IMG/VR virus record: IMGVR_UViG_3300020227_000034
Span: 1 to 53,722 of that record
DNA length: 53,722 bases
Source: a virus
Reading direction: 5' to 3' (one strand)
Positions 1 through 53,722 of the stretch are shown here, one piece after another. How positions within the stretch are numbered: position 1 is the stretch's first letter; the number at the start of each line of letters is the position of its first letter. Both the position numbers and the translations under genes were made by a program. Below the pieces are notes generated by a model. It worked only from the letters and a program-made list of their open reading frames with translations, was not told the DNA's origin and made no database searches.

Positions 1-55
1 CGTATTGTTTTGCTAGTTTTGCCCTATTACTAAAACTAGAGTCTACTTTGATAGA
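1..55. repeat. Terminal overlap copy 1 (identical to 53668..53722)
   Basis: Exact 55-nt identity read directly: cgtattgttttgctagttttgccctattactaaaactagagtctactttgataga. Confidence 0.95.
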
Positions 56-784
56 GTTAAGATACGTTACAATACTGTTTCCAGTATATACATCGTTTTC
101 TTCTTTGGGTTGAGAGACTGGTTTAGGCTCTTGTTTTTGTGGTGTACTAGCAACAGTTGTACCATCTAAGTCTATGAACTCTTGACCATAGAAACGACAA
201 ATAGCTCTAGCATGAACTCTGGCCATCTCTTTGACATACTCTTCTTGCTTGCTACCAAACAACAACTCAAAGTCGTCATCAGTACCAGGCTCATCATTTG
301 TCATAAAACCGTTCTCAGTTAGGACTGCGGTCATCTCAGTCTCTCTACAGATATGAAGGTTAGTCCAGCTACCAGGTTGGCTTGCGTGAAGCCCATTACC
401 ATGTGTAGCATAACCAGCGTTGTTACATTCTTCAGCATACAGCTCTGCAAGTCTCTGAGCTGCCTCTGATGTGTACCAATAGAATGCACAACGACCTTCT
501 ACCTCGTCATTACTATTTGCATTGGCATGAATAGACCAAACTAAGTCTACCCCTAAGCTATTATAATAATCTGTACGTTCTGACAGAGGTACTTCATCTT
601 CGAATGGTTTTTGTATCATGGCTGTCTTGAATCCATTGTGCTCTAATAGATTAACTAACTCAATACCAGTCTTAGCATTGAAGTCATGCTCAGCATAACC
701 AACACCATTCACGTAAACACCCTTATTTGGTGGAAACGTATTCACACCATGTCCTATATCAACACCAATAGTTTCTCCTGCCAT
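1..784 (-). CDS. Endolysin, N-terminal part: N-acetylmuramoyl-L-alanine amidase (Amidase_3 / MurNAc-LAA type). The ORF runs off the window start and continues at 53667..53174.
   Basis: ATG at 784..782 follows the TAA of the upstream gene directly (TAAATG). My translation is MAGETIGVDIGHGVNTFPP...GVDLVWSIHANANS..., a zinc-amidase_3-like pattern. The frame stays open to base 1 and is in frame with 53174..53722 through the 55-bp overlap. Confidence 0.85.
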   Translation of the reverse strand, partial: MAGETIGVDIGHGVNTFPPNKGVYVNGVGYAEHDFNAKTGIELVNLLEHNGFKTAMIQKPFEDEVPLSERTDYYNSLGVDLVWSIHANANSNDEVEGRCAFYWYTSEAAQRLAELYAEECNNAGYATHGNGLHASQPGSWTNLHICRETEMTAVLTENGFMTNDEPGTDDDFELLFGSKQEEYVKEMARVHARAICRFYGQEFIDLDGTTVASTPQKQEPKPVSQPKEENDVYTGNSIVTYLNSIKVDSSFSNRAKLAKQY

Positions 785-1207
785 TTAATTCCCTCCCTTT
801 TGGTCGGTGTGCTCTGTCACACCTATATCATTATTATATCCTGGAACTTCTTTACCGTCAACCGCCATTTGTAGGCCTAAGAACATAATACCTACAACTA
901 AGGTCATGGAGGCCATAATGAAAGCACTCACTGTAGCTCTCCATAACCATTTAGATTTTTCCGCTTGCTCATTTGTCATTTTAAGTGCATCATCAGACTT
1001 ATCCAAGGCATCACGACTACGTTCATCTACGATTTTCAGGTCTTCAGCAATCTCCTTTCGCAGGTCAACTTGATTCTTGTGAGACTCTTCTAATCCTTGC
1101 AATCTTGATTCTACTCCTTTTATGGAACTGCTGACATCCTGTAGAGAGTCGTAGATTTCTCGCATTGTTATCATAATTCCCGGGTCCTGTCTCTCGTCTT
1201 TATTCAT
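785..1207 (-). CDS. xhlA: XhlA-like lysis-associated membrane protein (coiled-coil N-terminus, single C-terminal TM)
   Basis: 140 aa. Charged helical N-terminus followed by the hydrophobic span WLWRATVSAFIMASMTLVVGIMFLGL. RBS GAGGAGG. Sits immediately upstream of the amidase, as in PBSX-type lysis cassettes. Confidence 0.5.
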   Translation of the reverse strand: MNKDERQDPGIMITMREIYDSLQDVSSSIKGVESRLQGLEESHKNQVDLRKEIAEDLKIVDERSRDALDKSDDALKMTNEQAEKSKWLWRATVSAFIMASMTLVVGIMFLGLQMAVDGKEVPGYNNDIGVTEHTDQKGGN

Positions 1208-1218
1208 ATTGAGCCTCC

Positions 1219-4068
1219 TCAGTTTTGTGGGGGTAAAAACTTATACAGGCTTTCCGCTTCATTACCTAGTACCCAGAAACCTACACCAGCTAACTGCCAC
1301 TTAGACTTGGCCTGACTCATAAACTCTAAAATGGTGCTATTATCGTTGAAGTACGCAATAGAACCACCATCGGCGTCACAGATGAATGCAGCATGGAACC
1401 AAATGCCGATGTCCTGTGCTTCATATATTACCCTATAGTCGCCTGGAGGTAATGTGACTCTGTCTGTTTGATAATAGTCCCAATCCTTCGTGATAGAAAC
1501 ATTACGAGTATGGTCTTCTTCCATAGTTGGGTCAGTTAATAAGAACGAACCGTACTCATCTTCATACACCACATTAGTCCTATCAATCTTACCTATGTCA
1601 GAACTATCAAGAATAGTTCCATTAACATCAGCCACTAGTAGCCTGAACTTCTCTCTAGGATTATATCTAAGAGAATGATTCAAACTAAAGAGGTGATTTT
1701 CTGTCGCCGAATTTTTTGTGCGGAAGCCAGCAGAGCCAGTCATAGTCACACCCGTATCCCACGTCAATAACTTATCTAATGCACTTGTACCGGATGTTGC
1801 GGAATTTCCTCTGTATACTTCTATTATACCTTCACGAACCCTGACCTCGCAAGTGATTAGGGACTTTCCCGGTAAATAGACCGAATCCTTATGTGGATTA
1901 CCTGCATCACTAGTAGATACAAGAGGATTGAATACACCATTCACACATTCATATAAAGTACAATTACCATAATCACTACCGCCACTCTTAACAAACTGAG
2001 CCATATAAAAGTTGGATTCATCTTGTACGCCGACTAATATACCATAGTTGTTACCACCTCTAGAGAAGTTATATTGAGCACGCACATGTACGTTGTCAAA
2101 GTCCCCATTATTTATGAACCCAATAACTGTATCACCTGCAGGGGTAATGAGTGGCTCTGGGTATGTGCCTGTGATGGCATTATCCGGTGTAGAAGCCCGA
2201 CCGTTTTTAAAGAAGGTCCAATAAGAAGACATTAACGCTAGGCTACCATCGGCTGTTTTGTATCTCCAGTCATCAGGCCATACAGTAAAGTAATCTGGTG
2301 GACGTCTTAGCACTTCACACGCAATAACGAACTCATTATTATTAGGGTAGACATTACTCGGTGCAGGTAAGGAATCAGAGATGATATTACCCGCAGCATC
2401 ACGAGGTATATCTGAATTCATCCATCCTTTGAACTCTCTAACAACCCCGGTATATTCTGAAGAGCCTGCAGTCCATTTATTATGAAACGCCGGTGCTACT
2501 AGGAACTCACCTAAACGGAAACCAGAAGATGAATCTGGTGGTCCCTTTACAGTTATAAGATTAGACCCAGCATTTAAATTTACTGTACCGATGTGTACAT
2601 ACTGAAAAGCCATTCTACCAGGTCTCCACCAAGGTATGTGGTCTAACATAACTGGAACGCCATTTATCTCAATGTAGAGTGTGTCTTTATCGAAAAATGG
2701 TAATAGAGTATATAATACTAATTCCTTAGTACCACCTTCGGAGTTGAAATAGTAATTATATTCCCCTTGTACCTCATTTAATGTTGGGTTTGGTGTTTTG
2801 GTCGCAATGGAACCATCACTAGCTTCTTGCCATGCACCCGGCGGGTTTAAGTGTTTGTTAGTGTCCTCAACTGAAGGTATCCATCTTGTTTCTATTCCTT
2901 GTGGGAACAGGTCTGCTTCCTCTGCTTGTGTTTTTGCATATGTGACCGCATACTGTTTATTATTAGTAGGTTCGATTACTACAGACGGCCTATTCTTCAC
3001 ATCATAATCATTTGCATAAAGGTAATCATAAATGTGTAAGTAAAGATACGGGCAATGGTCTTCTAATTGATAAAAGCCAGCAAAAGGAATATAAGGTTGG
3101 GTTTGTGTATTACCTCTATATTTATCTGTGTGTGATAGTTTTCCATTCATCCAATCATACCAAGCCCACATACCACCCGAAGCACCTCTATAATCGTTTA
3201 TATTACCGTCTGAGTCCTCTACTTGTAACTGGGTTATATTCCAGCGAAAACCAAAACCACCTATACCCAAACTAACTTTATTGACTGGCATCACATCAAC
3301 AGCGTAATCGTATATAGAATCCATCCACCACTGTGGTTGAAGTGGTCCCGGAGCTGAACCTGCCCAAGCAAAGGCATAAGACATGATAATACAGCTATCG
3401 AAATAATTATGGAATCTACTGTAATCACACCATGCTTCCCAATAAGGAGTACCTGGACCTTCCATCGGAGGTAGACACCAATTAACATCTAAATTAGGGA
3501 AGGCTTTTACGGTATCATATAACATAGAGGCCATACTCAATACTTCATCCGCAGTACAATAATTACCTCGTTCCAAGTCAAAGTCTATACCATCAATAAA
3601 GTCCCACTCATTTATCAATCGTTCAACCTCAGCTTTGAACTTAGTTTGTGCTGGTTGTGCTTTGTTGCCTTGCCAGTTCTTACCTAAAGCTTTAAATAAC
3701 ATTCTGGCACCATCTTGCCGGATGGTAAGGTAGAATTTTAAATGTGGATGTAATTCTTTTATTCCACGCCAGTGGTCTATGAATGCCCGATATTCAGTTG
3801 GGTTAGTATCCATAGAATATTCTACTCCATCACTAGGTTTCCAGAACATATTCATCGTTGTAGTCTCATCGTTTAAATCACCGGACCACCCAGAAGTATC
3901 TAACGTATAACCACCATCAATACAATGAATAGTACCGTCTGGGTCAATTAGGAATTTAAAGAGACCGACACCGGAATATCGGTCCCCATACTGACTGATG
4001 CGGTCATATGCACTACTTGAGAATAACCAAGTGTAAAGTCGTCTGTGTTCCATATCTAATAGCGTCAC
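1219..4068 (-). CDS. Large distal tail protein carrying a glycoside hydrolase family 18-like domain (putative tail-associated glycosidase / receptor-binding protein)
   Basis: 949 aa, the last gene of the tail module. The GH18 catalytic signature DGxDxDxE is present as FIDGIDFDLE (nt 3571..3594). The C-terminal 60 aa (AYFNDNSTILEFMSQAKSKWQLAGVGFWVLGNEA) resemble the last strands of a GH18 barrel. Confidence 0.65.
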   Translation of the reverse strand: MTLLDMEHRRLYTWLFSSSAYDRISQYGDRYSGVGLFKFLIDPDGTIHCIDGGYTLDTSGWSGDLNDETTTMNMFWKPSDGVEYSMDTNPTEYRAFIDHWRGIKELHPHLKFYLTIRQDGARMLFKALGKNWQGNKAQPAQTKFKAEVERLINEWDFIDGIDFDLERGNYCTADEVLSMASMLYDTVKAFPNLDVNWCLPPMEGPGTPYWEAWCDYSRFHNYFDSCIIMSYAFAWAGSAPGPLQPQWWMDSIYDYAVDVMPVNKVSLGIGGFGFRWNITQLQVEDSDGNINDYRGASGGMWAWYDWMNGKLSHTDKYRGNTQTQPYIPFAGFYQLEDHCPYLYLHIYDYLYANDYDVKNRPSVVIEPTNNKQYAVTYAKTQAEEADLFPQGIETRWIPSVEDTNKHLNPPGAWQEASDGSIATKTPNPTLNEVQGEYNYYFNSEGGTKELVLYTLLPFFDKDTLYIEINGVPVMLDHIPWWRPGRMAFQYVHIGTVNLNAGSNLITVKGPPDSSSGFRLGEFLVAPAFHNKWTAGSSEYTGVVREFKGWMNSDIPRDAAGNIISDSLPAPSNVYPNNNEFVIACEVLRRPPDYFTVWPDDWRYKTADGSLALMSSYWTFFKNGRASTPDNAITGTYPEPLITPAGDTVIGFINNGDFDNVHVRAQYNFSRGGNNYGILVGVQDESNFYMAQFVKSGGSDYGNCTLYECVNGVFNPLVSTSDAGNPHKDSVYLPGKSLITCEVRVREGIIEVYRGNSATSGTSALDKLLTWDTGVTMTGSAGFRTKNSATENHLFSLNHSLRYNPREKFRLLVADVNGTILDSSDIGKIDRTNVVYEDEYGSFLLTDPTMEEDHTRNVSITKDWDYYQTDRVTLPPGDYRVIYEAQDIGIWFHAAFICDADGGSIAYFNDNSTILEFMSQAKSKWQLAGVGFWVLGNEAESLYKFLPPQN

Positions 4069-4736
4069 AGTTTTTTACCCCCCTTAGCAAGCCATCTAGG
4101 TATGATTTCTATTACCACTCTAGCTCGCTTATTTGTTGTTGGTTTAGCTACAGGCCTTGTGTTTTGCCACTCATCCCAAGCCCGTTGTTCTCCTGGAATA
4201 GATACCATGTACTTTATTTCACCACCTGCCGGGGCTCCGAGATAAAATCCGATGTAGTCTTCAAAATGATTACCATTCAACGTTACATCTCTCGGATTAG
4301 CATTGAATTGTAAAGTATCACCGGCCTTCAATGGACGTGTAATCCTAATATTTCTGGTCCGATACATTTGACCGAACTCTAAACTTGAAGACCCATAATA
4401 TTCGTTCTGAACATCGGCAGGTGTATCCATATCAGTATCAGCATGCACAGTCCAGTTGGCAAATCCTTCGGTATCGCCATCGTTAGGTACATACAGTTGT
4501 TTTTCCCCACGGACTACCGCGTTATAATAACGGTGTTGATTATCTTCCCACCATTCAATTATTTCATTAGTCTTATGAACCCAAGCAGTCACAAATTGCC
4601 CGGCTTGTAATTGTAAGTCTGTGTAAAAGACATTACCTGTAGCATTCTCCATTACAAGGGCTAAATTAATATTGTCAACCTTTTTATCCTTATGAATGTT
4701 TTCAATTGTTTTAAAATAACGTTTCCAACTAAGCAT
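4065..4736 (-). CDS. Tail-associated protein (putative carbohydrate-binding / baseplate component)
   Basis: 223 aa. Its start overlaps the stop of the upstream 63-aa ORF by 8 nt, and its stop overlaps the start of the GH18 gene. Shares an NA(S/T)GxV..TD(I/L)x(M/L)Q(G/A)G...(T/A)xW segment with the 63-aa ORF. Confidence 0.6.
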   Translation of the reverse strand: MLSWKRYFKTIENIHKDKKVDNINLALVMENATGNVFYTDLQLQAGQFVTAWVHKTNEIIEWWEDNQHRYYNAVVRGEKQLYVPNDGDTEGFANWTVHADTDMDTPADVQNEYYGSSSLEFGQMYRTRNIRITRPLKAGDTLQFNANPRDVTLNGNHFEDYIGFYLGAPAGGEIKYMVSIPGEQRAWDEWQNTRPVAKPTTNKRARVVIEIIPRWLAKGGKKL

Positions 4737-4920
4737 TGAAGCTCCACTCCAGTTCAGATGGATGGCCAGTCCACAGGGTAGCTAGGGTACCACCTTGCAT
4801 CATGATATCCGTAATATTAACTGTACCCGAAGCATTATATACAACTAGGTTGACCTCTACTTTTGTTACTTTCTTACCATTAGTAGAGATTTTACCAGCA
4901 ATACGTGTGAAGTTTTTCAT
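4729..4920 (-). CDS. Small tail-module protein, paralogous to the N-terminal segment of the next ORF
   Basis: 63 aa with RBS AAGGAGG upstream (ttgtaaggaggtactaagATG). Lies in the tail module. Confidence 0.55.
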   Translation of the reverse strand: MKNFTRIAGKISTNGKKVTKVEVNLVVYNASGTVNITDIMMQGGTLATLWTGHPSELEWSFNA

Positions 4921-4932
4921 CTTAGTACCTCC

Positions 4933-7860
4933 TTACAATTCTATGAATTGCTCTTCGGACGTTCCATCCTCGTAGTTAACTACTACTTTAATACCCACTT
5001 TTGCGTCTTGATGTTTTACAAGGTCCTCGGCAGCAATATAAGCAGAGAACGTATAGTTGTCTCGTGTTGATGGGTATACTGTTTGGTTAAGTTCTTGTTT
5101 AGTACCAGCACCACCGCCAACTATTTTAAACGAGTTATGGTTAGATACTCCGTTTAGGCTATCTACATATATATTACCCGAAGGTGTCCAATAATTCAAC
5201 CCCGAATCTGCTCGCGAGTTCTGTAGGTAGTTAAATATCATCATGTCCTGAATTTCTGTTTTATCTACGGCGTCGGCATTATCTAATCTACCTTCACCCT
5301 CTTGGCCTATAGCAGCGCCTTCATCACCGAGCTCTTTAATTTTTGTACTCAGTTGTAGTTTGGACTTCCACGGTTGTAGTAAATCTAATTTTCTGGACAC
5401 AATTTTAACTGGCACTAACTCGTTGAGCAAATCTTCTTCCTCAATTAAAGCTTGTGTTCTTAAATCAGGTATCTCGTGACTAAACTTAGGAAGCACAGAT
5501 AAATCTAAAATCTCGATTTCATATGACACAGTAGGCCTAGACCATTCAGCTAACTTTTCCACACCCTTCTCTTTTAAGTGAAAGATGTTATGGAACCGGT
5601 TATCCGTCCAGTCGGCTTCTTTAACAATTGCAGGCATCCCTCTATCTGTGAACCAAGAATAGTTCTCCAAGTAAGGGACGTTATTATTCGCAGGTGCAAT
5701 AGTTACTCCATTAGCACCGTAAGGGAATAACTTAGTAACAAGCCCTTGTGTGTTTATATTACGCTTGATACTCTTCATGTTTTTTCGCCTGCGGATGGAG
5801 TAGCCTGTGTCGATGTTTTTGTTTAGTAGGGACACTTGTTTGTTGACGTTATCAAATACAATGTCTCCGCCCCAAACCTCTTGGATACCCCGAATATGCT
5901 TAAGAGGATTCTGTTTCTTTTCTACCACATAATCCCGAAGTTCGAATCCGGGGTCAATAACACCGACAGTCCAACCCGTACCAGCAACTACATGTTTTAA
6001 TGGCTCATCAGGATAAACATCCCGAAAGTCTAAATTAGCTATTTTTGGTTTAGTTGCTAAGTCATACCAAGCAGCCTCACAATGGAACTCTCTAATCTTC
6101 TGCCCTTCCGCTGACACAGAGTCTGTGATATCTCTGATGTAAAATCTGTTATAAGGATTGCCTTTCTCATCTTCAATATCTACACGGAACTCATTGAAGA
6201 GCTCTTTAGCTTTTTGTGTGTACTTCATTCCGAAGGTCATAGTCTCATCACCATTATTAGCATCCTCTAAAATAGCAGATTCTAATTTATTTAGGTTGGC
6301 AACAAGCTTGTCGTTGTTATCGTACACCTTAGGTATCACCTTAACCACATTTACTACAGCTTGTGGTGATGTATCCTCAAAGGTTATTTCTTCTATAAGC
6401 GGCGTCCGCGCCCCATCATTACTTTTAAGTGTAAGCCTTACTTGAATGTGTCTGTAATTAGGCGATTGAATTCTACCTGCAGAGTCGACGACCAGCCAAT
6501 CGCTGAAGTTAATACCATCTGCAGATGTCCTGGTCTCAGCTACAAGTACTGTATAACCATATGGAGCATTACCCTTGATTTGTAACATACCAAGCTCTGG
6601 GAATGGATTCTGTAAATCAACTACAGGTGAAATATAAGTTCCCTCACTTACATACCGGCCACCTTCTTGTTTTAAAAGGATGGACCCTGGTTGAGAGCTA
6701 TAATCAATATTTACAGTTTCTACATCCCTGGAAGCCGTATAAAAGCTATGCAGGTCTGACGGTTGGTCATATGCATACTCTAAAAACCAACCAGAGAACC
6801 AGCCCTGAAACAAATAAGCACCATCCATATGTCCAAATGATAATGGCCTAGAATTTAGTGTTGTTGGTGGAGTATTAGCCCCATTATATAATAAGGGTAT
6901 CTCCACCGAACGCTCATTAACAGTTAGCATTAACGTAGTTGTACTTCGGTCATAGGCTAAAGCAATAAAATACTTCTGCCCAGCTACCAGTGATTCTCCA
7001 TAAATATTAGACCCATTTACTTGGTCGACGTTCTGGCTATAAATCCTGACATGTGGGATACCGTTATTTAGAGCTAGGTGAAATATAGGACTCTCACCAC
7101 TTCCCGACCTAGTAGTAGCAATCATAGCCCAAGTAGCCGATACATCAGATGCTGTAGGTTCAATCCAACCACCAATAGTCCAGCTATCCATATTTTCAAT
7201 GGGTTTTGATACTACAGCAGAGTCGAAGTTCTCAGATGTCTGCAATACTGAATCTACATAAAATTCAATATCATCTACGTAGACTAGGTTATCATTGCCA
7301 CCACCAGCACCATCGCGAATGTACTCTAGGCGGACAGTATGTGTTCCTTCTGTTAATGCTCGAGTGTATTGTGTCCAAGGGATTTCACCATCTACTTCAA
7401 TATCAATAACCCCATCAATATAAATACGTAAGTGGTCATAACGGTCCTCAGTCGATACATAATACATTAATCTGATTTCGCCTGTAGAACCAGTAGGTAC
7501 GTCAACAGTAAATTCTGTAGCTGAGATAGCTCCATAGTAATCATGCCCTGGATTTTGCGATACATAACAATGTGTACCAGAGTATGGGTGGGTAGTAGTT
7601 AATTCCCAATCCCCCTTAAAATTAAAGGCCGGATTCCAAATAACCTTGTTCTCTACGTTGACATAGGACCCATTCATTAAGATACCATCATCGTGTGCAT
7701 AATGACCCGTACCATAAAAAGTACCGTGGTAGCCATTACCAGAGTCATCAGTCCAAGTACCATCTGATAAGTTCCATAAAGCTCTAGTCTCTGGTTTATT
7801 TATTCTTTTACCTGAAAACTGTTGCATTGTTGTAATTATAGGGTATGCCATTATATCCAC
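4933..7860 (-). CDS. Tail tip protein (Tal-like; prophage tail endopeptidase-type region in the C-terminal half, LamG/concanavalin-like region in the N-terminal half)
   Basis: 975 aa, immediately after the Dit-like gene. The N-terminal WNLSDGTWTDDSGNGYHGTFYG is typical of LamG-type domains. Residues about 500 onward (VIPKVYDNNDKLVANL...RFYIRDITDS) resemble siphophage Tal N-terminal regions. Confidence 0.6.
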   Translation of the reverse strand: MDIMAYPIITTMQQFSGKRINKPETRALWNLSDGTWTDDSGNGYHGTFYGTGHYAHDDGILMNGSYVNVENKVIWNPAFNFKGDWELTTTHPYSGTHCYVSQNPGHDYYGAISATEFTVDVPTGSTGEIRLMYYVSTEDRYDHLRIYIDGVIDIEVDGEIPWTQYTRALTEGTHTVRLEYIRDGAGGGNDNLVYVDDIEFYVDSVLQTSENFDSAVVSKPIENMDSWTIGGWIEPTASDVSATWAMIATTRSGSGESPIFHLALNNGIPHVRIYSQNVDQVNGSNIYGESLVAGQKYFIALAYDRSTTTLMLTVNERSVEIPLLYNGANTPPTTLNSRPLSFGHMDGAYLFQGWFSGWFLEYAYDQPSDLHSFYTASRDVETVNIDYSSQPGSILLKQEGGRYVSEGTYISPVVDLQNPFPELGMLQIKGNAPYGYTVLVAETRTSADGINFSDWLVVDSAGRIQSPNYRHIQVRLTLKSNDGARTPLIEEITFEDTSPQAVVNVVKVIPKVYDNNDKLVANLNKLESAILEDANNGDETMTFGMKYTQKAKELFNEFRVDIEDEKGNPYNRFYIRDITDSVSAEGQKIREFHCEAAWYDLATKPKIANLDFRDVYPDEPLKHVVAGTGWTVGVIDPGFELRDYVVEKKQNPLKHIRGIQEVWGGDIVFDNVNKQVSLLNKNIDTGYSIRRRKNMKSIKRNINTQGLVTKLFPYGANGVTIAPANNNVPYLENYSWFTDRGMPAIVKEADWTDNRFHNIFHLKEKGVEKLAEWSRPTVSYEIEILDLSVLPKFSHEIPDLRTQALIEEEDLLNELVPVKIVSRKLDLLQPWKSKLQLSTKIKELGDEGAAIGQEGEGRLDNADAVDKTEIQDMMIFNYLQNSRADSGLNYWTPSGNIYVDSLNGVSNHNSFKIVGGGAGTKQELNQTVYPSTRDNYTFSAYIAAEDLVKHQDAKVGIKVVVNYEDGTSEEQFIEL
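5784..5795 (+). repeat. Oriented 12-mer TTCRCCTGCGGR, copy 1
   Basis: ttcgcctgcgga. Confidence 0.8.
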
Positions 7861-8651
7861 CTCGACTCAGGGTCAATCGTTATATTTGATATAGTGAAAT
7901 CAGTTGTCACCGCAATATTTACATTATTTGCTCCTAATGGTAACACTGGGAACACATTGTTCGTATCATTGAGAACATTACTTCTTTCTCCAACAGAGTT
8001 AACTTTATACGCAGTCATGTCATCTGTATAAACTGTAACCCTATCACCAGTAGATAAAGGACCGTCATAAGTGAAAGTTTTACCCCCAAAAGTGATATCT
8101 ACCTTACCTGAAGTATTAGTACCTTCGATGGTAATAACTGGTGCAGCCTCTTCATTACCTAAATTGTCTAGGTTGTAGTCGCCTGCGGAGGTTATATTGA
8201 GTGGTCCTTCTGTTCTAGAGTAGGCGTAAGGGTCTGGGGCTACCATTGATAGTGAGAACTCCCCTTGCCTAGCATTCTGGTTTAAAGCTTGTGCAGAACC
8301 GAACCGACGCGCATAGTACATTTTGTCAGGCTCCGTATCCCACCACAATTCACCCAGACCCTTCGCAGGTGAAAGCCAGGATGAAATAGCTCTACGCTTA
8401 GCTCTTAAATCAGATTCATCATTAGCACGTAACACCAAGTTGAATTCTATCTCTCTTACACCAAGTTGCCCACCAAAATCATAAGACCCTGCAGTACCAG
8501 GTCTGTCTTCTAAGGCATCTAAGGATTCTACTAGGAAATCAATTGGTGATTTAGTCAACCATAAATCAAAATCTCTCCCTGAATGTAACCCTTTATAAGT
8601 AAACCCGTACGTGTCTCTTGGTAAGCTACCTGCAATAATCATAGTTACCAC
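7851..8651 (-). CDS. Distal tail protein (Dit-like)
   Basis: 266 aa, directly downstream of the tape measure gene. RBS GGAGGTGG. Assigned by synteny. Confidence 0.65.
   Translation of the reverse strand: MVTMIIAGSLPRDTYGFTYKGLHSGRDFDLWLTKSPIDFLVESLDALEDRPGTAGSYDFGGQLGVREIEFNLVLRANDESDLRAKRRAISSWLSPAKGLGELWWDTEPDKMYYARRFGSAQALNQNARQGEFSLSMVAPDPYAYSRTEGPLNITSAGDYNLDNLGNEEAAPVITIEGTNTSGKVDITFGGKTFTYDGPLSTGDRVTVYTDDMTAYKVNSVGERSNVLNDTNNVFPVLPLGANNVNIAVTTDFTISNITIDPESRWI
8178..8189 (+). repeat. Oriented 12-mer, copy 2
   Basis: gtcgcctgcgga. Confidence 0.8.
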
Positions 8652-8698
8652 CTCCTACTATTATTATATCATATGTACAAAAAAATAGCCCTCGATTA

Positions 8699-11362
8699 TT
8701 AATCAAGGACTACCTCGCCTCTACCACGACCTTTATTACTTATGCGGTCATATAGCCTCTGTGAGATATCTTGGATGTCGCTAGTCTGTCTAACACTTCC
8801 TTTGAAGTTAACTAATGGGGCATTAAATGTGTTATTTACAACTGTGCTTGTTCCACGTTGTACTCTTGTTGTGTTATCTACATCAGTATCCACATTAGCC
8901 ATATCTTTGAACTTAGCAGCCTCTAATTCAGTTTGTGCTGTATTAACCACAGCTCGTGCCATTCCTTTAGAAGCTTCTTTTAGTTTCCGGGTGTTATCTA
9001 CGATACCGATTTCTAACCCTTCGGCAGTCCAAGCACCATATTGCTTGAATAACTTAGATGGTGATGAAATACCAAGTAAGTCTTCGATTGGACCTGGTAA
9101 CACTGATTTAGCCCAACCAACTACTTTGCTCTTCAACCAGTCACCGAGTCCACTAATACCTCGCCACAAACCTTTAACCATGTTACCACCAATACTAGCC
9201 ATATCACTAACTAGTCCACCTAACTTTCTAGGCACCGATAATACAAAGTTGGCAAACTCTCTTGCAGCGTTAGCTAAGCCGGAACCGATTTTACTTGCGA
9301 AGTTAACCATCCCACTACCAATCTTACCTAGGATGTTACTTACAAAGCTTCCAATCTTACCGACCACGTTACTTACAAATTTAGTGAAACTACTTATACC
9401 ACTAGATACCATACTTCGTATTTTAGAGGCAAAGCTCTTAACAAAACCAGTAATCTTACCAATAATGTCTTTTACAAACTTAGCTATTAACCCAATACCT
9501 TTGTTAATAAATTTCCCTAAGACACCAGCAATCTTACCTACGAACCATAAACTAAACATACCCTTTATGAAGTCTACAGCTCCCATGAAGATTTGCTTTA
9601 TAGCATCCCACATACCCTTCCAGTCACCTGTGAATAGGGCAGCGAAAAATTTAACAACACCGGCAAGAATATTGAATGCTCCCTTAAACACATTCACTAC
9701 GGCATCTAGATAAAATTTCACTGTGTCATAAATGAATGGTAGGACAAAACTGATAATGGATTGGATAACATTCATTACCGTAGTAACTACCGGCTGAATT
9801 GTTTTCCATCTCTCTTTTATATAGTTGACCAGCTCTAGTATAATAGGCATTATGAAGGCCTTCACTTCTTGGAACTTCGCCACCACTAAGTCCCAGGTGG
9901 CTATTACAAAATCACGGAGTCTACCGAAGTTAGTTTGCCATGCTGCATAGATTAATTCTGCTATACCTATGATAGCAGTTAGTACACCTATAACAGGTAA
10001 GATGGCGGCAGACACAGCGGGTAATACTGTACCACTTAAAAATCCGAACGCAGTTATCAATCCGGGTAGTGCTGTACCAATCAGTAATAGAATAGGACCT
10101 ACAAGTAAAAGAATCCCGGCTGTTAATGCAGCCACCGCCGCAACCACCGTCATGATAGTAGGGTGCGCGTTAGCGAAAGCCCTAATCCACTCACCGACCT
10201 TAGCTATTACTTGACCTAAAGCTCTTACTACAGGTGCTAGCGCTTCACCGATTGGTGCAATAGCGAGTTGAGCTGCACGCATGGCTATAGTCCATTCTTT
10301 ACTCATTGTCATTCCTTGTTGATGAACTCTATCCGTAGCACCAGCTACACCATCAAGCTCACCACCCATAGCATTTAACGTAGGGATCAATGTTCCACGT
10401 AGGTCTTCACCCATTGCGCCAAATAAGTTGAATGCTATTGTGGATTGTTCTGTTTTACTCTCCACATCACCGAACGCACTGGATATTTCAGATAAAGCTT
10501 GTTTAGAGGACATAGCCCCACTATCTAACTGCGCTACGAACTCTTTTGCTCTTTCAGCACCGAATAACATTTCTAATGCTTCCGCGGTAGTTTTGGAACC
10601 ATCGGTAATTCTGTTCTCAAACTCTTTAAAAGCATCCGCCATCTTGTCAGCATTAAATGAACCGTTCTGTAATCCCTGAACCAAGATATTGGCGAACTCA
10701 CCTGCGGAATAGCCCATCTCTGAGAACTGATTCGAGTACTCCCAGAATGTGTCAAGTAAATCTTGAGCTCTGTCTCCGGACTGTTGAGCTGCAGAAGCTA
10801 CAATATTAAAAGCCTCTCGACCGTCAATACCAAAGTTGTTAGAGATTTGTGATGCTGCTCTAGCGGCTTCGGTGTACTCATAGCCAAAGGCTTCGGACAA
10901 TGTAAGTGCCTGCTTAGTAAGACCCTCAGCTTCCTTCGCAGATGCATTAAACTCTTTTTGTACAAAGGCCATAACATTGGCCACTTCATTCATGTCTTGT
11001 CCGAACCCTTGAGCGTAGACATTTTGAATAGCCTGACTAAAACCTTCTAATTCTTGGCCTGTAATATTGGTTTGTGAGCTGAATCGTCTAGTAGCACTCT
11101 CGGCTTCAGCATATGCTGTAACAGCAACGGCAAGTCCACCCGCAATGGTTGCACCTGCTGATGTCGCTGCTGCACCGGCTCTCTTATATCCATCGGACAT
11201 CTTTTGCATGGCTTGCTTATGTTGATTTGCTAATTCCTGTCCTTGCTTCTGTATTTCCTGGTCAGCTGATTGTAGCATCTCTTTTGCCTTGGCTGTATCT
11301 TTTCGTAGTCCATCCAAAGCTAATCGAAATTCAGTATATACAGCACCAAGACTCTCAGCCAT
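8699..11362 (-). CDS. Tail tape measure protein
   Basis: 887 aa. Helical N-terminus, central multi-TM/Gly-Ala-Ile-rich region, repetitive KIGSFVSNILGKIGSGMVNFASKIGSG segments. Follows the chaperone pair. RBS GGGAGG. Confidence 0.9.
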   Translation of the reverse strand: MAESLGAVYTEFRLALDGLRKDTAKAKEMLQSADQEIQKQGQELANQHKQAMQKMSDGYKRAGAAATSAGATIAGGLAVAVTAYAEAESATRRFSSQTNITGQELEGFSQAIQNVYAQGFGQDMNEVANVMAFVQKEFNASAKEAEGLTKQALTLSEAFGYEYTEAARAASQISNNFGIDGREAFNIVASAAQQSGDRAQDLLDTFWEYSNQFSEMGYSAGEFANILVQGLQNGSFNADKMADAFKEFENRITDGSKTTAEALEMLFGAERAKEFVAQLDSGAMSSKQALSEISSAFGDVESKTEQSTIAFNLFGAMGEDLRGTLIPTLNAMGGELDGVAGATDRVHQQGMTMSKEWTIAMRAAQLAIAPIGEALAPVVRALGQVIAKVGEWIRAFANAHPTIMTVVAAVAALTAGILLLVGPILLLIGTALPGLITAFGFLSGTVLPAVSAAILPVIGVLTAIIGIAELIYAAWQTNFGRLRDFVIATWDLVVAKFQEVKAFIMPIILELVNYIKERWKTIQPVVTTVMNVIQSIISFVLPFIYDTVKFYLDAVVNVFKGAFNILAGVVKFFAALFTGDWKGMWDAIKQIFMGAVDFIKGMFSLWFVGKIAGVLGKFINKGIGLIAKFVKDIIGKITGFVKSFASKIRSMVSSGISSFTKFVSNVVGKIGSFVSNILGKIGSGMVNFASKIGSGLANAAREFANFVLSVPRKLGGLVSDMASIGGNMVKGLWRGISGLGDWLKSKVVGWAKSVLPGPIEDLLGISSPSKLFKQYGAWTAEGLEIGIVDNTRKLKEASKGMARAVVNTAQTELEAAKFKDMANVDTDVDNTTRVQRGTSTVVNNTFNAPLVNFKGSVRQTSDIQDISQRLYDRISNKGRGRGEVVLD
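10697..10708 (+). repeat. Oriented 12-mer, copy 3
   Basis: ctcacctgcgga. Confidence 0.8.
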
Positions 11363-11375
11363 AAAATCGCCTCCC

Positions 11376-11579
11376 TTATAGGAAGTTCAATGCATTCCCG
11401 CCTTGTTCGATAGGTTTCTTTCCATCCTCTAAATAAGATACGTATAATGTACACGCTGAGTCAAGCATATAACTAGCCATCCCACTTAACTCCGGAAAGA
11501 ACTCTGACGGCCTAACTCCCCAAGTCCTTGCATTGGCGATTACCTGTTGTATAGCATCAGGATTCGCTACGAAACCCAC
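11376..11579 (-). CDS. Tail assembly chaperone, downstream (T-like) frame; probably expressed as a frameshift extension of 11557..12012
   Basis: Overlaps the 3' end of the upstream chaperone ORF. It has only a GTG start with a poorly spaced RBS. It occupies the classic G/GT position between the major tail and tape measure genes. Confidence 0.5.
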   Translation of the reverse strand: MGFVANPDAIQQVIANARTWGVRPSEFFPELSGMASYMLDSACTLYVSYLEDGKKPIEQGGNALNFL

Positions 11580-12012
11580 GCATACTTTTAACCTCTTCCA
11601 TCAACCATTGGAAGATTGTCATCTTCTGTGAGGTTGTTAGTGGGTAAAGCTCCTCGAACTGTTCGTAGGTAGGTTCCAATAATGCTTTGCGACACATTTT
11701 GTCAATCATTGGAATCATATCAGCAATGCTGCTCTCCTCTTCAAACCGCTTAGCAATTTGTACTTCAATCTCTTTCTGTGAAGGTTTTTTCTTCCCAGTG
11801 TTACCATCAAATTGTTTAACTACCTCTTGTTGTAATTCATTTGGTAATACACTAGAACCCAACATGTCGGCTGTGATATCAATTCGTTTTACTCTTACAT
11901 AAATAGTAGAATTAGGTTCAAAACCTGGTATAGGTATTAAATGTCCTTCTGATGCTTTCTTTAAGTCTTCCAGTGTAAACACTTTTATTTGTTCATCTGC
12001 CATTTTATCCAC
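11557..12012 (-). CDS. Tail assembly chaperone (G-like)
   Basis: 151 aa, acidic, between the major tail protein and the tape measure gene. RBS GGGAGAGTGG. Confidence 0.7.
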   Translation of the reverse strand: MDKMADEQIKVFTLEDLKKASEGHLIPIPGFEPNSTIYVRVKRIDITADMLGSSVLPNELQQEVVKQFDGNTGKKKPSQKEIEVQIAKRFEEESSIADMIPMIDKMCRKALLEPTYEQFEELYPLTTSQKMTIFQWLMEEVKSMRGFRSES

Positions 12013-12045
12013 TCTCCCATTTTTTATTTATACTTTAATTATACT

Positions 12046-12075
12046 ACATAAAATAAGACCCTACAAGAGGGTCTT
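12046..12075 (-). terminator. Intrinsic terminator after the major tail protein gene
   Basis: Minus RNA: AAGACCCU-cuugu-AGGGUCUU, then AUUUUAUG. Confidence 0.8.
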
Positions 12076-12079
12076 ATCA

Positions 12080-12679
12080 TTAAGCTGCGCCAGCTGGTAG
12101 TGCGTCCACAAACTCTTTAGATGTAACAGGTAATGCTTGTGTGCTATTCTCTTTACCAGAGATAGTAAACTCTTCACTTGCCCATTCTTGGTCAGCATAC
12201 TCCATTGTAGGTATAGAGCCTGTGCAGAACGGTACTGTCACTTTTAAGAACCCATCCTTCATACCACCGGAAGTAAAGTTCTGTATAAAAATTTGAATCA
12301 TGAAAGGTACTTTATTTCCTTGCTCTGCCATCATCGGAGCTTCCCAACCAACAATCTCGATATCAGGGTCTGTACCGGTTGTGATTAGGTTTCCTCCAGC
12401 AATAATGGATGTAGCTTTGGCATCGAACTTAGCATCTGTAAAAGAAATCTCTACACCAGTTAGTGTATCCTCTTCTTCCACAGAAGCTAGGATGCGGTCC
12501 CCACCACGTAGGTTACTAGCTTCCCCTTCTTCTACTTGGGCTTCCACAGATGCTTCTTGTGCTGTATCAATCCAGTACTCTTCTGGAGTAGTTGGTGTAG
12601 AACCATCAGAGTTCAGCACTGAAACCAATGCTCCACGGATACCACGTAAATACCCTTTTTTCGTTTGTACCTCTGCCAC
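12080..12679 (-). CDS. Major tail protein
   Basis: 199 aa, in the position expected after the head-tail joining genes. Followed by a strong intrinsic terminator (12046..12075), as is typical for abundant structural genes. Confidence 0.7.
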   Translation of the reverse strand: MAEVQTKKGYLRGIRGALVSVLNSDGSTPTTPEEYWIDTAQEASVEAQVEEGEASNLRGGDRILASVEEEDTLTGVEISFTDAKFDAKATSIIAGGNLITTGTDPDIEIVGWEAPMMAEQGNKVPFMIQIFIQNFTSGGMKDGFLKVTVPFCTGSIPTMEYADQEWASEEFTISGKENSTQALPVTSKEFVDALPAGAA

Positions 12680-12694
12680 TGTAGATTACCTCCT

Positions 12695-13084
12695 TTAGTC
12701 TCTTATAAGAGCTATCTCAAATTCGATAGGCCCATTGGTTATCTTCTTAAATTCTGGGTCATAGAAATCTTCCCCCATACCAATGTAAGTAAGCGCAATA
12801 TCACCTGCAGGTGTTGGAATGCCGTTCTTGAATGCTGCGATTACTTCCTCGGCTATTTCGTCGACCGTAATATAATTGTGTGGGTCGGCGTAAGGCCAAA
12901 CTTCAATTACTTTGTCGAAAGCCATAGAAATCTCAGCAGCAGTTTCAATCCCGACTTTAACAACTAGAAAAGAATCTTTCCTTTTAGGACCTGCCATAAA
13001 TGGTTGATATACTTGACCATCTACAGATGGTACATTGGCTTTAAGATGATTTATTGCTTCCTTTCTCATCAGCACCATCCCCAT
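12695..13084 (-). CDS. Tail completion / tail terminator protein
   Basis: 129 aa, immediately upstream of the major tail gene. Assigned by synteny only. The exact start is uncertain (ATG at 13084, 13078 or 13069). Confidence 0.5.
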   Translation of the reverse strand: MGMVLMRKEAINHLKANVPSVDGQVYQPFMAGPKRKDSFLVVKVGIETAAEISMAFDKVIEVWPYADPHNYITVDEIAEEVIAAFKNGIPTPAGDIALTYIGMGEDFYDPEFKKITNGPIEFEIALIRD

Positions 13085-13226
13085 AAGTTAGTCCAGCATT
13101 AATATAACCTGTAACATCTTTCTTAGGCATACCTTCTGGTAATGGTTGACCTCGTTTAATTACATGTGTTTTGCCGTCTACTTTCGAACGGTGTTTAGCA
13201 TTAATCTTACTGATTGGGTTAGCCAT
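13041..13226 (-). CDS. Small hypothetical protein in the head-tail joining module
   Basis: 61 aa with a good RBS (GTGAGGTGA-N6-ATG). Overlaps the next ORF by 44 nt. Confidence 0.45.
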   Translation of the reverse strand: MANPISKINAKHRSKVDGKTHVIKRGQPLPEGMPKKDVTGYINAGLTYGDGADEKGSNKSS

Positions 13227-13237
13227 TAATATTCACC

Positions 13238-13585
13238 TCACTTAGTAGCTTTCCAGTAGCGCTGTAATTCGCGCTTCAGGTCTTTCTTGTGTTTCCTCAT
13301 GGTTGGTTTTAGTATAGCATATTTACCTGCCATAGCCTTCTCAAGATAAATACCATATTTGACAGTGTGTGCAAGATATATCACTATCTCATTGTTTTCC
13401 AACTCAGCATATCCTTTAAGGCCCTGCCTTGCATTTCCGGTTCTATCAGACCAACGCGCATTCCGTTTTGCGAAAGATTCCATTTCTTGTGCACTGGAGT
13501 TTGCTAAGGCATATAAACCAGCTTCTCTCCTATCCAGGTAATCTTCTAGGTTGTTGATTACTCCTCCGATAGTTTCTCTAGCCAT
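13238..13585 (-). CDS. HK97 gp10-like head-tail joining protein
   Basis: 115 aa. The WSDRTGNARQGL segment resembles the HK97 gp10 family TGxLrxS motif. Supported by synteny. Confidence 0.6.
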   Translation of the reverse strand: MARETIGGVINNLEDYLDRREAGLYALANSSAQEMESFAKRNARWSDRTGNARQGLKGYAELENNEIVIYLAHTVKYGIYLEKAMAGKYAILKPTMRKHKKDLKRELQRYWKATK

Positions 13586-13960
13586 TTACTTCACCTTCTC
13601 AACGGTTGCTTGATAGCCACAAACAGTACCTTGTACAATACTCGGAATTGCTTTGATTACTTTTAGCTTCCCGTACATCGGATGTGTAAATACATCCTCG
13701 TTCTCTGAGTCGGCTTTAATATCACCTTCAGCAGGTACAATTAATTCGAACTGCGTACGAAACTCACGCCCCAACTCAGCTATTACCTCCGCAGGAGGCT
13801 CCTTCCGGAAAATCCTAGCTGTTTGTTCTGGTAGGGTACTTTCATATGTGGTATAGGCCCCATCCTGTTCTACCAAAGTTGTGCGGGTGATAGTTATAAA
13901 AATAGGGTCCATAGCAATCAAAGAATCGATATGAGCCTTTCTTTCTTCAGCTGTTACCAT
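13586..13960 (-). CDS. Head closure protein (SPP1 gp16-like position)
   Basis: 124 aa, abutting the neighbouring genes. Assigned by synteny. Confidence 0.55.
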   Translation of the reverse strand: MVTAEERKAHIDSLIAMDPIFITITRTTLVEQDGAYTTYESTLPEQTARIFRKEPPAEVIAELGREFRTQFELIVPAEGDIKADSENEDVFTHPMYGKLKVIKAIPSIVQGTVCGYQATVEKVK

Positions 13961-14319
13961 CCTGTGTAATCTCCTTCCAATCTAGACCTGTCGGGGATTC
14001 CTGTGTGATGTTCGCCTGCGGAATTACTTGGTCTCGCCTTTGCAATTACTGTTCTGGACCCTTTGTTTAAATAAAACTTATACATTGACATTGCGTGGTT
14101 ATACTCTTTCTCTTTTGCAAAAGAATAAGACTCAGTACCTACGCTATAAGACTGTATACCAGTTGGTGCTAATCCTGAAGCTTTTTCCATCCACACTTCT
14201 GCGGCTGCTCGGTAGATATTTCCGCTATAGACGTCTATATACCCTTGCAGTTCTTCATCGGTATAATTAGACTCAGAAGGCTCGTCAATGAGCCTCCGAA
14301 GTCTTCTTACATTATCCAT
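13954..14319 (-). CDS. Head-tail connector (gp6-like / DNA-packaging adaptor position)
   Basis: 121 aa. Its start shares a base with the capsid gene stop. Assigned by synteny. Confidence 0.55.
   Translation of the reverse strand: MDNVRRLRRLIDEPSESNYTDEELQGYIDVYSGNIYRAAAEVWMEKASGLAPTGIQSYSVGTESYSFAKEKEYNHAMSMYKFYLNKGSRTVIAKARPSNSAGEHHTGIPDRSRLEGDYTGW
14011..14022 (+). repeat. Oriented 12-mer, copy 4
   Basis: ttcgcctgcgga. Confidence 0.8.
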
Positions 14320-15362
14320 TATGGTAAAGTAATTTCTTGGACGTTGTCTTCTATAGCAGCATATACTCCACGACGAGTACGTGCAACGATTTGTGACTCT
14401 ACCAAACGAGATAGGTCAGAAAGTGCTGCATCGATTAGTAAGCCGTGTTTCTCGAATTCTACCAAACCACGTTTTGGACGGATTAGATAAGCTTTCTTAT
14501 TAGCAACACCTGGGTAGCTGTACTCTTTCTTACCAACTTGAGTGTCCCAACCATCGTAGAAGATTACTTCATCAATACCACTTACTGGGTTGTACTGAGT
14601 AGCTCCTTCTACGTAGCTTTGGAATGCATCCTCAATTTGAATTTGGTTAGCAGAGCTTGCTAATAGAATAGAACCTGGTCGACCTGCTTGTCGAGCATCT
14701 TGTAATGCTTGACGTAGTGTAGCTTGAGTGTTACGAGCTAACACATAGGACCCAGAGTTATAAGGTGTTTGTGCTGCAGTCTTATTAGCTGCCTTATAAG
14801 TGAAATCTAAGATTGGGCTGAAGTGTATGTGGTTCAATAATGCGTTATATGCTTCACCGAATGCACGGTTTAACATTTCTAAATTGAACGCTTCGTTGTA
14901 CTCTTCCATGTCCTCTGTGTACTCAAATCCAGCAGCGTAAGTAGTTAACCTAGCTGTAGGTCCGGATTTAGCATCAAGGGCACCGAACTTGATTTCTTCC
15001 CCTTCCATGTGCTCTGTAAATACTACAGTACCACGTTGAGCGAAAGTTGCATCAATAATCTTAGGTAAGCTTCTGTCAGAAATTGTACGGTAAAGAGATT
15101 TGTAAAGCAATGGTACCTCTTCACGACCTAATTCTACATCCAATACTACTTTGGAAACTAATTCTTCAGCTCCTTGGTCTGAAGTAATCATCTCTCCAAT
15201 TGGCTTAGTAATCTCTAATGTTTCCATCTCTCCATTGACTACGTTATAAGGTACATCTATAGAACTACCATTAACGCGTGCCTCTAGTGAGCCTTCGATG
15301 TTACGTTTTGCTAGTTCTGCTTTCAATGAATCGACATTAGTAAACTTTGGCATGTTATTCAT
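14319..15362 (-). CDS. Major capsid protein
   Basis: 347 aa, downstream of the protease/scaffold and DUF2190-like genes. RBS AAGGAGGATG. The N-terminal 58 aa carry two GEM motifs, suggesting a propeptide. Confidence 0.8.
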   Translation of the reverse strand: MNNMPKFTNVDSLKAELAKRNIEGSLEARVNGSSIDVPYNVVNGEMETLEITKPIGEMITSDQGAEELVSKVVLDVELGREEVPLLYKSLYRTISDRSLPKIIDATFAQRGTVVFTEHMEGEEIKFGALDAKSGPTARLTTYAAGFEYTEDMEEYNEAFNLEMLNRAFGEAYNALLNHIHFSPILDFTYKAANKTAAQTPYNSGSYVLARNTQATLRQALQDARQAGRPGSILLASSANQIQIEDAFQSYVEGATQYNPVSGIDEVIFYDGWDTQVGKKEYSYPGVANKKAYLIRPKRGLVEFEKHGLLIDAALSDLSRLVESQIVARTRRGVYAAIEDNVQEITLP

Positions 15363-15383
15363 CCTCCTTGTTCAATAAATTAA

Positions 15384-15728
15384 TTACGCTCCAACCTGTG
15401 GAAGTAAAACTCCCCATACCACATCGTTAGCGTCTGAATCTGTTGTAGCGCGAATTACAGGTCGATACGACGTTGCAGGTGAACCGCCATCATCAGCTGA
15501 TAGTGTTAAATTAGTACCATCATAATAGATTACATCACCAACAGTTACACCCGCAAGTGTAAATTCGAATTCAGCTAAGTCGATGTCCAACACTACTTCT
15601 TCACCGGAAGCTGCATCCTGAAATGCGAATCCATGGAATCCCGCTTCAACAACAAAATCCCCATTAGTGATTGCTTTAGTTGCAGTTACTTTTACGGACT
15701 TACCGTCACTTACTTTTGCTCTTGCCAT
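15384..15728 (-). CDS. DUF2190-like head decoration / cement protein
   Basis: 114 aa. MARAKVSDGKSVKVTATKAITNGDFV...GFAFQDAASGEEV is typical of the DUF2190 family found next to capsid genes. RBS AAGGAGG. Confidence 0.65.
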   Translation of the reverse strand: MARAKVSDGKSVKVTATKAITNGDFVVEAGFHGFAFQDAASGEEVVLDIDLAEFEFTLAGVTVGDVIYYDGTNLTLSADDGGSPATSYRPVIRATTDSDANDVVWGVLLPQVGA

Positions 15729-15754
15729 TTGGCATACCTCCTTTAATTAATAAA

Positions 15755-16870
15755 TTAGTTTAAGCGGTTACGCTTAACACGTACTGAAGTGAATTGCCTG
15801 GAGCTGTTTCGGTTATTTGACCTATGATTAGTTACATTGTCTGTCATCAAGTTGTCAAACATTTTCTTTATAGATGGCTTCTCTAATAGCGCATCCATTT
15901 CACCAGCAATCTCTTTCTTTTCAGTCTTAGTAGGTACGAACATTTCACCTGCCAGGGCTTGTGCTTCTTGATTTTCTGGGAACTTCTCTTTAATTACCTC
16001 GTCCACCACCCTTTTCTGGTTTGCATTTTCTTGGTCAGCTTCAATCTTTTTAAGATTCTTGATTGACGCAATAACCTCTTCGAATGTTGCATCTTCTTTC
16101 AAACCAAGCTCTTGGCGTACTTGTGGTAATTGCGCTTCTAAGTTCTCCACTTCTTGAATAAAGTTAGCATCCATCTCTCCGACTAACTCACGTGTAGCAC
16201 CTTTATTTGATGCTAAGAATGTACGCAATGCTGCAATCAATTCTTCTTTAGTCATATCACTATTACCTCCCTCATCCATTTCACCTTTAATATCGACTAC
16301 TTTAGTTTGCATTCCTGGACGTCCCTTAGGAGTCCAATCAATAGACATCAGGTTACAACCCACTACTTTGGTTTCACCTTTTTCTTTCTTCAACTGCATT
16401 TCGCCGAATATCGAAGTTTCATTTATTCGTTTGGTTTTTATCCATCTACGTAGTTTCTTCTCGCTAGGGTCCACATAACCTCTAAAATAGGCAGTATTCG
16501 TTTTGTCATCGTACTTAGCACCAATCCAGTGTGTAGCTGGGTCCACAAATTCATGTGAGACATTCTCTGCTTTCTGATGACCTTTAAAACCGTTTGGTGA
16601 GTCGCTGTTAACTTGGTCAACGATTGACTTCACTACTTCTGGTGTATAGTTCCAACCTCTTTTAGACTTACCTGCTTGCATGGAAACAGCTACTTCCATA
16701 GGTTCTTCATCGCCTTCAATAAGCTTGTCATAGTCTACGGAGGAAGACACCGGTATGTCATCGACCTTAACATCACTCTCCAACGCAAGACCAGCCATGG
16801 ACATTTCACCTGTTATCACAGCCCCATCTTTATATTGTTTGAGTTTGTTTAAGAGTTCTTCCCAGTCCAT
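15755..16870 (-). CDS. Prohead protease (HK97/S78-like N-terminal domain) fused to a coiled-coil scaffolding domain
   Basis: 371 aa. GHQK...THWIGAKYDDKTNTAYFRGYVDPSEKKLRRWIKTKRINETSIFG follows the S78 pattern (His ... IG ... D.(S/T)E ... SIGF-like Ser). The C-terminal half is charged and helical. Contains six GEM motifs. Confidence 0.55.
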   Translation of the reverse strand: MDWEELLNKLKQYKDGAVITGEMSMAGLALESDVKVDDIPVSSSVDYDKLIEGDEEPMEVAVSMQAGKSKRGWNYTPEVVKSIVDQVNSDSPNGFKGHQKAENVSHEFVDPATHWIGAKYDDKTNTAYFRGYVDPSEKKLRRWIKTKRINETSIFGEMQLKKEKGETKVVGCNLMSIDWTPKGRPGMQTKVVDIKGEMDEGGNSDMTKEELIAALRTFLASNKGATRELVGEMDANFIQEVENLEAQLPQVRQELGLKEDATFEEVIASIKNLKKIEADQENANQKRVVDEVIKEKFPENQEAQALAGEMFVPTKTEKKEIAGEMDALLEKPSIKKMFDNLMTDNVTNHRSNNRNSSRQFTSVRVKRNRLN

Positions 16871-16896
16871 TCACTCACCTCCCACGTTCTAATTTA

Positions 16897-16925
16897 ATTA
16901 TAATGCACTCTGAATAGGATGTCAC
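16897..16925 (-). promoter_or_regulatory. Promoter GTGACA-N17-TATAAT upstream of the protease/scaffold-capsid operon
   Basis: Minus strand reads agacGTGACAtcctattcagagtgcatTATAAT. Confidence 0.55.
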
Positions 16926-17005
16926 GTCTTTTACAGACAAAAAGGAAAGATTCACTCTGCAGGCGAACTTTCCTTAATGTTTTAGAGGTCATATTACCTC
17001 AAAGG

Positions 17006-17098
17006 TTAAACTGTCTTACCAATCTTCTTTAAACCTTGTACATCAGTCGGTTGACCAGCTGCAATTTTCAGTTTAAGACCACCTGAAATTTTTGGCAT
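17006..17098 (-). CDS. Small ORF (30 aa, MPKISGGLKLKIAAGQPTDVQGLKKIGKTV), absent from the ORF track
   Basis: Near-perfect RBS TAGGAGGTG-N5-ATG. Preceded by terminator 17135..17167 and followed by a hairpin at 16942..16975. Confidence 0.45.
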   Translation of the reverse strand: MPKISGGLKLKIAAGQPTDVQGLKKIGKTV

Positions 17099-17134
17099 AA
17101 TAACACCTCCTATAATTATTATATTACATAGACA

Positions 17135-17167
17135 TAAAAAGGTCCCGGCTGTTAAGCAGCAGGACCC
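17135..17167 (-). terminator. Intrinsic terminator after 17179..17400
   Basis: Minus RNA: GGUCC-u-GCUG-cuuaa-CAGC-cg-GGACC, then UUUUUAUG. Confidence 0.65.
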
Positions 17168-17178
17168 TTTCATGCAAG

Positions 17179-17400
17179 TTATTTTTTGTTGATAGTGATC
17201 GTTAGCTTGGCAGTTGTCTCTGAACCCTCATAGAGCATCGCTTCATTGATTTTGACTTCGACATCTGAGATAGAGTGTAGTGCACTCTTTATTAACCCCA
17301 TAATGTTTCCGTCGCTCTCGGATTGTGCAGGACGTGTTTTAGGACGGACATCGGAGCCGGGATGGGGCTCCATGCCCTTTGGGAGATTAGGTTTATTCAT
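17179..17400 (-). CDS. Hypothetical protein
   Basis: The track ORF starts at 17409. The ATG at 17400 (MNKPNLPKG...) has the better-spaced RBS GAAAGGATG. Followed by an intrinsic terminator. Confidence 0.55.
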   Translation of the reverse strand: MNKPNLPKGMEPHPGSDVRPKTRPAQSESDGNIMGLIKSALHSISDVEVKINEAMLYEGSETTAKLTITINKK

Positions 17401-17430
17401 AATGAACATCCTTTCTATTATTATAATATA

Positions 17431-18417
17431 TTATGAAGCATTAGGCACGTATACATCTTGGTACCATTTTTCTAGTCTTCTATTTGAGTTTGGATTGTTA
17501 ACCCATGCAATAGCCTCGTCGGTTGCGGATGATAGGGATTTCACCTGCGGGAGCTGTGAGCACAAACAATTCGGGTGTGGTGTCATTGGCTCGCTACCAG
17601 CAGGGTGAAAACCTTCTAAGTCGTCACATATATCCTTAACTTGGTGTCTGCTAGATAATCTCCAGATTATACCTTCATAAAATGGATTGTTATTTCCGGA
17701 TGAATAAGTAGATTCAGCGAAGGCACTAGATAGTTCTGTCCTAGCTAATCGAAGAGCATTGTACTTAACATCTTTTGGAACGGTACCACCTAAACGCTTA
17801 TACAGGTCTTTGGATTCCCCGACTGTTAAGGCATCAGCCCCATCTGCTAAATATTTTTCTAATGTAATAGCCATTTCCCTGGCATCTACATCTCCCTTGA
17901 CAATCGCACGCTGTACTATGCCTAGGGATTTCTGCGTGTTAGTCCAAACTCTTTGTGACAGAGTTAACCCGTTACGTTTTCTAGTATAAATAGCCCTCAC
18001 AGTATCCGCTGAAACTGCTTGATAGGCTGCAGTGAGTCCAGAACTAGTAACGGCATCTATCCCAGCCTCTGTGAATATTTTGTCTAGCATATCCTTTTGA
18101 GCCATGATAGCTATACGCGCCGTATTTTCGATATTACGCCTAAGCAATGCTGTGTATTCTTGTTGTAAATTAGAACGGATAGAACGCATGATGTCTCTAA
18201 TCCGCTCTTTATTTAAACCAGATGCTTGACGTAATTCTTTAGCAAGTTCCTTTGCGACTTCTTCATACAGTTTGATAATGTCCAATTCAGAACGCAGCCT
18301 CAAATCGATGTAATCGCGCCTTGCTTTAACAAAGATACTAGCATATTCTGGAGGCATATTATCTTTAACTACACTAAGACTAGCTTTGGCTAATTTCCTC
18401 GTAAACTCGTTTGGCAT
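17431..18417 (-). CDS. Minor head protein (SPP1 gp7 / Mu F-like head morphogenesis protein)
   Basis: 328 aa. C-terminal NPFYEGIIWRLSSRHQVKDICDDLEG...HPNCLCSQLP matches the gp7/Mu-F family signature region. Confidence 0.8.
   Translation of the reverse strand: MPNEFTRKLAKASLSVVKDNMPPEYASIFVKARRDYIDLRLRSELDIIKLYEEVAKELAKELRQASGLNKERIRDIMRSIRSNLQQEYTALLRRNIENTARIAIMAQKDMLDKIFTEAGIDAVTSSGLTAAYQAVSADTVRAIYTRKRNGLTLSQRVWTNTQKSLGIVQRAIVKGDVDAREMAITLEKYLADGADALTVGESKDLYKRLGGTVPKDVKYNALRLARTELSSAFAESTYSSGNNNPFYEGIIWRLSSRHQVKDICDDLEGFHPAGSEPMTPHPNCLCSQLPQVKSLSSATDEAIAWVNNPNSNRRLEKWYQDVYVPNAS
17540..17551 (+). repeat. Oriented 12-mer, copy 5
   Basis: ttcacctgcggg. Confidence 0.8.
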
Positions 18418-19156
18418 CTAAGTCACCTCTTTTAATTAATGCCTGTATACTTACAGGGAATGCTTGTTCTGCTAAGGAGTTAACAGCTTGTGCGTACTCT
18501 TGAATCTCTACTTGTGCATCGTGTGCTAGTCTTTGGGTTAAGAAATGGCTAACACCTTGTAAGGAAGCACTCCACACCCACCGGACATATAATCCATAAG
18601 CTGGTAAGAATAGTCTAGCTTGTTCTGCACAGATTCCTTGTTTCATAGCTTGCTCATATAATTCAGTGCCTCTATATTGCTGCTCTACTAGTGCCGATGT
18701 AAATGCGCTTCCAATAGATGTAGGTACTGGTTGACCTGAACCTTGTTTCTTATTATCAGGCATTGCTCTCCATTGGTCACCATGTGGTAAATAATATTGT
18801 ACATCCTCTGTGACATACCTGCGAGATGATTCGTTCCAAGCTGTAAATGGGTCCTGAAAGTTATGTCGAGGGTCTTCACTGCCTATTTCTGTATGACCAG
18901 AACCTATAATATACTTCCACCATTGCCTAGCTACAAATAAAGGTGCATATACTTCAAAGGTCATAAATGCGTGTCTGAACGGTGAAGTATGTCCATGCTT
19001 AGCTAAGAACTTAGTAAGCTTCACATCTCGTAATTCCATTAACTCAGATTCAGAGTCATAAGAAACACGTGCAGCATTAACTGTAGAAAGGTCAGCACCT
19101 GTAAAATCTTTTATTCTTACATATCCATGGTCTAGTACATCTTTTCTTAAATCCAT
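18380..19156 (-). CDS. thyX: Flavin-dependent thymidylate synthase ThyX (divergent)
   Basis: HGHTSPFRHAFMTFEVYAPLFVARQWWKY and NESSRRYV resemble ThyX core motifs. I prefer the start at 19156 (MDLRKDV...) with RBS GAGGAGG over the track start at 19198. Confidence 0.75.
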   Translation of the reverse strand: MDLRKDVLDHGYVRIKDFTGADLSTVNAARVSYDSESELMELRDVKLTKFLAKHGHTSPFRHAFMTFEVYAPLFVARQWWKYIIGSGHTEIGSEDPRHNFQDPFTAWNESSRRYVTEDVQYYLPHGDQWRAMPDNKKQGSGQPVPTSIGSAFTSALVEQQYRGTELYEQAMKQGICAEQARLFLPAYGLYVRWVWSASLQGVSHFLTQRLAHDAQVEIQEYAQAVNSLAEQAFPVSIQALIKRGDLDAKRVYEEISQS

Positions 19157-19309
19157 ATTAGTCCTCCTCATTAATAATACCCGAAACACGTTTCCCATCC
19201 ACCAATGATAAAATAACCAGCTTTAATGTTTGCATTATTTAACCCACTCCTCATAATATTATACTATAATGGAAAGGGAAATGAACCCTGTCCTTTATCT
19301 TATATTATA

Positions 19310-19338
19310 ATTATAACCGATTTAGCCTCAAGAGTCAA
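19310..19338 (-). promoter_or_regulatory. Promoter TTGACT-N17-TATAAT upstream of thyX
   Basis: Minus strand reads aagggTTGACTcttgaggctaaatcggtTATAAT. Located after terminator 19360..19385. Confidence 0.7.
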
Positions 19339-19359
19339 CCCTTAAAGGACGATTTATGT

Positions 19360-19385
19360 AAAATAAAAGACCTCCGAAGAGGTCT
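19360..19385 (-). terminator. Intrinsic terminator after 19394..19903
   Basis: Minus RNA: AGACCUC-uucg-GAGGUCU, then UUUAUUUU. Confidence 0.85.
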
Positions 19386-19393
19386 AATATTTA

Positions 19394-19903
19394 TTAGTTA
19401 GCATCGCGGTTGACATATGTGTTAGCAAATGCTACATATGAACTAATAGGGTCATTAGCAATCAGCTTTACACCTTGAATGTCATAATCCGGCACTACAT
19501 CTACACGTGCGAATCCACCGTTAGTAACAACTACGATTGGTGTAGTGAAGTTCGGGATAGTTAGCCTATCATCTAAGATAGCAATTACTTCACCTGCGGA
19601 AGCTGAGCCGCGTAAAGTACCTTGTAGAGTTACTCGGTTGTCGTCGCTGACCTTAACTTCTAAGTCACCGAAGCTCCCGCCATAATTAGCAAAGCCATTC
19701 ATTAGTTGCGGGTGAATAAACGGTGAATTCAATCGGACATAACGTGTTTGCCATTTATCACCGAATGAGATTCCTTGCTCATCAGCATATAGATGTCCTT
19801 CTAACACAGTAGTCTCTGTACTACGTTTCTCAATCATAATACGGTCTGCTTCATAATTAGCTGTGTACTTATGGTTACCTACAATCTTAGTTTCTGTTGA
19901 CAT
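19394..19903 (-). CDS. Hypothetical protein
   Basis: 169 aa with RBS AAGGAGAG. Followed by strong terminator 19360..19385. Confidence 0.6.
   Translation of the reverse strand: MSTETKIVGNHKYTANYEADRIMIEKRSTETTVLEGHLYADEQGISFGDKWQTRYVRLNSPFIHPQLMNGFANYGGSFGDLEVKVSDDNRVTLQGTLRGSASAGEVIAILDDRLTIPNFTTPIVVVTNGGFARVDVVPDYDIQGVKLIANDPISSYVAFANTYVNRDAN
19589..19600 (+). repeat. Oriented 12-mer, copy 6
   Basis: ttcacctgcgga. Confidence 0.8.
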
Positions 19904-19929
19904 TCAAATCTCTCCTTTATTATATTAGT

Positions 19930-20292
19930 TTAGAAGTTTGTCCATACAGGTGATTCAATACGACGGTAGTTCTGTGAAGTCCAAGAATGAAGTACAACTT
20001 TTTGTTGTCCCCATTGACCTACGTTAGTAAAGGTACGATGAGATGAGCTATCTGCGTGACAATAACCTTCGCGAGTACCAATTGTTACCCAGCGGAAACG
20101 GCCATTGCTATCAGCCTCGTAACGTTGTAGTTCCATCTTCCAGTCAATACCAAAACCACCACCGCCAGGCGCATAAGACTCATTACAATGTACAGATACA
20201 GGTACATTAGAACCTGCATTATCATTTACCGCCATAGAATAATTTGCATAACCAAATGTTGGTGTATATTGCGTCCAGTTAACATATTTCAT
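19930..20292 (-). CDS. Hypothetical protein, paralog of the secreted protein at 28914..29372
   Basis: ATG at 20292 with RBS GAAGGAG (the track start at 20298 is a TTG). Shares DW..(L/I)Q(R/K)YE...GY...S(S/P)SHRTF with the 152-aa ORF. Confidence 0.6.
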   Translation of the reverse strand: MKYVNWTQYTPTFGYANYSMAVNDNAGSNVPVSVHCNESYAPGGGGFGIDWKMELQRYEADSNGRFRWVTIGTREGYCHADSSSHRTFTNVGQWGQQKVVLHSWTSQNYRRIESPVWTNF

Positions 20293-20401
20293 AATCAAAT
20301 TTCTCCTTCGTATTAATTAGTGTTGTTGTTTCTATTTTTTCTTCTTGCCGTACTTACGTTTGCGCGCCAAGTAACCCCTTTTACCATTCTCAGCGGCCTT
20401 A

Positions 20402-21952
20402 CTATTCTTCGCCACTGGTACCACCTTCTTCAAGGTTACTTAGATTGTTCATCTCCTCTTGTAAGGTTTTCAATTCTTCTAGGTCCATTGCCATGTTGTT
20501 CTGACCTACACGTTCTAGGAATTCGATGCCTGATAGAATCTTCTCTTCCTCAGAGCCTTCACCCTTAAACATGGACATATTCGGGATATACTCCTGCAGG
20601 AAGTCTACGGCTGTCTCGACGGAGATTAGACGTTTCTCAACTCCAGTAGTTAATGCTGTCATATAGCTCAAGAATGTCTGCGCTTCTGTTTGGATGTCTT
20701 TAGGGTTGATATCTTCCCATCCAAGTGTAGTGTTATAAGTTGTAAATGTGAATTGTTCTTCACCTATTTGTGCTTTCTCATACATAGCTAGTATCATTCG
20801 TGCCAGTAATTTATAATTCTCTTCTAGTTGCTCTCGCTTCCGTTCTACCTTCTTAACTAGTGGTGTCATCTGCTCTTTCACACTAGCCATGGAAGACTGT
20901 ACGGCTGTACCGAATGCGAACTCTGGTGTCTGGGTGACATCTACAATACAAAAGAATAGGAACTTCAACAGTACCGAAGAGCTCGCCATAGTATCGTCCG
21001 CCTGCAGGAGCTCTACTTCGTCATCGTTATGGGGCTGGACGATAACTTCCTGGCCATCTAAATTAATAGTAGGCTTTTCACCAGGCCTCAAATTCTCGAC
21101 ATCAATACCAAAGTTTAACTTCATGAATTGACTGACATCATTTAACTTGAGCTTTAGCTTTGGTGACGAGTGCATCTTGTTATTCTGTAACGAGTGCATC
21201 ATAACGTCATGGTATGCCTTTAAAAATGGTTCAGCTGATTCTAAATCGGACCTACCAAATAACTCGTCTTCCTCGGACTCATTCTTCCAATGTATTATGG
21301 GCACAAATCCCCACTTGTTAGTCTCTTCTTGTGGTCTCTCGGAAGTTATATTCTTTAGCTCTCTAGGAACGTCATTACCTTCATACCATTTAATGATAGA
21401 ATCTTCGCGGATTTGTTCTATGATGTCGTAGGACTTCTCACGATTGTCATCCTCGTAAGTTACATTAGTCCTAATCTCATAACCATCCACATCGCCTGTC
21501 TCTGGGTCTATTAATGGATCCACACCTTGTGGTGGTAATATCTTTAGTTTGATTCTTGGCCTCTCCGATTTATACAAGGCTTTATTTTTTATCTCTTCGC
21601 GGTAGACTCTTAGGTAGCAATCTCCATCCCGAAAAGTATTTCGACTAGCCTTCTGTAATTGCGATACGAATTTCTCTTGGTGCTCTGTTAGTACCTCTTG
21701 AGCTGTTTCATCTTCTGAAATCCAATTAGGTGTACCAACAAATCCTGTGGTCGTATCGATTATTGGTTTAGCAAAGCCAGCGCCCAGTTTGTACTTACCT
21801 ACTGTGTTATGGTAAAGACCTCTAGTAAGCTTATAGTCTACCTTAGATGTGTCCAATGTGTAGCTTTGTGAGTATTTACCACCGCGAGTTAAGGAACTAA
21901 ACTTATTTCTAAGCTTTGACATTTCGCCGGCTATCGTAGTCCATATTTTCAT
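20402..21952 (-). CDS. Portal protein (SPP1 gp6-like position)
   Basis: 516 aa, between the terminase and the gp7-like minor head protein. Acidic C-terminus. RBS GGAGG. Confidence 0.8.
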   Translation of the reverse strand: MKIWTTIAGEMSKLRNKFSSLTRGGKYSQSYTLDTSKVDYKLTRGLYHNTVGKYKLGAGFAKPIIDTTTGFVGTPNWISEDETAQEVLTEHQEKFVSQLQKASRNTFRDGDCYLRVYREEIKNKALYKSERPRIKLKILPPQGVDPLIDPETGDVDGYEIRTNVTYEDDNREKSYDIIEQIREDSIIKWYEGNDVPRELKNITSERPQEETNKWGFVPIIHWKNESEEDELFGRSDLESAEPFLKAYHDVMMHSLQNNKMHSSPKLKLKLNDVSQFMKLNFGIDVENLRPGEKPTINLDGQEVIVQPHNDDEVELLQADDTMASSSVLLKFLFFCIVDVTQTPEFAFGTAVQSSMASVKEQMTPLVKKVERKREQLEENYKLLARMILAMYEKAQIGEEQFTFTTYNTTLGWEDINPKDIQTEAQTFLSYMTALTTGVEKRLISVETAVDFLQEYIPNMSMFKGEGSEEEKILSGIEFLERVGQNNMAMDLEELKTLQEEMNNLSNLEEGGTSGEE

Positions 21953-21967
21953 ATTACTACCTCCTTC

Positions 21968-22168
21968 CTACCTTAAATGTTCTGGTACATCTTCTTCCGG
22001 GTAGATTGCATTAACAGGACATACTGCTTCGCATGCCCCACAATCTATGCAAATATCAGGGTCAATATGGAACATATCTTTACCTTCTGAGATACAATCT
22101 ACCGGACATACTTCGACACACTCTCCGGCCTTCTCCCCAGCGCAAGGTGATGTGATTACAAATGCCAT
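21968..22168 (-). CDS. 2x[4Fe-4S] ferredoxin
   Basis: 66 aa with two CxxCxxCxxxCP-type clusters (C..C..CVEVCP and CIDCGACEAVCP). RBS GAGAGGAG. Confidence 0.85.
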   Translation of the reverse strand: MAFVITSPCAGEKAGECVEVCPVDCISEGKDMFHIDPDICIDCGACEAVCPVNAIYPEEDVPEHLR

Positions 22169-22198
22169 GTCCGTACACTCCTCTCTATTTATATTATA

Positions 22199-23770
22199 CT
22201 ATAAAATGATGTTCCGTAACAAGTCTGCTTCTTTATCTGTCATTTGTTTTTGTGGTGCATTACCTATTAGCCTGGTCATTAACTCTACCGAGTCTAAAAC
22301 GTCATCATGTTGTACATCCGGGAAGTGAATATATTCGTCAATAAGATTCTCTTCGGATGGATGAATCCATATACGACCTGTTTCAAAGTGCGCACCTAAT
22401 GCTTCAATACGTGCTTCCTTAGCACCAGACCCTCTAGTTGTTTTTATCTCCTGTATAGGTATCATCTCGTCCATCGCCCATGCTGCTTGAGATAGTGCCT
22501 TTTGGTATGCTACCGACTCAATGCCAACCTTAACTGGTCTATATCTTTCGTAGAACGCTTTGATTTGTTTCAGTTGTTCTATTAGTGTTAGCCTAGCTTT
22601 GTAAGTCTCCAAGATAAACAAACGCTTACTTTGGGCATGCCATCCGGCTACACAGAATGCACAATAGTCGGGGTCGTTGTTTTCCATCTTCTCTAGGAAG
22701 TCCTTATCTACGATAGCCGGGTCAATAGTTACATAAATAGACATATGCTCATACCTAGGAAGCTGTACTGGATATGGACTATCTTTGCCTCTACCATAAT
22801 AGTTGAGCCATTCAGGTTTCAGTAGCTTACCGGTATTAGCGGTCCTATCATTCTGGAATAACTTCATGAACTTAGTAGTACCTACCGACCGTTTCTTTTT
22901 CATTAAACGTTCATATGGCCATCTCTTAGAAAGAGTTACTTTAGTGTCCTCGTCAACTGCTTTGATATGGACATAATGGAACTCTTCCGATTCTGATAGC
23001 TGGCAGTATAAGTCTAACCTAGACTGTAATGTACCTACCATCATTACCTTACCACCTTTTACTACACGAGATAAGGCCATCTCTGTAAACCAAGAATGTA
23101 CACCTTCTCTAGTGACCTCTGCTTGCGAGTTACTTAGGTCTAGAATATCATCGCATATGAGCACGTCTAGTCGGGCACCGTTGATAGCACCGCCTACCCC
23201 TAAGAATTGGAATGTTGGGTCTTTGGTTTGTCTATCTTCATCGCGTACTACATACCCCTCAGACTGTGTCCATTTCTCTCTAGTATCCGGTTGGAGGTAA
23301 TCTCCGAAGTCTTCCCGTAGTTTATAGTTATGCTCTATATGCCACATGAGTCTCCTGCCGAAGCGTTCAGCCTGTCGAGCCGTTCGAGAGAATATGGCCA
23401 TGCGAAGGTTCCTGTCGTTTATGAGGAGCCATAAGGGCATCACCTCAGATACATAGGTAGACTTAGCATGCTCAATTGGTATATGCACTACTGTTTGGTC
23501 ATTCTCCAATAGCGCTTGTAATAATAGGTACATATAATCTTCGGCATCTGTATTCCATTGCTTGTTAAAAGGTCTTAGGTAATACTCCGCGAATAACATG
23601 GGATTAGCCCTAACCAACCGTATGCGTTCATCTTTAGGCATATCAACTAGCTTATCTCTAAAGAACTCACCACTCGGTTTAAATATTAATTTGGGGACCT
23701 TCAGATATTTAGTGAGTGCGTCTTGGACTAACTGATTATCAGTGCTTTGGCTTGCTATTTGAATACTCAT
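22199..23770 (-). CDS. terL: Terminase large subunit
   Basis: 523 aa. ATPase-like N-terminal half (VLICDDILD Walker B-like) and a nuclease-like C-terminal half. Overlaps the terS 3' end and lies upstream of the portal gene. Confidence 0.85.
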   Translation of the reverse strand: MSIQIASQSTDNQLVQDALTKYLKVPKLIFKPSGEFFRDKLVDMPKDERIRLVRANPMLFAEYYLRPFNKQWNTDAEDYMYLLLQALLENDQTVVHIPIEHAKSTYVSEVMPLWLLINDRNLRMAIFSRTARQAERFGRRLMWHIEHNYKLREDFGDYLQPDTREKWTQSEGYVVRDEDRQTKDPTFQFLGVGGAINGARLDVLICDDILDLSNSQAEVTREGVHSWFTEMALSRVVKGGKVMMVGTLQSRLDLYCQLSESEEFHYVHIKAVDEDTKVTLSKRWPYERLMKKKRSVGTTKFMKLFQNDRTANTGKLLKPEWLNYYGRGKDSPYPVQLPRYEHMSIYVTIDPAIVDKDFLEKMENNDPDYCAFCVAGWHAQSKRLFILETYKARLTLIEQLKQIKAFYERYRPVKVGIESVAYQKALSQAAWAMDEMIPIQEIKTTRGSGAKEARIEALGAHFETGRIWIHPSEENLIDEYIHFPDVQHDDVLDSVELMTRLIGNAPQKQMTDKEADLLRNIIL

Positions 23771-24440
23771 TCAATGCCTCGTTTACTTTATTTATAGCTT
23801 CTAGAGCTATAGTGGATACGGATTCAGCAGTGCCATCCCCAACATTTTCGAGTGTGTGTTTATGCTCTACTTCGGTCTTACCATCGACGCTTGTTGCTTG
23901 TATTACTGTCGGTTTATCTTCTAATAGCTGGGCAATCTTAACTATTTTATCCAGTCCGTCCATTGCATCTTTAAAGCTGATTCGATGCCTATTATCAGGA
24001 CTGATATATAGCTTGATGTTTTCAATCATCTGTGGGATGATATCGCCCCATAATTCATTAACAGCGGTAATCTGTGATGCCTTGACAGTCTCTTGTAACG
24101 TTTCGATTGCTAGCTCTACGTTAGTTAGGTTTCGTTCATGTAGCAACTTGTCCTTACGCATCTCTAGCTGGGCTGCTTCTGACACATCGTTTGCTTGGTC
24201 CTCCCAGTCGATTTCTGTGATAAACGGTAACATCTTTTTGTGTTTAGATAGTTGGGCTGGGGTGATATTTAAGCCTTTTTTGCCAGCCCAATCGATGATT
24301 TCCTTGTAGGTTCTTTCTTCTGCAATCATACGGTTTATGTGCTCTGCGTAGCCACTATTGCATATTTTCGACCGTAATACGTACTGTTTTACTTTAGATT
24401 CGTCCTTTTTTATGGCCCTTTCTAACCCTTTTACATCCAT
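23739..24440 (-). CDS. terS: Terminase small subunit (putative)
   Basis: Immediately upstream of, and overlapping, terL. Start chosen at 24440 (MDVKGLER...) with RBS GGGAGGAGG. The N-terminal region is HTH-like. Confidence 0.6.
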   Translation of the reverse strand: MDVKGLERAIKKDESKVKQYVLRSKICNSGYAEHINRMIAEERTYKEIIDWAGKKGLNITPAQLSKHKKMLPFITEIDWEDQANDVSEAAQLEMRKDKLLHERNLTNVELAIETLQETVKASQITAVNELWGDIIPQMIENIKLYISPDNRHRISFKDAMDGLDKIVKIAQLLEDKPTVIQATSVDGKTEVEHKHTLENVGDGTAESVSTIALEAINKVNEALNEYSNSKPKH

Positions 24441-24569
24441 TAATACTCCTCCTCCCAGTCCTTCCGGAACTGTTCTTATACTTAGTATACCATACTTTAC
24501 GTCCGAAATCACTTGCAGAGTATAAGGCGCGATTGTGTTTTGTATAAGAGACTAGCGCTCCGCCGCCCC

Positions 24570-24938
24570 TTAGCCGAGCACGACGGTCGCATTATTATGT
24601 GCGTATTTAGTTGCTCCCTTATATGTCTTGTAAGTCTTAACGAAGTCGCCTTCAATGTCAATTGTTACCTCTCCGTACTTAACTGATACCCCGTGATAGT
24701 AAACATCGTATTCGTCCTCTTCGTCAGCTATTTCAATATATGTAATATCCGCGTTATCGATTGCACTTTCTAGCTCTTCGTTGTACTCGTTATATAGTAT
24801 TTCAACCTTACCTGCTAATTCAATTAGTGTAGCTCTTTCGATTACTTCTTGACGACGCGTACCCTCATCAACCCATTCCACTGTAAAGAATACGTCCTCT
24901 TCGATTTCTTCTACTTTGATAATTTCGATTGTTTTCAT
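24570..24938 (-). CDS. Highly acidic hypothetical protein
   Basis: 122 aa, roughly a quarter Asp/Glu. RBS AAAGGGGAAAA. Confidence 0.6.
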   Translation of the reverse strand: MKTIEIIKVEEIEEDVFFTVEWVDEGTRRQEVIERATLIELAGKVEILYNEYNEELESAIDNADITYIEIADEEDEYDVYYHGVSVKYGEVTIDIEGDFVKTYKTYKGATKYAHNNATVVLG

Positions 24939-24963
24939 TTTATTTTCCCCTTTCTTTATCTTA

Positions 24964-24992
24964 TATATAAATTATAATATAGTCTGACTCAA
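24964..24992 (-). promoter_or_regulatory. Weaker promoter candidate TTGAGT-N17-TATATA
   Basis: Minus strand reads ggccttTTGAGTcagactatattataattTATATA. Located after terminator 25024..25059. Confidence 0.4.
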
Positions 24993-25023
24993 AAGGCCAC
25001 CCGTATAGCAAAACTTTTTGACC

Positions 25024-25059
25024 GAAAATAAAATAAGTAGGAGGTGCGAGTTCCTACTT
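25024..25059 (-). terminator. Intrinsic terminator after 25061..25321
   Basis: Minus RNA: AAGUAGGA-acucgcacc-UCCUACUU, then AUUUUAUUUU. Confidence 0.75.
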
Positions 25060-25060
25060 A

Positions 25061-25321
25061 TTACTTGAATCTGGACTGCAGTTCTGCTAGCCTGTTATTT
25101 TCTTCTATTAGTTCATATTCGGCTTGATGTAATTTATCGTACCTAGCTATGATACGGTCTATGTTCTTTAAATGTTCGATAATATGTTTGCGCTCTAATC
25201 GATTCCTGGATGCCTTTAAGTTTTCGTATACCCTAGCTTTTTCAAACATCCATTCTGATTTAGACCTTATTCGGCTCTCTTCCATGTACTCTAGATAATT
25301 CCTGCTCATCGTTGCTACCAT
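25061..25321 (-). CDS. Hypothetical protein
   Basis: 86 aa, helical and charged. Downstream of promoter 25369..25397. Followed by terminator 25024..25059. Confidence 0.6.
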   Translation of the reverse strand: MVATMSRNYLEYMEESRIRSKSEWMFEKARVYENLKASRNRLERKHIIEHLKNIDRIIARYDKLHQAEYELIEENNRLAELQSRFK

Positions 25322-25368
25322 TATTTGAATCTCTCCTTTTGTGTTTATCTCGTACCTCCTATAATTAT

Positions 25369-25397
25369 ATTATACTAGAGTTTGCCTTTAAAGTCAA
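25369..25397 (-). promoter_or_regulatory. Promoter TTGACT-N17-TATAAT
   Basis: Minus strand reads ttaggTTGACTttaaaggcaaactctagTATAAT. Confidence 0.7.
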
Positions 25398-25510
25398 CCT
25401 AAATTTGTGAGATTTTGGACCGAAAAATTTTTTCAGATTTTTATTTTTAGTGTAGCGGAATTTTCGGAATATTCATAATTATCTGCTCACGTTTTCTCTG
25501 AAAAAATATG

Positions 25511-25612
25511 CGTATATATATAAAAAACATTCATGTTTATTAACCAGAAAGAAAGTCCTAAAAAAGTGAATTTAAGTAACCAAAAAATTCACTTTTTCTA
25601 TGGTTTGGTTAT
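25511..25612. repeat. Left arm of an imperfect about 100-nt inverted repeat
   Basis: cgtatatatataaaaaacattcatgtttattaaccagaaaga...aaaaaagtgaattt...attcact... aligns with the reverse complement of 25841..25942. By eye, about 80 percent of positions match. Confidence 0.7.
25560..25597. promoter_or_regulatory. Palindromic pair of AAAAGTGAAT boxes (candidate operator / iteron)
   Basis: AAAAAAGTGAATTTaagtaaccaAAAAATTCACTTTTT. Confidence 0.6.
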
Positions 25613-25658
25613 GCGAAATCAACATTAATTTAAAAGTTTCTTTTTCGCAAAAAATAAA

Positions 25659-25673
25659 GCAAAAGTGAATCTG
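25659..25673 (+). promoter_or_regulatory. Single AAAAGTGAAT box
   Basis: gcAAAAGTGAATctg. Confidence 0.45.
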
Positions 25674-25695
25674 ATATATATATATATAAATATAT
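25674..25695. repeat. (TA)n-rich tract (candidate DNA unwinding element)
   Basis: atatatatatatatataaatatat, read directly. Confidence 0.8.
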
Positions 25696-25727
25696 CAAAA
25701 TAAAAAGAAGAAGACTTCCCCAACTAT

Positions 25728-25756
25728 ATTATACTATATTTTACTTCTCAAGTCAC
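25728..25756 (-). promoter_or_regulatory. Promoter-like GTGACT-N17-TATAAT in the centre of the inverted-repeat region, with no ORF downstream
   Basis: Minus strand reads ccaGTGACTtgagaagtaaaatatagTATAATatagttGGGGAAG. Confidence 0.45.
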
Positions 25757-25826
25757 TGGGTCCTGGAATACACCCTTAAGGCCCGGGGGCGGGGAGGTCT
25801 CCTCGCGGCATCTAGCCGTCGTCGTA
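25757..25826. other. GC-rich island in an otherwise AT-rich non-coding region
   Basis: tgggtcctggaatacacccttaaggcccgggggcggggaggtctcctcgcggcatctagccgtcgtcgtac. It contains the hairpin GCGGGGA-ggtc-TCCTCGC and the palindromes CCTTAAGG and CCCGGG. Confidence 0.7.
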
Positions 25827-25840
25827 CAGTATTTTTCTAT

Positions 25841-25942
25841 TAACAAAACCATTAAATTAGTGAATTATTTGCTACAGAAAATTCACTTTTTTGCGAAATC
25901 TTTCTAGTTAATAAACTTGAATGTTTTTTATATATGTATACG
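25841..25942. repeat. Right arm of the inverted repeat
   Basis: The reverse complement reads cgtatacatatataaaaaacattcaagtttattaactagaaaga...aaaaaagtgaattt...attcact... Confidence 0.7.
25857..25892. promoter_or_regulatory. Inverted pair of AGTGAAT boxes
   Basis: tTAGTGAATtatttgctacagAAAATTCACTTTTTT. Confidence 0.55.
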
Positions 25943-25945
25943 TAT

Positions 25946-25978
25946 TTTTAAAATAAAAACAGCGATTTTACTCGCTGT
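25946..25978 (-). terminator. Intrinsic terminator after 26059..26793
   Basis: Minus RNA: ACAGCGA-guaaaa-UCGCUGU, then UUUUUAUUUU. Confidence 0.8.
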
Positions 25979-25994
25979 CTGACTTTTTGGGTTT

Positions 25995-26006
25995 ATCACC
26001 TGCGGA
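25995..26006 (+). repeat. Oriented 12-mer, copy 7 (intergenic)
   Basis: atcacctgcgga. Confidence 0.8.
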
Positions 26007-26058
26007 TGGTACGCGGTAAGCTTTGCCCTTTAGATATTTAGTGTTGCGCTTGACTCTT

Positions 26059-26793
26059 TTATCTCTTTGACCTGCTTTTGTTCTTTTGACTGACACGCTT
26101 TTTATACCTCCTTACTTCTGATATTGGTGTGCCGTCTTTTAACATAGAATATATTTTACGTGCGAAGTCCCAATCGGTAAATGTATGATCGTAGACCACT
26201 ACGTAGTCCCAACCTTTTAACCCTCCAACGTCTTCCCAGTATTCTTTACGTACTACTATTCTCGCTGGTCGAGGAAGGTCGTTACCTGTTTGTTTCATTG
26301 TGATGAAGTATCGTGTACCACCGACAGTAAAGGTATCACTTTTACTCTCGTGTTGGGGTTCCCACGTCTTCTGATTTTTAAGTGAACCGTATCCTCTCTT
26401 GATTCGCTTAGCATATTGCCAGAAGCCTTGGTTATTAATGCTATCTCTATAGTACTGTGCAGCATAGGCTCTATAACCAACCTTGCTACCACACTGCTCT
26501 ACAATTGTTTTTCTGTGTAAAATAATTGCATTTATTAGCTTATCTACTTCTGACAATGCAAAGTACTCTCTTTTATCGCGTCTGAAGTATTCATTCAAAT
26601 TAGTTAGTAAATTGAAGCGATATTTTAGGTGTTTCTTACCATGATGGTCGCTAATACGTAAGCTATGCGAAGCCCCATAATCCATTTTTATATAGATGCT
26701 CTTACTGGACCTACTGTCGTACCTTTGAATAATAAACCCCTCTTGCAATAATCGGTCAATGATATATACTGCAGCTTGTTTAGCACTTCTCAT
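26059..26793 (-). CDS. Hypothetical protein with a very basic C-terminal tail (possible nucleic-acid-binding protein)
   Basis: 244 aa, ending RRYKKRVSQKNKSRSKR. ATGA coupling to the upstream mini-ORF. Followed by terminator 25946..25978. Borders the inverted-repeat region. Confidence 0.6.
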   Translation of the reverse strand: MRSAKQAAVYIIDRLLQEGFIIQRYDSRSSKSIYIKMDYGASHSLRISDHHGKKHLKYRFNLLTNLNEYFRRDKREYFALSEVDKLINAIILHRKTIVEQCGSKVGYRAYAAQYYRDSINNQGFWQYAKRIKRGYGSLKNQKTWEPQHESKSDTFTVGGTRYFITMKQTGNDLPRPARIVVRKEYWEDVGGLKGWDYVVVYDHTFTDWDFARKIYSMLKDGTPISEVRRYKKRVSQKNKSRSKR

Positions 26794-26891
26794 TTGTCGC
26801 GACCTTCAATCGATTTAATAACCCAACCACAAACAAATCCGATAGCAGCTGCTCCTGACATAATACCTAAGAATAAAAAGTCAATTATCAT
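26790..26891 (-). CDS. Small membrane protein (33 aa, MIIDFLFLGIMSGAAAIGFVCGWVIKSIEGRDK), absent from the ORF track
   Basis: RBS GGGGGAG. ATGA overlaps at both ends (translational coupling). One predicted TM helix. Confidence 0.5.
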   Translation of the reverse strand: MIIDFLFLGIMSGAAAIGFVCGWVIKSIEGRDK

Positions 26892-27046
26892 TTCCAACTC
26901 CCCCTAAAAAAGTACCCATGTTTTTTACCATATTGCTCCAGCTCTTTGTAACTATTTACGTTAGCTAAGAAGTGACCACATTCATCTAATAAAACAAAGT
27001 GAGTAGGGTACTGTAAATAGTACCCCGTCTTGTTACGTTTCTTCAT
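26891..27046 (-). CDS. Small hypothetical protein (51 aa, MKKRNKTGYYLQYPTHFVLLDECGHF...), absent from the ORF track
   Basis: The ATG overlaps the stop of 27043..27606 (ATGA). Its own stop overlaps the next ATG. Confidence 0.45.
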
Positions 27047-27606
27047 TTTACACTTCTCACCCCAGACTTCTTATGTTGTTCATATAGCTCAATTAATTGC
27101 TCGTAAGTATCCTTTTCCCCAACACCCTTATAATGGTGTGCTAATACATATAATAACTGTTCCGGGTAATTAACGACCATCATCTTGCCTTCCCGAATGT
27201 AGCGGTCAATTGCGTCCCAACTAAGTGGTGAATGGATTCCGATGTCGTCAATCATTGTACCTGCGTAATGGTCATTAGCTGATGTAATCTTGCCTGCACT
27301 AATTTTTTCATCCTTCCTTCCGGACTTCCACGCCAAGAACTCTCCTTCTTTAGCACCCGTCTTACGTTGTACGCGAGCCCCCATCCCGGCAGGTGAATTA
27401 CCTGAGCTCTTGGCTTGCTTAGTTACTTGCTCATTATTTTCTTCCCAGGCACTCCAAGCCTCTGGGTCAATCATGCGTTTTCCTGTGGTTTGGTCTACTG
27501 GAGCGCCCTGTTTTCTAATTGCATAGTTAATTTTTTGTGGTGTACTGAATTTCTTACCTTCGGCTGCTTGTTGTTTAGCGAATTCACTTACTGGTACTAA
27601 TGTCAT
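27043..27606 (-). CDS. Hypothetical protein
   Basis: 187 aa, closely packed after the zinc-ribbon ORF. Confidence 0.6.
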   Translation of the reverse strand: MTLVPVSEFAKQQAAEGKKFSTPQKINYAIRKQGAPVDQTTGKRMIDPEAWSAWEENNEQVTKQAKSSGNSPAGMGARVQRKTGAKEGEFLAWKSGRKDEKISAGKITSANDHYAGTMIDDIGIHSPLSWDAIDRYIREGKMMVVNYPEQLLYVLAHHYKGVGEKDTYEQLIELYEQHKKSGVRSVK

Positions 27607-27609
27607 TAT

Positions 27610-27819
27610 TTATTCGTCCTCCCCTTCAAAAGATTGAAATAATTTATCAAAGCATTTTCCACAGATACCGGAAATCACGATTTCCCTAATATTCGCGGAC
27701 ACATGTGGTAATGCATCCTGGATACGAACCCCTTGTTGTAACTTTTTGATTTGGTTATCTGTAGCTTTAAAATGATACTCGGTTTTACAATCCTGACATT
27801 CTACATAGTATGTTTGCAT
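27610..27819 (-). CDS. Zinc-ribbon protein
   Basis: 69 aa with CQDC...CGKC cysteine pairs. RBS AAGGAGG. Downstream of promoter 27854..27882. Confidence 0.6.
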   Translation of the reverse strand: MQTYYVECQDCKTEYHFKATDNQIKKLQQGVRIQDALPHVSANIREIVISGICGKCFDKLFQSFEGEDE

Positions 27820-27853
27820 TGTTTATGTTCCTCCTTATTTATCTTATATATTA

Positions 27854-27882
27854 ATTATAATACAGGTGAACTCCAAAGTCAA
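27854..27882 (-). promoter_or_regulatory. Promoter TTGACT-N17-TATAAT
   Basis: Minus strand reads TTGACGggTTGACTttggagttcacctgtatTATAAT. Confidence 0.7.
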
Positions 27883-27993
27883 CCCGTCAATAGCATTTGG
27901 ACACGATTTTTCACCGAATAACTATACGCAGCAATCTGTTTCCAATTAAATATTTAAAGAAAAACCAGCAAATAAATGATGGCTTTTAAGTTA

Positions 27994-28833
27994 TTACTCG
28001 CTTAGATATGAATTACGTTCTGTTGTAAATAGGTCCGCAGTCGTAGTTAAACCTTGACGGGTTGCTTCTCGTACAATGAATTCTGCGTGCTTGGTATTCT
28101 CAAAGAATACGATTGGGTCGCCTAGGATGGCATCTTGCATATCCACACCAGAGAAGTAATCGTTGACCATATTTACAATCTCGTCCCGAGTTGCGCCTGC
28201 AGGGATATTACGTAAGAATGCCTCTGTGTTTTCTGTTGTAATACATTGCGCTACCTCAGCCCAGTTTAAAGCTGTGTAGTTCTTATTAAATGGAGTCTCT
28301 AGGGCTTTAACTGTGTTATAACGTTTTAAACCAAACCCTTGTTGCACATTTAAGAATCCATAAGAATAAGATGATTCGTTGAAGTATTCCCACCCAGTGT
28401 TAGGATTATTGTAAGCTGTGACAGCTAATAAATGCTTCATACTGTTACCGGCATCACCTTCTACAATACCAATTTCCGTACCAGCAGGTAAGGTTCCAAT
28501 CTTAGTACCAGCAGAGTTGAACTTGTCTGCATCATTGACTGTCTTCAGTACTGTTAAGCTTTGACCTCCAAAAGATTGCTTCCTGAACCCAGCATCTGTT
28601 AAGTAACGTACATTACCATCTACAGCTCCGGCAAAGTGTCCTGTAGTGTAAGGGAATTCCACTGTATCAGAACCATCTGTAACAATGTCCACATATCCAG
28701 CTTCTACACGACGAGAACCATCTTCAAAAGGTACATATGCCTTAGACGCATTAATCGCCCATCGGTTTACATAAGCTCCATCCACATACTCTACAATAAA
28801 TAATTCACCCGGTAATAAGTTTGCTTTTGCCAT
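27994..28833 (-). CDS. Hypothetical protein
   Basis: 279 aa with RBS AGGAGGAA. Confidence 0.6.
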   Translation of the reverse strand: MAKANLLPGELFIVEYVDGAYVNRWAINASKAYVPFEDGSRRVEAGYVDIVTDGSDTVEFPYTTGHFAGAVDGNVRYLTDAGFRKQSFGGQSLTVLKTVNDADKFNSAGTKIGTLPAGTEIGIVEGDAGNSMKHLLAVTAYNNPNTGWEYFNESSYSYGFLNVQQGFGLKRYNTVKALETPFNKNYTALNWAEVAQCITTENTEAFLRNIPAGATRDEIVNMVNDYFSGVDMQDAILGDPIVFFENTKHAEFIVREATRQGLTTTADLFTTERNSYLSE

Positions 28834-28913
28834 AATAAAATTCCTCCTAATAGTTTAATAATTTAATTAGCCGAGAGCCACCGGCAGGTGACTCCCATTG
28901 TTAGTTTACTAGC

Positions 28914-29372
28914 TTAGTAACACATGCGTTCCCAATAACCACTGTACTTGTCTTCGCTGAAGTTAATATAGAAATTCTCAGTTGCTGCCCACTTACTTGT
29001 TGTCCCGTCGAAGTACACCATCAATCTGTACGTACCGTATTGGTCACCCGGGTCGATAAATCTTATATCGAAAGTACGGTGACTCGGTGAACTTGGTGAT
29101 ACATAACCTGATGCATAAGCTTTGGACCTCCACTCACCATTTTCGTATTTCTGAATAGCTGCAGCCCAGTCGTAATAATAGTACTGCGAATGCATGTCCA
29201 TTTCGACTGTACAGCTACCTCTGTTGTAGTTAGTAGCATCCACATAAAGTGAAATGCCCGATACGTTCGTTGTGAAGTACTGGTCAGTAGCGAATGCCTG
29301 GCTTGAAAAACCTAACAAGCTACCGATTCCAATGACTACGGCCAACATTAACTTCCCCATCTTTTGCTTCAT
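28914..29372 (-). CDS. Secreted hypothetical protein (signal peptide), paralog of 19930..20292
   Basis: N-terminal MKQKMGKLMLAVVIGIGSLLGFSSQAFA looks like a Sec signal peptide. RBS GAGGAGG. Downstream of promoter 29423..29451. Confidence 0.65.
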   Translation of the reverse strand: MKQKMGKLMLAVVIGIGSLLGFSSQAFATDQYFTTNVSGISLYVDATNYNRGSCTVEMDMHSQYYYYDWAAAIQKYENGEWRSKAYASGYVSPSSPSHRTFDIRFIDPGDQYGTYRLMVYFDGTTSKWAATENFYINFSEDKYSGYWERMCY

Positions 29373-29419
29373 CTGATTCCTCCTCTTAAATTTTTAGAAG
29401 ATTAATTATCTTCTATACT

Positions 29420-29455
29420 TATAATATAAAAGAGGTTAACTCTAAAGTCAACCCC
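29420..29455 (-). terminator. Intrinsic terminator after the dUTPase-like gene
   Basis: Minus RNA: GGGGUUGAC-uuuaga-GUUAACCUC (two G-U pairs), then UUUUAUAUU. Confidence 0.65.
29423..29451 (-). promoter_or_regulatory. Promoter TTGACT-N17-TATATT, embedded in terminator 29420..29455
   Basis: Minus strand reads aggggTTGACTttagagttaacctctttTATATT. Confidence 0.6.
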
Positions 29456-29469
29456 TTTTTCACGTCCTT

Positions 29470-29826
29470 TTACTTATTTATTTCGTATCCTGTTCGGTCA
29501 GATGTTCCATCTTGACGGGCATTGGTTTCACTAATCTTCTCCAGATACAACTGTTGTAATTCATCGGGTGTGATGCCAACCACAATAGTCATCTGGACTA
29601 AAAATAACCAAAGGTCAGTTACCTCACCTTTTAAAGCCGGTACATCAATTGGTTTGGGGTTCTTCCACCATTTCCAATTAGTCTCTCTACGGACCTCAGA
29701 GATTTCATCTTCCATAGCTACTAGAAGATTTTGTACCCATTCTTCTTGACTCCAATCAATCTCACGCTCGATTTGCATTCTAGCAAATATCTCTTTCTGG
29801 CGCTGAAACAGTAAATCCATATCCAT
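29470..29826 (-). CDS. All-alpha NTP pyrophosphohydrolase (dimeric dUTPase / MazG-like)
   Basis: 118 aa. LLVAMEDEISEVRRE...LKGEVTDLWLFLVQM has the E..E...E/D pattern of MazG/dimeric-dUTPase folds. Lies next to the RNR genes. Confidence 0.6.
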   Translation of the reverse strand: MDMDLLFQRQKEIFARMQIEREIDWSQEEWVQNLLVAMEDEISEVRRETNWKWWKNPKPIDVPALKGEVTDLWLFLVQMTIVVGITPDELQQLYLEKISETNARQDGTSDRTGYEINK

Positions 29827-29841
29827 TATTAACCACTCCTA

Positions 29842-30948
29842 TTATAAATCTAATTCTAGGTCTTCCGTGTCATCAAACTCATCATCTGTCTTCACATACT
29901 GGCGGGACTTCTGTTCAAAGAAATCAGTCTTACCAAGGTCAGTGTCCTCATACACTTTTATCCAAGACATGGGATTAGTATCCTGCTTATCAAAAGGTGC
30001 TGGGATGCGTAATTGTTTAGCTCTTACATTGGCCATGAAGCGAATATAACCAGATAGCTCGTCTACATTGATAGTATCGAACTTATGGCCGATTACGTAT
30101 TGGCTCCAGCTCATCTCGTATTGAGCCGCCTGCCGGATAATTTCCTCTCCGAGCTCGTATAGTTCAGGGATATCGAATTCAGGAAAGTCTAGTTTTACCG
30201 CAGCAAAGGTCTCTTTAAATAAACGTACATGCTGCTGCTCGTCACGGTTAATATAGTTAATCATAGTACTAGTTGCTACCATTCTACCAGAACGTGCTAA
30301 GTCATAGAAGAACGCAAATCCACTATAGAAGAATAGACCCTCTAGCATTACATCATATATAATAGAGATAAATAGATTAGCTACGGTCTTATCTTCTACG
30401 AATGGTTTGTACCCATTAATTAGAAAATCATTTCTCTCAATCAATACAGGGTCATGCTTCCAATATTCAAATACTTCATCTTGCCTATTCTTTTCTACTA
30501 GACTGGATAGAATATATGAGTATGAGTGGTTATGAATAACCTCTTGTTGGGCCAGAAGAACCATTAGAGCGTTAATACTAGAGTCTGTCAACTGGTCTGC
30601 TATTTGACTGGAGTAATCAGTTTGGACCGAATCTAGGAAGGCTAGTAACCCTATTATTTTTAAGAATGTGTCTTGCTCTTCTTCGTTCATTTTAGGGAAG
30701 TCTTTAATGTCCTGGTGCATATTAATTTCGAATGGTGTCCAGAAGTTACCTAACATCTTCTTGTATAAACCAAAAGCCCAAGGGAACCTAGTATCATCCC
30801 AGTTTACAACGTTAGAGCTATCCCCGTTAACTATTCTGGTAGATTTATTGGGAGCTGACTTATCCATTAGCTCCCTATTATCTAAAGGTATATGAGGTAC
30901 CTTATCTAAATATTGTTTTGTGAGTCTTTCTAGTTTTGCTTTATCCAT
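29842..30948 (-). CDS. nrdF: Ribonucleotide reductase class I beta subunit
   Basis: Di-iron ligand regions (LAFLDSVQ, QQEVIHNHSYSYIL, EGLFFYSGFAFF, RDEQQHV) and an acidic C-terminal tail. Start chosen at 30948 (MDKAKLERL) with RBS AAGGAG. Confidence 0.9.
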   Translation of the reverse strand: MDKAKLERLTKQYLDKVPHIPLDNRELMDKSAPNKSTRIVNGDSSNVVNWDDTRFPWAFGLYKKMLGNFWTPFEINMHQDIKDFPKMNEEEQDTFLKIIGLLAFLDSVQTDYSSQIADQLTDSSINALMVLLAQQEVIHNHSYSYILSSLVEKNRQDEVFEYWKHDPVLIERNDFLINGYKPFVEDKTVANLFISIIYDVMLEGLFFYSGFAFFYDLARSGRMVATSTMINYINRDEQQHVRLFKETFAAVKLDFPEFDIPELYELGEEIIRQAAQYEMSWSQYVIGHKFDTINVDELSGYIRFMANVRAKQLRIPAPFDKQDTNPMSWIKVYEDTDLGKTDFFEQKSRQYVKTDDEFDDTEDLELDL

Positions 30949-30962
30949 CCCGTAATCTCTCC

Positions 30963-33200
30963 TTATCCTGCACACGCTTCACATTTCGGTGGTATTACTG
31001 AAGACGTAGAGCGCGTATAATAAATAGTTTTCATCCCAAGCTTCCATGCAGTAAAGTGTAATTTAATAATCTCACTAGCAGTAGCAGTGTTTGGTAGATA
31101 TAAGTTAAAGCTTACTGCTTGGTCAATGTGACGTTGTCTAGCTACATTTTGTTTAATAGAGTACATTTGGTCAATATGATAACCTATCTTATAGTATCGC
31201 AACGTTGATAGATTTAAATCAGGTACCACAGTAGTGATTTTGGACCTCTTCTTTTCTTCAGCATAAACAATACCGAATACAGGGTCCACCCCATCAGTTG
31301 AAGCACCAATCTTACCGATAGACGCATTGGGTGCCACAGCCATCATATATCCATTTCTAACACCATTGTTAGCTACATCTTGTGCCAGTTGATTCCATTC
31401 AACGGTATCGTATCCACGTTTAGCAAAGTACTGACCGTTAGACCAATCAGAGCCTTCAAACAATGGGTAAGTACCCTTCTCCTTGGCTAGCTCCATAGAA
31501 GCCTTAATGGTGTGGAATGCTATCTTCTCATACAATTGGTCAGCCAATTCTACTGACTCTTCTGATTCCCAATCAATCTTCTTCTGTGCTAATAAATGAG
31601 CCCAACCATACGTACCTAAACCAACTGCGCGATACTTAGCATTAGTCTGCTCTGCTTGATGGACTTCAATGCGGCCCATATTCAAATCAATAACATTATC
31701 TAACATACGCATTTGGATTGGTATTACTCGTTCAATGACATCTGCTTTAACAGCTTTACCCAAATTAATAGAAGACAAATTACATACCACGAAATCACCG
31801 GAATCGTATTCTACAATATACTTATCTTCTCCAACCTTGATTTCCTTTGTAATTACTGTTGGAGATTGGTTTTGAGTAATCTCTGTACATAAGTTTGAAC
31901 AGTAAATCATCCCAGCATGACTATTTGGATTTAAGCGATTTACAGTGTCACGATAAAATTCATAAGGCATACCTGATTCTTTTTGTACTTTAATTATACG
32001 TACTTTTAACTGCGTCGTGTCTACTTCCTCACGAGACAAATCAGGATTGTTTTCACATTGGATATAGCGATACGAAAAGGCATGCCTCTCTGGGTCAGGA
32101 GTTTCACCTGCAGGGAGTCTTTCGCTGTCGAAATAGTCCTCTAACGCAAAGCCCATCTTCTGCTTGATCTCATGTGGGTCAAATAAAGAAAATTTCTGTT
32201 TCTTAGCTAACCGAGTCATAAAGATATCAGGGATACAAACACCTGTAAACAGGTCATGTATTTTAAAGCGCTCATCACCGTTGTTCAAGCTCCCATCTAA
32301 GAAGCGGAAGATGTCCTTATGCCAAACATCTAAATAAACTGCAACAGAGCCTTGTCGTTGTCCTAATTGGTCTACAGACACTGCCGTATTATTTAGTTGA
32401 CGTAACCAGGGCATAACACCTGTGGAGATACCTTTAAATCCTTTAATATCAGAACCCATGGAGCGTACTTTACCATAATAGATTCCTACCCCACCGCCAT
32501 TCTTAGATAAGCGTGCAGTGTTCGAATTGTTACCGTAAATACCATCTAAGGAGTCCTCTACTGTATCAATAAAGCAAGAACTTAGTTGTCCGTGTGTTTT
32601 ACCACTAGCAGCTAATGTTGGTGTGGCTACTGTCATATAAAGGTTTGACATTGCCCAATAAGCTTCTTTTACATAATCCATCCGCTTGTTGGGGTCCTCA
32701 TACATCATATTGTGTAAGGCAATAACCATCCAACGTTCTTGTGGTAGTTCTATTATTTTATGGTCACCAGTTTTAGTTAAGTAACGCTCTTGTAACATGT
32801 ATAAACCCATATAAGTGAATAAATCATCCAACTCAGGGTCTATGACTTTCTGTGCTTCCAGAATGTCCTCTTTCGAATAATGTTTTAGGATGTCTTCAGT
32901 TAGTCGCCCCTTAGCTTCCATGTATTGTAGGGCAGTAAGTAAATTCCCATACCCGAATCCACGGTTCTCGGTCACCTGCCGGATTACTTTGGCTCTTAGT
33001 AATCGTGCGGATACAAAAGACCAGCCCGGTTCTGGATAATCAGGGTCGAGTTTTTCTTGTGACTTCAGAATAGCAAAGTCCTCCAACTGTTCCTCTGTGT
33101 AGTCACCTCTCTGCTTCTTGAAGTTGGCTACTTGCTCTAGAAACTGTTCTTTAGACTTGGGCAGTATTCCAGTTAGCCCATCGAAAATATGTTCCAACAC
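30963..33200 (-). CDS. nrdE: Ribonucleotide reductase class I alpha subunit (no ATP-cone; NrdE-like)
   Basis: 745 aa with the catalytic region CSNLCTEI, NPNASIG-like segments and a C-terminal CEAC redox pair. Confidence 0.9.
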   Translation of the reverse strand: MLEHIFDGLTGILPKSKEQFLEQVANFKKQRGDYTEEQLEDFAILKSQEKLDPDYPEPGWSFVSARLLRAKVIRQVTENRGFGYGNLLTALQYMEAKGRLTEDILKHYSKEDILEAQKVIDPELDDLFTYMGLYMLQERYLTKTGDHKIIELPQERWMVIALHNMMYEDPNKRMDYVKEAYWAMSNLYMTVATPTLAASGKTHGQLSSCFIDTVEDSLDGIYGNNSNTARLSKNGGGVGIYYGKVRSMGSDIKGFKGISTGVMPWLRQLNNTAVSVDQLGQRQGSVAVYLDVWHKDIFRFLDGSLNNGDERFKIHDLFTGVCIPDIFMTRLAKKQKFSLFDPHEIKQKMGFALEDYFDSERLPAGETPDPERHAFSYRYIQCENNPDLSREEVDTTQLKVRIIKVQKESGMPYEFYRDTVNRLNPNSHAGMIYCSNLCTEITQNQSPTVITKEIKVGEDKYIVEYDSGDFVVCNLSSINLGKAVKADVIERVIPIQMRMLDNVIDLNMGRIEVHQAEQTNAKYRAVGLGTYGWAHLLAQKKIDWESEESVELADQLYEKIAFHTIKASMELAKEKGTYPLFEGSDWSNGQYFAKRGYDTVEWNQLAQDVANNGVRNGYMMAVAPNASIGKIGASTDGVDPVFGIVYAEEKKRSKITTVVPDLNLSTLRYYKIGYHIDQMYSIKQNVARQRHIDQAVSFNLYLPNTATASEIIKLHFTAWKLGMKTIYYTRSTSSVIPPKCEACAG

Positions 33201-33216
33201 TATTCCTCCCTATTCC

Positions 33217-33756
33217 TTATTCTTTGAAGTGGTCTTCAATATATTCTTGTTCTTCTTCCGCTGACAGTAAACCAGTAGCCTTACCTATAGTCCCATCTTG
33301 CATTTCCCAAATAGTATTATGCACTTGCACGGCGTTACTGAAGTCACCATCTAACCATGTAGTCAGTGTCTTCTCATAGAAGTCAGCATTTGCAAAACGG
33401 TCACCCTGAGCCTTAACCACTTCAAGCATACGCTCGATGCGGTCCTTAGTTATTGGTGCGGCTCCCCATTTAGGTGAGGCATCTACTTTTTGATGTGTCA
33501 TATGGTGGATTACTTCCATGAAGTTCTCCTCACTCATCGCATTGAAATCTGGGTCTACAACGTCGTCTTCGTCCACAGCTGCTGGGATTCCTTCTTCGAA
33601 GAGTTCTTGGCTGTATTCTCCTCCACCATTAGCTTGTACTTTAATGGCTTCAGCTTGCTCTTCTTCATGTTCCTGTACGTTGATTAACCATGTTGCTCCT
33701 ACACCTAATACTACAAGGGACATACCTGAGATTACCAAAGTCTTTAGTTTATTCAT
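33217..33756 (-). CDS. Membrane-anchored hypothetical protein
   Basis: 179 aa with an N-terminal TM/signal anchor (LKTLVISGMSLVVLGVGATWLI). RBS AGGAGGAA. Co-oriented with nrdE and 16 nt upstream of it. Confidence 0.6.
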   Translation of the reverse strand: MNKLKTLVISGMSLVVLGVGATWLINVQEHEEEQAEAIKVQANGGGEYSQELFEEGIPAAVDEDDVVDPDFNAMSEENFMEVIHHMTHQKVDASPKWGAAPITKDRIERMLEVVKAQGDRFANADFYEKTLTTWLDGDFSNAVQVHNTIWEMQDGTIGKATGLLSAEEEQEYIEDHFKE

Positions 33757-33779
33757 TTTAAATTCCTCCTATTTAATAA

Positions 33780-33807
33780 GTAAAAAGTACCTGGACCGAA
33801 GCCCAGG
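33780..33807 (-). terminator. Intrinsic terminator / leader hairpin upstream of the 179-aa / nrdE / nrdF genes
   Basis: Minus RNA: CCUGGGC-uucg-GUCCAGG, then UACUUUUUACUU. It lies about 25 nt before the RBS of 33217..33756. Confidence 0.65.
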
Positions 33808-33942
33808 TCAGTTAGGAGTAGGATAATAATAATAGGCAATAGAAAACCACTGTTATATTAATTATAACATAGACTGTAAGTAATTGCCATATCTGCCTAC
33901 CCTAGTTGGACCGTACTCATAAATATGTGAATCAAGGAGGTA

Positions 33943-34608
33943 TTACACCTCCTCGACCTCTTCTGCAAATAGCTTATCTACTTCAGCTAATAGCTCGTCG
34001 CTATACTCTTCTTTGGCTTTTGACCTTGGCATATCTCCGATAATGTCCTTATACTGTCTAGCTTGAGCTTTAAGCTCTTCCTGACGCTCTTTGGCTAACA
34101 TACGTTGTTGTACCTGATAAACCATTTGGTATCTGATTTCCATTAACTTAGCTATATGCTTACGTTCAATTCCTAGTTGAAGTAGTGCGCGGATACGGTC
34201 TGCTTTGGATTGACCATTTTCTAAGATTGCATTGACTTCATCGTCGCACTTGTATCCTTGAATAACAAGGTCTTCCCTTTCACGCTTAGTTAGTTTTGGT
34301 TTTTCTTCTTCCCCTTCTTCGGCAGGTGTTTCAGCTTGCTCATCTTCTTCTATGATAAGCGGTGCTGATTCTTCTTCCGTGTCTTCAGCTGGTTGTTCTT
34401 CTTGCTTTTCTTCTGGGTCGATTCCCATATTTTCTAATTCAGTGTTAACTTCTTCTTCGCTTACAAGCCCTTCACCATCTGAATCGATTTTATCATTAAC
34501 CATTGTAACTAACTCCTTCTTAGTCATACCAACTTTGTAAGTAACTCCAACTTCCTTTGCCGCTGCTTTAACTTCCTGCATTTTCATTTCTTCGTTTACT
34601 GTAATCAT
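33943..34608 (-). CDS. Acidic protein with a Rho-N/SAP-like N-terminal motif and a helical basic C-terminus
   Basis: 221 aa. N-terminal EVKAAAKEVGVTYKVGMTKKELVTMV resembles Rho N-terminal/SAP-type motifs. The central region is extremely Glu-rich. Confidence 0.5.
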   Translation of the reverse strand: MITVNEEMKMQEVKAAAKEVGVTYKVGMTKKELVTMVNDKIDSDGEGLVSEEEVNTELENMGIDPEEKQEEQPAEDTEEESAPLIIEEDEQAETPAEEGEEEKPKLTKREREDLVIQGYKCDDEVNAILENGQSKADRIRALLQLGIERKHIAKLMEIRYQMVYQVQQRMLAKERQEELKAQARQYKDIIGDMPRSKAKEEYSDELLAEVDKLFAEEVEEV

Positions 34609-34722
34609 TATTTAAATTCCTCCTAAGTGTTTGTTTTTTCTTACCTTATATTTATATTATAACCCATAATCCTCAAAAGTACACCCCGAAAGTCGAACTT
34701 TTTGGTTTTATTTTTAATTTGT

Positions 34723-34740
34723 AAGGGGCCGAAGCCCCTT
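34723..34740 (-). other. Stable stem-loop directly after the stop of 34744..35004, with no U-tract
   Basis: AAGGGGC-uucg-GCCCCUU, followed by an A-rich rather than U-rich sequence on the transcribed strand. Confidence 0.5.
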
Positions 34741-34743
34741 AAC

Positions 34744-35004
34744 TTATCTGAGGTAGTAATCTCGATAAGCTGTATAAGTACACTCTAAGTTGTAGTGGCC
34801 TTGATATAATGCCTTATCTTCGTGATTGTATAACCAGGTCACATATTCATTGCTACCTTCTGTTGGTGGTGTGCTAGCCAACACAATATAGAGATGGGAA
34901 TCATCTTCATGTATACTTATCTTCCTCATGCTGACTAATACGTACCCATTCGTCTTAACTGCCTTAGCTGCTTTCCATCTTGCTGTACTAAACACTATTG
35001 TCAT
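34744..35004 (-). CDS. Hypothetical protein
   Basis: 86 aa, downstream of promoter 35046..35074. A stable stem-loop follows the stop directly. Confidence 0.55.
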   Translation of the reverse strand: MTIVFSTARWKAAKAVKTNGYVLVSMRKISIHEDDSHLYIVLASTPPTEGSNEYVTWLYNHEDKALYQGHYNLECTYTAYRDYYLR

Positions 35005-35045
35005 TCCCCCTTTGTTTGAAGGTCTTCCCTGACCCTCTATAATTA

Positions 35046-35074
35046 ATTATAAAGCACTCGACCAAAAAAGGCAA
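35046..35074 (-). promoter_or_regulatory. Promoter TTGCCT-N17-TATAAT, overlapping the polymerase terminator
   Basis: Minus strand reads aggggTTGCCTtttttggtcgagtgcttTATAAT. Confidence 0.6.
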
Positions 35075-35089
35075 CCCCTAAAGGCTGCC
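35064..35089 (-). terminator. Intrinsic terminator after the DNA polymerase gene
   Basis: Minus RNA: GGCAGCC-uuuagg-GGUUGCC, then UUUUUU. The 3' arm and U-tract form the -35 of the next promoter. Confidence 0.7.
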
Positions 35090-35122
35090 AATTTTATTTT
35101 GTTATATATAATAAGGAACAAA

Positions 35123-37735
35123 CTAAACTGCCCAACCGATTTTATCTTTAACAAAAGTATCGAAGTCAGCTATGTCACCTTGTTTGTTTAGAATAATGTC
35201 TAACTTATTTTTGTCATTGACTTCTATTTCATACAAATTACCCCAGCGATAACCAATCTCAAAGTCAGCTACAAAAGGTACATCTGTATCCAACAGTATT
35301 TCACCTGCGGGTTCCATGATGTCTTTGAATATGGCGCGGACTTCTAACATTATTTGTTCGTCTTCTTTTACCTCGGCAATAATAGAATCGTGGACTGTGT
35401 TAACTAAGCGTACAACCTCTTCACCATACTTTTGATTAACTTCTTCTAAAGCATAATGTAACCTACATACGGACCACATAGTTAAATCAGATGCTGTAGC
35501 TTGTATCGGGAAGTTACCTGCTTCATTCTGTACAGCGTTTTTATTTGTTTCCGTAATTAATCCGAAGTGTCGTTTACGTCCTATTGGTGTCTCATAAGCC
35601 CTACCAAGTAACGGGTCTTTACGACGCTCTTGCATGTACTCGTATGTTAGTGGTTGTGGTGCGTACCAATCGGCGATTAGCTTCTTACCTTCTCTAACAG
35701 TTAAGTTATGCTCTGCTGCTAATGTATAGGCACTACGTCCATATGGAATACCGAAATTAACTGCTTTAGCTCGGACACGTTGCTCTTTGGTAAAGTCCTT
35801 ACCATACAACTGGATAGACATTTGGTCATGTAAGTCTGAGCCTGATTTGTATACATTCTGTAACCATGGGTCACCGGACTCTACAGCCAACGTCCGTAGC
35901 TCCGCCTGTGAGTAGTCGGCTTGGAATATAACGTACCCTTTGGACGCCACAAATATATTCTTGATTTTAGAGTTCCGCGGGATGTTATGGATATTTGGAC
36001 CTGCTGAACTTAGTCGACCAGTCTCGGTACCATGTAGCTTAAATGTAGAGTGTACCTTCTGTGTATCTTCTGTGATATGTTCCCAAATACCTTTAACATA
36101 GGTACTGTACATCTTTTTATCTTTGGCATAAGCTAGCTTAGTATCAATAAACTGTATAAGCGACACATCGCGTGATTTCTCTTTATATACTTTCAATGTA
36201 TCAGCATCAGTTGTAATCTTACCTTTCTTCTTAACTGGCTTGAGCTTCCACTTAGCGAACAGCATGTACCTGATATGCATATAACTATTCGGGTTAAACT
36301 CAGTTGGTAGCTTAGTCGGTCCTGGTCGTTTCTTGCCTTTACGTTTACCGGTACGCTCCCACTCTTTGAGTTTATGTTCATCAGCCCACACAGCATACTG
36401 CTTAGGATCAAAACCTTTCTTGTTAGCTAACTGTTTTAGCTCTTTAATATAATTCTCCAATGCTGGCTCGTATTCTTCCTGGAGCTTTTTGATGTAATTA
36501 ACATCCGTTGGGAACCCATTTAATTCCATATACATATAGGTGTTCGATGCATCCATTAATAAGTTGAATACCTTATCAATTTTACGTCCTTTGATACGCT
36601 CTTCCTCATAAGGAATTTTCAGTGCTCGGTAGACACGTAATGTCATATCACAGTCGACACCTTGGTATTTATATAGGATAGGTCGTGGTATGTCCGCAAA
36701 CGATTCTTTTACATACTGGTGCGCTTCGTGCTCCCAAGGCTCAGCATGACAGAACTCTACTGCGACTTGTTCCAAGTCATGTGTACCTTTGCGTTCATCT
36801 AAGACGTAATGCATCAGCATAGTATCGATATCAGTACGTGCTTTAATACCCAGCTGTGCTATATGGAACTTATTATCGAACTTACCGTTGTGGTAAATCC
36901 ATTTTATCTTGGGTGACTCGATGGTCTTCTTTAGTTCTTTTAGTACTGATTTGTTATACATCATCTCTTCACTGAGTACTACTGCGTGACCAATCTTCCA
37001 ACTAAACCCTTGACATAAGAAATAATCCTTCCGGAAATCAAATCCTCGGGTCTCAATATCAGATGCTACAATACGTTCTTTTGCCCGAAGCTGTTTAAGG
37101 AATTTGATAGATTGTATTGGATTGGACAATACATCTACCTTCGTTTCGGGTTTCTTGAATGGCTTTCCTTTTTCTCTGTTTAATAGTCTAACTGCTTTTT
37201 CTAGGTCTTTAGCAAACGTTTGAAATACATCTGTATTTCTTAGGACGTATCTAGGTTGGAATGTGGGTACTATATAAGCATCTAACCGTGCATCCCATTT
37301 CTGTTTACCTCGTTGGTTCATAATACCAGCACGAGTCATTCCCAATGATTTCAGAGCCCCGCTCCCCAATGGAACAATCACGTGAGGCCGCTTTATCTTT
37401 ATCTCTTCCATCAACCGCCCACTACAAGCTTTAATTCCACCTGCAGGGGGTTCTTGGCTCGTTTTACATGCGGTCGCATAAGTGTAATGGACCTTTGTAG
37501 TATGGTGGTCGAAACCTATGTCTTCCAGAACTGCATTTAGTGCTTGTTGCAAAAAGGAACCCCCGCGTCCAGCGAAGGCTTCTTTAGCAATAATTTCTGA
37601 CATGATAGGTGAGTCACCGATAACCATTATGTCACATTTTTCATCGTCAATCTTGGGTGCGAAGCAACGTCCTTTATTAAACATAACTTGTAGTGGGCAG
37701 TTTTCACAGTCAGCATGTTGTATTACGTCATGCAT
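35123..37735 (-). CDS. Family A DNA polymerase with 3'-5' exonuclease domain and an N-terminal family-4 UDG-like domain
   Basis: 870 aa. Pol motifs: Pol A DYSQAELR, KAVNFGIPYG, and motif C VHDSII. Exo motif SDIETRG. N-terminal CENCPL...VIGDSP...FAGRGGSFL...VPTFQPRY parallels the UDG family 4 motifs. Confidence 0.9.
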   Translation of the reverse strand: MHDVIQHADCENCPLQVMFNKGRCFAPKIDDEKCDIMVIGDSPIMSEIIAKEAFAGRGGSFLQQALNAVLEDIGFDHHTTKVHYTYATACKTSQEPPAGGIKACSGRLMEEIKIKRPHVIVPLGSGALKSLGMTRAGIMNQRGKQKWDARLDAYIVPTFQPRYVLRNTDVFQTFAKDLEKAVRLLNREKGKPFKKPETKVDVLSNPIQSIKFLKQLRAKERIVASDIETRGFDFRKDYFLCQGFSWKIGHAVVLSEEMMYNKSVLKELKKTIESPKIKWIYHNGKFDNKFHIAQLGIKARTDIDTMLMHYVLDERKGTHDLEQVAVEFCHAEPWEHEAHQYVKESFADIPRPILYKYQGVDCDMTLRVYRALKIPYEEERIKGRKIDKVFNLLMDASNTYMYMELNGFPTDVNYIKKLQEEYEPALENYIKELKQLANKKGFDPKQYAVWADEHKLKEWERTGKRKGKKRPGPTKLPTEFNPNSYMHIRYMLFAKWKLKPVKKKGKITTDADTLKVYKEKSRDVSLIQFIDTKLAYAKDKKMYSTYVKGIWEHITEDTQKVHSTFKLHGTETGRLSSAGPNIHNIPRNSKIKNIFVASKGYVIFQADYSQAELRTLAVESGDPWLQNVYKSGSDLHDQMSIQLYGKDFTKEQRVRAKAVNFGIPYGRSAYTLAAEHNLTVREGKKLIADWYAPQPLTYEYMQERRKDPLLGRAYETPIGRKRHFGLITETNKNAVQNEAGNFPIQATASDLTMWSVCRLHYALEEVNQKYGEEVVRLVNTVHDSIIAEVKEDEQIMLEVRAIFKDIMEPAGEILLDTDVPFVADFEIGYRWGNLYEIEVNDKNKLDIILNKQGDIADFDTFVKDKIGWAV
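35300..35311 (+). repeat. Oriented 12-mer, copy 8
   Basis: ttcacctgcggg. Confidence 0.8.
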
Positions 37736-38510
37736 TGTGTGTCCACCCCAATGTTACCCCTATATTATAGATAGCCATATCTAAGTGGGTCATACGTTCT
37801 GTTTTATGTTCTACTTTACCCTCAGGCCTATCTAACTTGTTAGCATGCCATTCAGGTAAGAATTTAATTCCATGTAGGGCCATCCAAGAAGGATATACTG
37901 AATCAATGCTCCGAATAAGACCATGGTAAGAATTATTAAAATCGGAATAGTCATTGGCTCCTAGTAAATGTATCTCCTTACCTTTCACTTGCGTAATGTA
38001 ATTCAGTATCCCGTTGTGGAATAACTTATTTAATAGTATGTGTCGTGAATTCTCGTCAACCAATTTAGCCCAAGCCTTCGGTATACCAAGAACATCAATT
38101 TCATCAATCTCTAGGTACTGCTTAATGCAGAAGCAAATTTCATTATAGTCCTTACCTTGGACTACGGCCATCTTCTTATACGGCTTAGCATTTTTATTCT
38201 TTAAGGCTTCGGTGACTAGGTCAATTGTTTTGTAGCTATCAAATAGTACGTCCGGAAGTATAACTTCATCAGCACGCACCATGCCCGCAGCACTTAGTAC
38301 TTGGTCAAAGTCCATCGCATTACCTAACTCAATAATACTATTGTCTAATACTACGTAACCACCATTGTCGGACAACTTTCTGTAGTACCTACGGTACATA
38401 TTGTCTTTAAGTACTAGGTGGGCCAGGCTCATCTGAAATTGAGATAAGCCAGCCTGAAATCTTAACTGGTCGTAATCGTTACCGTAAATAGGTATGGGTG
38501 CAAATTGCAT
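37728..38510 (-). CDS. dpdA: tRNA-guanine-transglycosylase-like protein (DpdA-like 7-deazaguanine DNA transglycosylase, putative)
   Basis: 260 aa with alternating beta/alpha TIM-barrel-like periodicity. VVLDNSIIELG parallels the TGT DSGGFQ Asp motif. IHLLGAND...LIRSIDSVYPSWMALHG parallels TGT LMGVG...GVDMFDCV.PTR.A..G. It sits next to the que genes. Confidence 0.55.
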   Translation of the reverse strand: MQFAPIPIYGNDYDQLRFQAGLSQFQMSLAHLVLKDNMYRRYYRKLSDNGGYVVLDNSIIELGNAMDFDQVLSAAGMVRADEVILPDVLFDSYKTIDLVTEALKNKNAKPYKKMAVVQGKDYNEICFCIKQYLEIDEIDVLGIPKAWAKLVDENSRHILLNKLFHNGILNYITQVKGKEIHLLGANDYSDFNNSYHGLIRSIDSVYPSWMALHGIKFLPEWHANKLDRPEGKVEHKTERMTHLDMAIYNIGVTLGWTHNA

Positions 38511-39091
38511 TATTCTATTCCCCCTTTGGAGTGGTCTATAATAAATGTCTTTGCTTCTCCATGCATTTCTTCTTTAGTAAGTATGTCTGAGTTGAGTTTT
38601 AGAATTGGAAACTGCTTCTCTAGATTCTTGATTATGTCGTTATAGCCTGCTAGTAAATCACGAATCATTTCTGGTTTAATTAACTTCTCGCCTTCCTCTT
38701 TGAATCGCCTAGTAATGGTCTCTTCGCTAGCATGACAATAAATAAAGATAGTACCTTGATTAACTAATTCAGGGTAGACCCAAGTGTAATAGGCTTGCTC
38801 TATCTTCTCAGGCATCGGTGACCCAGACATAACAGGATGATAGACTAAGTCATCCGGGAAATGGAATCTATCCAAGATGGTAGGGAAGTGTTTATTTGCC
38901 CGTACAAAATCTAATGCTCTACCAAAAGCCATTTCGGGAGTTTTTTGATTATTACCTTTGTAATATTCTACGGCAACAAAAGAATCTAATAAGGAGTCTA
39001 TCAAAGTTGATTTGCCTGTCTTGTCACAACCAATTACAATAATATTCTTTGTCCTTAAATCTAGTAGACTAGCGTTTACGTAACTCATCAT
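38510..39091 (-). CDS. P-loop (d)NMP kinase-like protein (thymidylate-kinase fold)
   Basis: Walker A GCDKTGKST and a DRF..D..VY segment resembling the TMPK DR(Y/F) motif. Start chosen at 39091 (MMSYVN...) with RBS GGGAGGAG. Confidence 0.55.
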   Translation of the reverse strand: MMSYVNASLLDLRTKNIIVIGCDKTGKSTLIDSLLDSFVAVEYYKGNNQKTPEMAFGRALDFVRANKHFPTILDRFHFPDDLVYHPVMSGSPMPEKIEQAYYTWVYPELVNQGTIFIYCHASEETITRRFKEEGEKLIKPEMIRDLLAGYNDIIKNLEKQFPILKLNSDILTKEEMHGEAKTFIIDHSKGGIE

Positions 39092-39764
39092 GTTTCTCCT
39101 CCCACCATTTATCAAAATCGATATTTTCGGTACCAATTGCCTTAGCTAGATAGATAGCCACGTCCACTAATTCTTTCTTCAGGTTATCTTGGTCCCCAGC
39201 ATCCAGTGCCGATAGCTCGTACACTTCTTCAGCAATCTCTCCAGCCTCTCCATTTAAAGCTAATGCTAGGTATGCCATATTCTGATGCTCTTTAGGTATT
39301 ACAGCTGTGGTTGGATTATCAATTAGGAAACCACTTAGCCCATCAATGTTAGCTGTAATCTTGTCCAAACGTTCGTGTGACATCCCGTCCCGGATTAACT
39401 TCTTGACGTCATCCGCAATCTCTCCAGCTATCTTATTTATTACTAAGGCAAATACAACCGTACCGTGTAATGATTCAGGGATGTCCATTGTTGTCTTATA
39501 ACCCTTCTCTTTATCAAATGCCAGGACTTCATTTACCATACGTTCAAAACGACCCTCGGAAAGCATATCATTCATTTCTTTAAGTCGTACCGTAGCTTTA
39601 TATACACCTGCGGAGTTACGGTTAACGAATCCTTTTCGAAATAGATTTGTTAACCTTTCTTCTGAAGCATTCGGTACTTGTTGTAGGTACTCTTCCTTTG
39701 TAAACTCACCCAACATTGCAACCTGTCTAATTTCTATTTTATGTTCATTTACGTCGAAGCTCAT
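39069..39764 (-). CDS. Tandem MazG-like nucleoside triphosphate pyrophosphohydrolase
   Basis: 231 aa with two EExxE-type segments (INKIAGEIADDVKKL and LNGEAGEIAEEVYEL ... ELVDVAIYL). Confidence 0.6.
   Translation of the reverse strand: MSFDVNEHKIEIRQVAMLGEFTKEEYLQQVPNASEERLTNLFRKGFVNRNSAGVYKATVRLKEMNDMLSEGRFERMVNEVLAFDKEKGYKTTMDIPESLHGTVVFALVINKIAGEIADDVKKLIRDGMSHERLDKITANIDGLSGFLIDNPTTAVIPKEHQNMAYLALALNGEAGEIAEEVYELSALDAGDQDNLKKELVDVAIYLAKAIGTENIDFDKWWEEKHDELRKR
39602..39613 (+). repeat. Oriented 12-mer, copy 9
   Basis: tacacctgcgga. Confidence 0.8.
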
Positions 39765-39993
39765 TCTTGATTTCCTCCTCTGACTTTGTTGAGCTAATTA
39801 TGTTTTCGTATGCAGTGTGTAAGAAGATCTTACCTCCGACTGCTGTATAGTCATGCCCACCTTTACCAACAAAAGCACAGTAGGCTTTGTCAATCTTAAC
39901 TAGTTCTTCAACTACACGGTCCCATGCTTCTTGAAAGGAAATCTCTTTTTGACTATTAATTTTGTCCTGCTTTTTACGTTGACGTTTGTTCAT
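39745..39993 (-). CDS. Hypothetical protein
   Basis: 82 aa with RBS GGGAGGG. Downstream of promoter 40142..40170. Confidence 0.55.
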   Translation of the reverse strand: MNKRQRKKQDKINSQKEISFQEAWDRVVEELVKIDKAYCAFVGKGGHDYTAVGGKIFLHTAYENIISSTKSEEEIKNELRRK

Positions 39994-40141
39994 TACGAAC
40001 CCTCCCAGATTAGATAGAAAGCGAGGTTACCCCCGCCTACTATATTAGAATTTATCCCATTCATTTTCAAATTCTCTTACTCTAGCCCTAAACATTTGTT
40101 GTCCGTAGCTTCACTATCGCTCACCTCCCATCTCTATAAAT

Positions 40142-40170
40142 ATTATACTACAAGATAGGCGAACTATCAA
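40142..40170 (-). promoter_or_regulatory. Promoter TTGATA-N17-TATAAT
   Basis: Minus strand reads agccTTGATAgttcgcctatcttgtagTATAAT, directly after the folE stop. Confidence 0.6.
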
Positions 40171-40172
40171 GG

Positions 40173-40805
40173 CTACCTCTTCATTAAATCTAGTATTTCC
40201 ATCCGGGCCGACATATTCTCTCTGAACAACCCTCTCATGGTAGAAGTAGTAGTAGTAGCATCTTTCTTTTTAATACCACGTCCACACATACAATAATGCG
40301 CAGCTTCTATTACGACTGCAACAGCCTTCGGTTGAAGGACCTCATCTATTGCATCTGCAATCTGTTGTGTTAAGCGTTCCTGTACCTGGAAGCGCTGTGC
40401 GTATCCATCAACTACTCTTGCAAATTTAGACAATCCCGCAACAGACTTACTCGGGATGTATGCAATATGCGCCTTACCATAAAATGGTGCGAAGTGGTGC
40501 TCACATAGGCTGTTAAAGTCTATGTCTTTAATTAATACAATGTCATCATGCTCGACTTCGAATTCTTTTGTTAAGTGTTGTTTTGGGTCCTCACGATATC
40601 CTTTGGTATATTCCAGGTAAGCCTTAACGACACGGAAAGGAGTTTCCTCCAAACCGTCTCGTGTAGGGTCATCACCACATACCTCAATTACCTTAGAAAT
40701 ACTATCCATCGCTTCTTCTAAGTCCATCTCTTGTTTGAAATCTAAGAAGGACGTATCTAATACTTTTTCTAATTTCCCACGTTGCTCATCATTCATTCTG
40801 TACAT
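40173..40805 (-). CDS. folE: GTP cyclohydrolase I
   Basis: 210 aa with the diagnostic CEHHFAPF zinc/active-site motif and C-terminal HYCMCGRG. Confidence 0.9.
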
Positions 40806-40810
40806 GTTAT

Positions 40811-41566
40811 CTACACCTTTCTCTTATTAGCCCATACAAGGGTATGAAGTTGTGGTAATGGTTTGATATCATTAGCTTCTGGGTCATCTATAACTTTATT
40901 CCAAAGCCAGTCTAATTTAGTAAGAAGACGTCCGGAGATATCGCCTTCTTCGTGTGCATCCTCGTTTCCGACTGAAACAAAGAATTCCGCCTGCGGGTAT
41001 CTGTTGTGTACGTACTTGGCGTGCTCGAAGTCTTCGTCATCGAATACAACGACCTTCAGTGTATAATTAGTATCTGCTTCATCCAATTTTTCAATGATGT
41101 CATCCAGTCGCTGCCAGTTAGTTTTCATTAATGAACTCGGTGGCTTAGGACTGATTGTTAGATCATCGATATCACGGAACCAATCCTTCCAGAATGACCC
41201 TTGTGTTTCTAATCCTACCTTTATACCTGACTCGTGACACATATTGATTAGGTCCTGCATTGGCTGTGCTATCAATGCTGGGTTACCTCCAGAAATAGTT
41301 ACGTGGTCAAAGTTTAATTTACCTGACTCTTTATCTGTACCTAATTCCAGTAAGGTCTCAAATACATCTTCAGCTGATTTCAGTTGTGCCTTCTCTTCCC
41401 CATTCCAAGTGAATGCTGAGTCACACCATGCACAACTGTAATCACAACCACCTGTCCTAACGAACATTGTCTTACGTCCGATGACCATTCCTTCACCTTG
41501 AATAGTCGGTCCAAATATTTCCATAATAGGCATACGTTTTGGTTTACGTGCTTTAGTCTCTGCCAT
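40811..41566 (-). CDS. queE: 7-carboxy-7-deazaguanine synthase (radical SAM)
   Basis: 251 aa. Radical-SAM cluster motif [10 protein letters not shown], an N-terminal QGEG segment and the GGNP motif. Confidence 0.85.
40986..40997 (+). repeat. Oriented 12-mer, copy 10
   Basis: tccgcctgcggg. Confidence 0.8.
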
Positions 41567-41694
41567 GTTTGTCCTCCTCTACTTTGTCTAACCAGTTTTG
41601 TAACTTGGTGCATTGTTTATTCTCTCGGACACCGAATCTATGCAAATATTCAGGTACCCCACCAAGTGCTTTGAAATGGAGTACCTCTTTAATA

Positions 41695-42123
41695 CTAATT
41701 ATGCTTAGGACGATATACTACATATGACGTAGGCGTCTCGCGGAGAATAACTTGTAAACATTCGGCACCAAGCCCTTCACTATCTAGGTAGTGTTGGATA
41801 GTAATGTAAATCCATTCGGCTACATTTTCTGTTGATGGAATAGTACCTCCATCGGTAATATCAAATTCATGATGGTCATTCAATACTGTGTGGTCATATT
41901 TTTTATGGACTAATTTTTTAAGTGATTGAAAGTTAACTAAGAAACCATCTTCTCCAACTTCATCACCTACAATGGTAATATTCACAAAGTAAGTATGTCC
42001 ATGTAATTGTTGACACTTACCCGCACTTGGATGTGGTACAAGATGTGCTGCAGCGAAGTGCATGTCCTTATTTAATTCGAATCGTTTGTTATGAGGTGTT
42101 GTTGGATAAAACTGTTGTAACAT
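41695..42123 (-). CDS. queD: 6-carboxy-5,6,7,8-tetrahydropterin synthase
   Basis: 142 aa of the PTPS fold, with AAH..P......C..LHGHTY zinc-ligand signature. Confidence 0.85.
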   Translation of the reverse strand: MLQQFYPTTPHNKRFELNKDMHFAAAHLVPHPSAGKCQQLHGHTYFVNITIVGDEVGEDGFLVNFQSLKKLVHKKYDHTVLNDHHEFDITDGGTIPSTENVAEWIYITIQHYLDSEGLGAECLQVILRETPTSYVVYRPKHN

Positions 42124-42341
42124 TACTCTTCCTCCTCTAATAGTGTATATTCAAATCCAGCTAACAGTTCAGGTGAATTACCGACAATGAAATTAGAATC
42201 ATAAATCATTTTACCGACTACATCGTCGCCCTCTTGTACTGCTGGGATGTACCTACAAAATACTGCAAACTCATCATCGGCCACAATACAACCGAAGATG
42301 CCTTCATCTACATTTATCATGGTACCCTTTTCAAAGACCAT
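42123..42341 (-). CDS. Hypothetical protein embedded in the que operon
   Basis: 72 aa. Start and stop each share a base with the neighbouring genes (tight coupling). Confidence 0.55.
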   Translation of the reverse strand: MVFEKGTMINVDEGIFGCIVADDEFAVFCRYIPAVQEGDDVVGKMIYDSNFIVGNSPELLAGFEYTLLEEEE

Positions 42342-42727
42342 TATACATTCTCCTTTATTTGTAGACCTTTATTTCTGGTCCTAACTAATAATGGGCTAGC
42401 TTGTTTAAGGAAGCTCTCCCAAAGCAAGTTATGGTTCCTACCGTTTACTTTCTTGCTGGCGAACACTGGTCGTGTCCATTCTTGTTGTATGCAACGATAA
42501 GAGTAGTTAATGTACCTATAAGCATCGTTCTTGAGGTTCTCGAAAGCTACTCCATGGTCAATCTTTCTCCAACGCCTATTCGACAAGTAGACATCTTCTA
42601 AAAACTCGGCAGGTGATAAACCATCTAAACCTCCAGGATGCTCGTCTGATAGTACTGCATAGAGGTGGGGGAAGATTTCCCCATCAGCTTCTATACGTTC
42701 ATATAACCAAATCTCTTTACGTCCCAT
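42341..42727 (-). CDS. Hypothetical protein embedded in the que operon
   Basis: 128 aa, 15 nt downstream of queC. I recognise no family. Confidence 0.55.
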   Translation of the reverse strand: MGRKEIWLYERIEADGEIFPHLYAVLSDEHPGGLDGLSPAEFLEDVYLSNRRWRKIDHGVAFENLKNDAYRYINYSYRCIQQEWTRPVFASKKVNGRNHNLLWESFLKQASPLLVRTRNKGLQIKENV

Positions 42728-42742
42728 TATTGTATTCGCCCC

Positions 42743-43399
42743 TTATTTTTTGTATTTGATAGGGTCTTCATAACCCGCTTCTTCGAATGCTGCTAATCTT
42801 AGTTGACACGTAGGACAAGTACCACATGAAGGTACAGTTCCTCTATAACATGAATGAGTTAATTCTAGTGGTGCACCTATTCTCATGGCTTCTTTAACTA
42901 CATCAGATTTATGTTTCTTTAAGAATGGTGCCCTTATTTCCACATTACCAGCTGTACCATGTTTCAATGCTGCAAACATATATATGAAGTAAACTGCTGT
43001 AGTATCTGGATAACCTCCGTGGTCCTCTGCATGTGCACCATAATAAATGTAGTCAGCATTAATACTGTCTGCTACACCTGCGGCTATGGATAAGAAGATG
43101 GAGTTCCTCGCTGGTACGTATGTTGCGCCGACCGAACCTTTATCTTGGTCGTCTTTTATGTCTTCACCGTGCTGTAATAATGAAGAGTTGAAATTTGCGA
43201 ATGTTGACGATAGGTCAAATTCTGTATATGAATCTAACTCCAACACTTTAGCTATCTTCCTAGCACTCTCCATTTCTACGTCATGTTTTTGCCCGTAATA
43301 CATGTTTAAGGCATGTACCTCATCGTTCTCTCTTTTTGCTATAGCTGCGCAGGTTGTGGAATCCATTCCACCAGATAATAATACTAGTGCCTTACTCAT
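42743..43399 (-). CDS. queC: 7-cyano-7-deazaguanine (preQ0) synthase
   Basis: The PP-loop motif LLSGGMDST and a C-terminal CxxCxxC zinc cluster (CGTCPTCQLR). Start chosen at 43399 with RBS GAGGAGG. Confidence 0.9.
   Translation of the reverse strand: MSKALVLLSGGMDSTTCAAIAKRENDEVHALNMYYGQKHDVEMESARKIAKVLELDSYTEFDLSSTFANFNSSLLQHGEDIKDDQDKGSVGATYVPARNSIFLSIAAGVADSINADYIYYGAHAEDHGGYPDTTAVYFIYMFAALKHGTAGNVEIRAPFLKKHKSDVVKEAMRIGAPLELTHSCYRGTVPSCGTCPTCQLRLAAFEEAGYEDPIKYKK
43073..43084 (+). repeat. Oriented 12-mer, copy 11
   Basis: tacacctgcggc. Confidence 0.8.
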
Positions 43400-43621
43400 A
43401 ATGTTCCTCCTCATAATTTGGTTGGGGTTTATAGTCACTATTCAACACAGTTTCTGTTGAGCGGCCTAACTTTTTGTAAGGTCTACGTTTTAATAAATTC
43501 AAATCAGCTAAACTTGCATAGTATTCTTCAGCCAGCGGCTAAATCTGCTATCTCTCCCATTACTATCACTCCTTTTATTTAAGGAGATAAGAAACTGTTA
43601 ATCTCTTATCTCTTTAAATAT

Positions 43622-43650
43622 ATTATAACATATGCGAGCTCTAGAGTCAA
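43622..43650 (-). promoter_or_regulatory. Promoter TTGACT-N17-TATAAT for the que operon
   Basis: Minus strand reads aagggTTGACTctagagctcgcatatgtTATAAT. The -35 overlaps the primase-helicase stop codon. Confidence 0.7.
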
Positions 43651-46589
43651 CCCTTATTCAATATATTCTGACGTTCTTTTTCGGTCATCTTTTTAAACTG
43701 TTGATACTGCTCGTGCCATTTATGAGTGGTCCTATAAGAGTTACCAGCCGTACCATCATAGATCAAGTCCATGTCTACCAGTGCACTGATAATATCACGT
43801 GCCTCTTCGGTATCCATACCCAACCCTTCTTCCAAGTTTTTAGATGTCCAGTTCTTAGCTTTACGACCGTCAATATACTTGGACTCTTTTTGGTGGGTAA
43901 CAAACCACAGCATGATTTCTTCTTTCTGTTTGTCGGTCACTCTATGACGTGATTGTTCTTCTTGTGCTAGGCCCCAATAATCGAAGGCTGGTTTCTTAAA
44001 TAACTCGTCAACAAACTCGGCAATGAACTCTACATGTTCTGGTTTGACTATTACCTTTTCCATCTCTTCATCGGTACTAAATAATCTAGCAGCACATGCA
44101 ACTGACATCCTTGCTAGTTTGATACGTAACGAGTTTTGCTCAAAAATAGGTATACTACATTCGTACCTATCACCTAGGATACTCGCCTGCCGGAGTATGG
44201 TCTTTACTGCTTCGGGTTCGAAATAGACTTTGTCGTTGTCCTGAGATAGACGTCCTCTAGCATTCCTACTCCAGGTCCACAAAATCAACTGTTGACACAA
44301 TTCGCTGGTATATGTTTGAGGCTCTCTTGGTTTGTCATCCAGGACTTGGTTGATTACTTCTTCAGGGACCTCATCCTTACTGACACCCATAGCGAAATCA
44401 AATCTAGCAATGTCCTCTGCTTGGTTGACTAGGTCTTTAACTGAACGGACACCGTAATCGAAATCCTTCAGCATCTTGCCACCCCTAGGGTTGGACATCC
44501 ATATGGCTCTTGTTCTGGCATATGCTTGACCCTGTTTGGCTTTATTGATTTCTACTACCCCACGTGAACGCATACCTGATAGCTCACCAAACATATCTTT
44601 GTCTAATCCGGATGCCTCATCAATGATTAATAGCTTGCGGTCATTCATTGGGAATTTACCCCATGTAATCATCCACTGACCACCATTCTTCGTTTCTACT
44701 GTACCAGTCAAACCAGTGACGCGTGTACCTTCACCTTCGAACATATCACCTTGTTGGTAGTACCGTGCTAAGTACTCGGCCGTCTCTGACTTACCAGTAC
44801 GTGGGTCACCAATAACTAGCATATCAATCCAACCCCTGTGTAGTAGCTTTCTATTAAAGTGGAAACGTAAAACAGAATGGTAAGCTAAGTCGTAAGCTAT
44901 AATCAAGTCACGTCTACCCCATATTTGAGTCCATAACTCTAGGTCAGCAGCAATCTCATACATTTTATCTTTAACCGATTGACCTTCTGCAGGTTGAAAT
45001 ACTTTGAGGCGTTCAAGCTCTTCCTTAGTTGGGTTGAACTTATCAAAGCTTTCTTGCACTGCTGTAGCTTCTAATATTAGATATGCAGCCGTACCATCAT
45101 TAGGACTAGTTGTTCTTAATGCATTAAATATATAGCTTCGGTTTGACTTAGCTGACATACCTTTTCTAGGATAAACATAATAAGCTGTCTGCGCATCCAA
45201 CTCGTCTTCTTTTATTTCATTACTGAACTTGGATATGTCCGGTGAAATATATAAGGTCTCGACGTTGTAAATCTCCTTCTCTTCTATCTTAGGTTTAGGA
45301 CACTTGGCAGGTACACCAATAGTTTGTTTAATTCGGTTCTCCCGTTGTTCATCATTAGCACCTATATAAGTTAAGACATCTCTAGTCCGGCCGAAATTGA
45401 AGTCGTACCCTTCCTTGATTTGTTCTTGTGTTAAAGACGCTAGTATACAACCCTGGCACTGTTTGTTTTCTGGGTCGTAAGATTTACAGGATACATTAAC
45501 TTGCTTAGGAGAAGAATATGGTTGAGCCTCCCTACCTTGAACTCTAGCTTCTATTCGTACACCAGTGTTATTATACCCTGGGTCATTAGTAGCTTCGGTC
45601 AAAGTAGTCTCTGTAAATTCTAGGTCATCCAAATTCTCTTGTTCCTGCTCTTCTAATTTACGTTCCACTGCAGGTACAAACTTCTTGCCTTTTTTGAGTA
45701 CCTCCCGTTGGAAGTCTGAATACTCTTTACCTCCCTTCATTATGTAATCAGTAAAGTCCCAACCCTCTTTTGGTATGGAGGTGACATAAATGTCTTTGGC
45801 ATACTCTTTTAAAGCATTACCAACCCGGTTTGCACCATCACGACCTGCGTTATCTGAGTCATAACAAATAAAGACTATCTTGTTTGTAAACCAATGACCT
45901 ACTTCCTTCGGCCATTGACCTGCTCCACCTGTTTGTGTTACGGCCGGGATGTTATGTTGTCTTGCTAATACAGTATCAGGTTCGCCCTCAAATATTACAA
46001 CCCAACCTGAATTCCAAAAAGTATTATCTAGAGGCCATATCATTGATTTAGTATAGGCACCCTTCATATTGGTGAATTTAGCCTTCTTAGCACCCATCTT
46101 GTATCTTCTTATATTAATTACATCGCCTCTAGCTGAATACACAGGGAATGTATATCTGTTGTTAGCCGATTCATATCCGATTTGAAACTCTGATATGGAT
46201 TCTAGGTTAATTCCCCGTTTGTCAATAAATGTAGCTAATGCTTCTTCACTGTTAAGTAGCTCTTGATGTAAATCATTTACAATTGTCTTATCTATTGGTA
46301 TTCCCAACTGTCCAGTGTTTTCATACTTAGCCTTAAACGATAGGGCATCCTTCAATGGGATATCAAACCACTCAGTCATCCAATCAGCAATGTGCCCCCC
46401 TCCGTTGACACCGGCATCACATGCTTGACATTTCCATCGTCCTGTATATAAGTTAATGTACATGGAAGGATTTGAATCATTATGAAAAGGGCATTTAATG
46501 GGCAGCTCTCCGTCATCAGGCATATTAGTTATATCAATGAATCGGGAGTAAAAATCTCTGTAGTCAATATTCTCTTCCGACATACCCAT
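43647..46589 (-). CDS. DNA primase (CHC2 zinc finger + TOPRIM) fused to an MCM-like AAA+ helicase
   Basis: 980 aa. CPFHNDSNPSMYINLYTGRWKCQAC is a CHC2 finger. EGEPD...YDSDNAGRDG is TOPRIM. GDPRTGKSE (Walker A), IIDEASGLDKDM (Walker B), WMSNPRGG (sensor 1) and ARFDF (Arg finger) parallel the MCM motifs GDPGxxKSQ, IDEFDKM, AAANP and SRFDL. Confidence 0.8.
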   Translation of the reverse strand: MGMSEENIDYRDFYSRFIDITNMPDDGELPIKCPFHNDSNPSMYINLYTGRWKCQACDAGVNGGGHIADWMTEWFDIPLKDALSFKAKYENTGQLGIPIDKTIVNDLHQELLNSEEALATFIDKRGINLESISEFQIGYESANNRYTFPVYSARGDVINIRRYKMGAKKAKFTNMKGAYTKSMIWPLDNTFWNSGWVVIFEGEPDTVLARQHNIPAVTQTGGAGQWPKEVGHWFTNKIVFICYDSDNAGRDGANRVGNALKEYAKDIYVTSIPKEGWDFTDYIMKGGKEYSDFQREVLKKGKKFVPAVERKLEEQEQENLDDLEFTETTLTEATNDPGYNNTGVRIEARVQGREAQPYSSPKQVNVSCKSYDPENKQCQGCILASLTQEQIKEGYDFNFGRTRDVLTYIGANDEQRENRIKQTIGVPAKCPKPKIEEKEIYNVETLYISPDISKFSNEIKEDELDAQTAYYVYPRKGMSAKSNRSYIFNALRTTSPNDGTAAYLILEATAVQESFDKFNPTKEELERLKVFQPAEGQSVKDKMYEIAADLELWTQIWGRRDLIIAYDLAYHSVLRFHFNRKLLHRGWIDMLVIGDPRTGKSETAEYLARYYQQGDMFEGEGTRVTGLTGTVETKNGGQWMITWGKFPMNDRKLLIIDEASGLDKDMFGELSGMRSRGVVEINKAKQGQAYARTRAIWMSNPRGGKMLKDFDYGVRSVKDLVNQAEDIARFDFAMGVSKDEVPEEVINQVLDDKPREPQTYTSELCQQLILWTWSRNARGRLSQDNDKVYFEPEAVKTILRQASILGDRYECSIPIFEQNSLRIKLARMSVACAARLFSTDEEMEKVIVKPEHVEFIAEFVDELFKKPAFDYWGLAQEEQSRHRVTDKQKEEIMLWFVTHQKESKYIDGRKAKNWTSKNLEEGLGMDTEEARDIISALVDMDLIYDGTAGNSYRTTHKWHEQYQQFKKMTEKERQNILNKG

Positions 46590-46595
46590 CCCCCT

Positions 46596-47195
46596 TTATT
46601 TTAGTGTTGGTTCTTTATCGTCAAAGTATTCACCATAAGCTAAACAATCATCACACTCCCATTTACCGTCAGGGTAAATAACAATATCAGAAACCCCGCA
46701 GTCTGGGTTAATACATTTATCTGGTGGTCCGAATTCGCCTGCCGAGGTTGGTTCATTGATTGGCGCCTCCGCCCCGTGTTGTTCCGCCTGTAATTCATCT
46801 ATCCAGGAAGTGTCTGCTACTATCTCTTTTGGTGTTGTGTTAGCTTTCATTTTATCTTCATATTCAGTGATGATACTCTTCTTACGTTTTGGTAAATGCT
46901 CACCGTATTCCACTTTAATATCACCATCAAATAAATCCTCTACAAAGCGATAAATGATTCTCTTTAAATTCGCTGTAGAGTCTTCCTCCAACTCTTCCAC
47001 TTTCGTTTTGTCAAAGAAGAAGGTCATTGCTATATAGTCAGGCTCTTCTTGGTGGCCCATAGAACGTAACTGCCTAACATATTGTGACACCCTGGAGGGT
47101 GTGGTTCCTAGTTCTTCTGCTATATCTTTCTGACTCATTCCTTCTGCTAACAACTCTGTCACATATTCAAGTTTATCTAAAGTGGTTTGCCTCAT
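46596..47195 (-). CDS. HTH (sigma-70 region 4 / LuxR-like) DNA-binding protein with a C-terminal zinc ribbon
   Basis: 199 aa. LAEGMSQKDIAEELGTTPSRVSQYVRQL is a classic HTH. C-terminal CINPDC...CDDC. Directly downstream of the box-containing regulatory region and promoter 47220..47248. Confidence 0.65.
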   Translation of the reverse strand: MRQTTLDKLEYVTELLAEGMSQKDIAEELGTTPSRVSQYVRQLRSMGHQEEPDYIAMTFFFDKTKVEELEEDSTANLKRIIYRFVEDLFDGDIKVEYGEHLPKRKKSIITEYEDKMKANTTPKEIVADTSWIDELQAEQHGAEAPINEPTSAGEFGPPDKCINPDCGVSDIVIYPDGKWECDDCLAYGEYFDDKEPTLK

Positions 47196-47219
47196 ACAAT
47201 ATCTCCTCCTCTATTAATA

Positions 47220-47248
47220 ATTATAATGGAGTAGAGGCTAAATATCAA
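47220..47248 (-). promoter_or_regulatory. Promoter TTGATA-N17-TATAAT for the HTH/primase-helicase operon
   Basis: Minus strand reads ATTCACTTTTTTgcaTTGATAtttagcctctactccatTATAAT. An AGTGAAT box abuts the -35. Confidence 0.65.
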
Positions 47249-47251
47249 TGC

Positions 47252-47272
47252 AAAAAAGTGAATTTAAGTTAC
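47252..47272 (+). promoter_or_regulatory. AAAAAAGTGAATTTAAGT box abutting the -35 of promoter 47220..47248
   Basis: 20 of 21 nt identical to 25560..25580 (aaaaaagtgaatttaagt[t/a]ac). Confidence 0.6.
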
Positions 47273-47403
47273 GTCTATTATATGTATAAATGTAAAATAT
47301 AGCTATATATCAAAAACAATATTCAAGTAATGTTTCTAGCAAGTTTTATAGAAAAAAGTTAATTATAATAAATTTTTAAAGATACATAGGCTTCCCCTCT
47401 TTA

Positions 47404-47432
47404 AGTATAACATAGAAGTATAAATAAATCAA
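47404..47432 (-). promoter_or_regulatory. Promoter TTGATT-N17-TATACT inside the 47.2-47.7 kb non-coding region
   Basis: Minus strand reads ctgTTGATTtatttatacttctatgtTATACTtaaagaGGGGAAG. The same GGGGAAG follows the -10 of promoter 25728..25756. Confidence 0.45.
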
Positions 47433-47532
47433 CAGTCCCTTACATACATTTAACAATACAAAGAAACATTACAAAAACATTAGTTTTGACTTAGTAGGAT
47501 TTGTGTTTTAGTTCCTTAAAACCAGAGGACGT

Positions 47533-47565
47533 AAAAATTCACTTTTGTAAAGAAAATTCACAAAA
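47533..47565 (-). promoter_or_regulatory. Two tandem boxes (AAAAGTGAAT and the variant TTTTGTGAAT on the minus strand)
   Basis: Plus strand reads aaaaATTCACTtttgtaaagaaaATTCACAaaa. Confidence 0.5.
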
Positions 47566-47605
47566 CCAAGGACTAATTGCACTTAAAGAAACTTGAATCT
47601 TTTTT

Positions 47606-47616
47606 GAAGTGAATAT
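47606..47616 (+). promoter_or_regulatory. AGTGAAT box
   Basis: gaAGTGAATat. Confidence 0.4.
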
Positions 47617-47669
47617 GTATTTTTTAACAAAATAATAGCATGAGAGGTTGAAATATTGCAAAAACTTAA

Positions 47670-47701
47670 AACAACAAAAAGAAAACCCTCCGGAGAGGGT
47701 T
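47670..47701 (-). terminator. Intrinsic terminator after the SSB-like gene
   Basis: Minus RNA: AACCCUC-uccg-GAGGGUU, then UUCUUUUUGUUGUUUU. Confidence 0.8.
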
Positions 47702-47708
47702 AACTTAA

Positions 47709-48170
47709 TTATTCATCATCTTCGTCGTCATCATCCATGCTGAATGGTAGGTCATCATCACTTAATTCAGGTACATCATCTACACCTAGGAATTTAGGGT
47801 CTGGAGCTAATACCTTTTTAACTCTATCGCGAGTCTCGCCTTCATACACTTCATGACCAATAAGAATTTGACAAGGTTTACCAGCTAAGTCATCCAAATC
47901 CAATTCGAACTGTCCATCCAAACCTTCTACACCTAAGTTCTTCAGAATACCTTTAACATTCCATAATGCTTGTGGCTGCAATGATGCATTTAAGAATGCT
48001 CTGCGGTTGTTGAACCCTTCGTCTTGAATCTTGAATTGGAAGCTCAAATAAGGCTTACCTGCTTTTGATTCCTCTTCTGTAACCTCAAATACAGTAGCAT
48101 TATATTTTCCTTTTGGTAGAGGTTCGAAATCTCCGCCTTGTACACCTGTAAAATCTAAACTAATTCCCAT
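47709..48170 (-). CDS. DUF669-type single-stranded DNA-binding protein (putative)
   Basis: 153 aa, in the position next to the Sak4-like ATPase. Carries an SSB-tip-like DDDLPF motif near the C-terminus. Followed by terminator 47670..47701. Confidence 0.55.
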   Translation of the reverse strand: MGISLDFTGVQGGDFEPLPKGKYNATVFEVTEEESKAGKPYLSFQFKIQDEGFNNRRAFLNASLQPQALWNVKGILKNLGVEGLDGQFELDLDDLAGKPCQILIGHEVYEGETRDRVKKVLAPDPKFLGVDDVPELSDDDLPFSMDDDDEDDE

Positions 48171-48237
48171 TAATAAACACTCCTTAGTTTGTTTTGAGAG
48201 GCAAGGGTTATCTCACCTCTCCTAATCTATTATTATT

Positions 48238-48266
48238 ATTATACACTAGCCTAGCAAAAAGTTCAA
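48238..48266 (-). promoter_or_regulatory. Promoter TTGAAC-N17-TATAAT
   Basis: Minus strand reads agagTTGAACtttttgctaggctagtgTATAAT. Confidence 0.55.
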
Positions 48267-48269
48267 CTC

Positions 48270-49244
48270 TTATTTTTCGGTTGTTTTCTCCTCATCACCT
48301 AGGTCAATTCCCTTTTTGGTAGTCTCTGTTTTCTTAACTGGCTCTTGCTTTTTGGTAGTCGTAGTAGGTTTCTTTACCTTACCCTTACGTTTAGCTTCCC
48401 ACGCATCGATAATCTTACCTACGGTTGGCATTTTTAAACCAGCACCCAACGACTGTGTTCTATCTTTTAACATTTTATGCTTACCAAACGGACGTGTATA
48501 TAACTGGTTTTGGAATTTACCTTTATCATCATTACCTTCCAAATAACCAACGATGTCTACATACCCAGGAACTTCTCTTGCTAGTTTACCTGGTAGAGAT
48601 GGTAGCATCTGTATTTCACCAGTAGTTTCATCCTTGTCAGTTTGCAGGTGAACTAAAAAGATAGTATGCATTTTAAGAGAACGGAACTTACGTATCACCT
48701 GCCGAAGTTGATTACTTGACTTGCCCCACTCACGTACGGATGGCACGTCTGGGTCTCTATCAGGGTGTTCAGAGATTACATCATCCATCAAGCTGCTCAT
48801 GTTGACTTTTTGTAACTCTGTAAGCTGGTCAATTACTACTGACCGATACATTGGCGGTTCAAATTTAAGAGCTTCCTCTTTCTTCTCTACACCAAATAGG
48901 ACTGCTAGTTGCATACGAGCTTTCTTTTTCTCAGTAGCTTCCGTTTTATCATTAAAGAAGATATCGCGGTAATGTACATATTTATATAAGAAATCATACA
49001 GCTCGAGTATATCTTCGAAGCTCTGAATCTCAGTATAATCGACACCCATCTCTTCCAATGATAGTTTACCAGCTTCCACATCCGCAATTAGTACTTTACC
49101 TGTTTCAGGGTGCTTATCAGCAGACCCACCAAACATAGTCTTCCCTGCACCAGGCTCACCATAAACAATAATGTTTAACCAGTGTTGTGCTAGTTCCTGA
49201 ACATCCTTCTGGGACGTATTTTTAATTTTAATTTTCATTGCCAC
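48270..49244 (-). CDS. Sak4-like (AAA_24) recombination ATPase
   Basis: 324 aa with Walker A GEPGAGKT near the N-terminus and a Lys/Thr-rich C-terminal tail. Confidence 0.65.
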   Translation of the reverse strand: MAMKIKIKNTSQKDVQELAQHWLNIIVYGEPGAGKTMFGGSADKHPETGKVLIADVEAGKLSLEEMGVDYTEIQSFEDILELYDFLYKYVHYRDIFFNDKTEATEKKKARMQLAVLFGVEKKEEALKFEPPMYRSVVIDQLTELQKVNMSSLMDDVISEHPDRDPDVPSVREWGKSSNQLRQVIRKFRSLKMHTIFLVHLQTDKDETTGEIQMLPSLPGKLAREVPGYVDIVGYLEGNDDKGKFQNQLYTRPFGKHKMLKDRTQSLGAGLKMPTVGKIIDAWEAKRKGKVKKPTTTTKKQEPVKKTETTKKGIDLGDEEKTTEK

Positions 49245-49260
49245 TATAATCAGCTCCTTT

Positions 49261-50337
49261 TTATTTACCTACTTTTTCGTCAAACGTTTCTTCTTCAGCT
49301 TCCCTTGGTTCATACAACTCTTGTAGCATAGGTTCATAGTCTTCTCTGTTCTGTACCATCTGACAAACTTCTTTGAAGTCGCAATCCCAGCTGCAATCTC
49401 TCGTTGGATTCGGATAAAATGCTTCCGCTGATAACATATCAATCGCTTCATAAAAGACTTGCTCTTGAACACTAGTAATAGCCTCATGTGTACGACGTAC
49501 GAACTCACGACGGAAGAACTTATTACCCTTATTGTCCAGGTGATTCAATATGTCTGTGTAATCTGCAGGGTCAAAACCATTGTCTTTAATAGCTTGTAAG
49601 TATACATCATAGGTAGTATCAATGGATTTATTTTTAGATAACCCCTTCCCACTCTTTAATACAGTCGGTTTAGTAGGTTCTTTCTTACGAAGCCCATTGT
49701 AAATTACACCCTCAACTGGTATATTAAATAGATATTGCGCTGCCCAGATGTAAGAGCTAATCTGTTCATCCATATCTAAGATATTATCCCATGCTGAAAA
49801 GGACTTAGCTGTTTTATGTTCCAGTATCCAATAATGACCTAAGTCATCTTTTACGATGCCATCAAAACGTCCTTCATACACAACTGGTACTTCACCGCCA
49901 TGCTCTGGGTGCTCTACCATTAACTGCTCACCAGTATCAGGATTTGTTATTGGTAGACTGAACATTACCTCCATTTTATAAGGTTCAAAGTTGTCTTTGT
50001 CCTTACACCAAGAAGCATAATGCTCCAAAATCATTTCACCCTGTGCTTTGGTTTCGTTGAGTGCATCTAACTCCTCATCCCATACACCCACATCTTTTTT
50101 GATACGTTCGATTTCACCGTCAGCCCATTCTTGGAAGGCACCTAACAATGTGTTTTTACCTTCATAATACAACTGTAAGGCATGGTGAACTCCTGTACCT
50201 AACCAAAGTGTGTTGTTTGGTTTCTTCGGCTGCAATCCTCTTTGCAACTTGGATGTGAACGAATACTTCCTTCTACAACGCTTAAACACTTTCCTATCAC
50301 TTGTGTGGATAGCTATCCTATCCTGAAAGATTGCCAT
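49261..50337 (-). CDS. PD-(D/E)XK nuclease, Cas4/RecB-like, with an Fe-S cysteine cluster
   Basis: FDGIV...ILEHKTAK fits D...ExK. There is one N-terminal Cys plus C-terminal CSWDCDFKEVC. Start chosen at 50337 (RBS GAGGAGGAGG). The track start at 50412 lies inside promoter 50384..50412. Confidence 0.7.
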   Translation of the reverse strand: MAIFQDRIAIHTSDRKVFKRCRRKYSFTSKLQRGLQPKKPNNTLWLGTGVHHALQLYYEGKNTLLGAFQEWADGEIERIKKDVGVWDEELDALNETKAQGEMILEHYASWCKDKDNFEPYKMEVMFSLPITNPDTGEQLMVEHPEHGGEVPVVYEGRFDGIVKDDLGHYWILEHKTAKSFSAWDNILDMDEQISSYIWAAQYLFNIPVEGVIYNGLRKKEPTKPTVLKSGKGLSKNKSIDTTYDVYLQAIKDNGFDPADYTDILNHLDNKGNKFFRREFVRRTHEAITSVQEQVFYEAIDMLSAEAFYPNPTRDCSWDCDFKEVCQMVQNREDYEPMLQELYEPREAEEETFDEKVGK

Positions 50338-50383
50338 GAATAAACCTCCTCCTCTAAATTTATGTTTCCCTCTTACAATATTA

Positions 50384-50412
50384 ATTATATGGGATATTAG
50401 CTCAAAAGGCAA
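50384..50412 (-). promoter_or_regulatory. Promoter TTGCCT-N17-TATAAT
   Basis: Minus strand reads aagggTTGCCTtttgagctaatatcccaTATAAT. Confidence 0.6.
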
Positions 50413-50433
50413 CCCTTTAAATAGAAAAAGCCA

Positions 50434-52098
50434 CTACCCTTTTAGGCGGGCAATGACTTCTTCAATAGCGCTGGCTTCATCTATCAGGTCTTGTTTCTCC
50501 TGCAGGATGGTCTCGATGTGTTCTTCAATGGTATTCTCTGTTACTAGATGATAGATAAGTGGATTATTCTTTTGTCCCATTCTATCTACACGTGCAATAG
50601 CTTGCTCGTTATCTCCCGGCACGTAAGACTTGTCTGTAAATATTAATGAGCTAGCTGTTTGTAAGTTTAAACCTTCTGACATGGTCTTGATTGTACCTAA
50701 ACAAACCTTTATATTACTATTAGGGGCAGTAAATCGCTCCATAGCTAGTATTCTGTCTTCGCTGGAAACATCTCCATGAATACTAACACACGGTATGTTT
50801 TTGTGTCCAAACAGCTCTATCAGGTATTTTATAAATTTCTTATACCAGCTAAACACTATAATCTGGCCTTCAGTGTTCTCTATTATGTCTAGCAAGGTTT
50901 GGACTTTATTAGAACTCTCCTTCCCACCAACAATCGCAGGTGAAAGACATATCTGCCTTAGCTTAGCATATTGTGCTGATGTTGTTGGGGTTAAGAGAAT
51001 CTCGTCGTCTTCTAGAGTTGCCATCATGTCATCCTGTATTTGCTTATAAAGTTTTTTCTGATAAGGTGTCATCTGAATGTTGATAGTCTTGTGAATGATA
51101 TCTGGTAGCTCCGTTAGGACGTCTCTCTTTCGCCTTTGTATCAGGTACTTATTCATTAAATACTTGTAAGCCTTTAGATTCTTAGGACCAACTATATCTG
51201 GTGTTTGGCTATAAAAAGAATCCTCTGTTTCACAGAACCTATCTACAAAATGCCAATAGGATGTAAATCTATCTTTATCAATTAAACGTAGTAGTTGATA
51301 TACCTCATGGTGGTTATTATTAATCCAGGTACCCGTTACTAAAATAAGAGAATCATACTTCAGTTTCGAAGCACCTTCCGTAAGTTGTGTTTTACGTCCT
51401 TTTAATCTATGAGCTTCATCACAGATTACTACATCCCATTTAGTAGACCATAATTGTTTGAAAGTTCTGTCTCGGAGCATTTCATAGTTGATAATATTGA
51501 ACCTTTTCTCTTTAGCTAAGTTCTGGTTCATTTTCTCTTTCTTTTTATAAGTAGTATCCACTGGGATGATTTCATAAGATGGGTCCGTAGACCATTTATT
51601 TATTTCAGCTTTCCATGTACCCATTAAGGACTTACTACATACGATTAATACTTTGGATGCCCTCTTCATATCACAATAGGCAATAGATTCTAATGTCTTA
51701 CCAGTTCCTGGAGCATTACCAAGTATCAATCTATTCATATGCTTCATAGCATTAACATCGACACGCTGATACTTCCGTAACTTGTTGCTATACGGTATAT
51801 CTATGTCCACATCATCTAATGTTTTTAAACTAGCAATTTTCTTTGCATCAATTGCTTGTGCTTGGGCCCATGCTTTTACTTCTGAGCTTATTTCGGTCTG
51901 TTCCTTTTGTAACATCTTCTTGACCTGTAAAAATATAATCTCATCTCTGTTAAACCTCAATTTGTTTTTAGCTTTATTTAGATTGGTCCCAGGAATGTTA
52001 TTTTGTAATTTCTTCAGAATCTTTGATTCACCGGTAACACTAATCTTTTTGGACCCGTCGAATGATATCTGCAGAATGCTCACCTTTACCCTCCCCAA
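50434..52098 (-). CDS. SNF2-family helicase
   Basis: 554 aa. GTGKT (motif I), DEAH box VICDEAHRLKG, and motif VI QAIARVDRMGQ. The start is uncertain: TTG at 52098, or GTG at 52083 with RBS GGGGAGGG. Confidence 0.85.
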   Translation of the reverse strand: MGRVKVSILQISFDGSKKISVTGESKILKKLQNNIPGTNLNKAKNKLRFNRDEIIFLQVKKMLQKEQTEISSEVKAWAQAQAIDAKKIASLKTLDDVDIDIPYSNKLRKYQRVDVNAMKHMNRLILGNAPGTGKTLESIAYCDMKRASKVLIVCSKSLMGTWKAEINKWSTDPSYEIIPVDTTYKKKEKMNQNLAKEKRFNIINYEMLRDRTFKQLWSTKWDVVICDEAHRLKGRKTQLTEGASKLKYDSLILVTGTWINNNHHEVYQLLRLIDKDRFTSYWHFVDRFCETEDSFYSQTPDIVGPKNLKAYKYLMNKYLIQRRKRDVLTELPDIIHKTINIQMTPYQKKLYKQIQDDMMATLEDDEILLTPTTSAQYAKLRQICLSPAIVGGKESSNKVQTLLDIIENTEGQIIVFSWYKKFIKYLIELFGHKNIPCVSIHGDVSSEDRILAMERFTAPNSNIKVCLGTIKTMSEGLNLQTASSLIFTDKSYVPGDNEQAIARVDRMGQKNNPLIYHLVTENTIEEHIETILQEKQDLIDEASAIEEVIARLKG

Positions 52099-52483
52099 AT
52101 GTTAGAAATACGTAGCCATGCCTAATTGCATCCCTTGCATGCCTGGAAGTAGATACTTTGAATACACCTAAATCTCTTAGCTTATCATTATCAAAAAATT
52201 CCTTATCAGAAGGTTGCTGGCTGTAAAATAATATATTATTGAAATAGCAGTGCGCTTTAATTACCCCAATCACTTCTACTTCTAAAAAAGAATCCCAAAT
52301 CTTTTGTTTAGCCTTCCAAGGGTATAATTTGAACGATTCAAATAATACCAGGTCAACTTTAGCTTGGTTTATCATTTCCGGTATGTCTTTCCAGTCCGGG
52401 GATTCACCTGCGGAGATTACGTGGTCGTCTTCGAATAGAGCCCAGCCTGTTGTATGTCCTGGATCAAATACTAGGAATCTCAT
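52040..52483 (-). CDS. RuvC-like Holliday junction resolvase
   Basis: 147 aa. The N-terminal MRFLVFDPGHTTGWALFED has the RNase H-fold first-strand Asp motif. RBS AAGGAGG. Confidence 0.6.
   Translation of the reverse strand: MRFLVFDPGHTTGWALFEDDHVISAGESPDWKDIPEMINQAKVDLVLFESFKLYPWKAKQKIWDSFLEVEVIGVIKAHCYFNNILFYSQQPSDKEFFDNDKLRDLGVFKVSTSRHARDAIRHGYVFLTFGEGKGEHSADIIRRVQKD
52403..52414 (+). repeat. Oriented 12-mer, copy 12
   Basis: ttcacctgcgga. Confidence 0.8.
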
Positions 52484-52500
52484 ACACTACCTCCTTAAAT

Positions 52501-52526
52501 AAAAAGCCCCGGAATAACTCCGAGGC
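52501..52526 (-). terminator. Intrinsic terminator
   Basis: Minus RNA: GCCUCGGA-guuau-UCCGGGGC, then UUUUU. Confidence 0.7.
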
Positions 52527-52540
52527 CTTTTCTAATCTGC

Positions 52541-52840
52541 TTACGCTTCTTGTTCAACTTTTTCTTGAGGCTCTTCTTTCGGAACGTATTCCGCATGAAC
52601 CTCTTTGAACATTTTGCGCGCACGTTGAATCGCTTGGCGGTAAGATTTACCTGCCTCATTTTTGATCTGACGCCCCTCATGGTTTGCAGTGATTTGATAC
52701 ACCTTCACGTCTTTTACTACTGCTTCCTTATCTTCAGTAGCTTCCTCCACAACTTGCTCTTCTACGAACTGAGTTGCTGTAACCTCTACACCGTCTTTCT
52801 CACGATTGTAAAGTACAGTTTCTTTCTTGATTTCACCCAT
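52541..52840 (-). CDS. Hypothetical early protein
   Basis: 99 aa, the first gene after promoter 52894..52922. RBS AAAGGAGAGG. Followed by terminator 52501..52526. Confidence 0.6.
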   Translation of the reverse strand: MGEIKKETVLYNREKDGVEVTATQFVEEQVVEEATEDKEAVVKDVKVYQITANHEGRQIKNEAGKSYRQAIQRARKMFKEVHAEYVPKEEPQEKVEQEA

Positions 52841-52893
52841 TAGTAACCTCTCCTTTAAATATAATAATTTTATTTGTTTACCTCAATGTATTT

Positions 52894-52922
52894 ATTATAA
52901 TACAACCCTAGCTGGTAGTCAC
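52894..52922 (-). promoter_or_regulatory. Sigma-A-like promoter GTGACT-N17-TATAAT (start of the early region)
   Basis: Minus strand reads cccGTGACTaccagctagggttgtatTATAAT. Located right after the holin terminator and upstream of the first early gene. Confidence 0.6.
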
Positions 52923-52934
52923 GGGGTTTTGACT

Positions 52935-52968
52935 AAAAAGTAAACCAGAAGAGAAATACTCCTCTGGT
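52935..52968 (-). terminator. Intrinsic terminator after the holin gene (end of the late/lysis operon)
   Basis: Minus RNA: ACCAGAGGAG-uauuu-CUCUUCUGGU, then UUACUUUUU. Confidence 0.65.
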
Positions 52969-52974
52969 GCCTTT

Positions 52975-53169
52975 TTATTTTGCGTCTTTGTCGTTGTTAC
53001 GTACCACACCAAATACCCCTAAAATAGTAAGAACAGCTGAACCTAAAGCAATGAGTCCCTCTTGTAAAGCAGTAACCCCAATCTCAGAAAGTCCAAATGC
53101 CGCCCCAATACCAAGAGCTACAACTGGTGCACTAAGCGAAATGACTTTTTTGATATCCTTTTTATTCAT
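52975..53169 (-). CDS. Holin (two TM helices, charged C-terminus)
   Basis: 64 aa. Hydrophobic spans VISLSAPVVALGIGAAFGL and LIALGSAVLTILGVFGVV, with tail RNNDKDAK. Its RBS AGGAGGTGA contains the endolysin stop codon. Confidence 0.75.
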   Translation of the reverse strand: MNKKDIKKVISLSAPVVALGIGAAFGLSEIGVTALQEGLIALGSAVLTILGVFGVVRNNDKDAK

Positions 53170-53173
53170 GGAA

Positions 53174-53722
53174 TCACCTCCTAACAGTTGCTGAAGTGTT
53201 TGGTCCTACATAAATGTTTCGCTTGCCTCGACTTGTTTTAATTGTAACTACATTAGGATAAGGCTCGTCTAGAATATCATAAGTGAGCCCACCAAAAGCC
53301 GCAGGTGTTAAATACCAGCTAATGTTTTTGCTTACTGGTTGTACATCTAATGTGTACGTACCCCAGGTCTTAGCACTAGCAGGTAAATGTACCGTTCCTT
53401 TGGATTGCTTATTTTGTTTAGGCTTCTTTCCCTTACGTAATGCTTTGAGTAAGCGTAAGTTTTGTGATGCAGTACCACGGTAATTGTTAATTCCATATTC
53501 ACCTGCAAGGTCTTTTCTGGCACTGAAACTAGAAGGTCTATTATGGAAATTTAGGTAGTCTACCACTGAAGTGCCAGTATATTCGCCTTTACCCGGGTCC
53601 TTACCACTTCTGAGATATTCTAGTAATCGTAGATTTTGGTCTGGAGTACCCTTGTAATTTTTAATGCCGTATTGTTTTGCTAGTTTTGCCCTATTACTAA
53701 AACTAGAGTCTACTTTGATAGA
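53174..53722 (-). CDS. Endolysin, C-terminal part: two about 45-aa cell-wall-binding repeats plus a C-terminal SH3b-like region. Continues from 784..1.
   Basis: The frame is open from 53722 to the stop at 53174 and is in phase with 784..1. Repeats: IVTYLNSIKVDSSFSNRAKLAKQYGIKNYKGTPDQNLRLLEYL and VVDYLNFHNRPSSFSARKDLAGEYGINNYRGTASQNLRLLKAL. The joined ORF is 425 aa. Confidence 0.85.
   Translation of the reverse strand, partial: SIKVDSSFSNRAKLAKQYGIKNYKGTPDQNLRLLEYLRSGKDPGKGEYTGTSVVDYLNFHNRPSSFSARKDLAGEYGINNYRGTASQNLRLLKALRKGKKPKQNKQSKGTVHLPASAKTWGTYTLDVQPVSKNISWYLTPAAFGGLTYDILDEPYPNVVTIKTSRGKRNIYVGPNTSATVRR
53668..53722. repeat. Terminal overlap copy 2 (identical to 1..55)
   Basis: Exact 55-nt identity. 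It lies inside the endolysin ORF. Confidence 0.95.

Follow-up and report, generated by a model that had tools for sequence, protein, structure and literature searches.

What kind of signal is a short word that recurs along a viral DNA nearly always in the same orientation, and what might read it? In the window, as we call the whole stretch of 53,722 nt that was analysed, CCTGCGG occurs 12 times on the plus strand (at 5788, 8182, 10701, 14015, 17544, 19593, 25999, 35304, 39607, 40990, 43077 and 52407) and twice on the minus strand (13789 and 53299), as the sequence-only reading had counted; dinucleotide shuffles averaged 1.86 over the two strands together, and 0 of 100 reached 14. The minus strand carries all genes, so that in the coding direction the motif is YCCGCAGGYGAA. 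The start positions first given for the surrounding 12-mer are correct for all copies except one, where 39602 should be 39603. The 12-mer TTCRCCTGCGGR is exact in only six of the 12 copies, with one mismatch in five and two in the last, while the shorter TCRCCTGCGG was recovered in nine, as claimed. The one-mismatch variants (CCTGCCGG) were likewise found near the places reported for them, at 4223, 30127, 32973 and 44184.

The motif and its copies

Independent relatives share the motif, namely Weizmannia phage Youna2, Bacillus phage BSP7 and the IMG/VR contig L003; a further IMG/VR contig, L004, has it too. Its clade consensus is YCCGCAGRYGA, in a longer form hYT-CCGCAG-R-Y-G-A-A, and the window holds CCGCAGGYG together with CCT/CCG-GCAGGYG variants. 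At the Y position C is as frequent as T, and G stands at +8 in 76 of 87 forward sites. A single frame, xCC-GCA-GGY-Gxx, accounts for eight of the 12 strict copies (SAGE four times, SAGD, SAGV, AAGV and PAGE); three lie in other frames (YPQAE, QLPQVK and IRRRK) and one is intergenic, in agreement with the frames originally assigned. The placement of the copies is unrelated to where genes start or end, neither flank conservation nor unusual folding was seen, and the motif itself is asymmetric, with no dyad or direct-repeat structure found. The sites of the window are as follows.

5784..5795, minus, strict site TCCGCAGGCGAA; IRRRK frame; orthologous copy in Youna2 and BSP7
8178..8189, minus, strict site TCCGCAGGCGAC; SAGD; orthologous copy in BSP7
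10697..10708, minus, strict site TCCGCAGGTGAG; SAGE, tape-measure-like gene
14011..14022, minus, strict site TCCGCAGGCGAA; SAGE
17540..17551, minus, strict site CCCGCAGGTGAA; other frame, QLPQVK
19589..19600, minus, strict site TCCGCAGGTGAA; SAGE
25995..26006, minus, strict site TCCGCAGGTGAT; intergenic
35300..35311, minus, strict site CCCGCAGGTGAA; PAGE, DNA polymerase C-terminus; orthologous copy in BSP7
39603..39614, minus, strict site TCCGCAGGTGTA; SAGV, MazG-like gene
40986..40997, minus, strict site CCCGCAGGCGGA; other frame, YPQAE, QueE
43073..43084, minus, strict site GCCGCAGGTGTA; AAGV, QueC
52403..52414, minus, strict site TCCGCAGGTGAA; SAGE; orthologous copy in Youna2 and BSP7
2133..2142, minus, relaxed site CCT-GCAGGTG
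4223..4232, minus, relaxed site CCG-GCAGGTG
11152..11158, minus, relaxed site GCAGGTG; prefix TCA; weakest member
12802..12811, minus, relaxed site CCT-GCAGGTG; reverse copy overlaps via CCTGCAGG palindrome
15946..15955, minus, relaxed site CTG-GCAGGTG
20999..21008, minus, relaxed site CCT-GCAGGCG
28194..28203, minus, relaxed site CCT-GCAGGCG
30127..30136, minus, relaxed site CCG-GCAGGCG
32105..32114, minus, relaxed site CCT-GCAGGTG
32973..32982, minus, relaxed site CCG-GCAGGTG
37438..37447, minus, relaxed site CCT-GCAGGTG
44184..44193, minus, relaxed site CCG-GCAGGCG
46736..46745, minus, relaxed site TCG-GCAGGCG
48696..48705, minus, relaxed site TCG-GCAGGTG
53500..53509, minus, relaxed site CTT-GCAGGTG
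53299..53307, plus, sole reverse copy of the full motif (CCGCAGGTG on the template strand)

Selection at the nucleotide level

The suggestion that selection acts here on the DNA and not on a peptide is borne out. In per-gene synonymous codon shuffles of the window CCGCAGG is expected 3.1-3.3 times and observed 12 times (0 of 2000 shuffles), and CCGCAGGYG, also observed 12 times, is expected 1.4-1.6 times with a shuffle maximum of five; shuffles that keep all dinucleotides as well leave CCGCAGRYG at 12 against 2.4. Codon-preserving shuffles, with or without dinucleotides kept, thus do not reproduce similar counts (12 against about 2.2-2.4 expected), and the same test gave, observed against expected, 12/2.15 in the window, 20/4.4 in Youna2, 23/4.4 in BSP7, 7/1.4 in L003 and 4/0.2 in L004. 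Under an order-3 Markov model CCGCAGGTG is the top 9-mer of the window (8 vs 0.16 expected, p=1e-11). Among the clade genomes with enough repeated 9-mers to be ranked (the window, Youna2, BSP7 and L003), the motif comes top in each, with p=1e-11 to 7e-17 in the former three, whose genomes are complete, and 8e-8 in L003, a significance on a par with that of promoter -10 and RBS words, and its one-mismatch neighbours are mostly at or under expectation. At tetrapeptides that could accommodate it, the motif codons are used in 8 of 22 cases in the window against 0.63 expected, and across three genomes in 8/22, 12/22 and 14/32 against 0.5-0.9. Evidently, with further copies in other frames and in intergenic DNA, the motif is kept by nucleotide-level selection.

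Orientation and spacing

Strict polarity, together with over-representation, had been taken as the hallmark of Chi-type and similar signals; the counts do not support it. On the template strand the reverse core GCAGGYG is found 13 times against 4.9 expected, the core GCAGGTG(AA) being enriched there too; the reverse full motif numbers 14 against 3.3 (about 4-fold) in the three complete genomes, and the antisense copies of BSP7 number 8 against 1.35-1.5 (p about 1e-4). Pooled fold-enrichment is 5.1x forward and 4.3x reverse. As enrichment is of much the same strength for reverse copies, the 12:1 skew of the window is what coding on one strand predicts (8:1 in a coding-aware expectation), and count polarity is no independent signal.

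The idea of a strand-specific reading, unsupported by counts, gains support from spacing, where polarity is visible. With the relaxed site definition (GCAGGYG, SGCAGRYG), picked after inspection of the data, the forward series comprises 27 sites (about 25), some 2 kb apart, with a gap CV of 0.44 against a null of 0.95 +/- 0.17 (P<5e-5). Among about 1,870 comparable degenerate 7-mers it ranks first in evenness, and it is more regular than random subsets drawn from the pooled sites; in the window, Youna2 and BSP7, GCAGG, TCCGCA or CCGCAG likewise leads the words of its own length. The strict 9-mer by itself is significantly even in Youna2 and BSP7, but in the window it is not (n=12, P=0.11). Reverse series also tend to evenness (Youna2: CV 0.46, P=0.006); no avoidance of forward sites by reverse ones was found, and reverse copies come as near as 18-31 bp to forward copies. 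A tracking enzyme that reads one strand would give each strand its own evenly spaced series.

Occurrence in related phages

The clade genomes are about 67% identical across their alignable half. Only two of the 12 strict sites of the window have an orthologous copy in Youna2 and four in BSP7, and nine motif positions are common to Youna2 and BSP7; between BSP7 and BSP19 there is 1 SNP in 234 motif bases where 4.8 are expected. The number and spacing of motifs are therefore kept though most sites are non-orthologous between genomes. In the clade the motif reaches densities of 0.24-0.83 per kb; across 277 kb of Bacillales chromosomal DNA its density is 0.018 per kb, with no enrichment (5 vs 4.4 expected). 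The best reading is a phage-lineage-specific signal of a small group of Bacillus-type phages. Similar counts in codon shuffles, comparable numbers on both strands and absence from close relatives had been named as outcomes speaking against the motif; none of the three was observed.

Two host systems had been proposed as readers, and both are rejected, because the motif is not enriched in the Bacillales chromosome and the phages differ in their hosts, B. subtilis and Weizmannia coagulans having phages with the same motif. One is host Chi (AddAB/RecBCD): the B. subtilis Chi is AGCGG, which is unskewed and under-represented in the clade phages. The other is the host KOPS/SRS system, in which orientation switches at ori and dif; the motif has no such switch point. 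KOPS/SRS and USS/DUS do resemble the motif as over-represented 8-12-mers tolerated in genes with preferred frames, and USS are reportedly evenly spaced, but all are chromosomal host signals, whereas the motif is not enriched in host-type DNA; USS/DUS are moreover as frequent on one strand as on the other and linked to competence. Recognition by some phage function, also among the original proposals, is the live option.

Candidate readers

The reader may be a helicase-nuclease, a primase or a nickase. Genes that enter the argument are:

49261-50412, Cas4/AddB-type PD-(D/E)XK exonuclease, candidate reader
50434-52098, SNF2-type helicase, candidate reader
43647-46589, DnaG-type (Zn-finger + TOPRIM) primase-helicase
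46596-47195, conserved LuxR/sigma-r4-like HTH protein, candidate duplex binder
33943-34608, Rho_N/HTH protein, candidate duplex binder

We tentatively prefer, with a probability of roughly 0.3, a lineage-specific DNA signal, about one per 2 kb on the sense strand, that is read by a tracking phage enzyme in a Chi-like manner. We infer that this reader would be phage-encoded, would track along one strand and would be a helicase-nuclease; the candidate helicase and Cas4-like nuclease are encoded together with Sak4 and SSB genes. Such an enzyme would load at free ends left by concatemer processing or headful packaging and move against transcription, the sense strand being the 3'-ended one; each motif would attenuate or switch it, so that phage DNA, unlike host DNA devoid of the motif, would be spared. 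If SPP1/P22-type packaging is taken as the analogy, and with packaging direction and replication mode assumed, the motif strand would be 3'-ended at a pac-cut free end if packaging follows late transcription. Chi (GCTGGTGG for RecBCD, AGCGG for AddAB of B. subtilis) likewise is short, asymmetric, G-rich, over-represented, intragenic and mostly on one strand, and marks 'self' DNA for a translocating enzyme that reads one strand; GCAGGTG is one base off GCTGGTG. Known Chi sites, however, are host signals of 5-8 nt, whereas the motif spans 9-12 nt, is phage-lineage-specific, evenly spaced and not enriched in Bacillales chromosomes, and its cognate helicase-nuclease is a candidate only. We know of no phage-encoded Chi system, and even spacing is not, to our knowledge, a property of Chi.

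Somewhat less probable is that the motifs are preferred priming sites of the primase-helicase, where lagging-strand primers would begin, whichever of the two strands serves as lagging template. Y would then be the purine-initiated start, the invariant 3' G the cryptic nucleotide, and CCGCAG the template of a GC-rich primer 5'-RYCUGCGG; the R-Y-G layout resembles primase trinucleotides with a cryptic 3' base, such as E. coli CTG and T7 GTC, which primases read on the lagging template in its single-stranded state, and the frequent G at +8 suits this reading. The same-strand spacing is a typical, if unusually regular, Okazaki length, forks travelling with transcription would make the sense strand the lagging template, and enrichment on two strands fits forks of either direction, as in recombination-dependent replication, with which the encoded Sak4, exonuclease and SSB agree. 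Yet DnaG and T7-type primases (CTG, GTC-based pentamers) recognise 3-5 nt at sites not reported as over-represented or evenly spaced, we know of no 9-12 nt primase signal embedded genome-wide, and such a signal need not be missing from host DNA; the distant L008 and L009 have a homologous primase-helicase and no motif, which at about 25% identity is weak evidence. Slightly behind in our estimate come localized single-strand nicks in virion DNA, made by a late putative phage nickase as in T5 (5'-R/GCGCRGG), phage tf (5'-TACT/RTGMC) and phiKMV-like phages. They are the closest documented phenomenon: in T5, tf/LUZ24-like and phiKMV-like phages the sites are lineage-specific and intragenic, with a partly degenerate consensus of 7-9 bp or longer, number 8-17 per genome (about 10-20), lie mostly on one strand and are kept among relatives, their function being enigmatic (PMC3517423). 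Our counts resemble theirs, with 12-23 strict copies of which 75-92% share a strand, and some positions are kept, such as the nine common to Youna2 and BSP7. The known sets are nevertheless strictly one-stranded and uneven, whereas reverse copies are enriched here and the motif is evenly spaced; nicking at reverse and forward copies 18-31 bp apart would yield staggered double-strand breaks, and no HNH or nickase-like gene was recognised among the phage genes.

An orientation-independent duplex-DNA-binding protein, serving genome organisation, condensation or global regulation, is unlikely. The nearly equal fold-enrichment both ways, the conserved HTH proteins and the genome-wide placement of sites irrespective of gene boundaries would suit it; the regular same-strand series with less regular pooled sites, the absence of avoidance between orientations and the lack of dyad or direct-repeat structure argue against it. 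Less likely still is a target, loading site or exclusion site of a DpdA-like transglycosylase, part of a 7-deazaguanine system encoded with FolE, QueD, QueE and QueC. There are DpdA subfamilies that alter fewer than 0.1% of G's (PMC10516641), which here would mean a few dozen sites per genome, but mapped DpdA contexts are GA and GGC, of 2-3 nt and not 9-12-mers (PMC7544227, PMC10484667). Neither over-representation nor even spacing is required of a modification target, and the more distant L088 and L089 have the same DpdA-like/Que module and no motif. The closest viral structural matches of the DpdA-like protein include a 259-aa phiST protein, which could be that phage's DpdA3, and the DpdA3 subfamily is tied to complete G replacement. 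Least probable of all, by a small step, is an RNA-level signal (processing, stability or ribosome interaction) or a by-product of codon-pair or peptide bias. All genes being co-oriented, every forward copy lies in mRNA, AGGUGA is like a Shine-Dalgarno core (the T variant contains AGGTGA), and one frame holds two thirds of the copies. The frequent C at Y breaks that match, though; antisense copies are enriched, copies are spread over all frames and intergenic DNA, gene starts and ends are unrelated to the motif, and enrichment persists under shuffles keeping protein, codon usage and dinucleotides.

Genes for 7-deazaguanine

A previously unannotated DpdA-like DNA-guanine transglycosylase is encoded at 37728-38510, adjoining the preQ0 pathway genes. 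Judged from these predicted genes, the link once suggested between the motif and modified G has a real basis. The phage DNA is probably 7-deazaguanine-modified, and this modification could alter how proteins read the four to five G's of the motif.

The phage genome and its relatives

The first 55 bases of the window (1-55) recur exactly at 53668-53722, which we take as an assembler overlap and hence as the mark of a circularly closed, complete genome of ~53,667 bp (~53.67 kb). The genome has 40% GC, and some 63 ORFs, all on the minus strand, cover 91% of the sequence. They include:

Minus strand: replication and recombination module (SNF2-type helicase, Cas4-like PD-(D/E)XK exonuclease, Sak4-like annealase, DUF669 SSB, HTH protein, DnaG-type primase-helicase)
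Minus strand: deazaguanine pathway and neighbours (QueC, QueD, QueE, GTP cyclohydrolase I, MazG-like, dNK/TMK-like, 260-aa protein, PolA)
Minus strand: nucleotide metabolism (RNR, dUTPase, ThyX)
Minus strand: late genes (terminase, SPP1-type portal, head, tail, lysis)

Among isolates, relatives are limited to Weizmannia phage Youna2 and the Bacillus subtilis phages BSP7, BSTP5/8/10/12 and BSP19; they are syntenic with the window at an identity of only ~67% across the alignable half, and Youna2 and the BSP7 group are cultured isolates. IMG/VR adds the contigs L003 and L004 as independent relatives, while contig L086 was left out as an independent genome because it is Youna2 itself (99.3% identical). 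No relatives were found by a TerL pattern search of metagenome_contigs and genome_contigs, and neither a tail-protein search of viral_contigs nor a primase search from a single-sequence query gave a match. For this clade, a literature search yielded only the Youna2 isolation paper.

A short oligomer under nucleotide-level selection

The sequence-only reading had reported the heptamer CCTGCGG 12 times on the plus strand and twice on the minus strand, and these counts and positions are correct (dinucleotide shuffles expect 1.86); among the 12-mer starts that it listed, a single one is off, at 39603 instead of 39602. Read on the coding strand, the copies follow YCCGCAGGYG(A/T)(A/T). As had been proposed, eight of them share the frame xCC-GCA-GGY-Gxx, three use other frames, and the last falls between genes. 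A maximal-order Markov null is too permissive for a rare 7-mer and was therefore replaced by codon shuffles, dinucleotide-preserving shuffles, and an order-3 Markov model. In codon shuffles of the window, CCGCAGG (12 observed, 3.1-3.3 expected) never reached the observed number (0/2000), and CCGCAGGYG, likewise present 12 times, is expected 1.4-1.6 times with a maximum of 5. When protein, codon usage, and dinucleotides are all kept, 2.4 copies of CCGCAGRYG are expected against the 12 observed. The top 9-mer of the window under the order-3 model is CCGCAGGTG (8 observed, 0.16 expected; p=1e-11), and the codons of the motif are used at 8 of 22 compatible tetrapeptides where 0.63 would be expected. 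The excess thus survives codon- and dinucleotide-preserving shuffles, which bears out the suggestion of selection on the DNA itself; a peptide or codon-pair artefact was rejected on the dinucleotide-preserving shuffle together with the codon usage at the tetrapeptides. Judged only by its codon-shuffle Poisson p-value, a single 7-mer fails Bonferroni correction; the case for the motif is made by the fact that all top words converge, by the longer word with p=1e-11, and by replication in independent genomes.

Conservation and turnover in the clade

The motif family supplies the top over-represented 9-mer in Youna2, BSP7, and L003 as well, on par with promoter -10 and ribosome-binding-site words in the same genomes. 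The observation is thereby confirmed: codon-preserving shuffles do not reproduce the counts, the two strands differ in their numbers (12 vs 2), and close relatives carry the motif, three points on which the sequence-only reading had thought it might fail.

Motif family in the window and its relatives (coding strand)
Genome: top 9-mer, observed vs expected; CCGCAGRYG, observed/expected (codon shuffle)
Window: CCGCAGGTG, values in the text; 12/2.15
Youna2: CTCCGCAGG, 9 vs 0.15 (p=1e-13); 20/4.41
BSP7: CCGCAGATG, 11 vs 0.17 (p=7e-17); 23/4.43
L003: TCTCCGCAG, 4 vs 0.04 (p=8e-8), with CCGCAGATG also near the top; 7/1.38
L004: 4/0.18 (CCGCAGRYG)

The clade consensus is hYT-CCGCAG-R-Y-G-A-A. Only 2 of the 12 window sites are orthologous with sites in Youna2 and 4 of the 12 with sites in BSP7, and many aligned orthologous positions carry no motif in the relative. 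Most copies are non-orthologous: the sites turn over, yet their number holds. The close relatives BSP7 and BSP19 diverge by 2.05% overall, but of their 234 motif bases 1 differs where 4.8 differences would be expected. The motif is thus conserved over five lineages despite site turnover, and selection overrides codon preference in lineages that are saturated at silent sites.

Neither a second half-site nor a conserved flank was found within +/-20 nt, conservation ending at ~12 bp, and the folding of site windows is no stronger than that of GC-matched controls; a structural element is ruled out by these unconserved flanks and ordinary folding. The motif is a compact, linear DNA signal of ~12 bp under strong nucleotide-level selection. 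As a separate observation, strong hairpins (-26 to -28 kcal/mol) arise from a forward and a reverse motif copy separated by 18-31 bp at the following loci:

Youna2 (L001) 33265-33331, identical in L086 1049-1115: motif-pair hairpin
L003 9864-9943: motif-pair hairpin

The one in Youna2 lies directly upstream of the endolysin ribosome-binding site and is not followed by a T-run; this two-motif hairpin may serve in processing or stability. The SbfI/Sse8387I palindrome CCTGCAGG occurs 8 times in the window (~1.2 expected from codon shuffles) and the AarI/BspMI-type site CACCTGC/GCAGGTG 30 times; both are explained as overlapping motif-family variants and not as restriction-site effects. The same k-mer scan recovered its own internal positive controls over the whole Youna2 locus: TATAATA(A) is strongly enriched and strand-specific (25 on the coding strand vs 4), as is AGGAGGAAT (10 vs 0), corresponding to sigma-A-type -10 boxes and ribosome-binding sites.

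Orientation and spacing

Strict polarity of the copies had been treated as a hallmark, and this view does not hold. In the three complete genomes pooled (window, Youna2, BSP7), forward copies reach 55 where 10.8 are expected (5.1x), and there are 14 reverse copies where the coding-aware expectation is 3.3 (4.3x); BSP7 contributes 8 reverse copies where 1.35 are expected (p=8e-5), and the five lineages have 1, 5, 8, 4, and 1. Forward:reverse ratios of 12:1, 4:1, and 2.9:1 were observed, with 8:1, 2.9:1, and 3.3:1 expected from coding alone. As reverse enrichment is about equal and the ratios match the coding expectation, the polarity of the counts is no independent signal. Reverse copies are interspersed among the forward ones, and no orientation switch point was found along the genome.

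The spacing of the copies is more informative. With relaxed site definitions, picked after inspection of the data, the 27 coding-strand GCAGGYG sites of the window (the 12 strict ones plus CCT/CCG-prefixed variants) lie 1,976 bp apart on average, with a gap CV of 0.44 where the null gives 0.95 +/- 0.17 (P<5e-5), while the evenness of the strict 9-mer in the window is not significant (n=12, P=0.11). This CV is the lowest among ~1,870 degenerate 7-mers of like copy number in the window. When no word is chosen beforehand, the most even 5-mer is GCAGG in both the window and Youna2, and the most even 6-mer is TCCGCA in Youna2 and CCGCAG in BSP7; no comparable word in these genomes is as regularly spaced as the motif. 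The window, Youna2, and BSP7 each have ~25 same-strand sites ~2 kb apart, and samples of the same size drawn at random from the pooled sites are less regular than the forward series (window, P<1e-4; BSP7, P=0.0008-0.06; Youna2, P=0.04-0.07). Reverse copies show no avoidance of forward ones, with 10 of 20 lying within 350 bp of a forward copy (6.2 expected), and they too tend to evenness (Youna2, CV 0.46, P=0.006). The sense strand therefore carries a regular, strand-specific series with ~2 kb spacing, and the other strand a sparser but enriched one. Of the earlier proposal, strand-specific reading remains probable from this same-strand spacing, while the count skew lends it no support.

Comparison with host signals and known systems

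Across 13 Bacillales chromosomal loci (277 kb from 13 genomes), which are not from the actual host species and are indicative only, the motif occurs 5 times against 4.4 expected, or 0.018 per kb, compared with 0.24-0.83 per kb in the clade phages. This indicates a phage-specific signal and not one of the host chromosome. The Chi of B. subtilis is AGCGG. A host Chi for AddAB/RecBCD, one of the options first put forward, must be rejected: the sequence differs (the complement of the motif has TGCGG), the identical word is found in phages of B. subtilis and W. coagulans, and AGCGG in the clade phages is unskewed and under-represented (15 vs 27.8 and 12 vs 24.4 expected). The option of a KOPS/SRS translocase signal fares no better. 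Those are host-chromosome motifs (GGGNAGGG / GAGAAGGG) whose orientation switches at ori and dif, whereas the present motif has another sequence and no switch point and is unenriched in Bacillales DNA; GAGAAGGG itself is found 0-3 times. With the uptake sequences USS/DUS the motif shares the character of an over-represented, evenly spaced, coding-embedded 9-12-mer, but these are host-genome signals tied to sequence-specific uptake, and the motif is not enriched in the Bacillales chromosomal loci. Competence in Bacillus is not known to be sequence-specific.

A predicted deazaguanine system

The genes concerned in the window are:

37728-38510, minus: predicted DpdA-like 260-aa protein; orthologues UKM63149 in Youna2 (L001 47850-48620) and BSP7_057 in BSP7 (L002 43772-44560)
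38510-39136, minus: dNK/thymidylate-kinase-like gene, likewise between the Que cluster and the DpdA-like gene/PolA; absent from Youna2 and BSP7
39069-39764, minus: MazG-like pyrophosphatase, between the Que cluster and the DpdA-like gene/PolA
40173-43438: FolE, QueD, QueE, QueC

Neither Pfam nor PHROG assigned a function to the 260-aa protein. Its predicted fold is a beta/alpha (TGT-like) barrel (pLDDT 70.5, pTM 0.72), for which the top Foldseek matches in the PDB are tRNA-guanine transglycosylases (E=2e-4); among its best viral matches is a 259-aa protein from Cellulophaga phage phiST (E=1e-12). The latter is possibly the DpdA3 of phiST, the phage in which this subfamily, tied to complete G replacement, was defined (PMC10516641). 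The family profile also matches the DNA-guanine transglycosylase of PDB 7ui4 over the HLLG...siDtsnP segment (E=0.005), and homologues always lie inside FolE/QueD/QueE/QueC/MazG clusters that adjoin replication genes. Fold, profile, and gene neighbourhood point to a predicted DpdA-like DNA-guanine transglycosylase, an annotation that, as far as we can tell, is absent from the records. Together with FolE, QueD, QueE, and QueC it leads us to predict that the DNA of this Bacillus/Weizmannia phage clade probably contains 7-deazaguanine. The MazG/dNK layout of the window mirrors that described for phiST and may bear on whether the deazaguanine enters DNA before or after replication.

Candidate readers of the motif

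Several over-represented oligomers that are read on one strand, among them Chi, KOPS, USS, and nick sites, have each pointed the way to a mechanism of DNA handling, and the present motif joins them with a phage lineage, not a host, as its carrier. From its selection, conservation, phage specificity, and strand-specific spacing we infer a phage-encoded enzyme that moves along DNA and reads one strand. Our tentative preference, at a probability of about 0.3, is a Chi-like self signal that would control a helicase-nuclease entering where concatemers or packaging leave free ends; the window encodes together a helicase, a Cas4/AddB-type nuclease, Sak4, and an SSB. If packaging follows late transcription, as the SPP1/P22 analogy would have it, the 3'-ended strand at the pac-cut end would be the sense strand. 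Preferred priming sites of the DnaG-type primase-helicase are possible but improbable: the window encodes such an enzyme with Zn-finger and TOPRIM domains, ~2 kb is an Okazaki-sized spacing, and the R-Y-G end of the motif is compatible with a purine start beside a cryptic base. The closest documented analogue is the localized nicks of T5, tf, and phiKMV (PMC3517423), which likewise occur at a repeated, partly degenerate short consensus common to relatives. Their sites are confined to one strand, however, whereas reverse copies are here ~4-fold enriched and some lie 18-31 bp from forward copies, so that the nick model fits less well; PHROG and Pfam scans of nearly all ORFs also recognised no HNH or nickase gene, and we regard nicking as unlikely.

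A site for a duplex-binding protein is less likely again. A role linked to deazaguanine seems very improbable, as a modification target need not be over-represented or evenly spaced; the motif as DpdA target is ruled out as the main explanation by the mapped DpdA specificities, GA and GGC, which it does not resemble, and by two distant phages (L088 and L089) that carry the same DpdA-like/Que module without the motif. An RNA-level or Shine-Dalgarno-like signal is not convincing, given that antisense copies are enriched and that C is as frequent as T where T would complete AGGUGA; this reading, or an artefact, would be the most improbable of all. Coming back to the self signal, it is conceivable, though we would not expect it, that this phage lineage, and perhaps others sharing its replication, recombination, and deazaguanine modules, has its own "self" oligomer read strand-specifically by phage machinery. 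It might act as a phage-encoded Chi analogue, with the helicase-nuclease sparing phage DNA and consuming motif-free host DNA, or as a loading signal for processive work of a DpdA3-like enzyme or the replisome. Should the motif indeed mark phage DNA as self to a nuclease or replisome of the phage, this would amount to a new principle in the architecture of phage genomes, and anyone recoding or engineering such phages would have to respect it in practice.

Repeated words in distant phages

In L088 (Logan SRR27686864_6388) the enriched word is not a dispersed signal but a local cluster of ~15 CTTGAATC(G/A)C iterons in both orientations (8430-8830). It occupies the intergenic region from which the structural and replication modules diverge and is likely an origin or regulatory region. 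L089 (Logan SRR20662469_7819; 32% GC) has the same helicase/exonuclease/Sak4/SSB/Que/DpdA-like/PolA modules and a dispersed motif of its own at 159-15720, CGTACCA(G)TG followed by a G/T-rich tail (e.g. CGTACCAGTGGTGGTGT), with 11 sites in 16 kb, 7 on the plus strand and 4 on the minus; CGTACCAGT occurs 4 times against 0.04 expected. This different dispersed motif hints that reader and motif co-evolve.

Follow-up and report, generated by a model that had tools for sequence, protein, structure and literature searches.

Two paralogous intergenic elements of a Youna2/BSP7-like siphovirus, a candidate pair of transcription-coupled replication origins

The window analysed here, a stretch of 53,722 nt (IMG/VR record IMGVR_UViG_3300020227_000034), represents the complete circular genome (~53.7 kb) of a siphovirus whose kin are Weizmannia phage Youna2 and the Bacillus phages BSP7/BSP19. 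One intergenic element of this genome, R1 (25491-25960), recurs 21.7 kb away as a paralogous copy, R2 (about 47250-47640). Our preferred interpretation, at a probability of roughly 0.42, is that R1 and R2 form a pair of transcription-coupled replication origins, similar to oriL/oriR of SPP1 and oriF/oriG of T4, which would double as operon promoters. What is new here is the paralogue R2, along with the presence of both elements at corresponding, syntenic positions and with an identical order of parts in three phage lineages (the window, Youna2 and BSP7/BSP19). Youna2/BSP7-like phages, whose hosts are Bacillus subtilis and Weizmannia coagulans, were isolated as biocontrol agents; to our knowledge, nothing has been described on their replication, gene regulation or DNA packaging.

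Results

All genes of the window are located on one strand, the minus strand. R1 occupies a gap between them which an earlier note had described, from the sequence, as a gene-free region of 660 bp. The sequence features listed in that note are all present, although some of them need correction. The gap is real, but its edge is trimmed: because a conserved gene for a very basic 42-aa protein occupies 25968-26096 on the minus strand, the true gap spans 25322-25967. This gene overlaps the 3' end of a 244-aa ORF and bounds R1 on the upstream side, and its product resembles, as judged by eye, a Youna2 protein of 51 aa (UKM63102) whose gene occupies the corresponding position (L004 3173-3328). Published annotations of Youna2/BSP7-like phages call spurious ORFs within R1 and R2.

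The inverted arms of R1 turned out to be longer than previously noted (25491-25618 and 25834-25960), comprising 128 nt with 76% identity as inverted copies (E ~5e-23 within the genome), and a 30-mer taken from an arm was found solely at the two arm sites, with 0 occurrences expected by chance. Each arm contains, as described before, a palindromic pair of AGTGAAT boxes. The palindrome AGTGAAT-N15-ATTCACT occurs exactly twice in the genome (0 expected), both times in the R1 arms, with an identical spacing of 15 nt and differences at 7 of the 15 spacer bases. A fifth AGTGAAT box of R1 is located at 25664-25670, and half of the 16 genomic copies of the box fall in the two large gaps of R1 and R2, which make up 2.2% of the genome. 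The arms bracket a promoter-bearing segment of ~215 bp. The GCGAAA and TTTCGC hexamers were likewise found, at 25614-25619 and 25643-25648, and TTTCGCAAAAAA from this segment also pairs perfectly with 25887-25898. The (TA)n tract of R1 is at the same time a near-palindrome of 26 nt. The consensus-like promoter is present on the minus (gene) strand, reading from 25756 to 25728; it had been regarded as an orphan, which does not hold, as no terminator is located between it and the downstream gene. The outer promoter of R1 is 79% identical to this inner promoter across 34 nt. The positions of all features are summarized in Table 1.

Table 1. Features of R1, R2 and adjoining genes (positions in the 53,722-nt window)
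Feature	Position	Strand	Remarks
R1, outer promoter, TTGACT-17-TATAAT	25369..25397	-	for 86-aa gene
R1, downstream (left) arm	25491..25618		holds palindrome AGTGAAT-N15-ATTCACT at 25565-25593
R1, GCGAAA...TTTCGC inverted hexamers	25614..25648		between TA tract and left arm
R1, (TA)n tract	25674..25703		candidate DNA unwinding element; duplex stability minimum
R1, conserved G-rich start GGGGAAGTCT	25712..25721	-	predicted transcription start, 7 nt past -10 hexamer
R1, inner promoter, GTGACT-17-TATAAT	25728..25756	-	aligns with inner promoters of all six elements
R1, GC-rich island	~25756-25826		R1-specific; directly upstream of inner promoter -35 hexamer
R1, upstream (right) arm	25834..25960		76% identical to reverse complement of 25491-25618
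R1, palindromic box pair AGTGAAT-N15-ATTCACT, right arm	25859..25887		one of two in genome
Intrinsic terminator	25957..25980	-	closes upstream transcription unit; 9-pair stem, then T-run
Gene for 42-aa very basic protein	25968..26096	-	RBS AAGGAGG, GTG start; translation VSVKRTKAGQRDKRVKRNTKYLKGKAYRVPSAGDKPKKSDSE
Gene for primase-helicase fusion, 980 aa	43647..46589	-	DnaG-type zinc ribbon and Toprim primase, MCM-type AAA+ helicase
Gene for 199-aa HTH protein	46596..47195	-	N-terminal HTH (KorA/LuxR/sigma-region-4-like), C-terminal 4-Cys zinc ribbon
R2, outer promoter, TTGATA-17-TATAAT	47220..47248	-	directly upstream of HTH gene
R2, AT-rich tract	47276..47375		least stable 100-bp duplex genome-wide; overlaps downstream arm 47283-47371
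R2, conserved start motif GGGGAAGCCT	47388..47397	-
R2, inner promoter, TTGATT-17-TATACT	47404..47432	-	upstream TG
R2, upstream arm	47543..47632		67% identity over 91 nt to 25868-25957, direct orientation, E 1.4e-4 genome-wide

R2 resides between the genes for SSB, Sak4 and an exonuclease and those for the HTH protein and the DnaG-MCM primase-helicase. The AGTGAAT boxes of its upstream arm are located at 47537-47543 and 47608-47614, and beyond its AT-rich tract a box, AAAAAAGTGAATTTAAGT (47252-47272), is identical to 25560-25580 at 20 of 21 nt. The downstream arm shares 64-67% identity with the R1 arms. By this measure, R2 of the window is a degenerate copy, which counts against a function as an origin.

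The six elements of the three phages follow a common design, consisting of an upstream arm, a sigma-A-type promoter in gene direction (6/6 elements), a G-rich start (GGGGAAGNCT), AT-rich DNA and the inverted arm. In each of the three phages, the combination of a -10 hexamer and the G-rich start motif is found at exactly two sites of the genome, solely in R1 and R2 and always on the gene strand. In R1 the -10 hexamer is located at 25733-25728 and the TA tract (25703-25674) at about +18 to +47, a layout that is alike in all six elements. Inner and outer sigma-A-type promoters are arranged in tandem in each element of the window with no terminator before the next gene, and in BSP7 the inner promoter of R2 is the sole recognisable promoter of the HTH and primase genes, that is, of the replication operon. 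The central 155 nt of R2 show zero substitutions between Youna2 and a relative with a 3% nucleotide difference in the adjacent HTH gene.

Minima of duplex stability follow the promoters. The (TA)n tract, which the earlier note had pointed out, is the least stable 30-bp duplex of the entire window (z ~4.6), where DNA past the promoters also provides the top two 100-mers, 25649-25748 being the second. The corresponding tracts of Youna2 are the top two 30-mers for low duplex stability, and those of BSP7 rank as the top two at both the 30-mer and the 100-mer scale.

The arms measure 90-130 bp, comprise ~70 nt of conserved blocks each and are located 60-110 bp from the promoter core on either side. 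Invariant blocks alternate with diverged spacers, and the two arms of a pair are 72-79% alike. Within one genome the arms resemble each other, while between phages they cannot be aligned. The Youna2 arm has exactly four occurrences, forming two inverted pairs at 71-80% identity, and the 11-mer GGAAAGGAGTG is found exactly four times in the Youna2 genome. In a Youna2-like contig, three changes turn the box of the R2 arm into the R1 version. Taken together, the likeness of the arms within genomes and this conversion of a box point to a putative cognate binding factor or to gene conversion.

Mismatches between paired arms are mostly transversions (25/35, 19/21 and 20/29) with no G:U bias. Because of this prevalence of transversions the arms are not regarded as an RNA hairpin; the pattern fits protein-binding DNA rather than an RNA stem. 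Moreover, the upstream arm lies outside the predicted transcript, and the symmetry of the arms therefore acts at the level of DNA. These observations bear on the suggestion of the earlier note that the inner promoter drives a non-coding RNA. Such a structured RNA, or an RNA gene within the GC island, might serve in put- or nut-like antitermination or as a regulatory sRNA. The promoter is strong, the first 10 nt of the predicted transcripts are conserved in two copies per genome, and the downstream operons contain several terminators; the duplicated transcript start recalls the paired antitermination signals putL/putR or nutL/nutR. However, beyond about +12 the six predicted transcripts are AT-rich and unalignable, and the arm mismatches lack a wobble bias. 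A search against Rfam yielded 0 matches at the gathering threshold in the whole window and, for 25300-26100 at E<=10, noise of at most 22 bits; tRNA or tmRNA genes were found neither in the window nor in its relatives. Folding compared with shuffled sequence revealed no excess stability (z from -0.8 to +0.7). This includes the hairpin that had been proposed for the GC island, whose fold equals that of shuffled sequence on either strand (z -0.2 for the plus and +0.4 for the minus strand). An automatic alignment of the terS leader gave no pairs in a consensus fold. We consider a structured RNA at this locus quite improbable.

The 199-aa HTH/zinc-ribbon protein is a candidate binder of R1 and R2. 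Its gene keeps its place beside R2 in Youna2 and BSP7, and its HTH is well conserved in the three phages although their arms differ. Among solved structures, KorA is the best match of the protein; the closest sequence relatives of the HTH are the transcription regulators KorA, NarL and sigma region 4, and weak matches occur to the HTH domains of transposases and resolvases. Searching for homologues of the protein returned only a 99% variant of itself, and an AlphaFold model computed without an alignment was unusable (pLDDT 48). For the primase-helicase, arm binding by the poorly conserved C-terminal tail (~90 aa) might be conjectured from its low conservation. The 244-aa basic protein, which had been named as a further candidate, is placed outside the system because it is absent from that position in the relatives. 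Homologues of the initiators SPP1 gp38, lambda O and DnaD were not found among the proteins scanned, and R1 and R2 contain no DnaA boxes (TTATCCACA, <=1 mismatch). The GC skew of the window is monotonic and, with all genes on one strand, uninformative.

The GC-rich island is indeed the most GC-rich 70-mer of the genome (0.67, compared to a mean of 0.40). A GC island occupies the corresponding place in R1 of Youna2 and BSP19 and is absent from every R2. Its position relative to the R1 inner start is about -37 to -105, and no alignment is possible between the islands of the three phages. A 34-aa ORF across the island (25748-25852) was rejected, as it has no RBS and is unconserved in the relatives. 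The island shares a 13-nt identity, CGTCGTCGTACAG, with BSP19 DNA downstream of R1 (p ~0.01), in opposite orientation relative to the genes, which we regard as no more than a curiosity. The second GC patch that the earlier note had placed upstream of terS is present as well, but its segment 24550-24570 is not conserved in the relatives.

The island is central to the question of whether R1 is a packaging (cos/pac) site, in which the island would be cleaved and the arms would be the flanking terminase-binding sites, as are pacL/pacR around pacC in SPP1, where TerS-binding regions flank pac (PMC6316719). R1 heads the packaging module, with terS following 1.2-1.3 kb downstream, and in each of the three phages only R1 carries the island. 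In addition, the short island blocks TGGGTCCT, GAATACAC and GGAGGTCTCC recur in a GC patch that precedes terL by 60-100 nt in a phage with 67% identity in this gene. This similarity is, however, weak and was noted post hoc: 30 of 2178 background windows equal it, and the blocks occur in no other relevant viral contig. The islands of the three phages also differ beyond alignment. Arms of this kind are missing from a phage that shares 67% identity in terL but carries another replication module. Arms, promoter and start motif have a second copy in R2, which adjoins the primase-helicase gene and is remote from the packaging genes, and only the island is unique to R1. This weakens the packaging interpretation for the arms and the TA tract; a cos/pac role of the arms is unlikely, and the R1-specific island is a weak candidate for packaging.

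Sequence ends do not favour a packaging site either. The GenBank records of six BSP/BSTP isolates begin at scattered points, and five of the six cross R1 unbroken. The BSP7 record is opened in the TA tract with a short end overlap, as is typical of an arbitrarily opened circle; it was rejected as a sign of termini because the five sister records run continuously through this tract. Contigs from other samples break in R1, in R2 and in the second GC patch, for which repeats or low coverage provide a better explanation than physical ends, and contig ends were accordingly rejected as evidence of termini or of the transcription start. The beginning of one contig (L003) is only 5 nt away from the predicted transcription start; the run of this contig apparently belongs to a decapod genome-skimming DNA project, judging by neighbouring accession numbers. 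Overall, a packaging site at R1 appears improbable.

The occurrence of the elements was followed in phage records, plasmids, viral contigs and bacterial genomes, where no DNA match to the R1 region was obtained beyond the copies of the BSP group. Scans anchored on terL gave no match among metagenome and genome contigs and, among viral contigs, a short contig (L001) and a phage (L008) without the element. With the primase as anchor, only L096, a Youna2-like contig, and distant phages whose upstream regions are compact and different were retrieved. This distribution is relevant to another explanation, namely that the elements are passive or mobile repeats with terminal inverted repeats at their borders, of the type of a MITE-like insertion or of an invertible promoter switch. 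Long inverted repeats around a promoter segment of ~215 bp would be expected of such a repeat, and the HTH protein has its weak matches to transposase and resolvase domains. Against this, there are only two, syntenic copies per genome, at the same positions in three phage lineages that have diverged beyond DNA alignment, and no copies in plasmids, bacterial genomes or phage records outside the group. Arms that are 72-79% alike would be poor substrates for recombination, no flanking direct repeat is evident, and the proteins scanned include no catalytic domain of a recombinase or transposase. The constant orientation of all six elements argues against a switch in particular. Thus, a mobile or invertible repeat is highly unlikely.

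Discussion

The earlier note had proposed that R1 resembles a replication origin, and this proposal is strengthened by the presence of R2 beside the replication genes, by the conserved architecture and by the location of the easiest-melting tracts, all of which is evidence from sequence. Clustered short boxes (AGTGAAT) adjoin an AT-rich unwinding element at the minima of duplex stability, two distant copies share common boxes in three phages, and a promoter is aimed into an A+T-rich unwinding element at most ~100 bp downstream. The following scenario might be envisioned. A host-type sigma-A promoter would fire in gene direction, yielding an RNA that begins with the conserved G-rich GGGGAAGNCU and at once enters the DNA that is most easily unwound, (TA)n in R1 and the AT-rich tract in R2. 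This core would be bracketed by the long inverted arms (~90-130 bp) built of conserved boxes. A phage DNA-binding protein, possibly the HTH/zinc-ribbon protein or the C-terminal tail of the primase-helicase, would first occupy both arms; transcription from the inner promoter would then open the AT tract or leave an RNA-DNA hybrid there, and the DnaG-MCM primase-helicase, which would need loading at an origin, and the phage DNA polymerase A would begin synthesis at this tract. An R-loop primer is at most hinted at by the passage from the G-rich start into AT-rich DNA. As the promoters of R1 and R2 also head the next operons, the roles of origin and promoter would be compatible.

Similar arrangements have been described in other phages. 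SPP1 has two distant origins that are alike in organisation, with repeats and an AT-rich DUE, and both are bound by gp38; one of them is located in an intergenic segment of the late region bracketed by transcription signals, while the other is tied to the replication genes (PMC6316719). As in the virulent Bacillus siphovirus SPP1, the window has two distant cis elements with boxes adjoining an AT-rich DUE. By position, R2 would correspond to oriL as an origin attached to the replication operon, and R1 to oriR as a second, distant site ahead of the packaging genes. There are also clear differences. The SPP1 boxes are direct repeats, whereas the arms of R1 and R2 are inverted and flank the AT tract and the promoter; oriL is located inside gene 38, whereas R1 and R2 are both intergenic; and the origins share no sequence similarity. 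No homologues of gp38, gp39 or the DnaB-type gp40 were found, the helicase being a DnaG-MCM fusion, and the proteins scanned did not include a gp38-like origin-binding protein together with a helicase loader and a DnaB-type helicase.

With regard to the promoter, which in R1 and R2 reads into the least stable DNA of the genome, a parallel is found in T4 oriF (uvsY) and oriG (34), and also in the primary origin of T7 and in ColE1. The minimal origin at oriF/oriG consists of a promoter and a downstream A+T-rich unwinding element at which the transcript forms an R-loop (PMC3016281), and the annealed transcript remains in place and primes synthesis (PMC3016281; PMC5043065). In contrast to R1 and R2, which share arms, -10 hexamer and start motif, oriF and oriG of T4 lack inverted arms at their flanks and have no motif in common. 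The promoters of R1 and R2 depend neither on MotA nor on a phage polymerase but are of the host sigma-A type.

Flanking or distant binding sites are known from further systems. The satellite phage P4 possesses two distant cis sites, ori and crr, with common repeated boxes that are bound by the C-terminal domain of the alpha primase-helicase. Unlike the boxes of R1 and R2, those of P4 are short iterons that lack a central promoter and a (TA)n tract, and alpha combines an archaeo-eukaryotic-type primase with an SF3 helicase in place of the DnaG-MCM fusion. Inverted initiator sites around an easily melted tract are found in oriS/oriL of HSV and in the ORB-DUE-ORB arrangement of archaea, which load MCM. 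The helicase of the phage carries an MCM-type AAA+ domain, but the likeness to the archaeal origins is one of layout only. Homologues of Orc1/Cdc6 or UL9 are absent from the window phage, R1 and R2 are symmetric about the promoter and transcription start and not about the AT tract, and their arms are far longer and composite.

A different explanation has to be taken seriously. R1 and R2 might be purely transcriptional, paralogous promoter-operator modules, comparable with the lambdoid OL/PL and OR/PR regions or with the operators of KorA in RK2. R2 would head the replication operon and R1 the next operon, which leads to packaging; a phage regulator, e.g. the KorA-like HTH protein, would bind the arm boxes and loop out or block the inner promoter, and the GC island would be an additional regulator site that confers a different timing on R1. 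Since the inner promoters are not followed by a terminator and that of BSP7 R2 is the only one recognisable for its HTH and primase genes, an ordinary promoter-operator function covers much of the anatomy. The tandem sigma-A-type promoters and the palindromic boxes with fixed spacing would be in line with it, and so would the resemblance of the adjacent HTH protein to KorA, LuxR and sigma region 4 and the position of the island at about -37 to -105, a zone of activator binding. Arms that are alike within a genome and different between phages form a repressor-operator pattern, and paralogous promoter-operators of the lambdoid and RK2 kind diverge between relatives together with their regulator. 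On the other hand, those operators comprise 12-17 bp and overlap the promoter, whereas the arms here, ~100 bp and 60-110 bp off the core, far exceed ordinary operators. The HTH helix is conserved across phages with differing arms, the phages have no lysogeny module, and the tracts of minimum stability in three genomes and the conserved G-rich start, which are unmatched in the lambdoid and RK2 systems, would be left without a reason. Such purely transcriptional modules are a close rival, which we consider possible but somewhat less probable than a pair of origins.

The interpretation of R1 and R2 as origins has weak points of its own. It leaves the GC island unaccounted for, and the conservation of the HTH despite differing arms, as well as the regulator-like relatives of this protein, would point against it. 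It might further be speculated that the origins represent an undescribed design in bacterial viruses, in which the DnaG-MCM protein is loaded between inverted multi-box arms, a transcript of host RNA polymerase with a GGGGAAG start opens or primes the origin, and the R1 island is the terminase site. In that case, late replication and packaging would begin at one nucleoprotein locus; we regard a design of this kind as a long shot.

Should R1 and R2 prove to be promoter-operator modules only, the finding would be an ordinary one. The arms are potentially useful for phage engineering, e.g. for infection-dependent replicons. The targets for experiments are now precise and include the transcription start, the boxes, the unwinding tract and the candidate binding proteins. 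Two cis elements have been defined that are candidate organisers of replication and of middle-to-late transcription in Youna2/BSP7-like phages and, if they are indeed origins, these phages would provide a tractable bacterial model, with a genetically easy host, of how MCM-type helicases are loaded at a defined origin.

Genome organization and relatives

As the first 55 nt of the window recur exactly at its end, the contig is circular with a length of ~53.67 kb (about 53,667 bp). The circle was opened at an arbitrary point, and the repeat resembles a k-mer overlap left by the assembler rather than a terminal repeat. The genome has a GC content of 40%, and all sizeable ORFs reside on the minus strand. 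In the direction of transcription, protein-family scans assigned a first block of helicase, exonuclease, Sak4-like annealing protein and SSB (DUF669), followed by a 513-nt gap of 26% GC which houses the element R2. The second block encodes an HTH protein, a DnaG-MCM primase-helicase, QueC/QueD/QueE/FolE, DNA polymerase A, ribonucleotide reductase and small genes, and the gap of element R1 separates it from a third with 86-aa and 122-aa genes, terS, terL, portal, head, tail and lysis genes. The closest isolates are Weizmannia phage Youna2 and the Bacillus phages BSP7, BSP19 and BSTP5/8/10/12, whose TerL proteins are 76-77% identical to that of the window; at the DNA level, window and isolates do not align. 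The 7-deazaguanine (queuosine-precursor) genes folE, queE, queD and queC are also found in Youna2 and BSP7, which makes G modification of the phage DNA probable; the ORFs scanned yielded no transglycosylase of the DpdA type. The BSP19 record is ~930 bp longer than that of BSP7 and contains the SSB gene twice, probably as a circular-assembly overlap. A Logan contig (L003, SRR7698814) is 100% identical to part of the window; the run has neighbouring accessions from a decapod genome-skimming project, and contamination of the sample or reagents may account for the phage, or its Bacillus host, in that run.

Anatomy of R1 and its paralogue R2

Most of the anatomy described for R1 in the earlier note is borne out. 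The inverted arms match over 128 nt (76% identity, E 5e-23), and a 30-mer taken from an arm has only two genomic sites, one per arm. Each arm carries one AGTGAAT-N15-ATTCACT palindrome, with no further copy in the genome; the spacing is the same in both arms, and the spacer bases differ at 7 of 15 positions. The (TA)n tract holds the least stable 30-bp duplex of the genome, the GC island is its 70-mer of highest GC, and the promoter (GTGACT-17-TATAAT) is present on the gene strand, directed towards lower coordinates. The gap claimed as gene-free is real, but its limits had to be redrawn, since a conserved 42-aa gene occupies the adjoining sequence. The 42-aa protein is lysine/arginine-rich and unannotated; its gene shares bases with the end of the 244-aa ORF and, at its stop codon, with the terminator, and the product resembles a 51-aa Youna2 protein encoded at the equivalent position. 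Other proposals were not sustained: the 244-aa basic protein encoded upstream of R1 is missing at that position in relatives, where a second GC patch near terS is not conserved either, and the GC-island hairpins do not exceed shuffled sequence in stability. In the BSTP records, spurious ORFs are annotated within R1, one labelled 'DNA primase'.

The gap of R2 has a 20/21-nt box, AAAAAAGTGAATTTAAGT, in common with R1, and R2 is 64-67% similar to both R1 arms in matching orientations. Eight of the 16 genomic copies of AGTGAAT fall in the two gaps.

Coordinates of features in the window and in related sequences
Feature	Window	Relative
R1 arms	25491-25618; 25834-25960	
R1 gap	25322-25967	
42-aa gene	25968-26096 (-)	
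R1 least stable 100-bp segment	25649-25748	
GC island, part similar to L008	25757-25802 (+)	L008 5769-5800
CGTCGTCGTACAG	25809-25821	
SASP-like gene region		L005 (BSP19) 3610-4100
BSP7 record ends		L006 1-30; L007 1630-1656
Second GC patch	24550-24570	
R2 gap	47196-47708	
R2 inner promoter	47432->47404	
R2 outer promoter	47248->47220	
R2 least stable 100-bp segment	47276-47375	
R2/HTH divergence hot spot	46914-47054	L096 1-1000; Youna2 39604-40600
Primase-helicase gene	43647-46589 (-)	
7-deazaguanine gene set	40173-43438 (-)	
terS-leader stem-loop	24455-24475 (-)	L004 (Youna2) 5277-5296; L005 5274-5292; L001 990-1008
TATATTATAATTTATATATAAGATAAAGAAAGGGG family	24930-25010; 27811-27895; 29402-29454; 34649-34722	
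L003 match	24555-25716	
Terminal 55-nt repeat	1-55; 53668-53722	

Conservation of the two-copy element

Youna2 and BSP7/BSP19 possess large gaps at both syntenic positions, with a common order of parts: terminator, arm, GC island (R1 only), sigma-A-type promoter, G-rich start, AT-rich tract, inverted arm and usually a second promoter. The Youna2 arm occurs in exactly four copies, one inverted pair per element (71-80% identity), as does the 11-mer GGAAAGGAGTG, with exactly four occurrences in that genome; BSP7/BSP19 show the same arm pattern with boxes of the TGAAAGAAA type. The arms of different phages cannot be aligned. The cores, in an alignment of the six inner promoters (A5), do align across phages as -35 hexamer, 17-18 nt, TATAAT, 5-7 nt and G(G/A)G(G/A)A(A/G)(G/T)NCT, and each of the three phage genomes has exactly two copies of this composite, in R1 and R2 only and on the gene strand. 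R1 and R2 are thus a real, conserved two-copy cis element of a little-studied phage clade.

Mismatches between paired arms are mainly transversions (25/35, 19/21 and 20/29), wobble-compatible changes are as rare on one strand as on the other, invariant blocks are interleaved with diverged spacers, and the upstream arm lies outside the inner-promoter transcript. Judged by this pattern, a hallmark of composite protein-binding sites, the arms would act as DNA and not as RNA. The non-coding RNA suggested in the earlier note received no support from the tests run here, nor did a mobile-element reading.

Using nearest-neighbour energies, the two least stable 100-bp segments of the window were located in R2 and R1. 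Similarly, R1 and R2 hold the two least stable 30-mers of Youna2 and the top two segments of BSP7 at both 30 bp and 100 bp. DnaA boxes were found in neither element.

Between Youna2 and the Youna2-like metagenome contig L096, divergence is 3-4% in R2 and the HTH gene and ~0.3% further downstream; the changes are mostly synonymous (HTH protein, 188/191 identical), and three of five differences between the window and L014 also fall into this hot spot, a pattern suggestive of a recombination mosaic boundary. No change falls within the central 155 nt of R2, as would be expected under selection on the core. In the upstream R2 arm of L096, three changes turn its box into the R1 version, suggesting gene conversion between the two elements.

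Two further intergenic features were observed. The terS leader of four phages contains a conserved stem-loop (AGTCC-GNRA-GGACT), flanked by a TATACT -10-like hexamer and the ribosome-binding site; compensatory change is seen in it at least once (GTCC/GGAC versus TTCC/GGAA), and automatic alignment of the leader did not fold it. An AT-rich intergenic family with TATATTATAATTTATATATAAGATAAAGAAAGGGG upstream of several genes is probably a promoter and leader common to one temporal class and different from the inner promoters of R1 and R2.

Possible functions of R1 and R2

The earlier note had considered a cos/pac site. Such a role is unlikely for the arms and TA tract because both recur at R2; the phage L008 (IMGVR_UViG_3300045988_112549), with a 67% identical terL and a different replication module, is devoid of both. 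The GC island, confined to R1 in all three phages, contains the blocks TGGGTCCT, GAATACAC and GGAGGTCTCC, which recur in a GC-rich patch directly before terL in L008, a region which, given its three GTTAGGTGRGCC repeats, looks like a cos/pac region. However, the likeness is weak, marginal and post hoc (p about 0.014) and was not found in other relevant contigs, and we regard a packaging role of the island as improbable. The BSP7 GenBank record has its ends in the (TA)n tract of R1, with a short duplication/overlap between them; this was discarded as evidence of a DNA terminus, as five sister records run on there, and contig ends are uninformative in this respect, with contigs of other samples breaking in R1 and R2 alike. 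In the BSP group, R1 is separated from the next forward promoter by a reverse-strand SASP-like gene, whose terminator region has the 13 nt CGTCGTCGTACAG in common with the window GC island, oriented the opposite way with respect to the phage genes.

A promoter aimed at a DUE, clusters of boxes and duplication at two sites best match a pair of replication origins, and we assign this putative function a probability of about 0.42. In T4 oriF/oriG the promoter is likewise directed into the DUE (PMC3016281), and SPP1 oriL and oriR, both bound by gp38 (PMC6316719), are placed as R2 and R1 are, one beside the replication genes and the other in a remote intergenic position before the late genes. Lambda and ColE1 are well-documented cases of origins activated by transcription (PMC5043065). 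As the main rival, R1 and R2 might be purely regulatory, paralogous promoter-operator regions heading two operons, a reading which we consider only somewhat less probable. It is favoured by the lack of a terminator between the inner promoters and the following gene, which also speaks against the R1 promoter being an orphan, by the R2 inner promoter being the sole recognisable promoter of the BSP7 replication operon, and by the regulator-like appearance of the protein adjoining R2.

This 199-aa protein combines an N-terminal HTH (best matches KorA, NarL/LuxR and sigma region 4) with a C-terminal 4-Cys zinc ribbon. As the HTH is well conserved in all three phages, its target may be the conserved core and not the arms, which are phage-specific; the protein is thus a candidate partner of the elements. 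The primase-helicase (980 aa), a further candidate partner, joins a bacterial DnaG-type primase (zinc ribbon and Toprim) to a helicase domain of the MCM-type AAA+ class; the C-terminal ~90 aa of the protein, the part least conserved among the three phages, may, as a guess from sequence, form a winged helix.

The origin and promoter-operator readings are compatible, and we infer that R1 and R2 function as a variant of known phage origin and promoter elements.

Follow-up and report, generated by a model that had tools for sequence, protein, structure and literature searches.

A DpdA3-type operon of an apparent Bacillales phage and a candidate nucleotide-pool route to 7-deazaguanine DNA

Introduction

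The closest described systems are those of phages encoding a transglycosylase of the DpdA3 subfamily. All three DpdA3 phages analysed showed 100% replacement, whereas other DpdA types reach 30% or less, the modification by DpdA1 and DpdA2 being partial and motif-dependent (PMC10516641). The same study views DpdA3 as a post-replicative exchange enzyme acting on DNA, detected ADG nucleoside in the cytoplasm of CP220-infected cells, and reports that reconstitution of DpdA3 in E. coli failed in a plasmid assay in which other DpdA types are active (PMC10516641). For Campylobacter phages, a modified-dGTP route had been proposed earlier (PMC6884629). CP220 and immuto have folE, queD and queE in a cluster, which may or may not include queC. 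DpdA3 has a TMPK-like kinase and a nucleotide phosphohydrolase as neighbours, with a phage polymerase not far away; the order is HD/P-loop gp055, DpdA3 gp056 and kinase gp057 in CP220, and MazG-like gp208, DpdA3 and kinase gp203 in immuto.

The DpdA1 and DpdA2 phages (9g, CAjan, Dp-1/MS1, Rosebush, phi47:1) and the bacterial DpdABC systems employ the same preQ0 genes and a base-exchange enzyme of the TGT superfamily, and DpdA1/DpdA2 genes are likewise located in the replication module. Some of these systems pair with ParB-like or DpdB-type partners instead of a kinase or MazG. Bacterial DpdB is an ATPase that powers DpdA.

To our knowledge, TGT-fold base-exchange chemistry occurs in no pre-replicative pathway. 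Such pathways include hm-dC synthesis in T4 (gp56 dCTPase, gp42 dCMP hydroxymethylase, gp1 dNMP kinase) and the SPO1-type replacement by hm-dU. The Z-genome pathway of S-2L and PhiVC8 relies on MazZ, PurZ and DatZ (PMC12783734). All three place a triad beside the phage polymerase, namely a pyrophosphohydrolase for a canonical dNTP, a dNMP-remodelling enzyme and a kinase, and all three replace one base completely.

Results

Operon organization

The window, which is the whole 53,722-nt stretch analysed (IMG/VR record IMGVR_UViG_3300020227_000034), contains a module of the already described DpdA3 kind. The sequence-only reading had proposed a unidirectional block of ten ORFs, and the ORF check recovered 10/10 of them on the minus strand with the same coordinates (Table 1). 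The block is one operon, with a promoter-like site at its start (43650) and a terminator-like site at its finish (35070); its genes form a single tightly coupled unit with the phage polymerase at its end. The translational coupling that had been noted is real: TAATG overlaps occur at ORF128/ORF72, ORF72/queD and kinase/DpdA3, and longer overlaps at ORF82/MazG (20 nt), MazG/kinase (23 nt) and DpdA3/PolA (8 nt), the last placing the start of polA within the end of the transglycosylase gene. Upstream of queC, the promoter-like site occupies the gap that follows the gene for the primase-helicase; such sites are no more numerous across the region than chance would give, and this one is suggestive only through its position. 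The internal site falls in the 179-nt gap preceding ORF82. The queC start is most likely the ATG at 43399, preceded by AGGAGG, rather than the GTG at 43438, and the kinase starts at the ATG at 39091, with GGAGG upstream, not at the TTG at 39136.

Table 1. Features of the DpdA3-type operon in the window
Feature	Coordinates	Strand	Basis or remark
Promoter-like site, 5' of queC	43622..43650	-	TTGACT, 17-nt spacer, TG-extended TATAAT; 11/12 consensus matches
queC, 7-cyano-7-deazaguanine (preQ0) synthase	42743..43399	-	maximal ORF reaches 43438
ORF128, conserved orphan protein	42341..42727	-	always queC–ORF128–queD in Bacillales-phage DpdA3 subclade
ORF72, acidic small ORF	42123..42341	-	coupled translationally at both ends
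queD, 6-carboxytetrahydropterin synthase	41695..42123	-	TIGR03367, PF01242
queE, radical-SAM 7-carboxy-7-deazaguanine synthase, B. subtilis type	40811..41566	-	TIGR03365, phrog_2076
folE, GTP cyclohydrolase I	40173..40805	-	PF01227, TIGR00063
Internal promoter-like site	40142..40170	-	TTGATA, 17-nt spacer, TATAAT; 11/12; consensus match only
ORF82, small basic protein	39745..39993	-	N-terminal NKRxRKKQ; positional orthologues in sister phages
Tandem MazG-like nucleoside-triphosphate pyrophosphohydrolase, 231 aa	39069..39764	-	PF03819, phrog_229, repeat alignment
dNK/TMPK-family P-loop kinase	38510..39091	-	phrog_761; orthologues adjacent to or fused with DpdA3
DpdA3-subfamily guanine/7-deazaguanine transglycosylase, 260 aa	37728..38510	-	homology, invariant residues, model
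UDG + 3'-5' exonuclease + family A DNA polymerase, one fused protein	35123..37735	-	domain analysis
Terminator-like hairpin + T-run	35070..35089	-	immediately 3' of polA

The preQ0 pathway and the predicted base

The four proteins FolE, QueD, QueE and QueC genuinely belong to the GTP-to-preQ0 pathway, as first proposed from their motifs: in the profile search, each exceeds its NCBIfam equivalog cut-off. QueC (PF06508, E 6.8e-62; TIGR00364, 180.8 bits against a cut-off of 150.3) carries the SGGMDS, YGQKHDVE, VPARN and C-x7-CxxCxxC motifs, with YPDC replaced by YPDT. QueD (PF01242, E 5.5e-30; TIGR03367, 93.6 against 89.25) has the C-x3-HGH motif and lacks the DpdL-type LxxxHRHxF. QueE (TIGR03365, 327.4 bits against 206.1) contains CxxxCxxC and matches phrog_2076, and FolE scores E 1.1e-71 with PF01227 and 231.9 against 181.6 with TIGR00063. 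Because six-frame searches found no homologue of QueF, Gat-QueC, DpdL, DpdN or Vut_1, preQ0 stays the default predicted base, in line with the dPreQ0 product suggested originally. We know of no report of complete dPreQ0 replacement.

The transglycosylase and its relatives

The 260-aa protein has no Pfam match. It is nevertheless a transglycosylase of the DpdA3 type that retains the acidic residues invariant in the family: it shares 29% identity with the immuto_2-6A DpdA (E 6e-16) and 25% with the CP220 protein, and the family profile matches the bacterial DpdA of known structure (PDB 7ui4, E 3.4e-6). D56 N57, P86 D87, G119, H181-LLG and D203 are invariant, and the AF2 model (pLDDT 70.5) retrieves TGT as the top Foldseek match (E 1.8e-4, TM ∼0.5). 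The TGT-like barrel of the sequence-only reading belongs to a published subfamily (PMC10516641), and the assignment as a 7-deazaguanine DNA-modification module is supported. The DpdA3 HMM detects no DpdA1 or DpdA2 protein.

The missing Pfam match and the medium confidence of the model would suit a protein that is no transglycosylase at all, and Hutinet 2019 raised a tRNA role for phages without a recognised DpdA, in which case the genes would be auxiliary metabolic genes boosting host queuosine-tRNA precursors. We consider either version very improbable, given the clear homology to 7ui4 and to the DpdA3 of phages with experimentally modified DNA, the invariance of the putative catalytic residues, and the position of the operon inside the replication module, coupled to polA. 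Moreover, the substrate of bacterial Tgt is preQ1, yet no queF was found.

Compared with CP220 and immuto, the window is a siphovirus-sized genome of 53.7 kb, seemingly from a Bacillales phage; it encodes every step to preQ0 but no QueF, DpdL or DpdN, and has ORF128 and a tandem MazG in addition. It is most closely related to Weizmannia phage Youna2 (OM293949) and the Bacillus phages BSP7, BSP19, BSTP5, BSTP8, BSTP10 and BSTP12, whose orthologous modules share the order primase, queC, ORF128, queD, queE, folE, small ORF, kinase, DpdA3, polA. This synteny is conserved in Youna2, BSP7 and the further sister phage L006. DpdA3 of the window is 37-42% identical to its orthologues in these relatives, the kinase 39-47% and ORF128 52-55%, and a nucleotide search detected no similarity to these phages at the nucleotide level. 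Unlike the window, these phages have neither the MazG gene nor ORF72, and their polA is split, its first part (∼670-680 aa against 870 aa in the window) apparently missing the UDG domain, judging by length; BSP7 has an HNH endonuclease inside the module. In their annotations the module genes are labelled hypothetical, and the literature search found no DNA-modification data for them.

MazG, kinase and their association with DpdA3

The C-terminal half of the MazG-like protein matches phrog_229 (E 2.6e-8) and PF03819 (19.7 bits, under the cut-off of 22). The protein has a unique N-terminal extension of ∼70 aa and an internal repeat whose copies are 42% identical across 33 aa. The tandem architecture read from the translation holds because each repeat aligns with MazG proteins that have a single domain in related loci; of the two units, the first is degenerate and the C-terminal one carries the acidic motifs. 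This unit shares 37-42% identity with the MazG of L114, L089 and L090, which lies in the same FolE-MazG-Kin-DpdA3-PolA order, and MazG is ancestral in the wider branch, though missing from Youna2, BSP7 and L006. The kinase, correctly recognised as TMPK-fold, matches phrog_761 ‘thymidylate kinase’ (E 2.8e-17) with a Pfam score under the gathering cut-off; among solved structures its best relative is SPbeta YorR, with deoxynucleoside and thymidylate kinases ranking next. Its nearest relative outside DpdA3 phages (MW202455) sits in a kinase/NTP-PPase/ThyX/pyrimidine-hydroxymethylase/PolA cluster, a classical pre-replicative layout.

Genomic neighborhood comparison shows the kinase adjacent to or fused with DpdA3 in 54 of 102 DpdA3 loci and in 0 of 68 DpdA1/2 loci (within 2.5 kb), counts to be read with the phylogenetic non-independence of the loci in mind. 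By lineage, it is adjacent or fused in 10/25 (50% identity) or 21/45 (70%), and a kinase or MazG is present in 29/45 DpdA3 lineages against 1/34 control (DpdA1/2) lineages; at 50% clustering, the control collapses to 4 lineages and lineage-level statistics are therefore non-significant. MazG is rare within 2.5 kb of DpdA1/2 (2/68 loci). In unbiased neighbour clustering, the kinase and MazG have the widest lineage spread after the Que genes and PolA, the latter ranking second among all DpdA3 neighbours. MazG-like genes recur directly upstream: the order (QueC-QueD-QueE-FolE)-MazG-Kin-DpdA3-PolA reappears in the divergent lineages L089, L090, L114 and L100, and MazG-DpdA3-PolA in L091, L092, L096, L099, L112, L120 and L134. 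Since gene order is found again in independent phages and metagenomic contigs, the arrangement is not due to chance.

Fusions strengthen this association. Full-length kinase::DpdA3 proteins (408-464 aa) make up 68 of the 120 best database relatives (at least 68 fusion protein clusters), and those of L134 (434 aa) and L111 (477 aa) share only 24% identity. The P-loop Lys, the DR motif and a further Arg, by analogy with TMPK a LID arginine, are ≥97% conserved in the kinase part, as are the DN, PD, QG, HLLG and RxxD motifs in the DpdA3 part, and fusion contigs carry a Pfam-grade MazG directly upstream. We found neither the fusions nor the DpdA3-specific kinase/MazG association described in the searchable literature.

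Proposed route of base replacement

We see an even chance that this operon replaces the guanine of the phage genome wholesale by a 7-deazaguanine, predicted to be preQ0, through the nucleotide pool. This route is favoured because kinase adjacency is DpdA3-specific, MazG recurs upstream and fusions are widespread; nucleotide-pool editing by MazG and the kinase, already suspected, is thereby the best-supported part of the sequence-only reading. The tandem MazG would hydrolyse dGTP to dGMP, removing the canonical substrate and supplying the acceptor on which DpdA3 would swap guanine for preQ0, with a deoxynucleoside as the alternative acceptor. The kinase would then phosphorylate the product, host NDP kinase would complete dPreQ0TP, and the UDG-fused PolA would incorporate it to near-complete substitution. 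This route also agrees with the complete replacement reported for DpdA3 phages, the failed reconstitution in E. coli and the cytoplasmic ADG nucleoside of CP220 infection (PMC10516641), with the earlier modified-dGTP proposal (PMC6884629), and with the pre-replicative setting of the kinase relative in MW202455. Family A polymerases accept 7-deaza-dGTP analogues as good substrates. A cyanophage MazG is described, in work cited by PMC8265664, as preferring dGTP and dCTP.

Like the T4, SPO1 and Z-genome pathways, the module would set a pyrophosphohydrolase, a remodelling enzyme and a kinase beside the phage polymerase and is predicted to replace one base completely; it would differ in that the remodelling enzyme is a TGT-fold base exchanger using a separately made free base. 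We know of no TGT-superfamily enzyme acting on a mononucleotide, the characterised members all using tRNA or DNA. If true, the base swap would precede replication, unlike the current belief of a swap on finished DNA. Points we counted against exchange on free nucleotides are the ∼10 of 25 lineages with neither kinase nor MazG within 2.5 kb, the MazG-less sister phages, and the window kinase and MazG scores below the Pfam gathering cut-offs.

The interpretation in print (PMC10516641), which we hold possible but doubtful, is that DpdA3 exchanges guanine for preQ0 directly in freshly made phage DNA, possibly while travelling with the polymerase, the ‘kinase’ being an ATPase partner, as DpdB is, or a dNMP supplier, and MazG serving dNTP housekeeping. 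The homology of DpdA3 to DpdA and TGT, its stop codon overlapping the start of polA, the adjoining of DpdA1 genes to polymerase or clamp genes, the ParB-like partners of some, and the non-universal kinase and MazG all agree with it. It does not account for the fusion, in at least 68 clusters, of DpdA3 to a dNK/TMPK-type kinase that keeps its DR motif intact and its arginines conserved, for the frequent MazG directly upstream, or for DpdA1/2 loci having no adjoining kinase and hardly any MazG. Motif-free, 100% replacement is also atypical for post-replicative DpdA enzymes, and DpdA3 was inactive in the E. coli plasmid assay.

The same data would accommodate a dual route, in which substitution comes mainly from a modified dNTP pool and DpdA3 ‘polishes’ the G still left in DNA, or in which the kinase and MazG salvage deazaguanine nucleotides from degraded DNA. 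It fits the original wording of pool editing ‘rather than, or in addition to’ base exchange, and pool control is already joined with on-DNA base proofreading in this phage type, as its UDG-fused polymerase shows (preprint 10.1101/2025.03.26.645540). Being less parsimonious, and with no observation specifically requiring both activities, it appears unlikely.

Orphan and small ORFs

The two ORFs wedged between queC and queD, for which a tailoring role had been suggested, fare differently. ORF128 is conserved at 45-58% identity, in the Bacillales-phage subclade only; homology and fold searches returned no homologue and no fold match (AF2 model pLDDT 72.5), and it may assist the preQ0 branch as an accessory factor confined to the subclade. 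ORF72 matches nothing in any locus compared and is probably dispensable. The stand-alone ferredoxin gene (21968..22168) is real, but sister phages have no ferredoxin, which places it outside the conserved module. ORF82, which has no family match in profile searches, shares 40% identity with an 84-aa ORF of BSP7, and weaker counterparts occur in Youna2 and L006.

Operon organization and preQ0 biosynthesis

The module is a co-directional block in which queC, ORF128, ORF72, queD, queE and folE are followed by ORF82, a 231-residue MazG-like protein, a P-loop kinase, a 260-residue protein and an 870-residue family A polymerase (the small ORFs are named by their length in residues). The ORF128/ORF72, ORF72/queD and kinase/260-residue gene junctions are TAATG stop/start overlaps, while ORF82/MazG, MazG/kinase and the 260-residue gene/polA overlap by 20, 23 and 8 nt, respectively. 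The most plausible starts of queC (ATG 43399) and of the kinase gene (ATG 39091) each follow a good Shine-Dalgarno site. The promoter- and terminator-like sites of the block do no more than match the consensus, and in total they are no more numerous than expected by chance. No preQ1 riboswitch or other Rfam family was detected in the queC leader or in the whole window; the leader contains a 12-bp hairpin and, preceded by AAGGAG, a uORF of 10 codons.

FolE, QueD, QueE and QueC, the members of the preQ0 pathway, are all assigned unambiguously from their sequences. Each exceeds its NCBIfam equivalog cut-off (QueC, 180.8 versus 150.3; QueD, 93.6 versus 89.25; QueE, 327.4 versus 206.1; FolE, 231.9 versus 181.6), and Pfam is concordant for all four. 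Canonical QueC is marked by SGGxDS, YxQxHxxE, VPxRN, YPDC and a zinc motif (PMC13329287). Four signature motifs are found in the window QueC, with a zinc motif of the form C-x7-CxxCxxC; the YPDC motif, part of the substrate pocket, reads YPDT (context GGYPDTT) in this phage alone, which is a caveat to the preQ0 prediction, as an effect on the conversion of amide to nitrile would give ADG instead. The cysteine is kept in Weizmannia phage Youna2, Bacillus phage BSP7 and the Logan contig L006, as well as in 77 of 98 DpdA3-linked QueC proteins. Because no homologue of QueF, DpdL, DpdN, a Gat domain, a phosphoribosyltransferase or YhhQ/Vut_1 is found anywhere in the window, the base in this phage is predicted to stay preQ0. 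The sequence-only reading had described a unidirectional 7-deazaguanine block with these four genes and a 260-residue gene coupled to the family A polymerase, and had taken dPreQ0 as the default product since queF and an amidotransferase-type QueC were absent; ORF layout, family scores and the missing QueF and Gat homologues bear it out on each point.

Coordinates of the features discussed (window unless another sequence is named)
Feature	Sequence	Coordinates	Strand	Remarks
Ferredoxin	Window	21968-22168	minus	66 residues, stand-alone 4Fe-4S; PF00037, E 3.5e-13
Ribonucleotide reductase genes and NTP-PPase	Window	29470-33200	minus	Class I, alpha and beta, then all-alpha NTP-PPase
Co-directional block	Window	35070-43650	minus	
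Terminator-like hairpin	Window	35089-35070	minus	After polA; consensus match
Polymerase	Window	35123-37735	minus	UDG superfamily domain (PF03167, 56 bits), 3'-5' exonuclease and PolA, three-part fusion
Second promoter-like site	Window	40170-40142	minus	Gap ahead of ORF82; consensus match
queC	Window	42743-43399	minus	
queC leader	Window	43399-43622	minus	∼215 nt, between promoter-like site and queC
uORF	Window	43559-43527		In queC leader
Leader hairpin	Window	∼43606-43570		In queC leader
Strong promoter-like site	Window	43650-43622	minus	TTGACT-17-TGtTATAAT, 5' of queC; consensus match
Primase-helicase	Window	43647-46589	minus	980 residues, directly upstream of module
kinase::DpdA3 fusion	L134	7548-8852		434-477 residues
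kinase::DpdA3 fusion	L111	1019-2452		434-477 residues
kinase::DpdA3 fusion	L255	9001-10308		434-477 residues
kinase::DpdA3 fusion	L256	9001-10311		434-477 residues
Putative preQ0 transporter	L006	8880-9416		Vut_1/YhhQ-type, between queD and queE
HNH homing endonuclease	L002 (BSP7)	6875-7375		Between queE and folE
Kinase-containing cluster	L177 (MW202455)	276-8355		

The 260-residue protein as a DpdA3 transglycosylase

The 260-residue protein has no Pfam, NCBIfam or named PHROG match, and is assigned by its relatives to the DpdA3 subfamily of DpdA/TGT transglycosylases, a family already known. In tblastn searches of phage genomes it aligns with Youna2 (42% identity), with Bacillus phages BSP7, BSP19 and BSTP (36-38%), with immuto_2-6A gp206 (E 6e-16) and with CP220 gp056 (E 3e-4; 25% identity to a CP220-group Campylobacter phage protein). 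The DpdA3 subfamily, established in 2023, counts the immuto_2-6A and CP220 proteins among its reference members (PMC10516641). An alignment of 14 DpdA3 sequences contains 16 invariant columns, and D56-N57, E61, P86-D87, G119, H181-L-L-G and D203 are invariant or nearly so. The corresponding profile matches bacterial DpdA (PDB 7ui4, E 3.4e-6) with QG, HLLG and the SIDS aspartate aligned, the last of these corresponding to D203. D56, D87 and D203, invariant in the 14 sequences and 100% conserved in 68 proteins that carry kinase and DpdA3 on one polypeptide, are by analogy the putative catalytic aspartates of base exchange. Three arginines, R156, R200 and R228, are likewise invariant and particular to DpdA3.

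Structurally, the AF2 model (pLDDT 70.5, pTM 0.72) displays an alternating strand-helix pattern, and its top Foldseek matches are tRNA-guanine transglycosylases (E 1.8e-4), at TM scores of only 0.45-0.52. An iterated DpdA3 HMM recovered 163 loci and none of the proteins of the other phage subfamilies, DpdA1/2. DpdA3 is tied to 7-deazaguanine genes by their common operon in the window and by QueE, FolE, QueC and QueD as top neighbors across lineages. Isoelectric point and net charge were rejected as discriminators between DpdA3 and the DNA-acting DpdA1/2, since all are acidic.

MazG and kinase partners

The MazG-like protein scores 19.7 bits against Pfam PF03819, under the gathering score of 22, and matches phrog_229 (E 2.6e-8). 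Its C-terminal unit shares 37-42% identity with the MazG proteins of L114, L089 and L090, three loci with the order FolE-MazG-Kin-DpdA3-PolA, and the tandem arrangement is confirmed because the N-proximal repeat also aligns to these MazG domains. The presence of related MazG proteins in that gene order indicates that the gene is ancestral in this branch and was then lost in Youna2, BSP7 and L006. Its positional equivalents in two fusion loci, L255 and L256, are Pfam-grade PF03819 matches.

The kinase falls under the Pfam dNK cut-off (21.1 versus 27). Its profile matches solved kinases (YorR, 2.6e-12; dNK 8puu, 1e-4; TMPK 9wd2, 7e-4; dGK, 5e-3), and G21, G26, K27, R75, D80, Y84 and R144 are invariant. 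The P-loop, DR motif and conserved arginine identify it, at the level of sequence, as a nucleoside or nucleotide kinase of the dNK/TMPK P-loop family. A TGT-like barrel, a tandem MazG-like protein and a TMPK-fold P-loop kinase had all been proposed before any database search, and the DpdA and kinase profiles, Foldseek matches and internal MazG repeat uphold them; the initial observation is confirmed and its interpretation largely supported.

In the phage database, the kinase has relatives only in Bacillales phages that bear DpdA3. The best match beyond these, at 27% identity, lies in MW202455, within a cluster encoding a kinase, an NTP-PPase, ThyX, a pyrimidine hydroxymethylase, a thymidylate-synthase homologue, a ligase and PolA. 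The cluster has the layout that textbooks give for a pre-replicative pathway, and is probably a separate pyrimidine hypermodification module. Two published DpdA3 phages have the same neighbors as the window: CP220 encodes an HD/P-loop protein, DpdA3 and a kinase, and immuto_2-6A a MazG-like hydrolase, DpdA3, DpdN and a kinase. In phiST, a MazG/dUTPase-like gene lies in the same inter-module stretch as DpdA3, two genes off (PMC10516641). The window also encodes a second NTP pyrophosphohydrolase, a 118-residue dimeric-dUTPase-like NTP-PPase (PF08761, E 2.1e-11) after the ribonucleotide reductase genes; its equivalent in BSP7 is annotated as dUTPase.

Coupling and fusion across DpdA3 lineages

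DpdA3 is evolutionarily coupled to a small-molecule-type kinase and to MazG; this coupling is specific to the subfamily and includes fusion. A further 157 DpdA3 loci from IMG/VR were analyzed with HMMs of the window's proteins, and same-strand genes within 3 kb of DpdA3 were clustered without bias. The neighbors spread most widely across lineages are QueE, PolA, FolE, QueC and QueD, with the kinase and MazG next. A kinase lies within 2.5 kb of DpdA, or is fused to it, in 54 of 102 DpdA3 loci (10 of 25 lineages at 50% identity, 21 of 45 at 70%), compared with none of 68 DpdA1/2 control loci gathered alike from CAjan, Flasso, MS1 and phi47:1; the survey loci are not phylogenetically independent, and clustering at 50% leaves the control with only four lineages, so that the test is not significant at that level. 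Counting either gene, kinase or MazG, gives 29 of 45 DpdA3 lineages versus 1 of 34 in the control. The kinase counts use a clean 179-position kinase HMM, and a fusion-containing 286-position HMM gave an unchanged result. PolA adjacency was rejected as DpdA3-specific evidence, since CAjan DpdA1 adjoins a polymerase too.

The fused proteins of L134 (434 residues) and L111 (477 residues) share only 24% identity. The best 120 matches to the L134 protein include 68 full-length fusions (408-464 residues, 34-99% identity), many of them on phage-sized contigs; fusions of this kind make up at least 68 protein clusters. Conservation across the 68 is at least 97% for the P-loop lysine, the DR motif and one more conserved arginine of the kinase half, and likewise for the DN, PD, QG, HLLG and RxxD motifs of the DpdA3 half. 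Both fusion contigs examined carry a Pfam-grade MazG directly upstream and a short PTPS, QueE and FolE downstream; one adjoins a PolIII alpha gene and the other a PolA gene.

In fusion loci, a polymerase gene and a small ORF are followed by MazG, the fusion gene, a short PTPS (119-122 residues, possibly DpdL-like), QueE and FolE, with no QueC. For the fusion phages, the prediction is dDG or dCDG instead of dPreQ0. The UDG-PolA architecture of the window polymerase is the second most lineage-wide DpdA3 neighbor in the metagenomic loci; a 2025 preprint reports UDG-fused ‘SP15-like’ PolA from phages whose thymidine is hypermodified and whose dNTP pools are altered (10.1101/2025.03.26.645540).

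A candidate nucleotide-level route to complete substitution

Genomes containing 7-deazaguanine are resistant to most restriction enzymes and to some CRISPR nucleases. Outside the phage, the DpdA3 enzyme has so far failed to work, which leaves room for more than one account of how DpdA3 phages reach 100% substitution. The three DpdA3 phages analyzed are 100% substituted, compared with 30% or less for other DpdA types; DpdA3 failed in E. coli reconstitution, and infected cells contained ADG nucleoside in their cytoplasm (PMC10516641).

We infer that the MazG-kinase-DpdA3 coupling reflects consecutive metabolic steps. There is about an even chance that DpdA3 is, rather than a DNA transglycosylase, a deoxynucleotide/deoxynucleoside guanine:7-deazaguanine exchanger which, together with a MazG directed at dGTP and a kinase of its own, fused to it in many phages, provides a 7-deaza-dGTP pool for the polymerase. 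MazG would convert dGTP to dGMP, and DpdA3 would put preQ0 in place of guanine, on either the deoxynucleotide or the deoxynucleoside; the kinase would rephosphorylate the exchanged product, host NDK would complete the triphosphate, and the phage polymerase would incorporate it; in the Bacillales subclade, ORF128 would be an additional step. Genes of dNTPase, kinase and polymerase type are all present and linked in the window, and the kinase::DpdA3 fusions and the MazG-Kin-DpdA3-Pol order are indirect evidence that DpdA3 may act on a free (deoxy)nucleotide. The proposed steps match the T4 hm-dC and S-2L Z-genome pathways in their logic. Such a route would explain the complete substitution, the failed reconstitution and the cytoplasmic nucleoside. 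A modified-dGTP route was put forward for Campylobacter phages before DpdA3 was recognized (PMC6884629).

About 40% of DpdA3 lineages are without adjacent kinase and MazG genes, which fits the main rival account, the one in print, in which DNA is the substrate of DpdA3 and the P-loop protein is an ATPase partner like DpdB or a housekeeping enzyme. Precedent also speaks for this possible but somewhat less likely reading, as to our knowledge no TGT-fold enzyme uses a mononucleotide. It would leave the widespread kinase::DpdA3 fusion to be explained, for example by ATP-driven DNA base exchange like that of DpdA/DpdB, and a route mixing DNA-level with nucleotide-level exchange appears improbable.

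If true, exchange at the nucleotide level would add a chemically distinct fourth to the pre-replicative routes by which a genome becomes fully substituted, and would call for a new definition of the substrates that the TGT superfamily accepts. It would also supply a set of some eight enzymes that, with a tolerant polymerase, could make DNA fully substituted with 7-deaza-G, in vivo or in vitro. The pathway is concrete and falsifiable (MazG, then DpdA3, kinase and PolA), and the conserved MazG-kinase-DpdA3-polymerase unit shown by the window and its relatives makes the mechanism of complete substitution directly testable. Tractable cultured relatives infect Bacillus subtilis (BSP7, BSTP) and W. 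coagulans (Youna2). No paper on a kinase::DpdA3 fusion or a nucleotide-level DpdA was found in the open-access literature; the 2023 DpdA3 paper does not mention a kinase (PMC10516641), a December 2025 paper still cites 7-deazaguanine as the example of nucleic-acid-level modification, and the module is not taken up in the papers on Youna2 and BSP7.

A Bacillales-phage subclade with an orphan gene

The window system belongs to the known DpdA3 kind, and represents an unstudied Bacillales-phage clade with a predicted preQ0 base and one true orphan gene. The module block has no megablast match among 50,697 phage records, so all its relationships rest on proteins. Youna2, BSP7 and L006 (53.4 kb) share the gene order primase, queC, ORF128, queD, queE, folE, a small ORF, kinase, DpdA3 and polA. 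Among these three and the window, ORF128 is 45-58% identical, more conserved than DpdA3, and located between queC and queD in every case.

Only five 90%-identity clusters of ORF128 exist among 5.8 billion proteins, and when 1.84 billion representatives were searched exhaustively by HMM, the sole hits besides the protein itself were two artefacts of tandem repeats. It has no Pfam, PHROGs or NCBIfam match, with none for any member in Pfam at E up to 10, and no match to PDB by sequence profile at E up to 10. With its model, Foldseek reached a best E of 0.84 against PDB and returned the BSP7 orthologue alone from BFVD. ORF128 is missing from every other DpdA3 lineage, including those nearest in module architecture. 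Conservation, fixed position and the lack of relatives outside the subclade mark it, on sequence criteria, as a real, selected gene specific to these Bacillales phages. The two ORFs between queC and queD, singled out together by the sequence-only reading, part company here: ORF128 is conserved, but ORF72 has no counterpart in any locus. ORF82 has weak positional orthologues with a common basic N-terminus.

That reading had also pointed to a stand-alone ferredoxin, which is genuine by its family match, but a link to QueE is unsupported: the gene is missing from the sister phages BSP7 and Youna2, and the ferredoxin was rejected as a conserved QueE partner on that ground. It is flanked by two genes of ∼520 residues, and its phage relatives are found in Ralstonia, Acinetobacter, Microcystis and gut phages.

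The module tolerates insertions in sister phages, namely the putative preQ0 transporter gene of L006 and the homing endonuclease gene of BSP7; in the window, the queD-queE gap (128 nt) is empty. At 53,722 bp, the window is in the size class of Youna2 (52.9 kb) and BSP7 (55.5 kb) and is probably a whole contig; the longest contig on record for its own DpdA3 and ORF128 proteins has the same length. GC skew is negative throughout, and the minus strand carries almost all of the sizeable ORFs. The primase-helicase combines a DnaG-type zinc ribbon and a Toprim primase with an MCM-type P-loop helicase domain (PF00493, E 1.5e-12), and most DpdA3 loci encode a 900-1040-residue protein at the same position.
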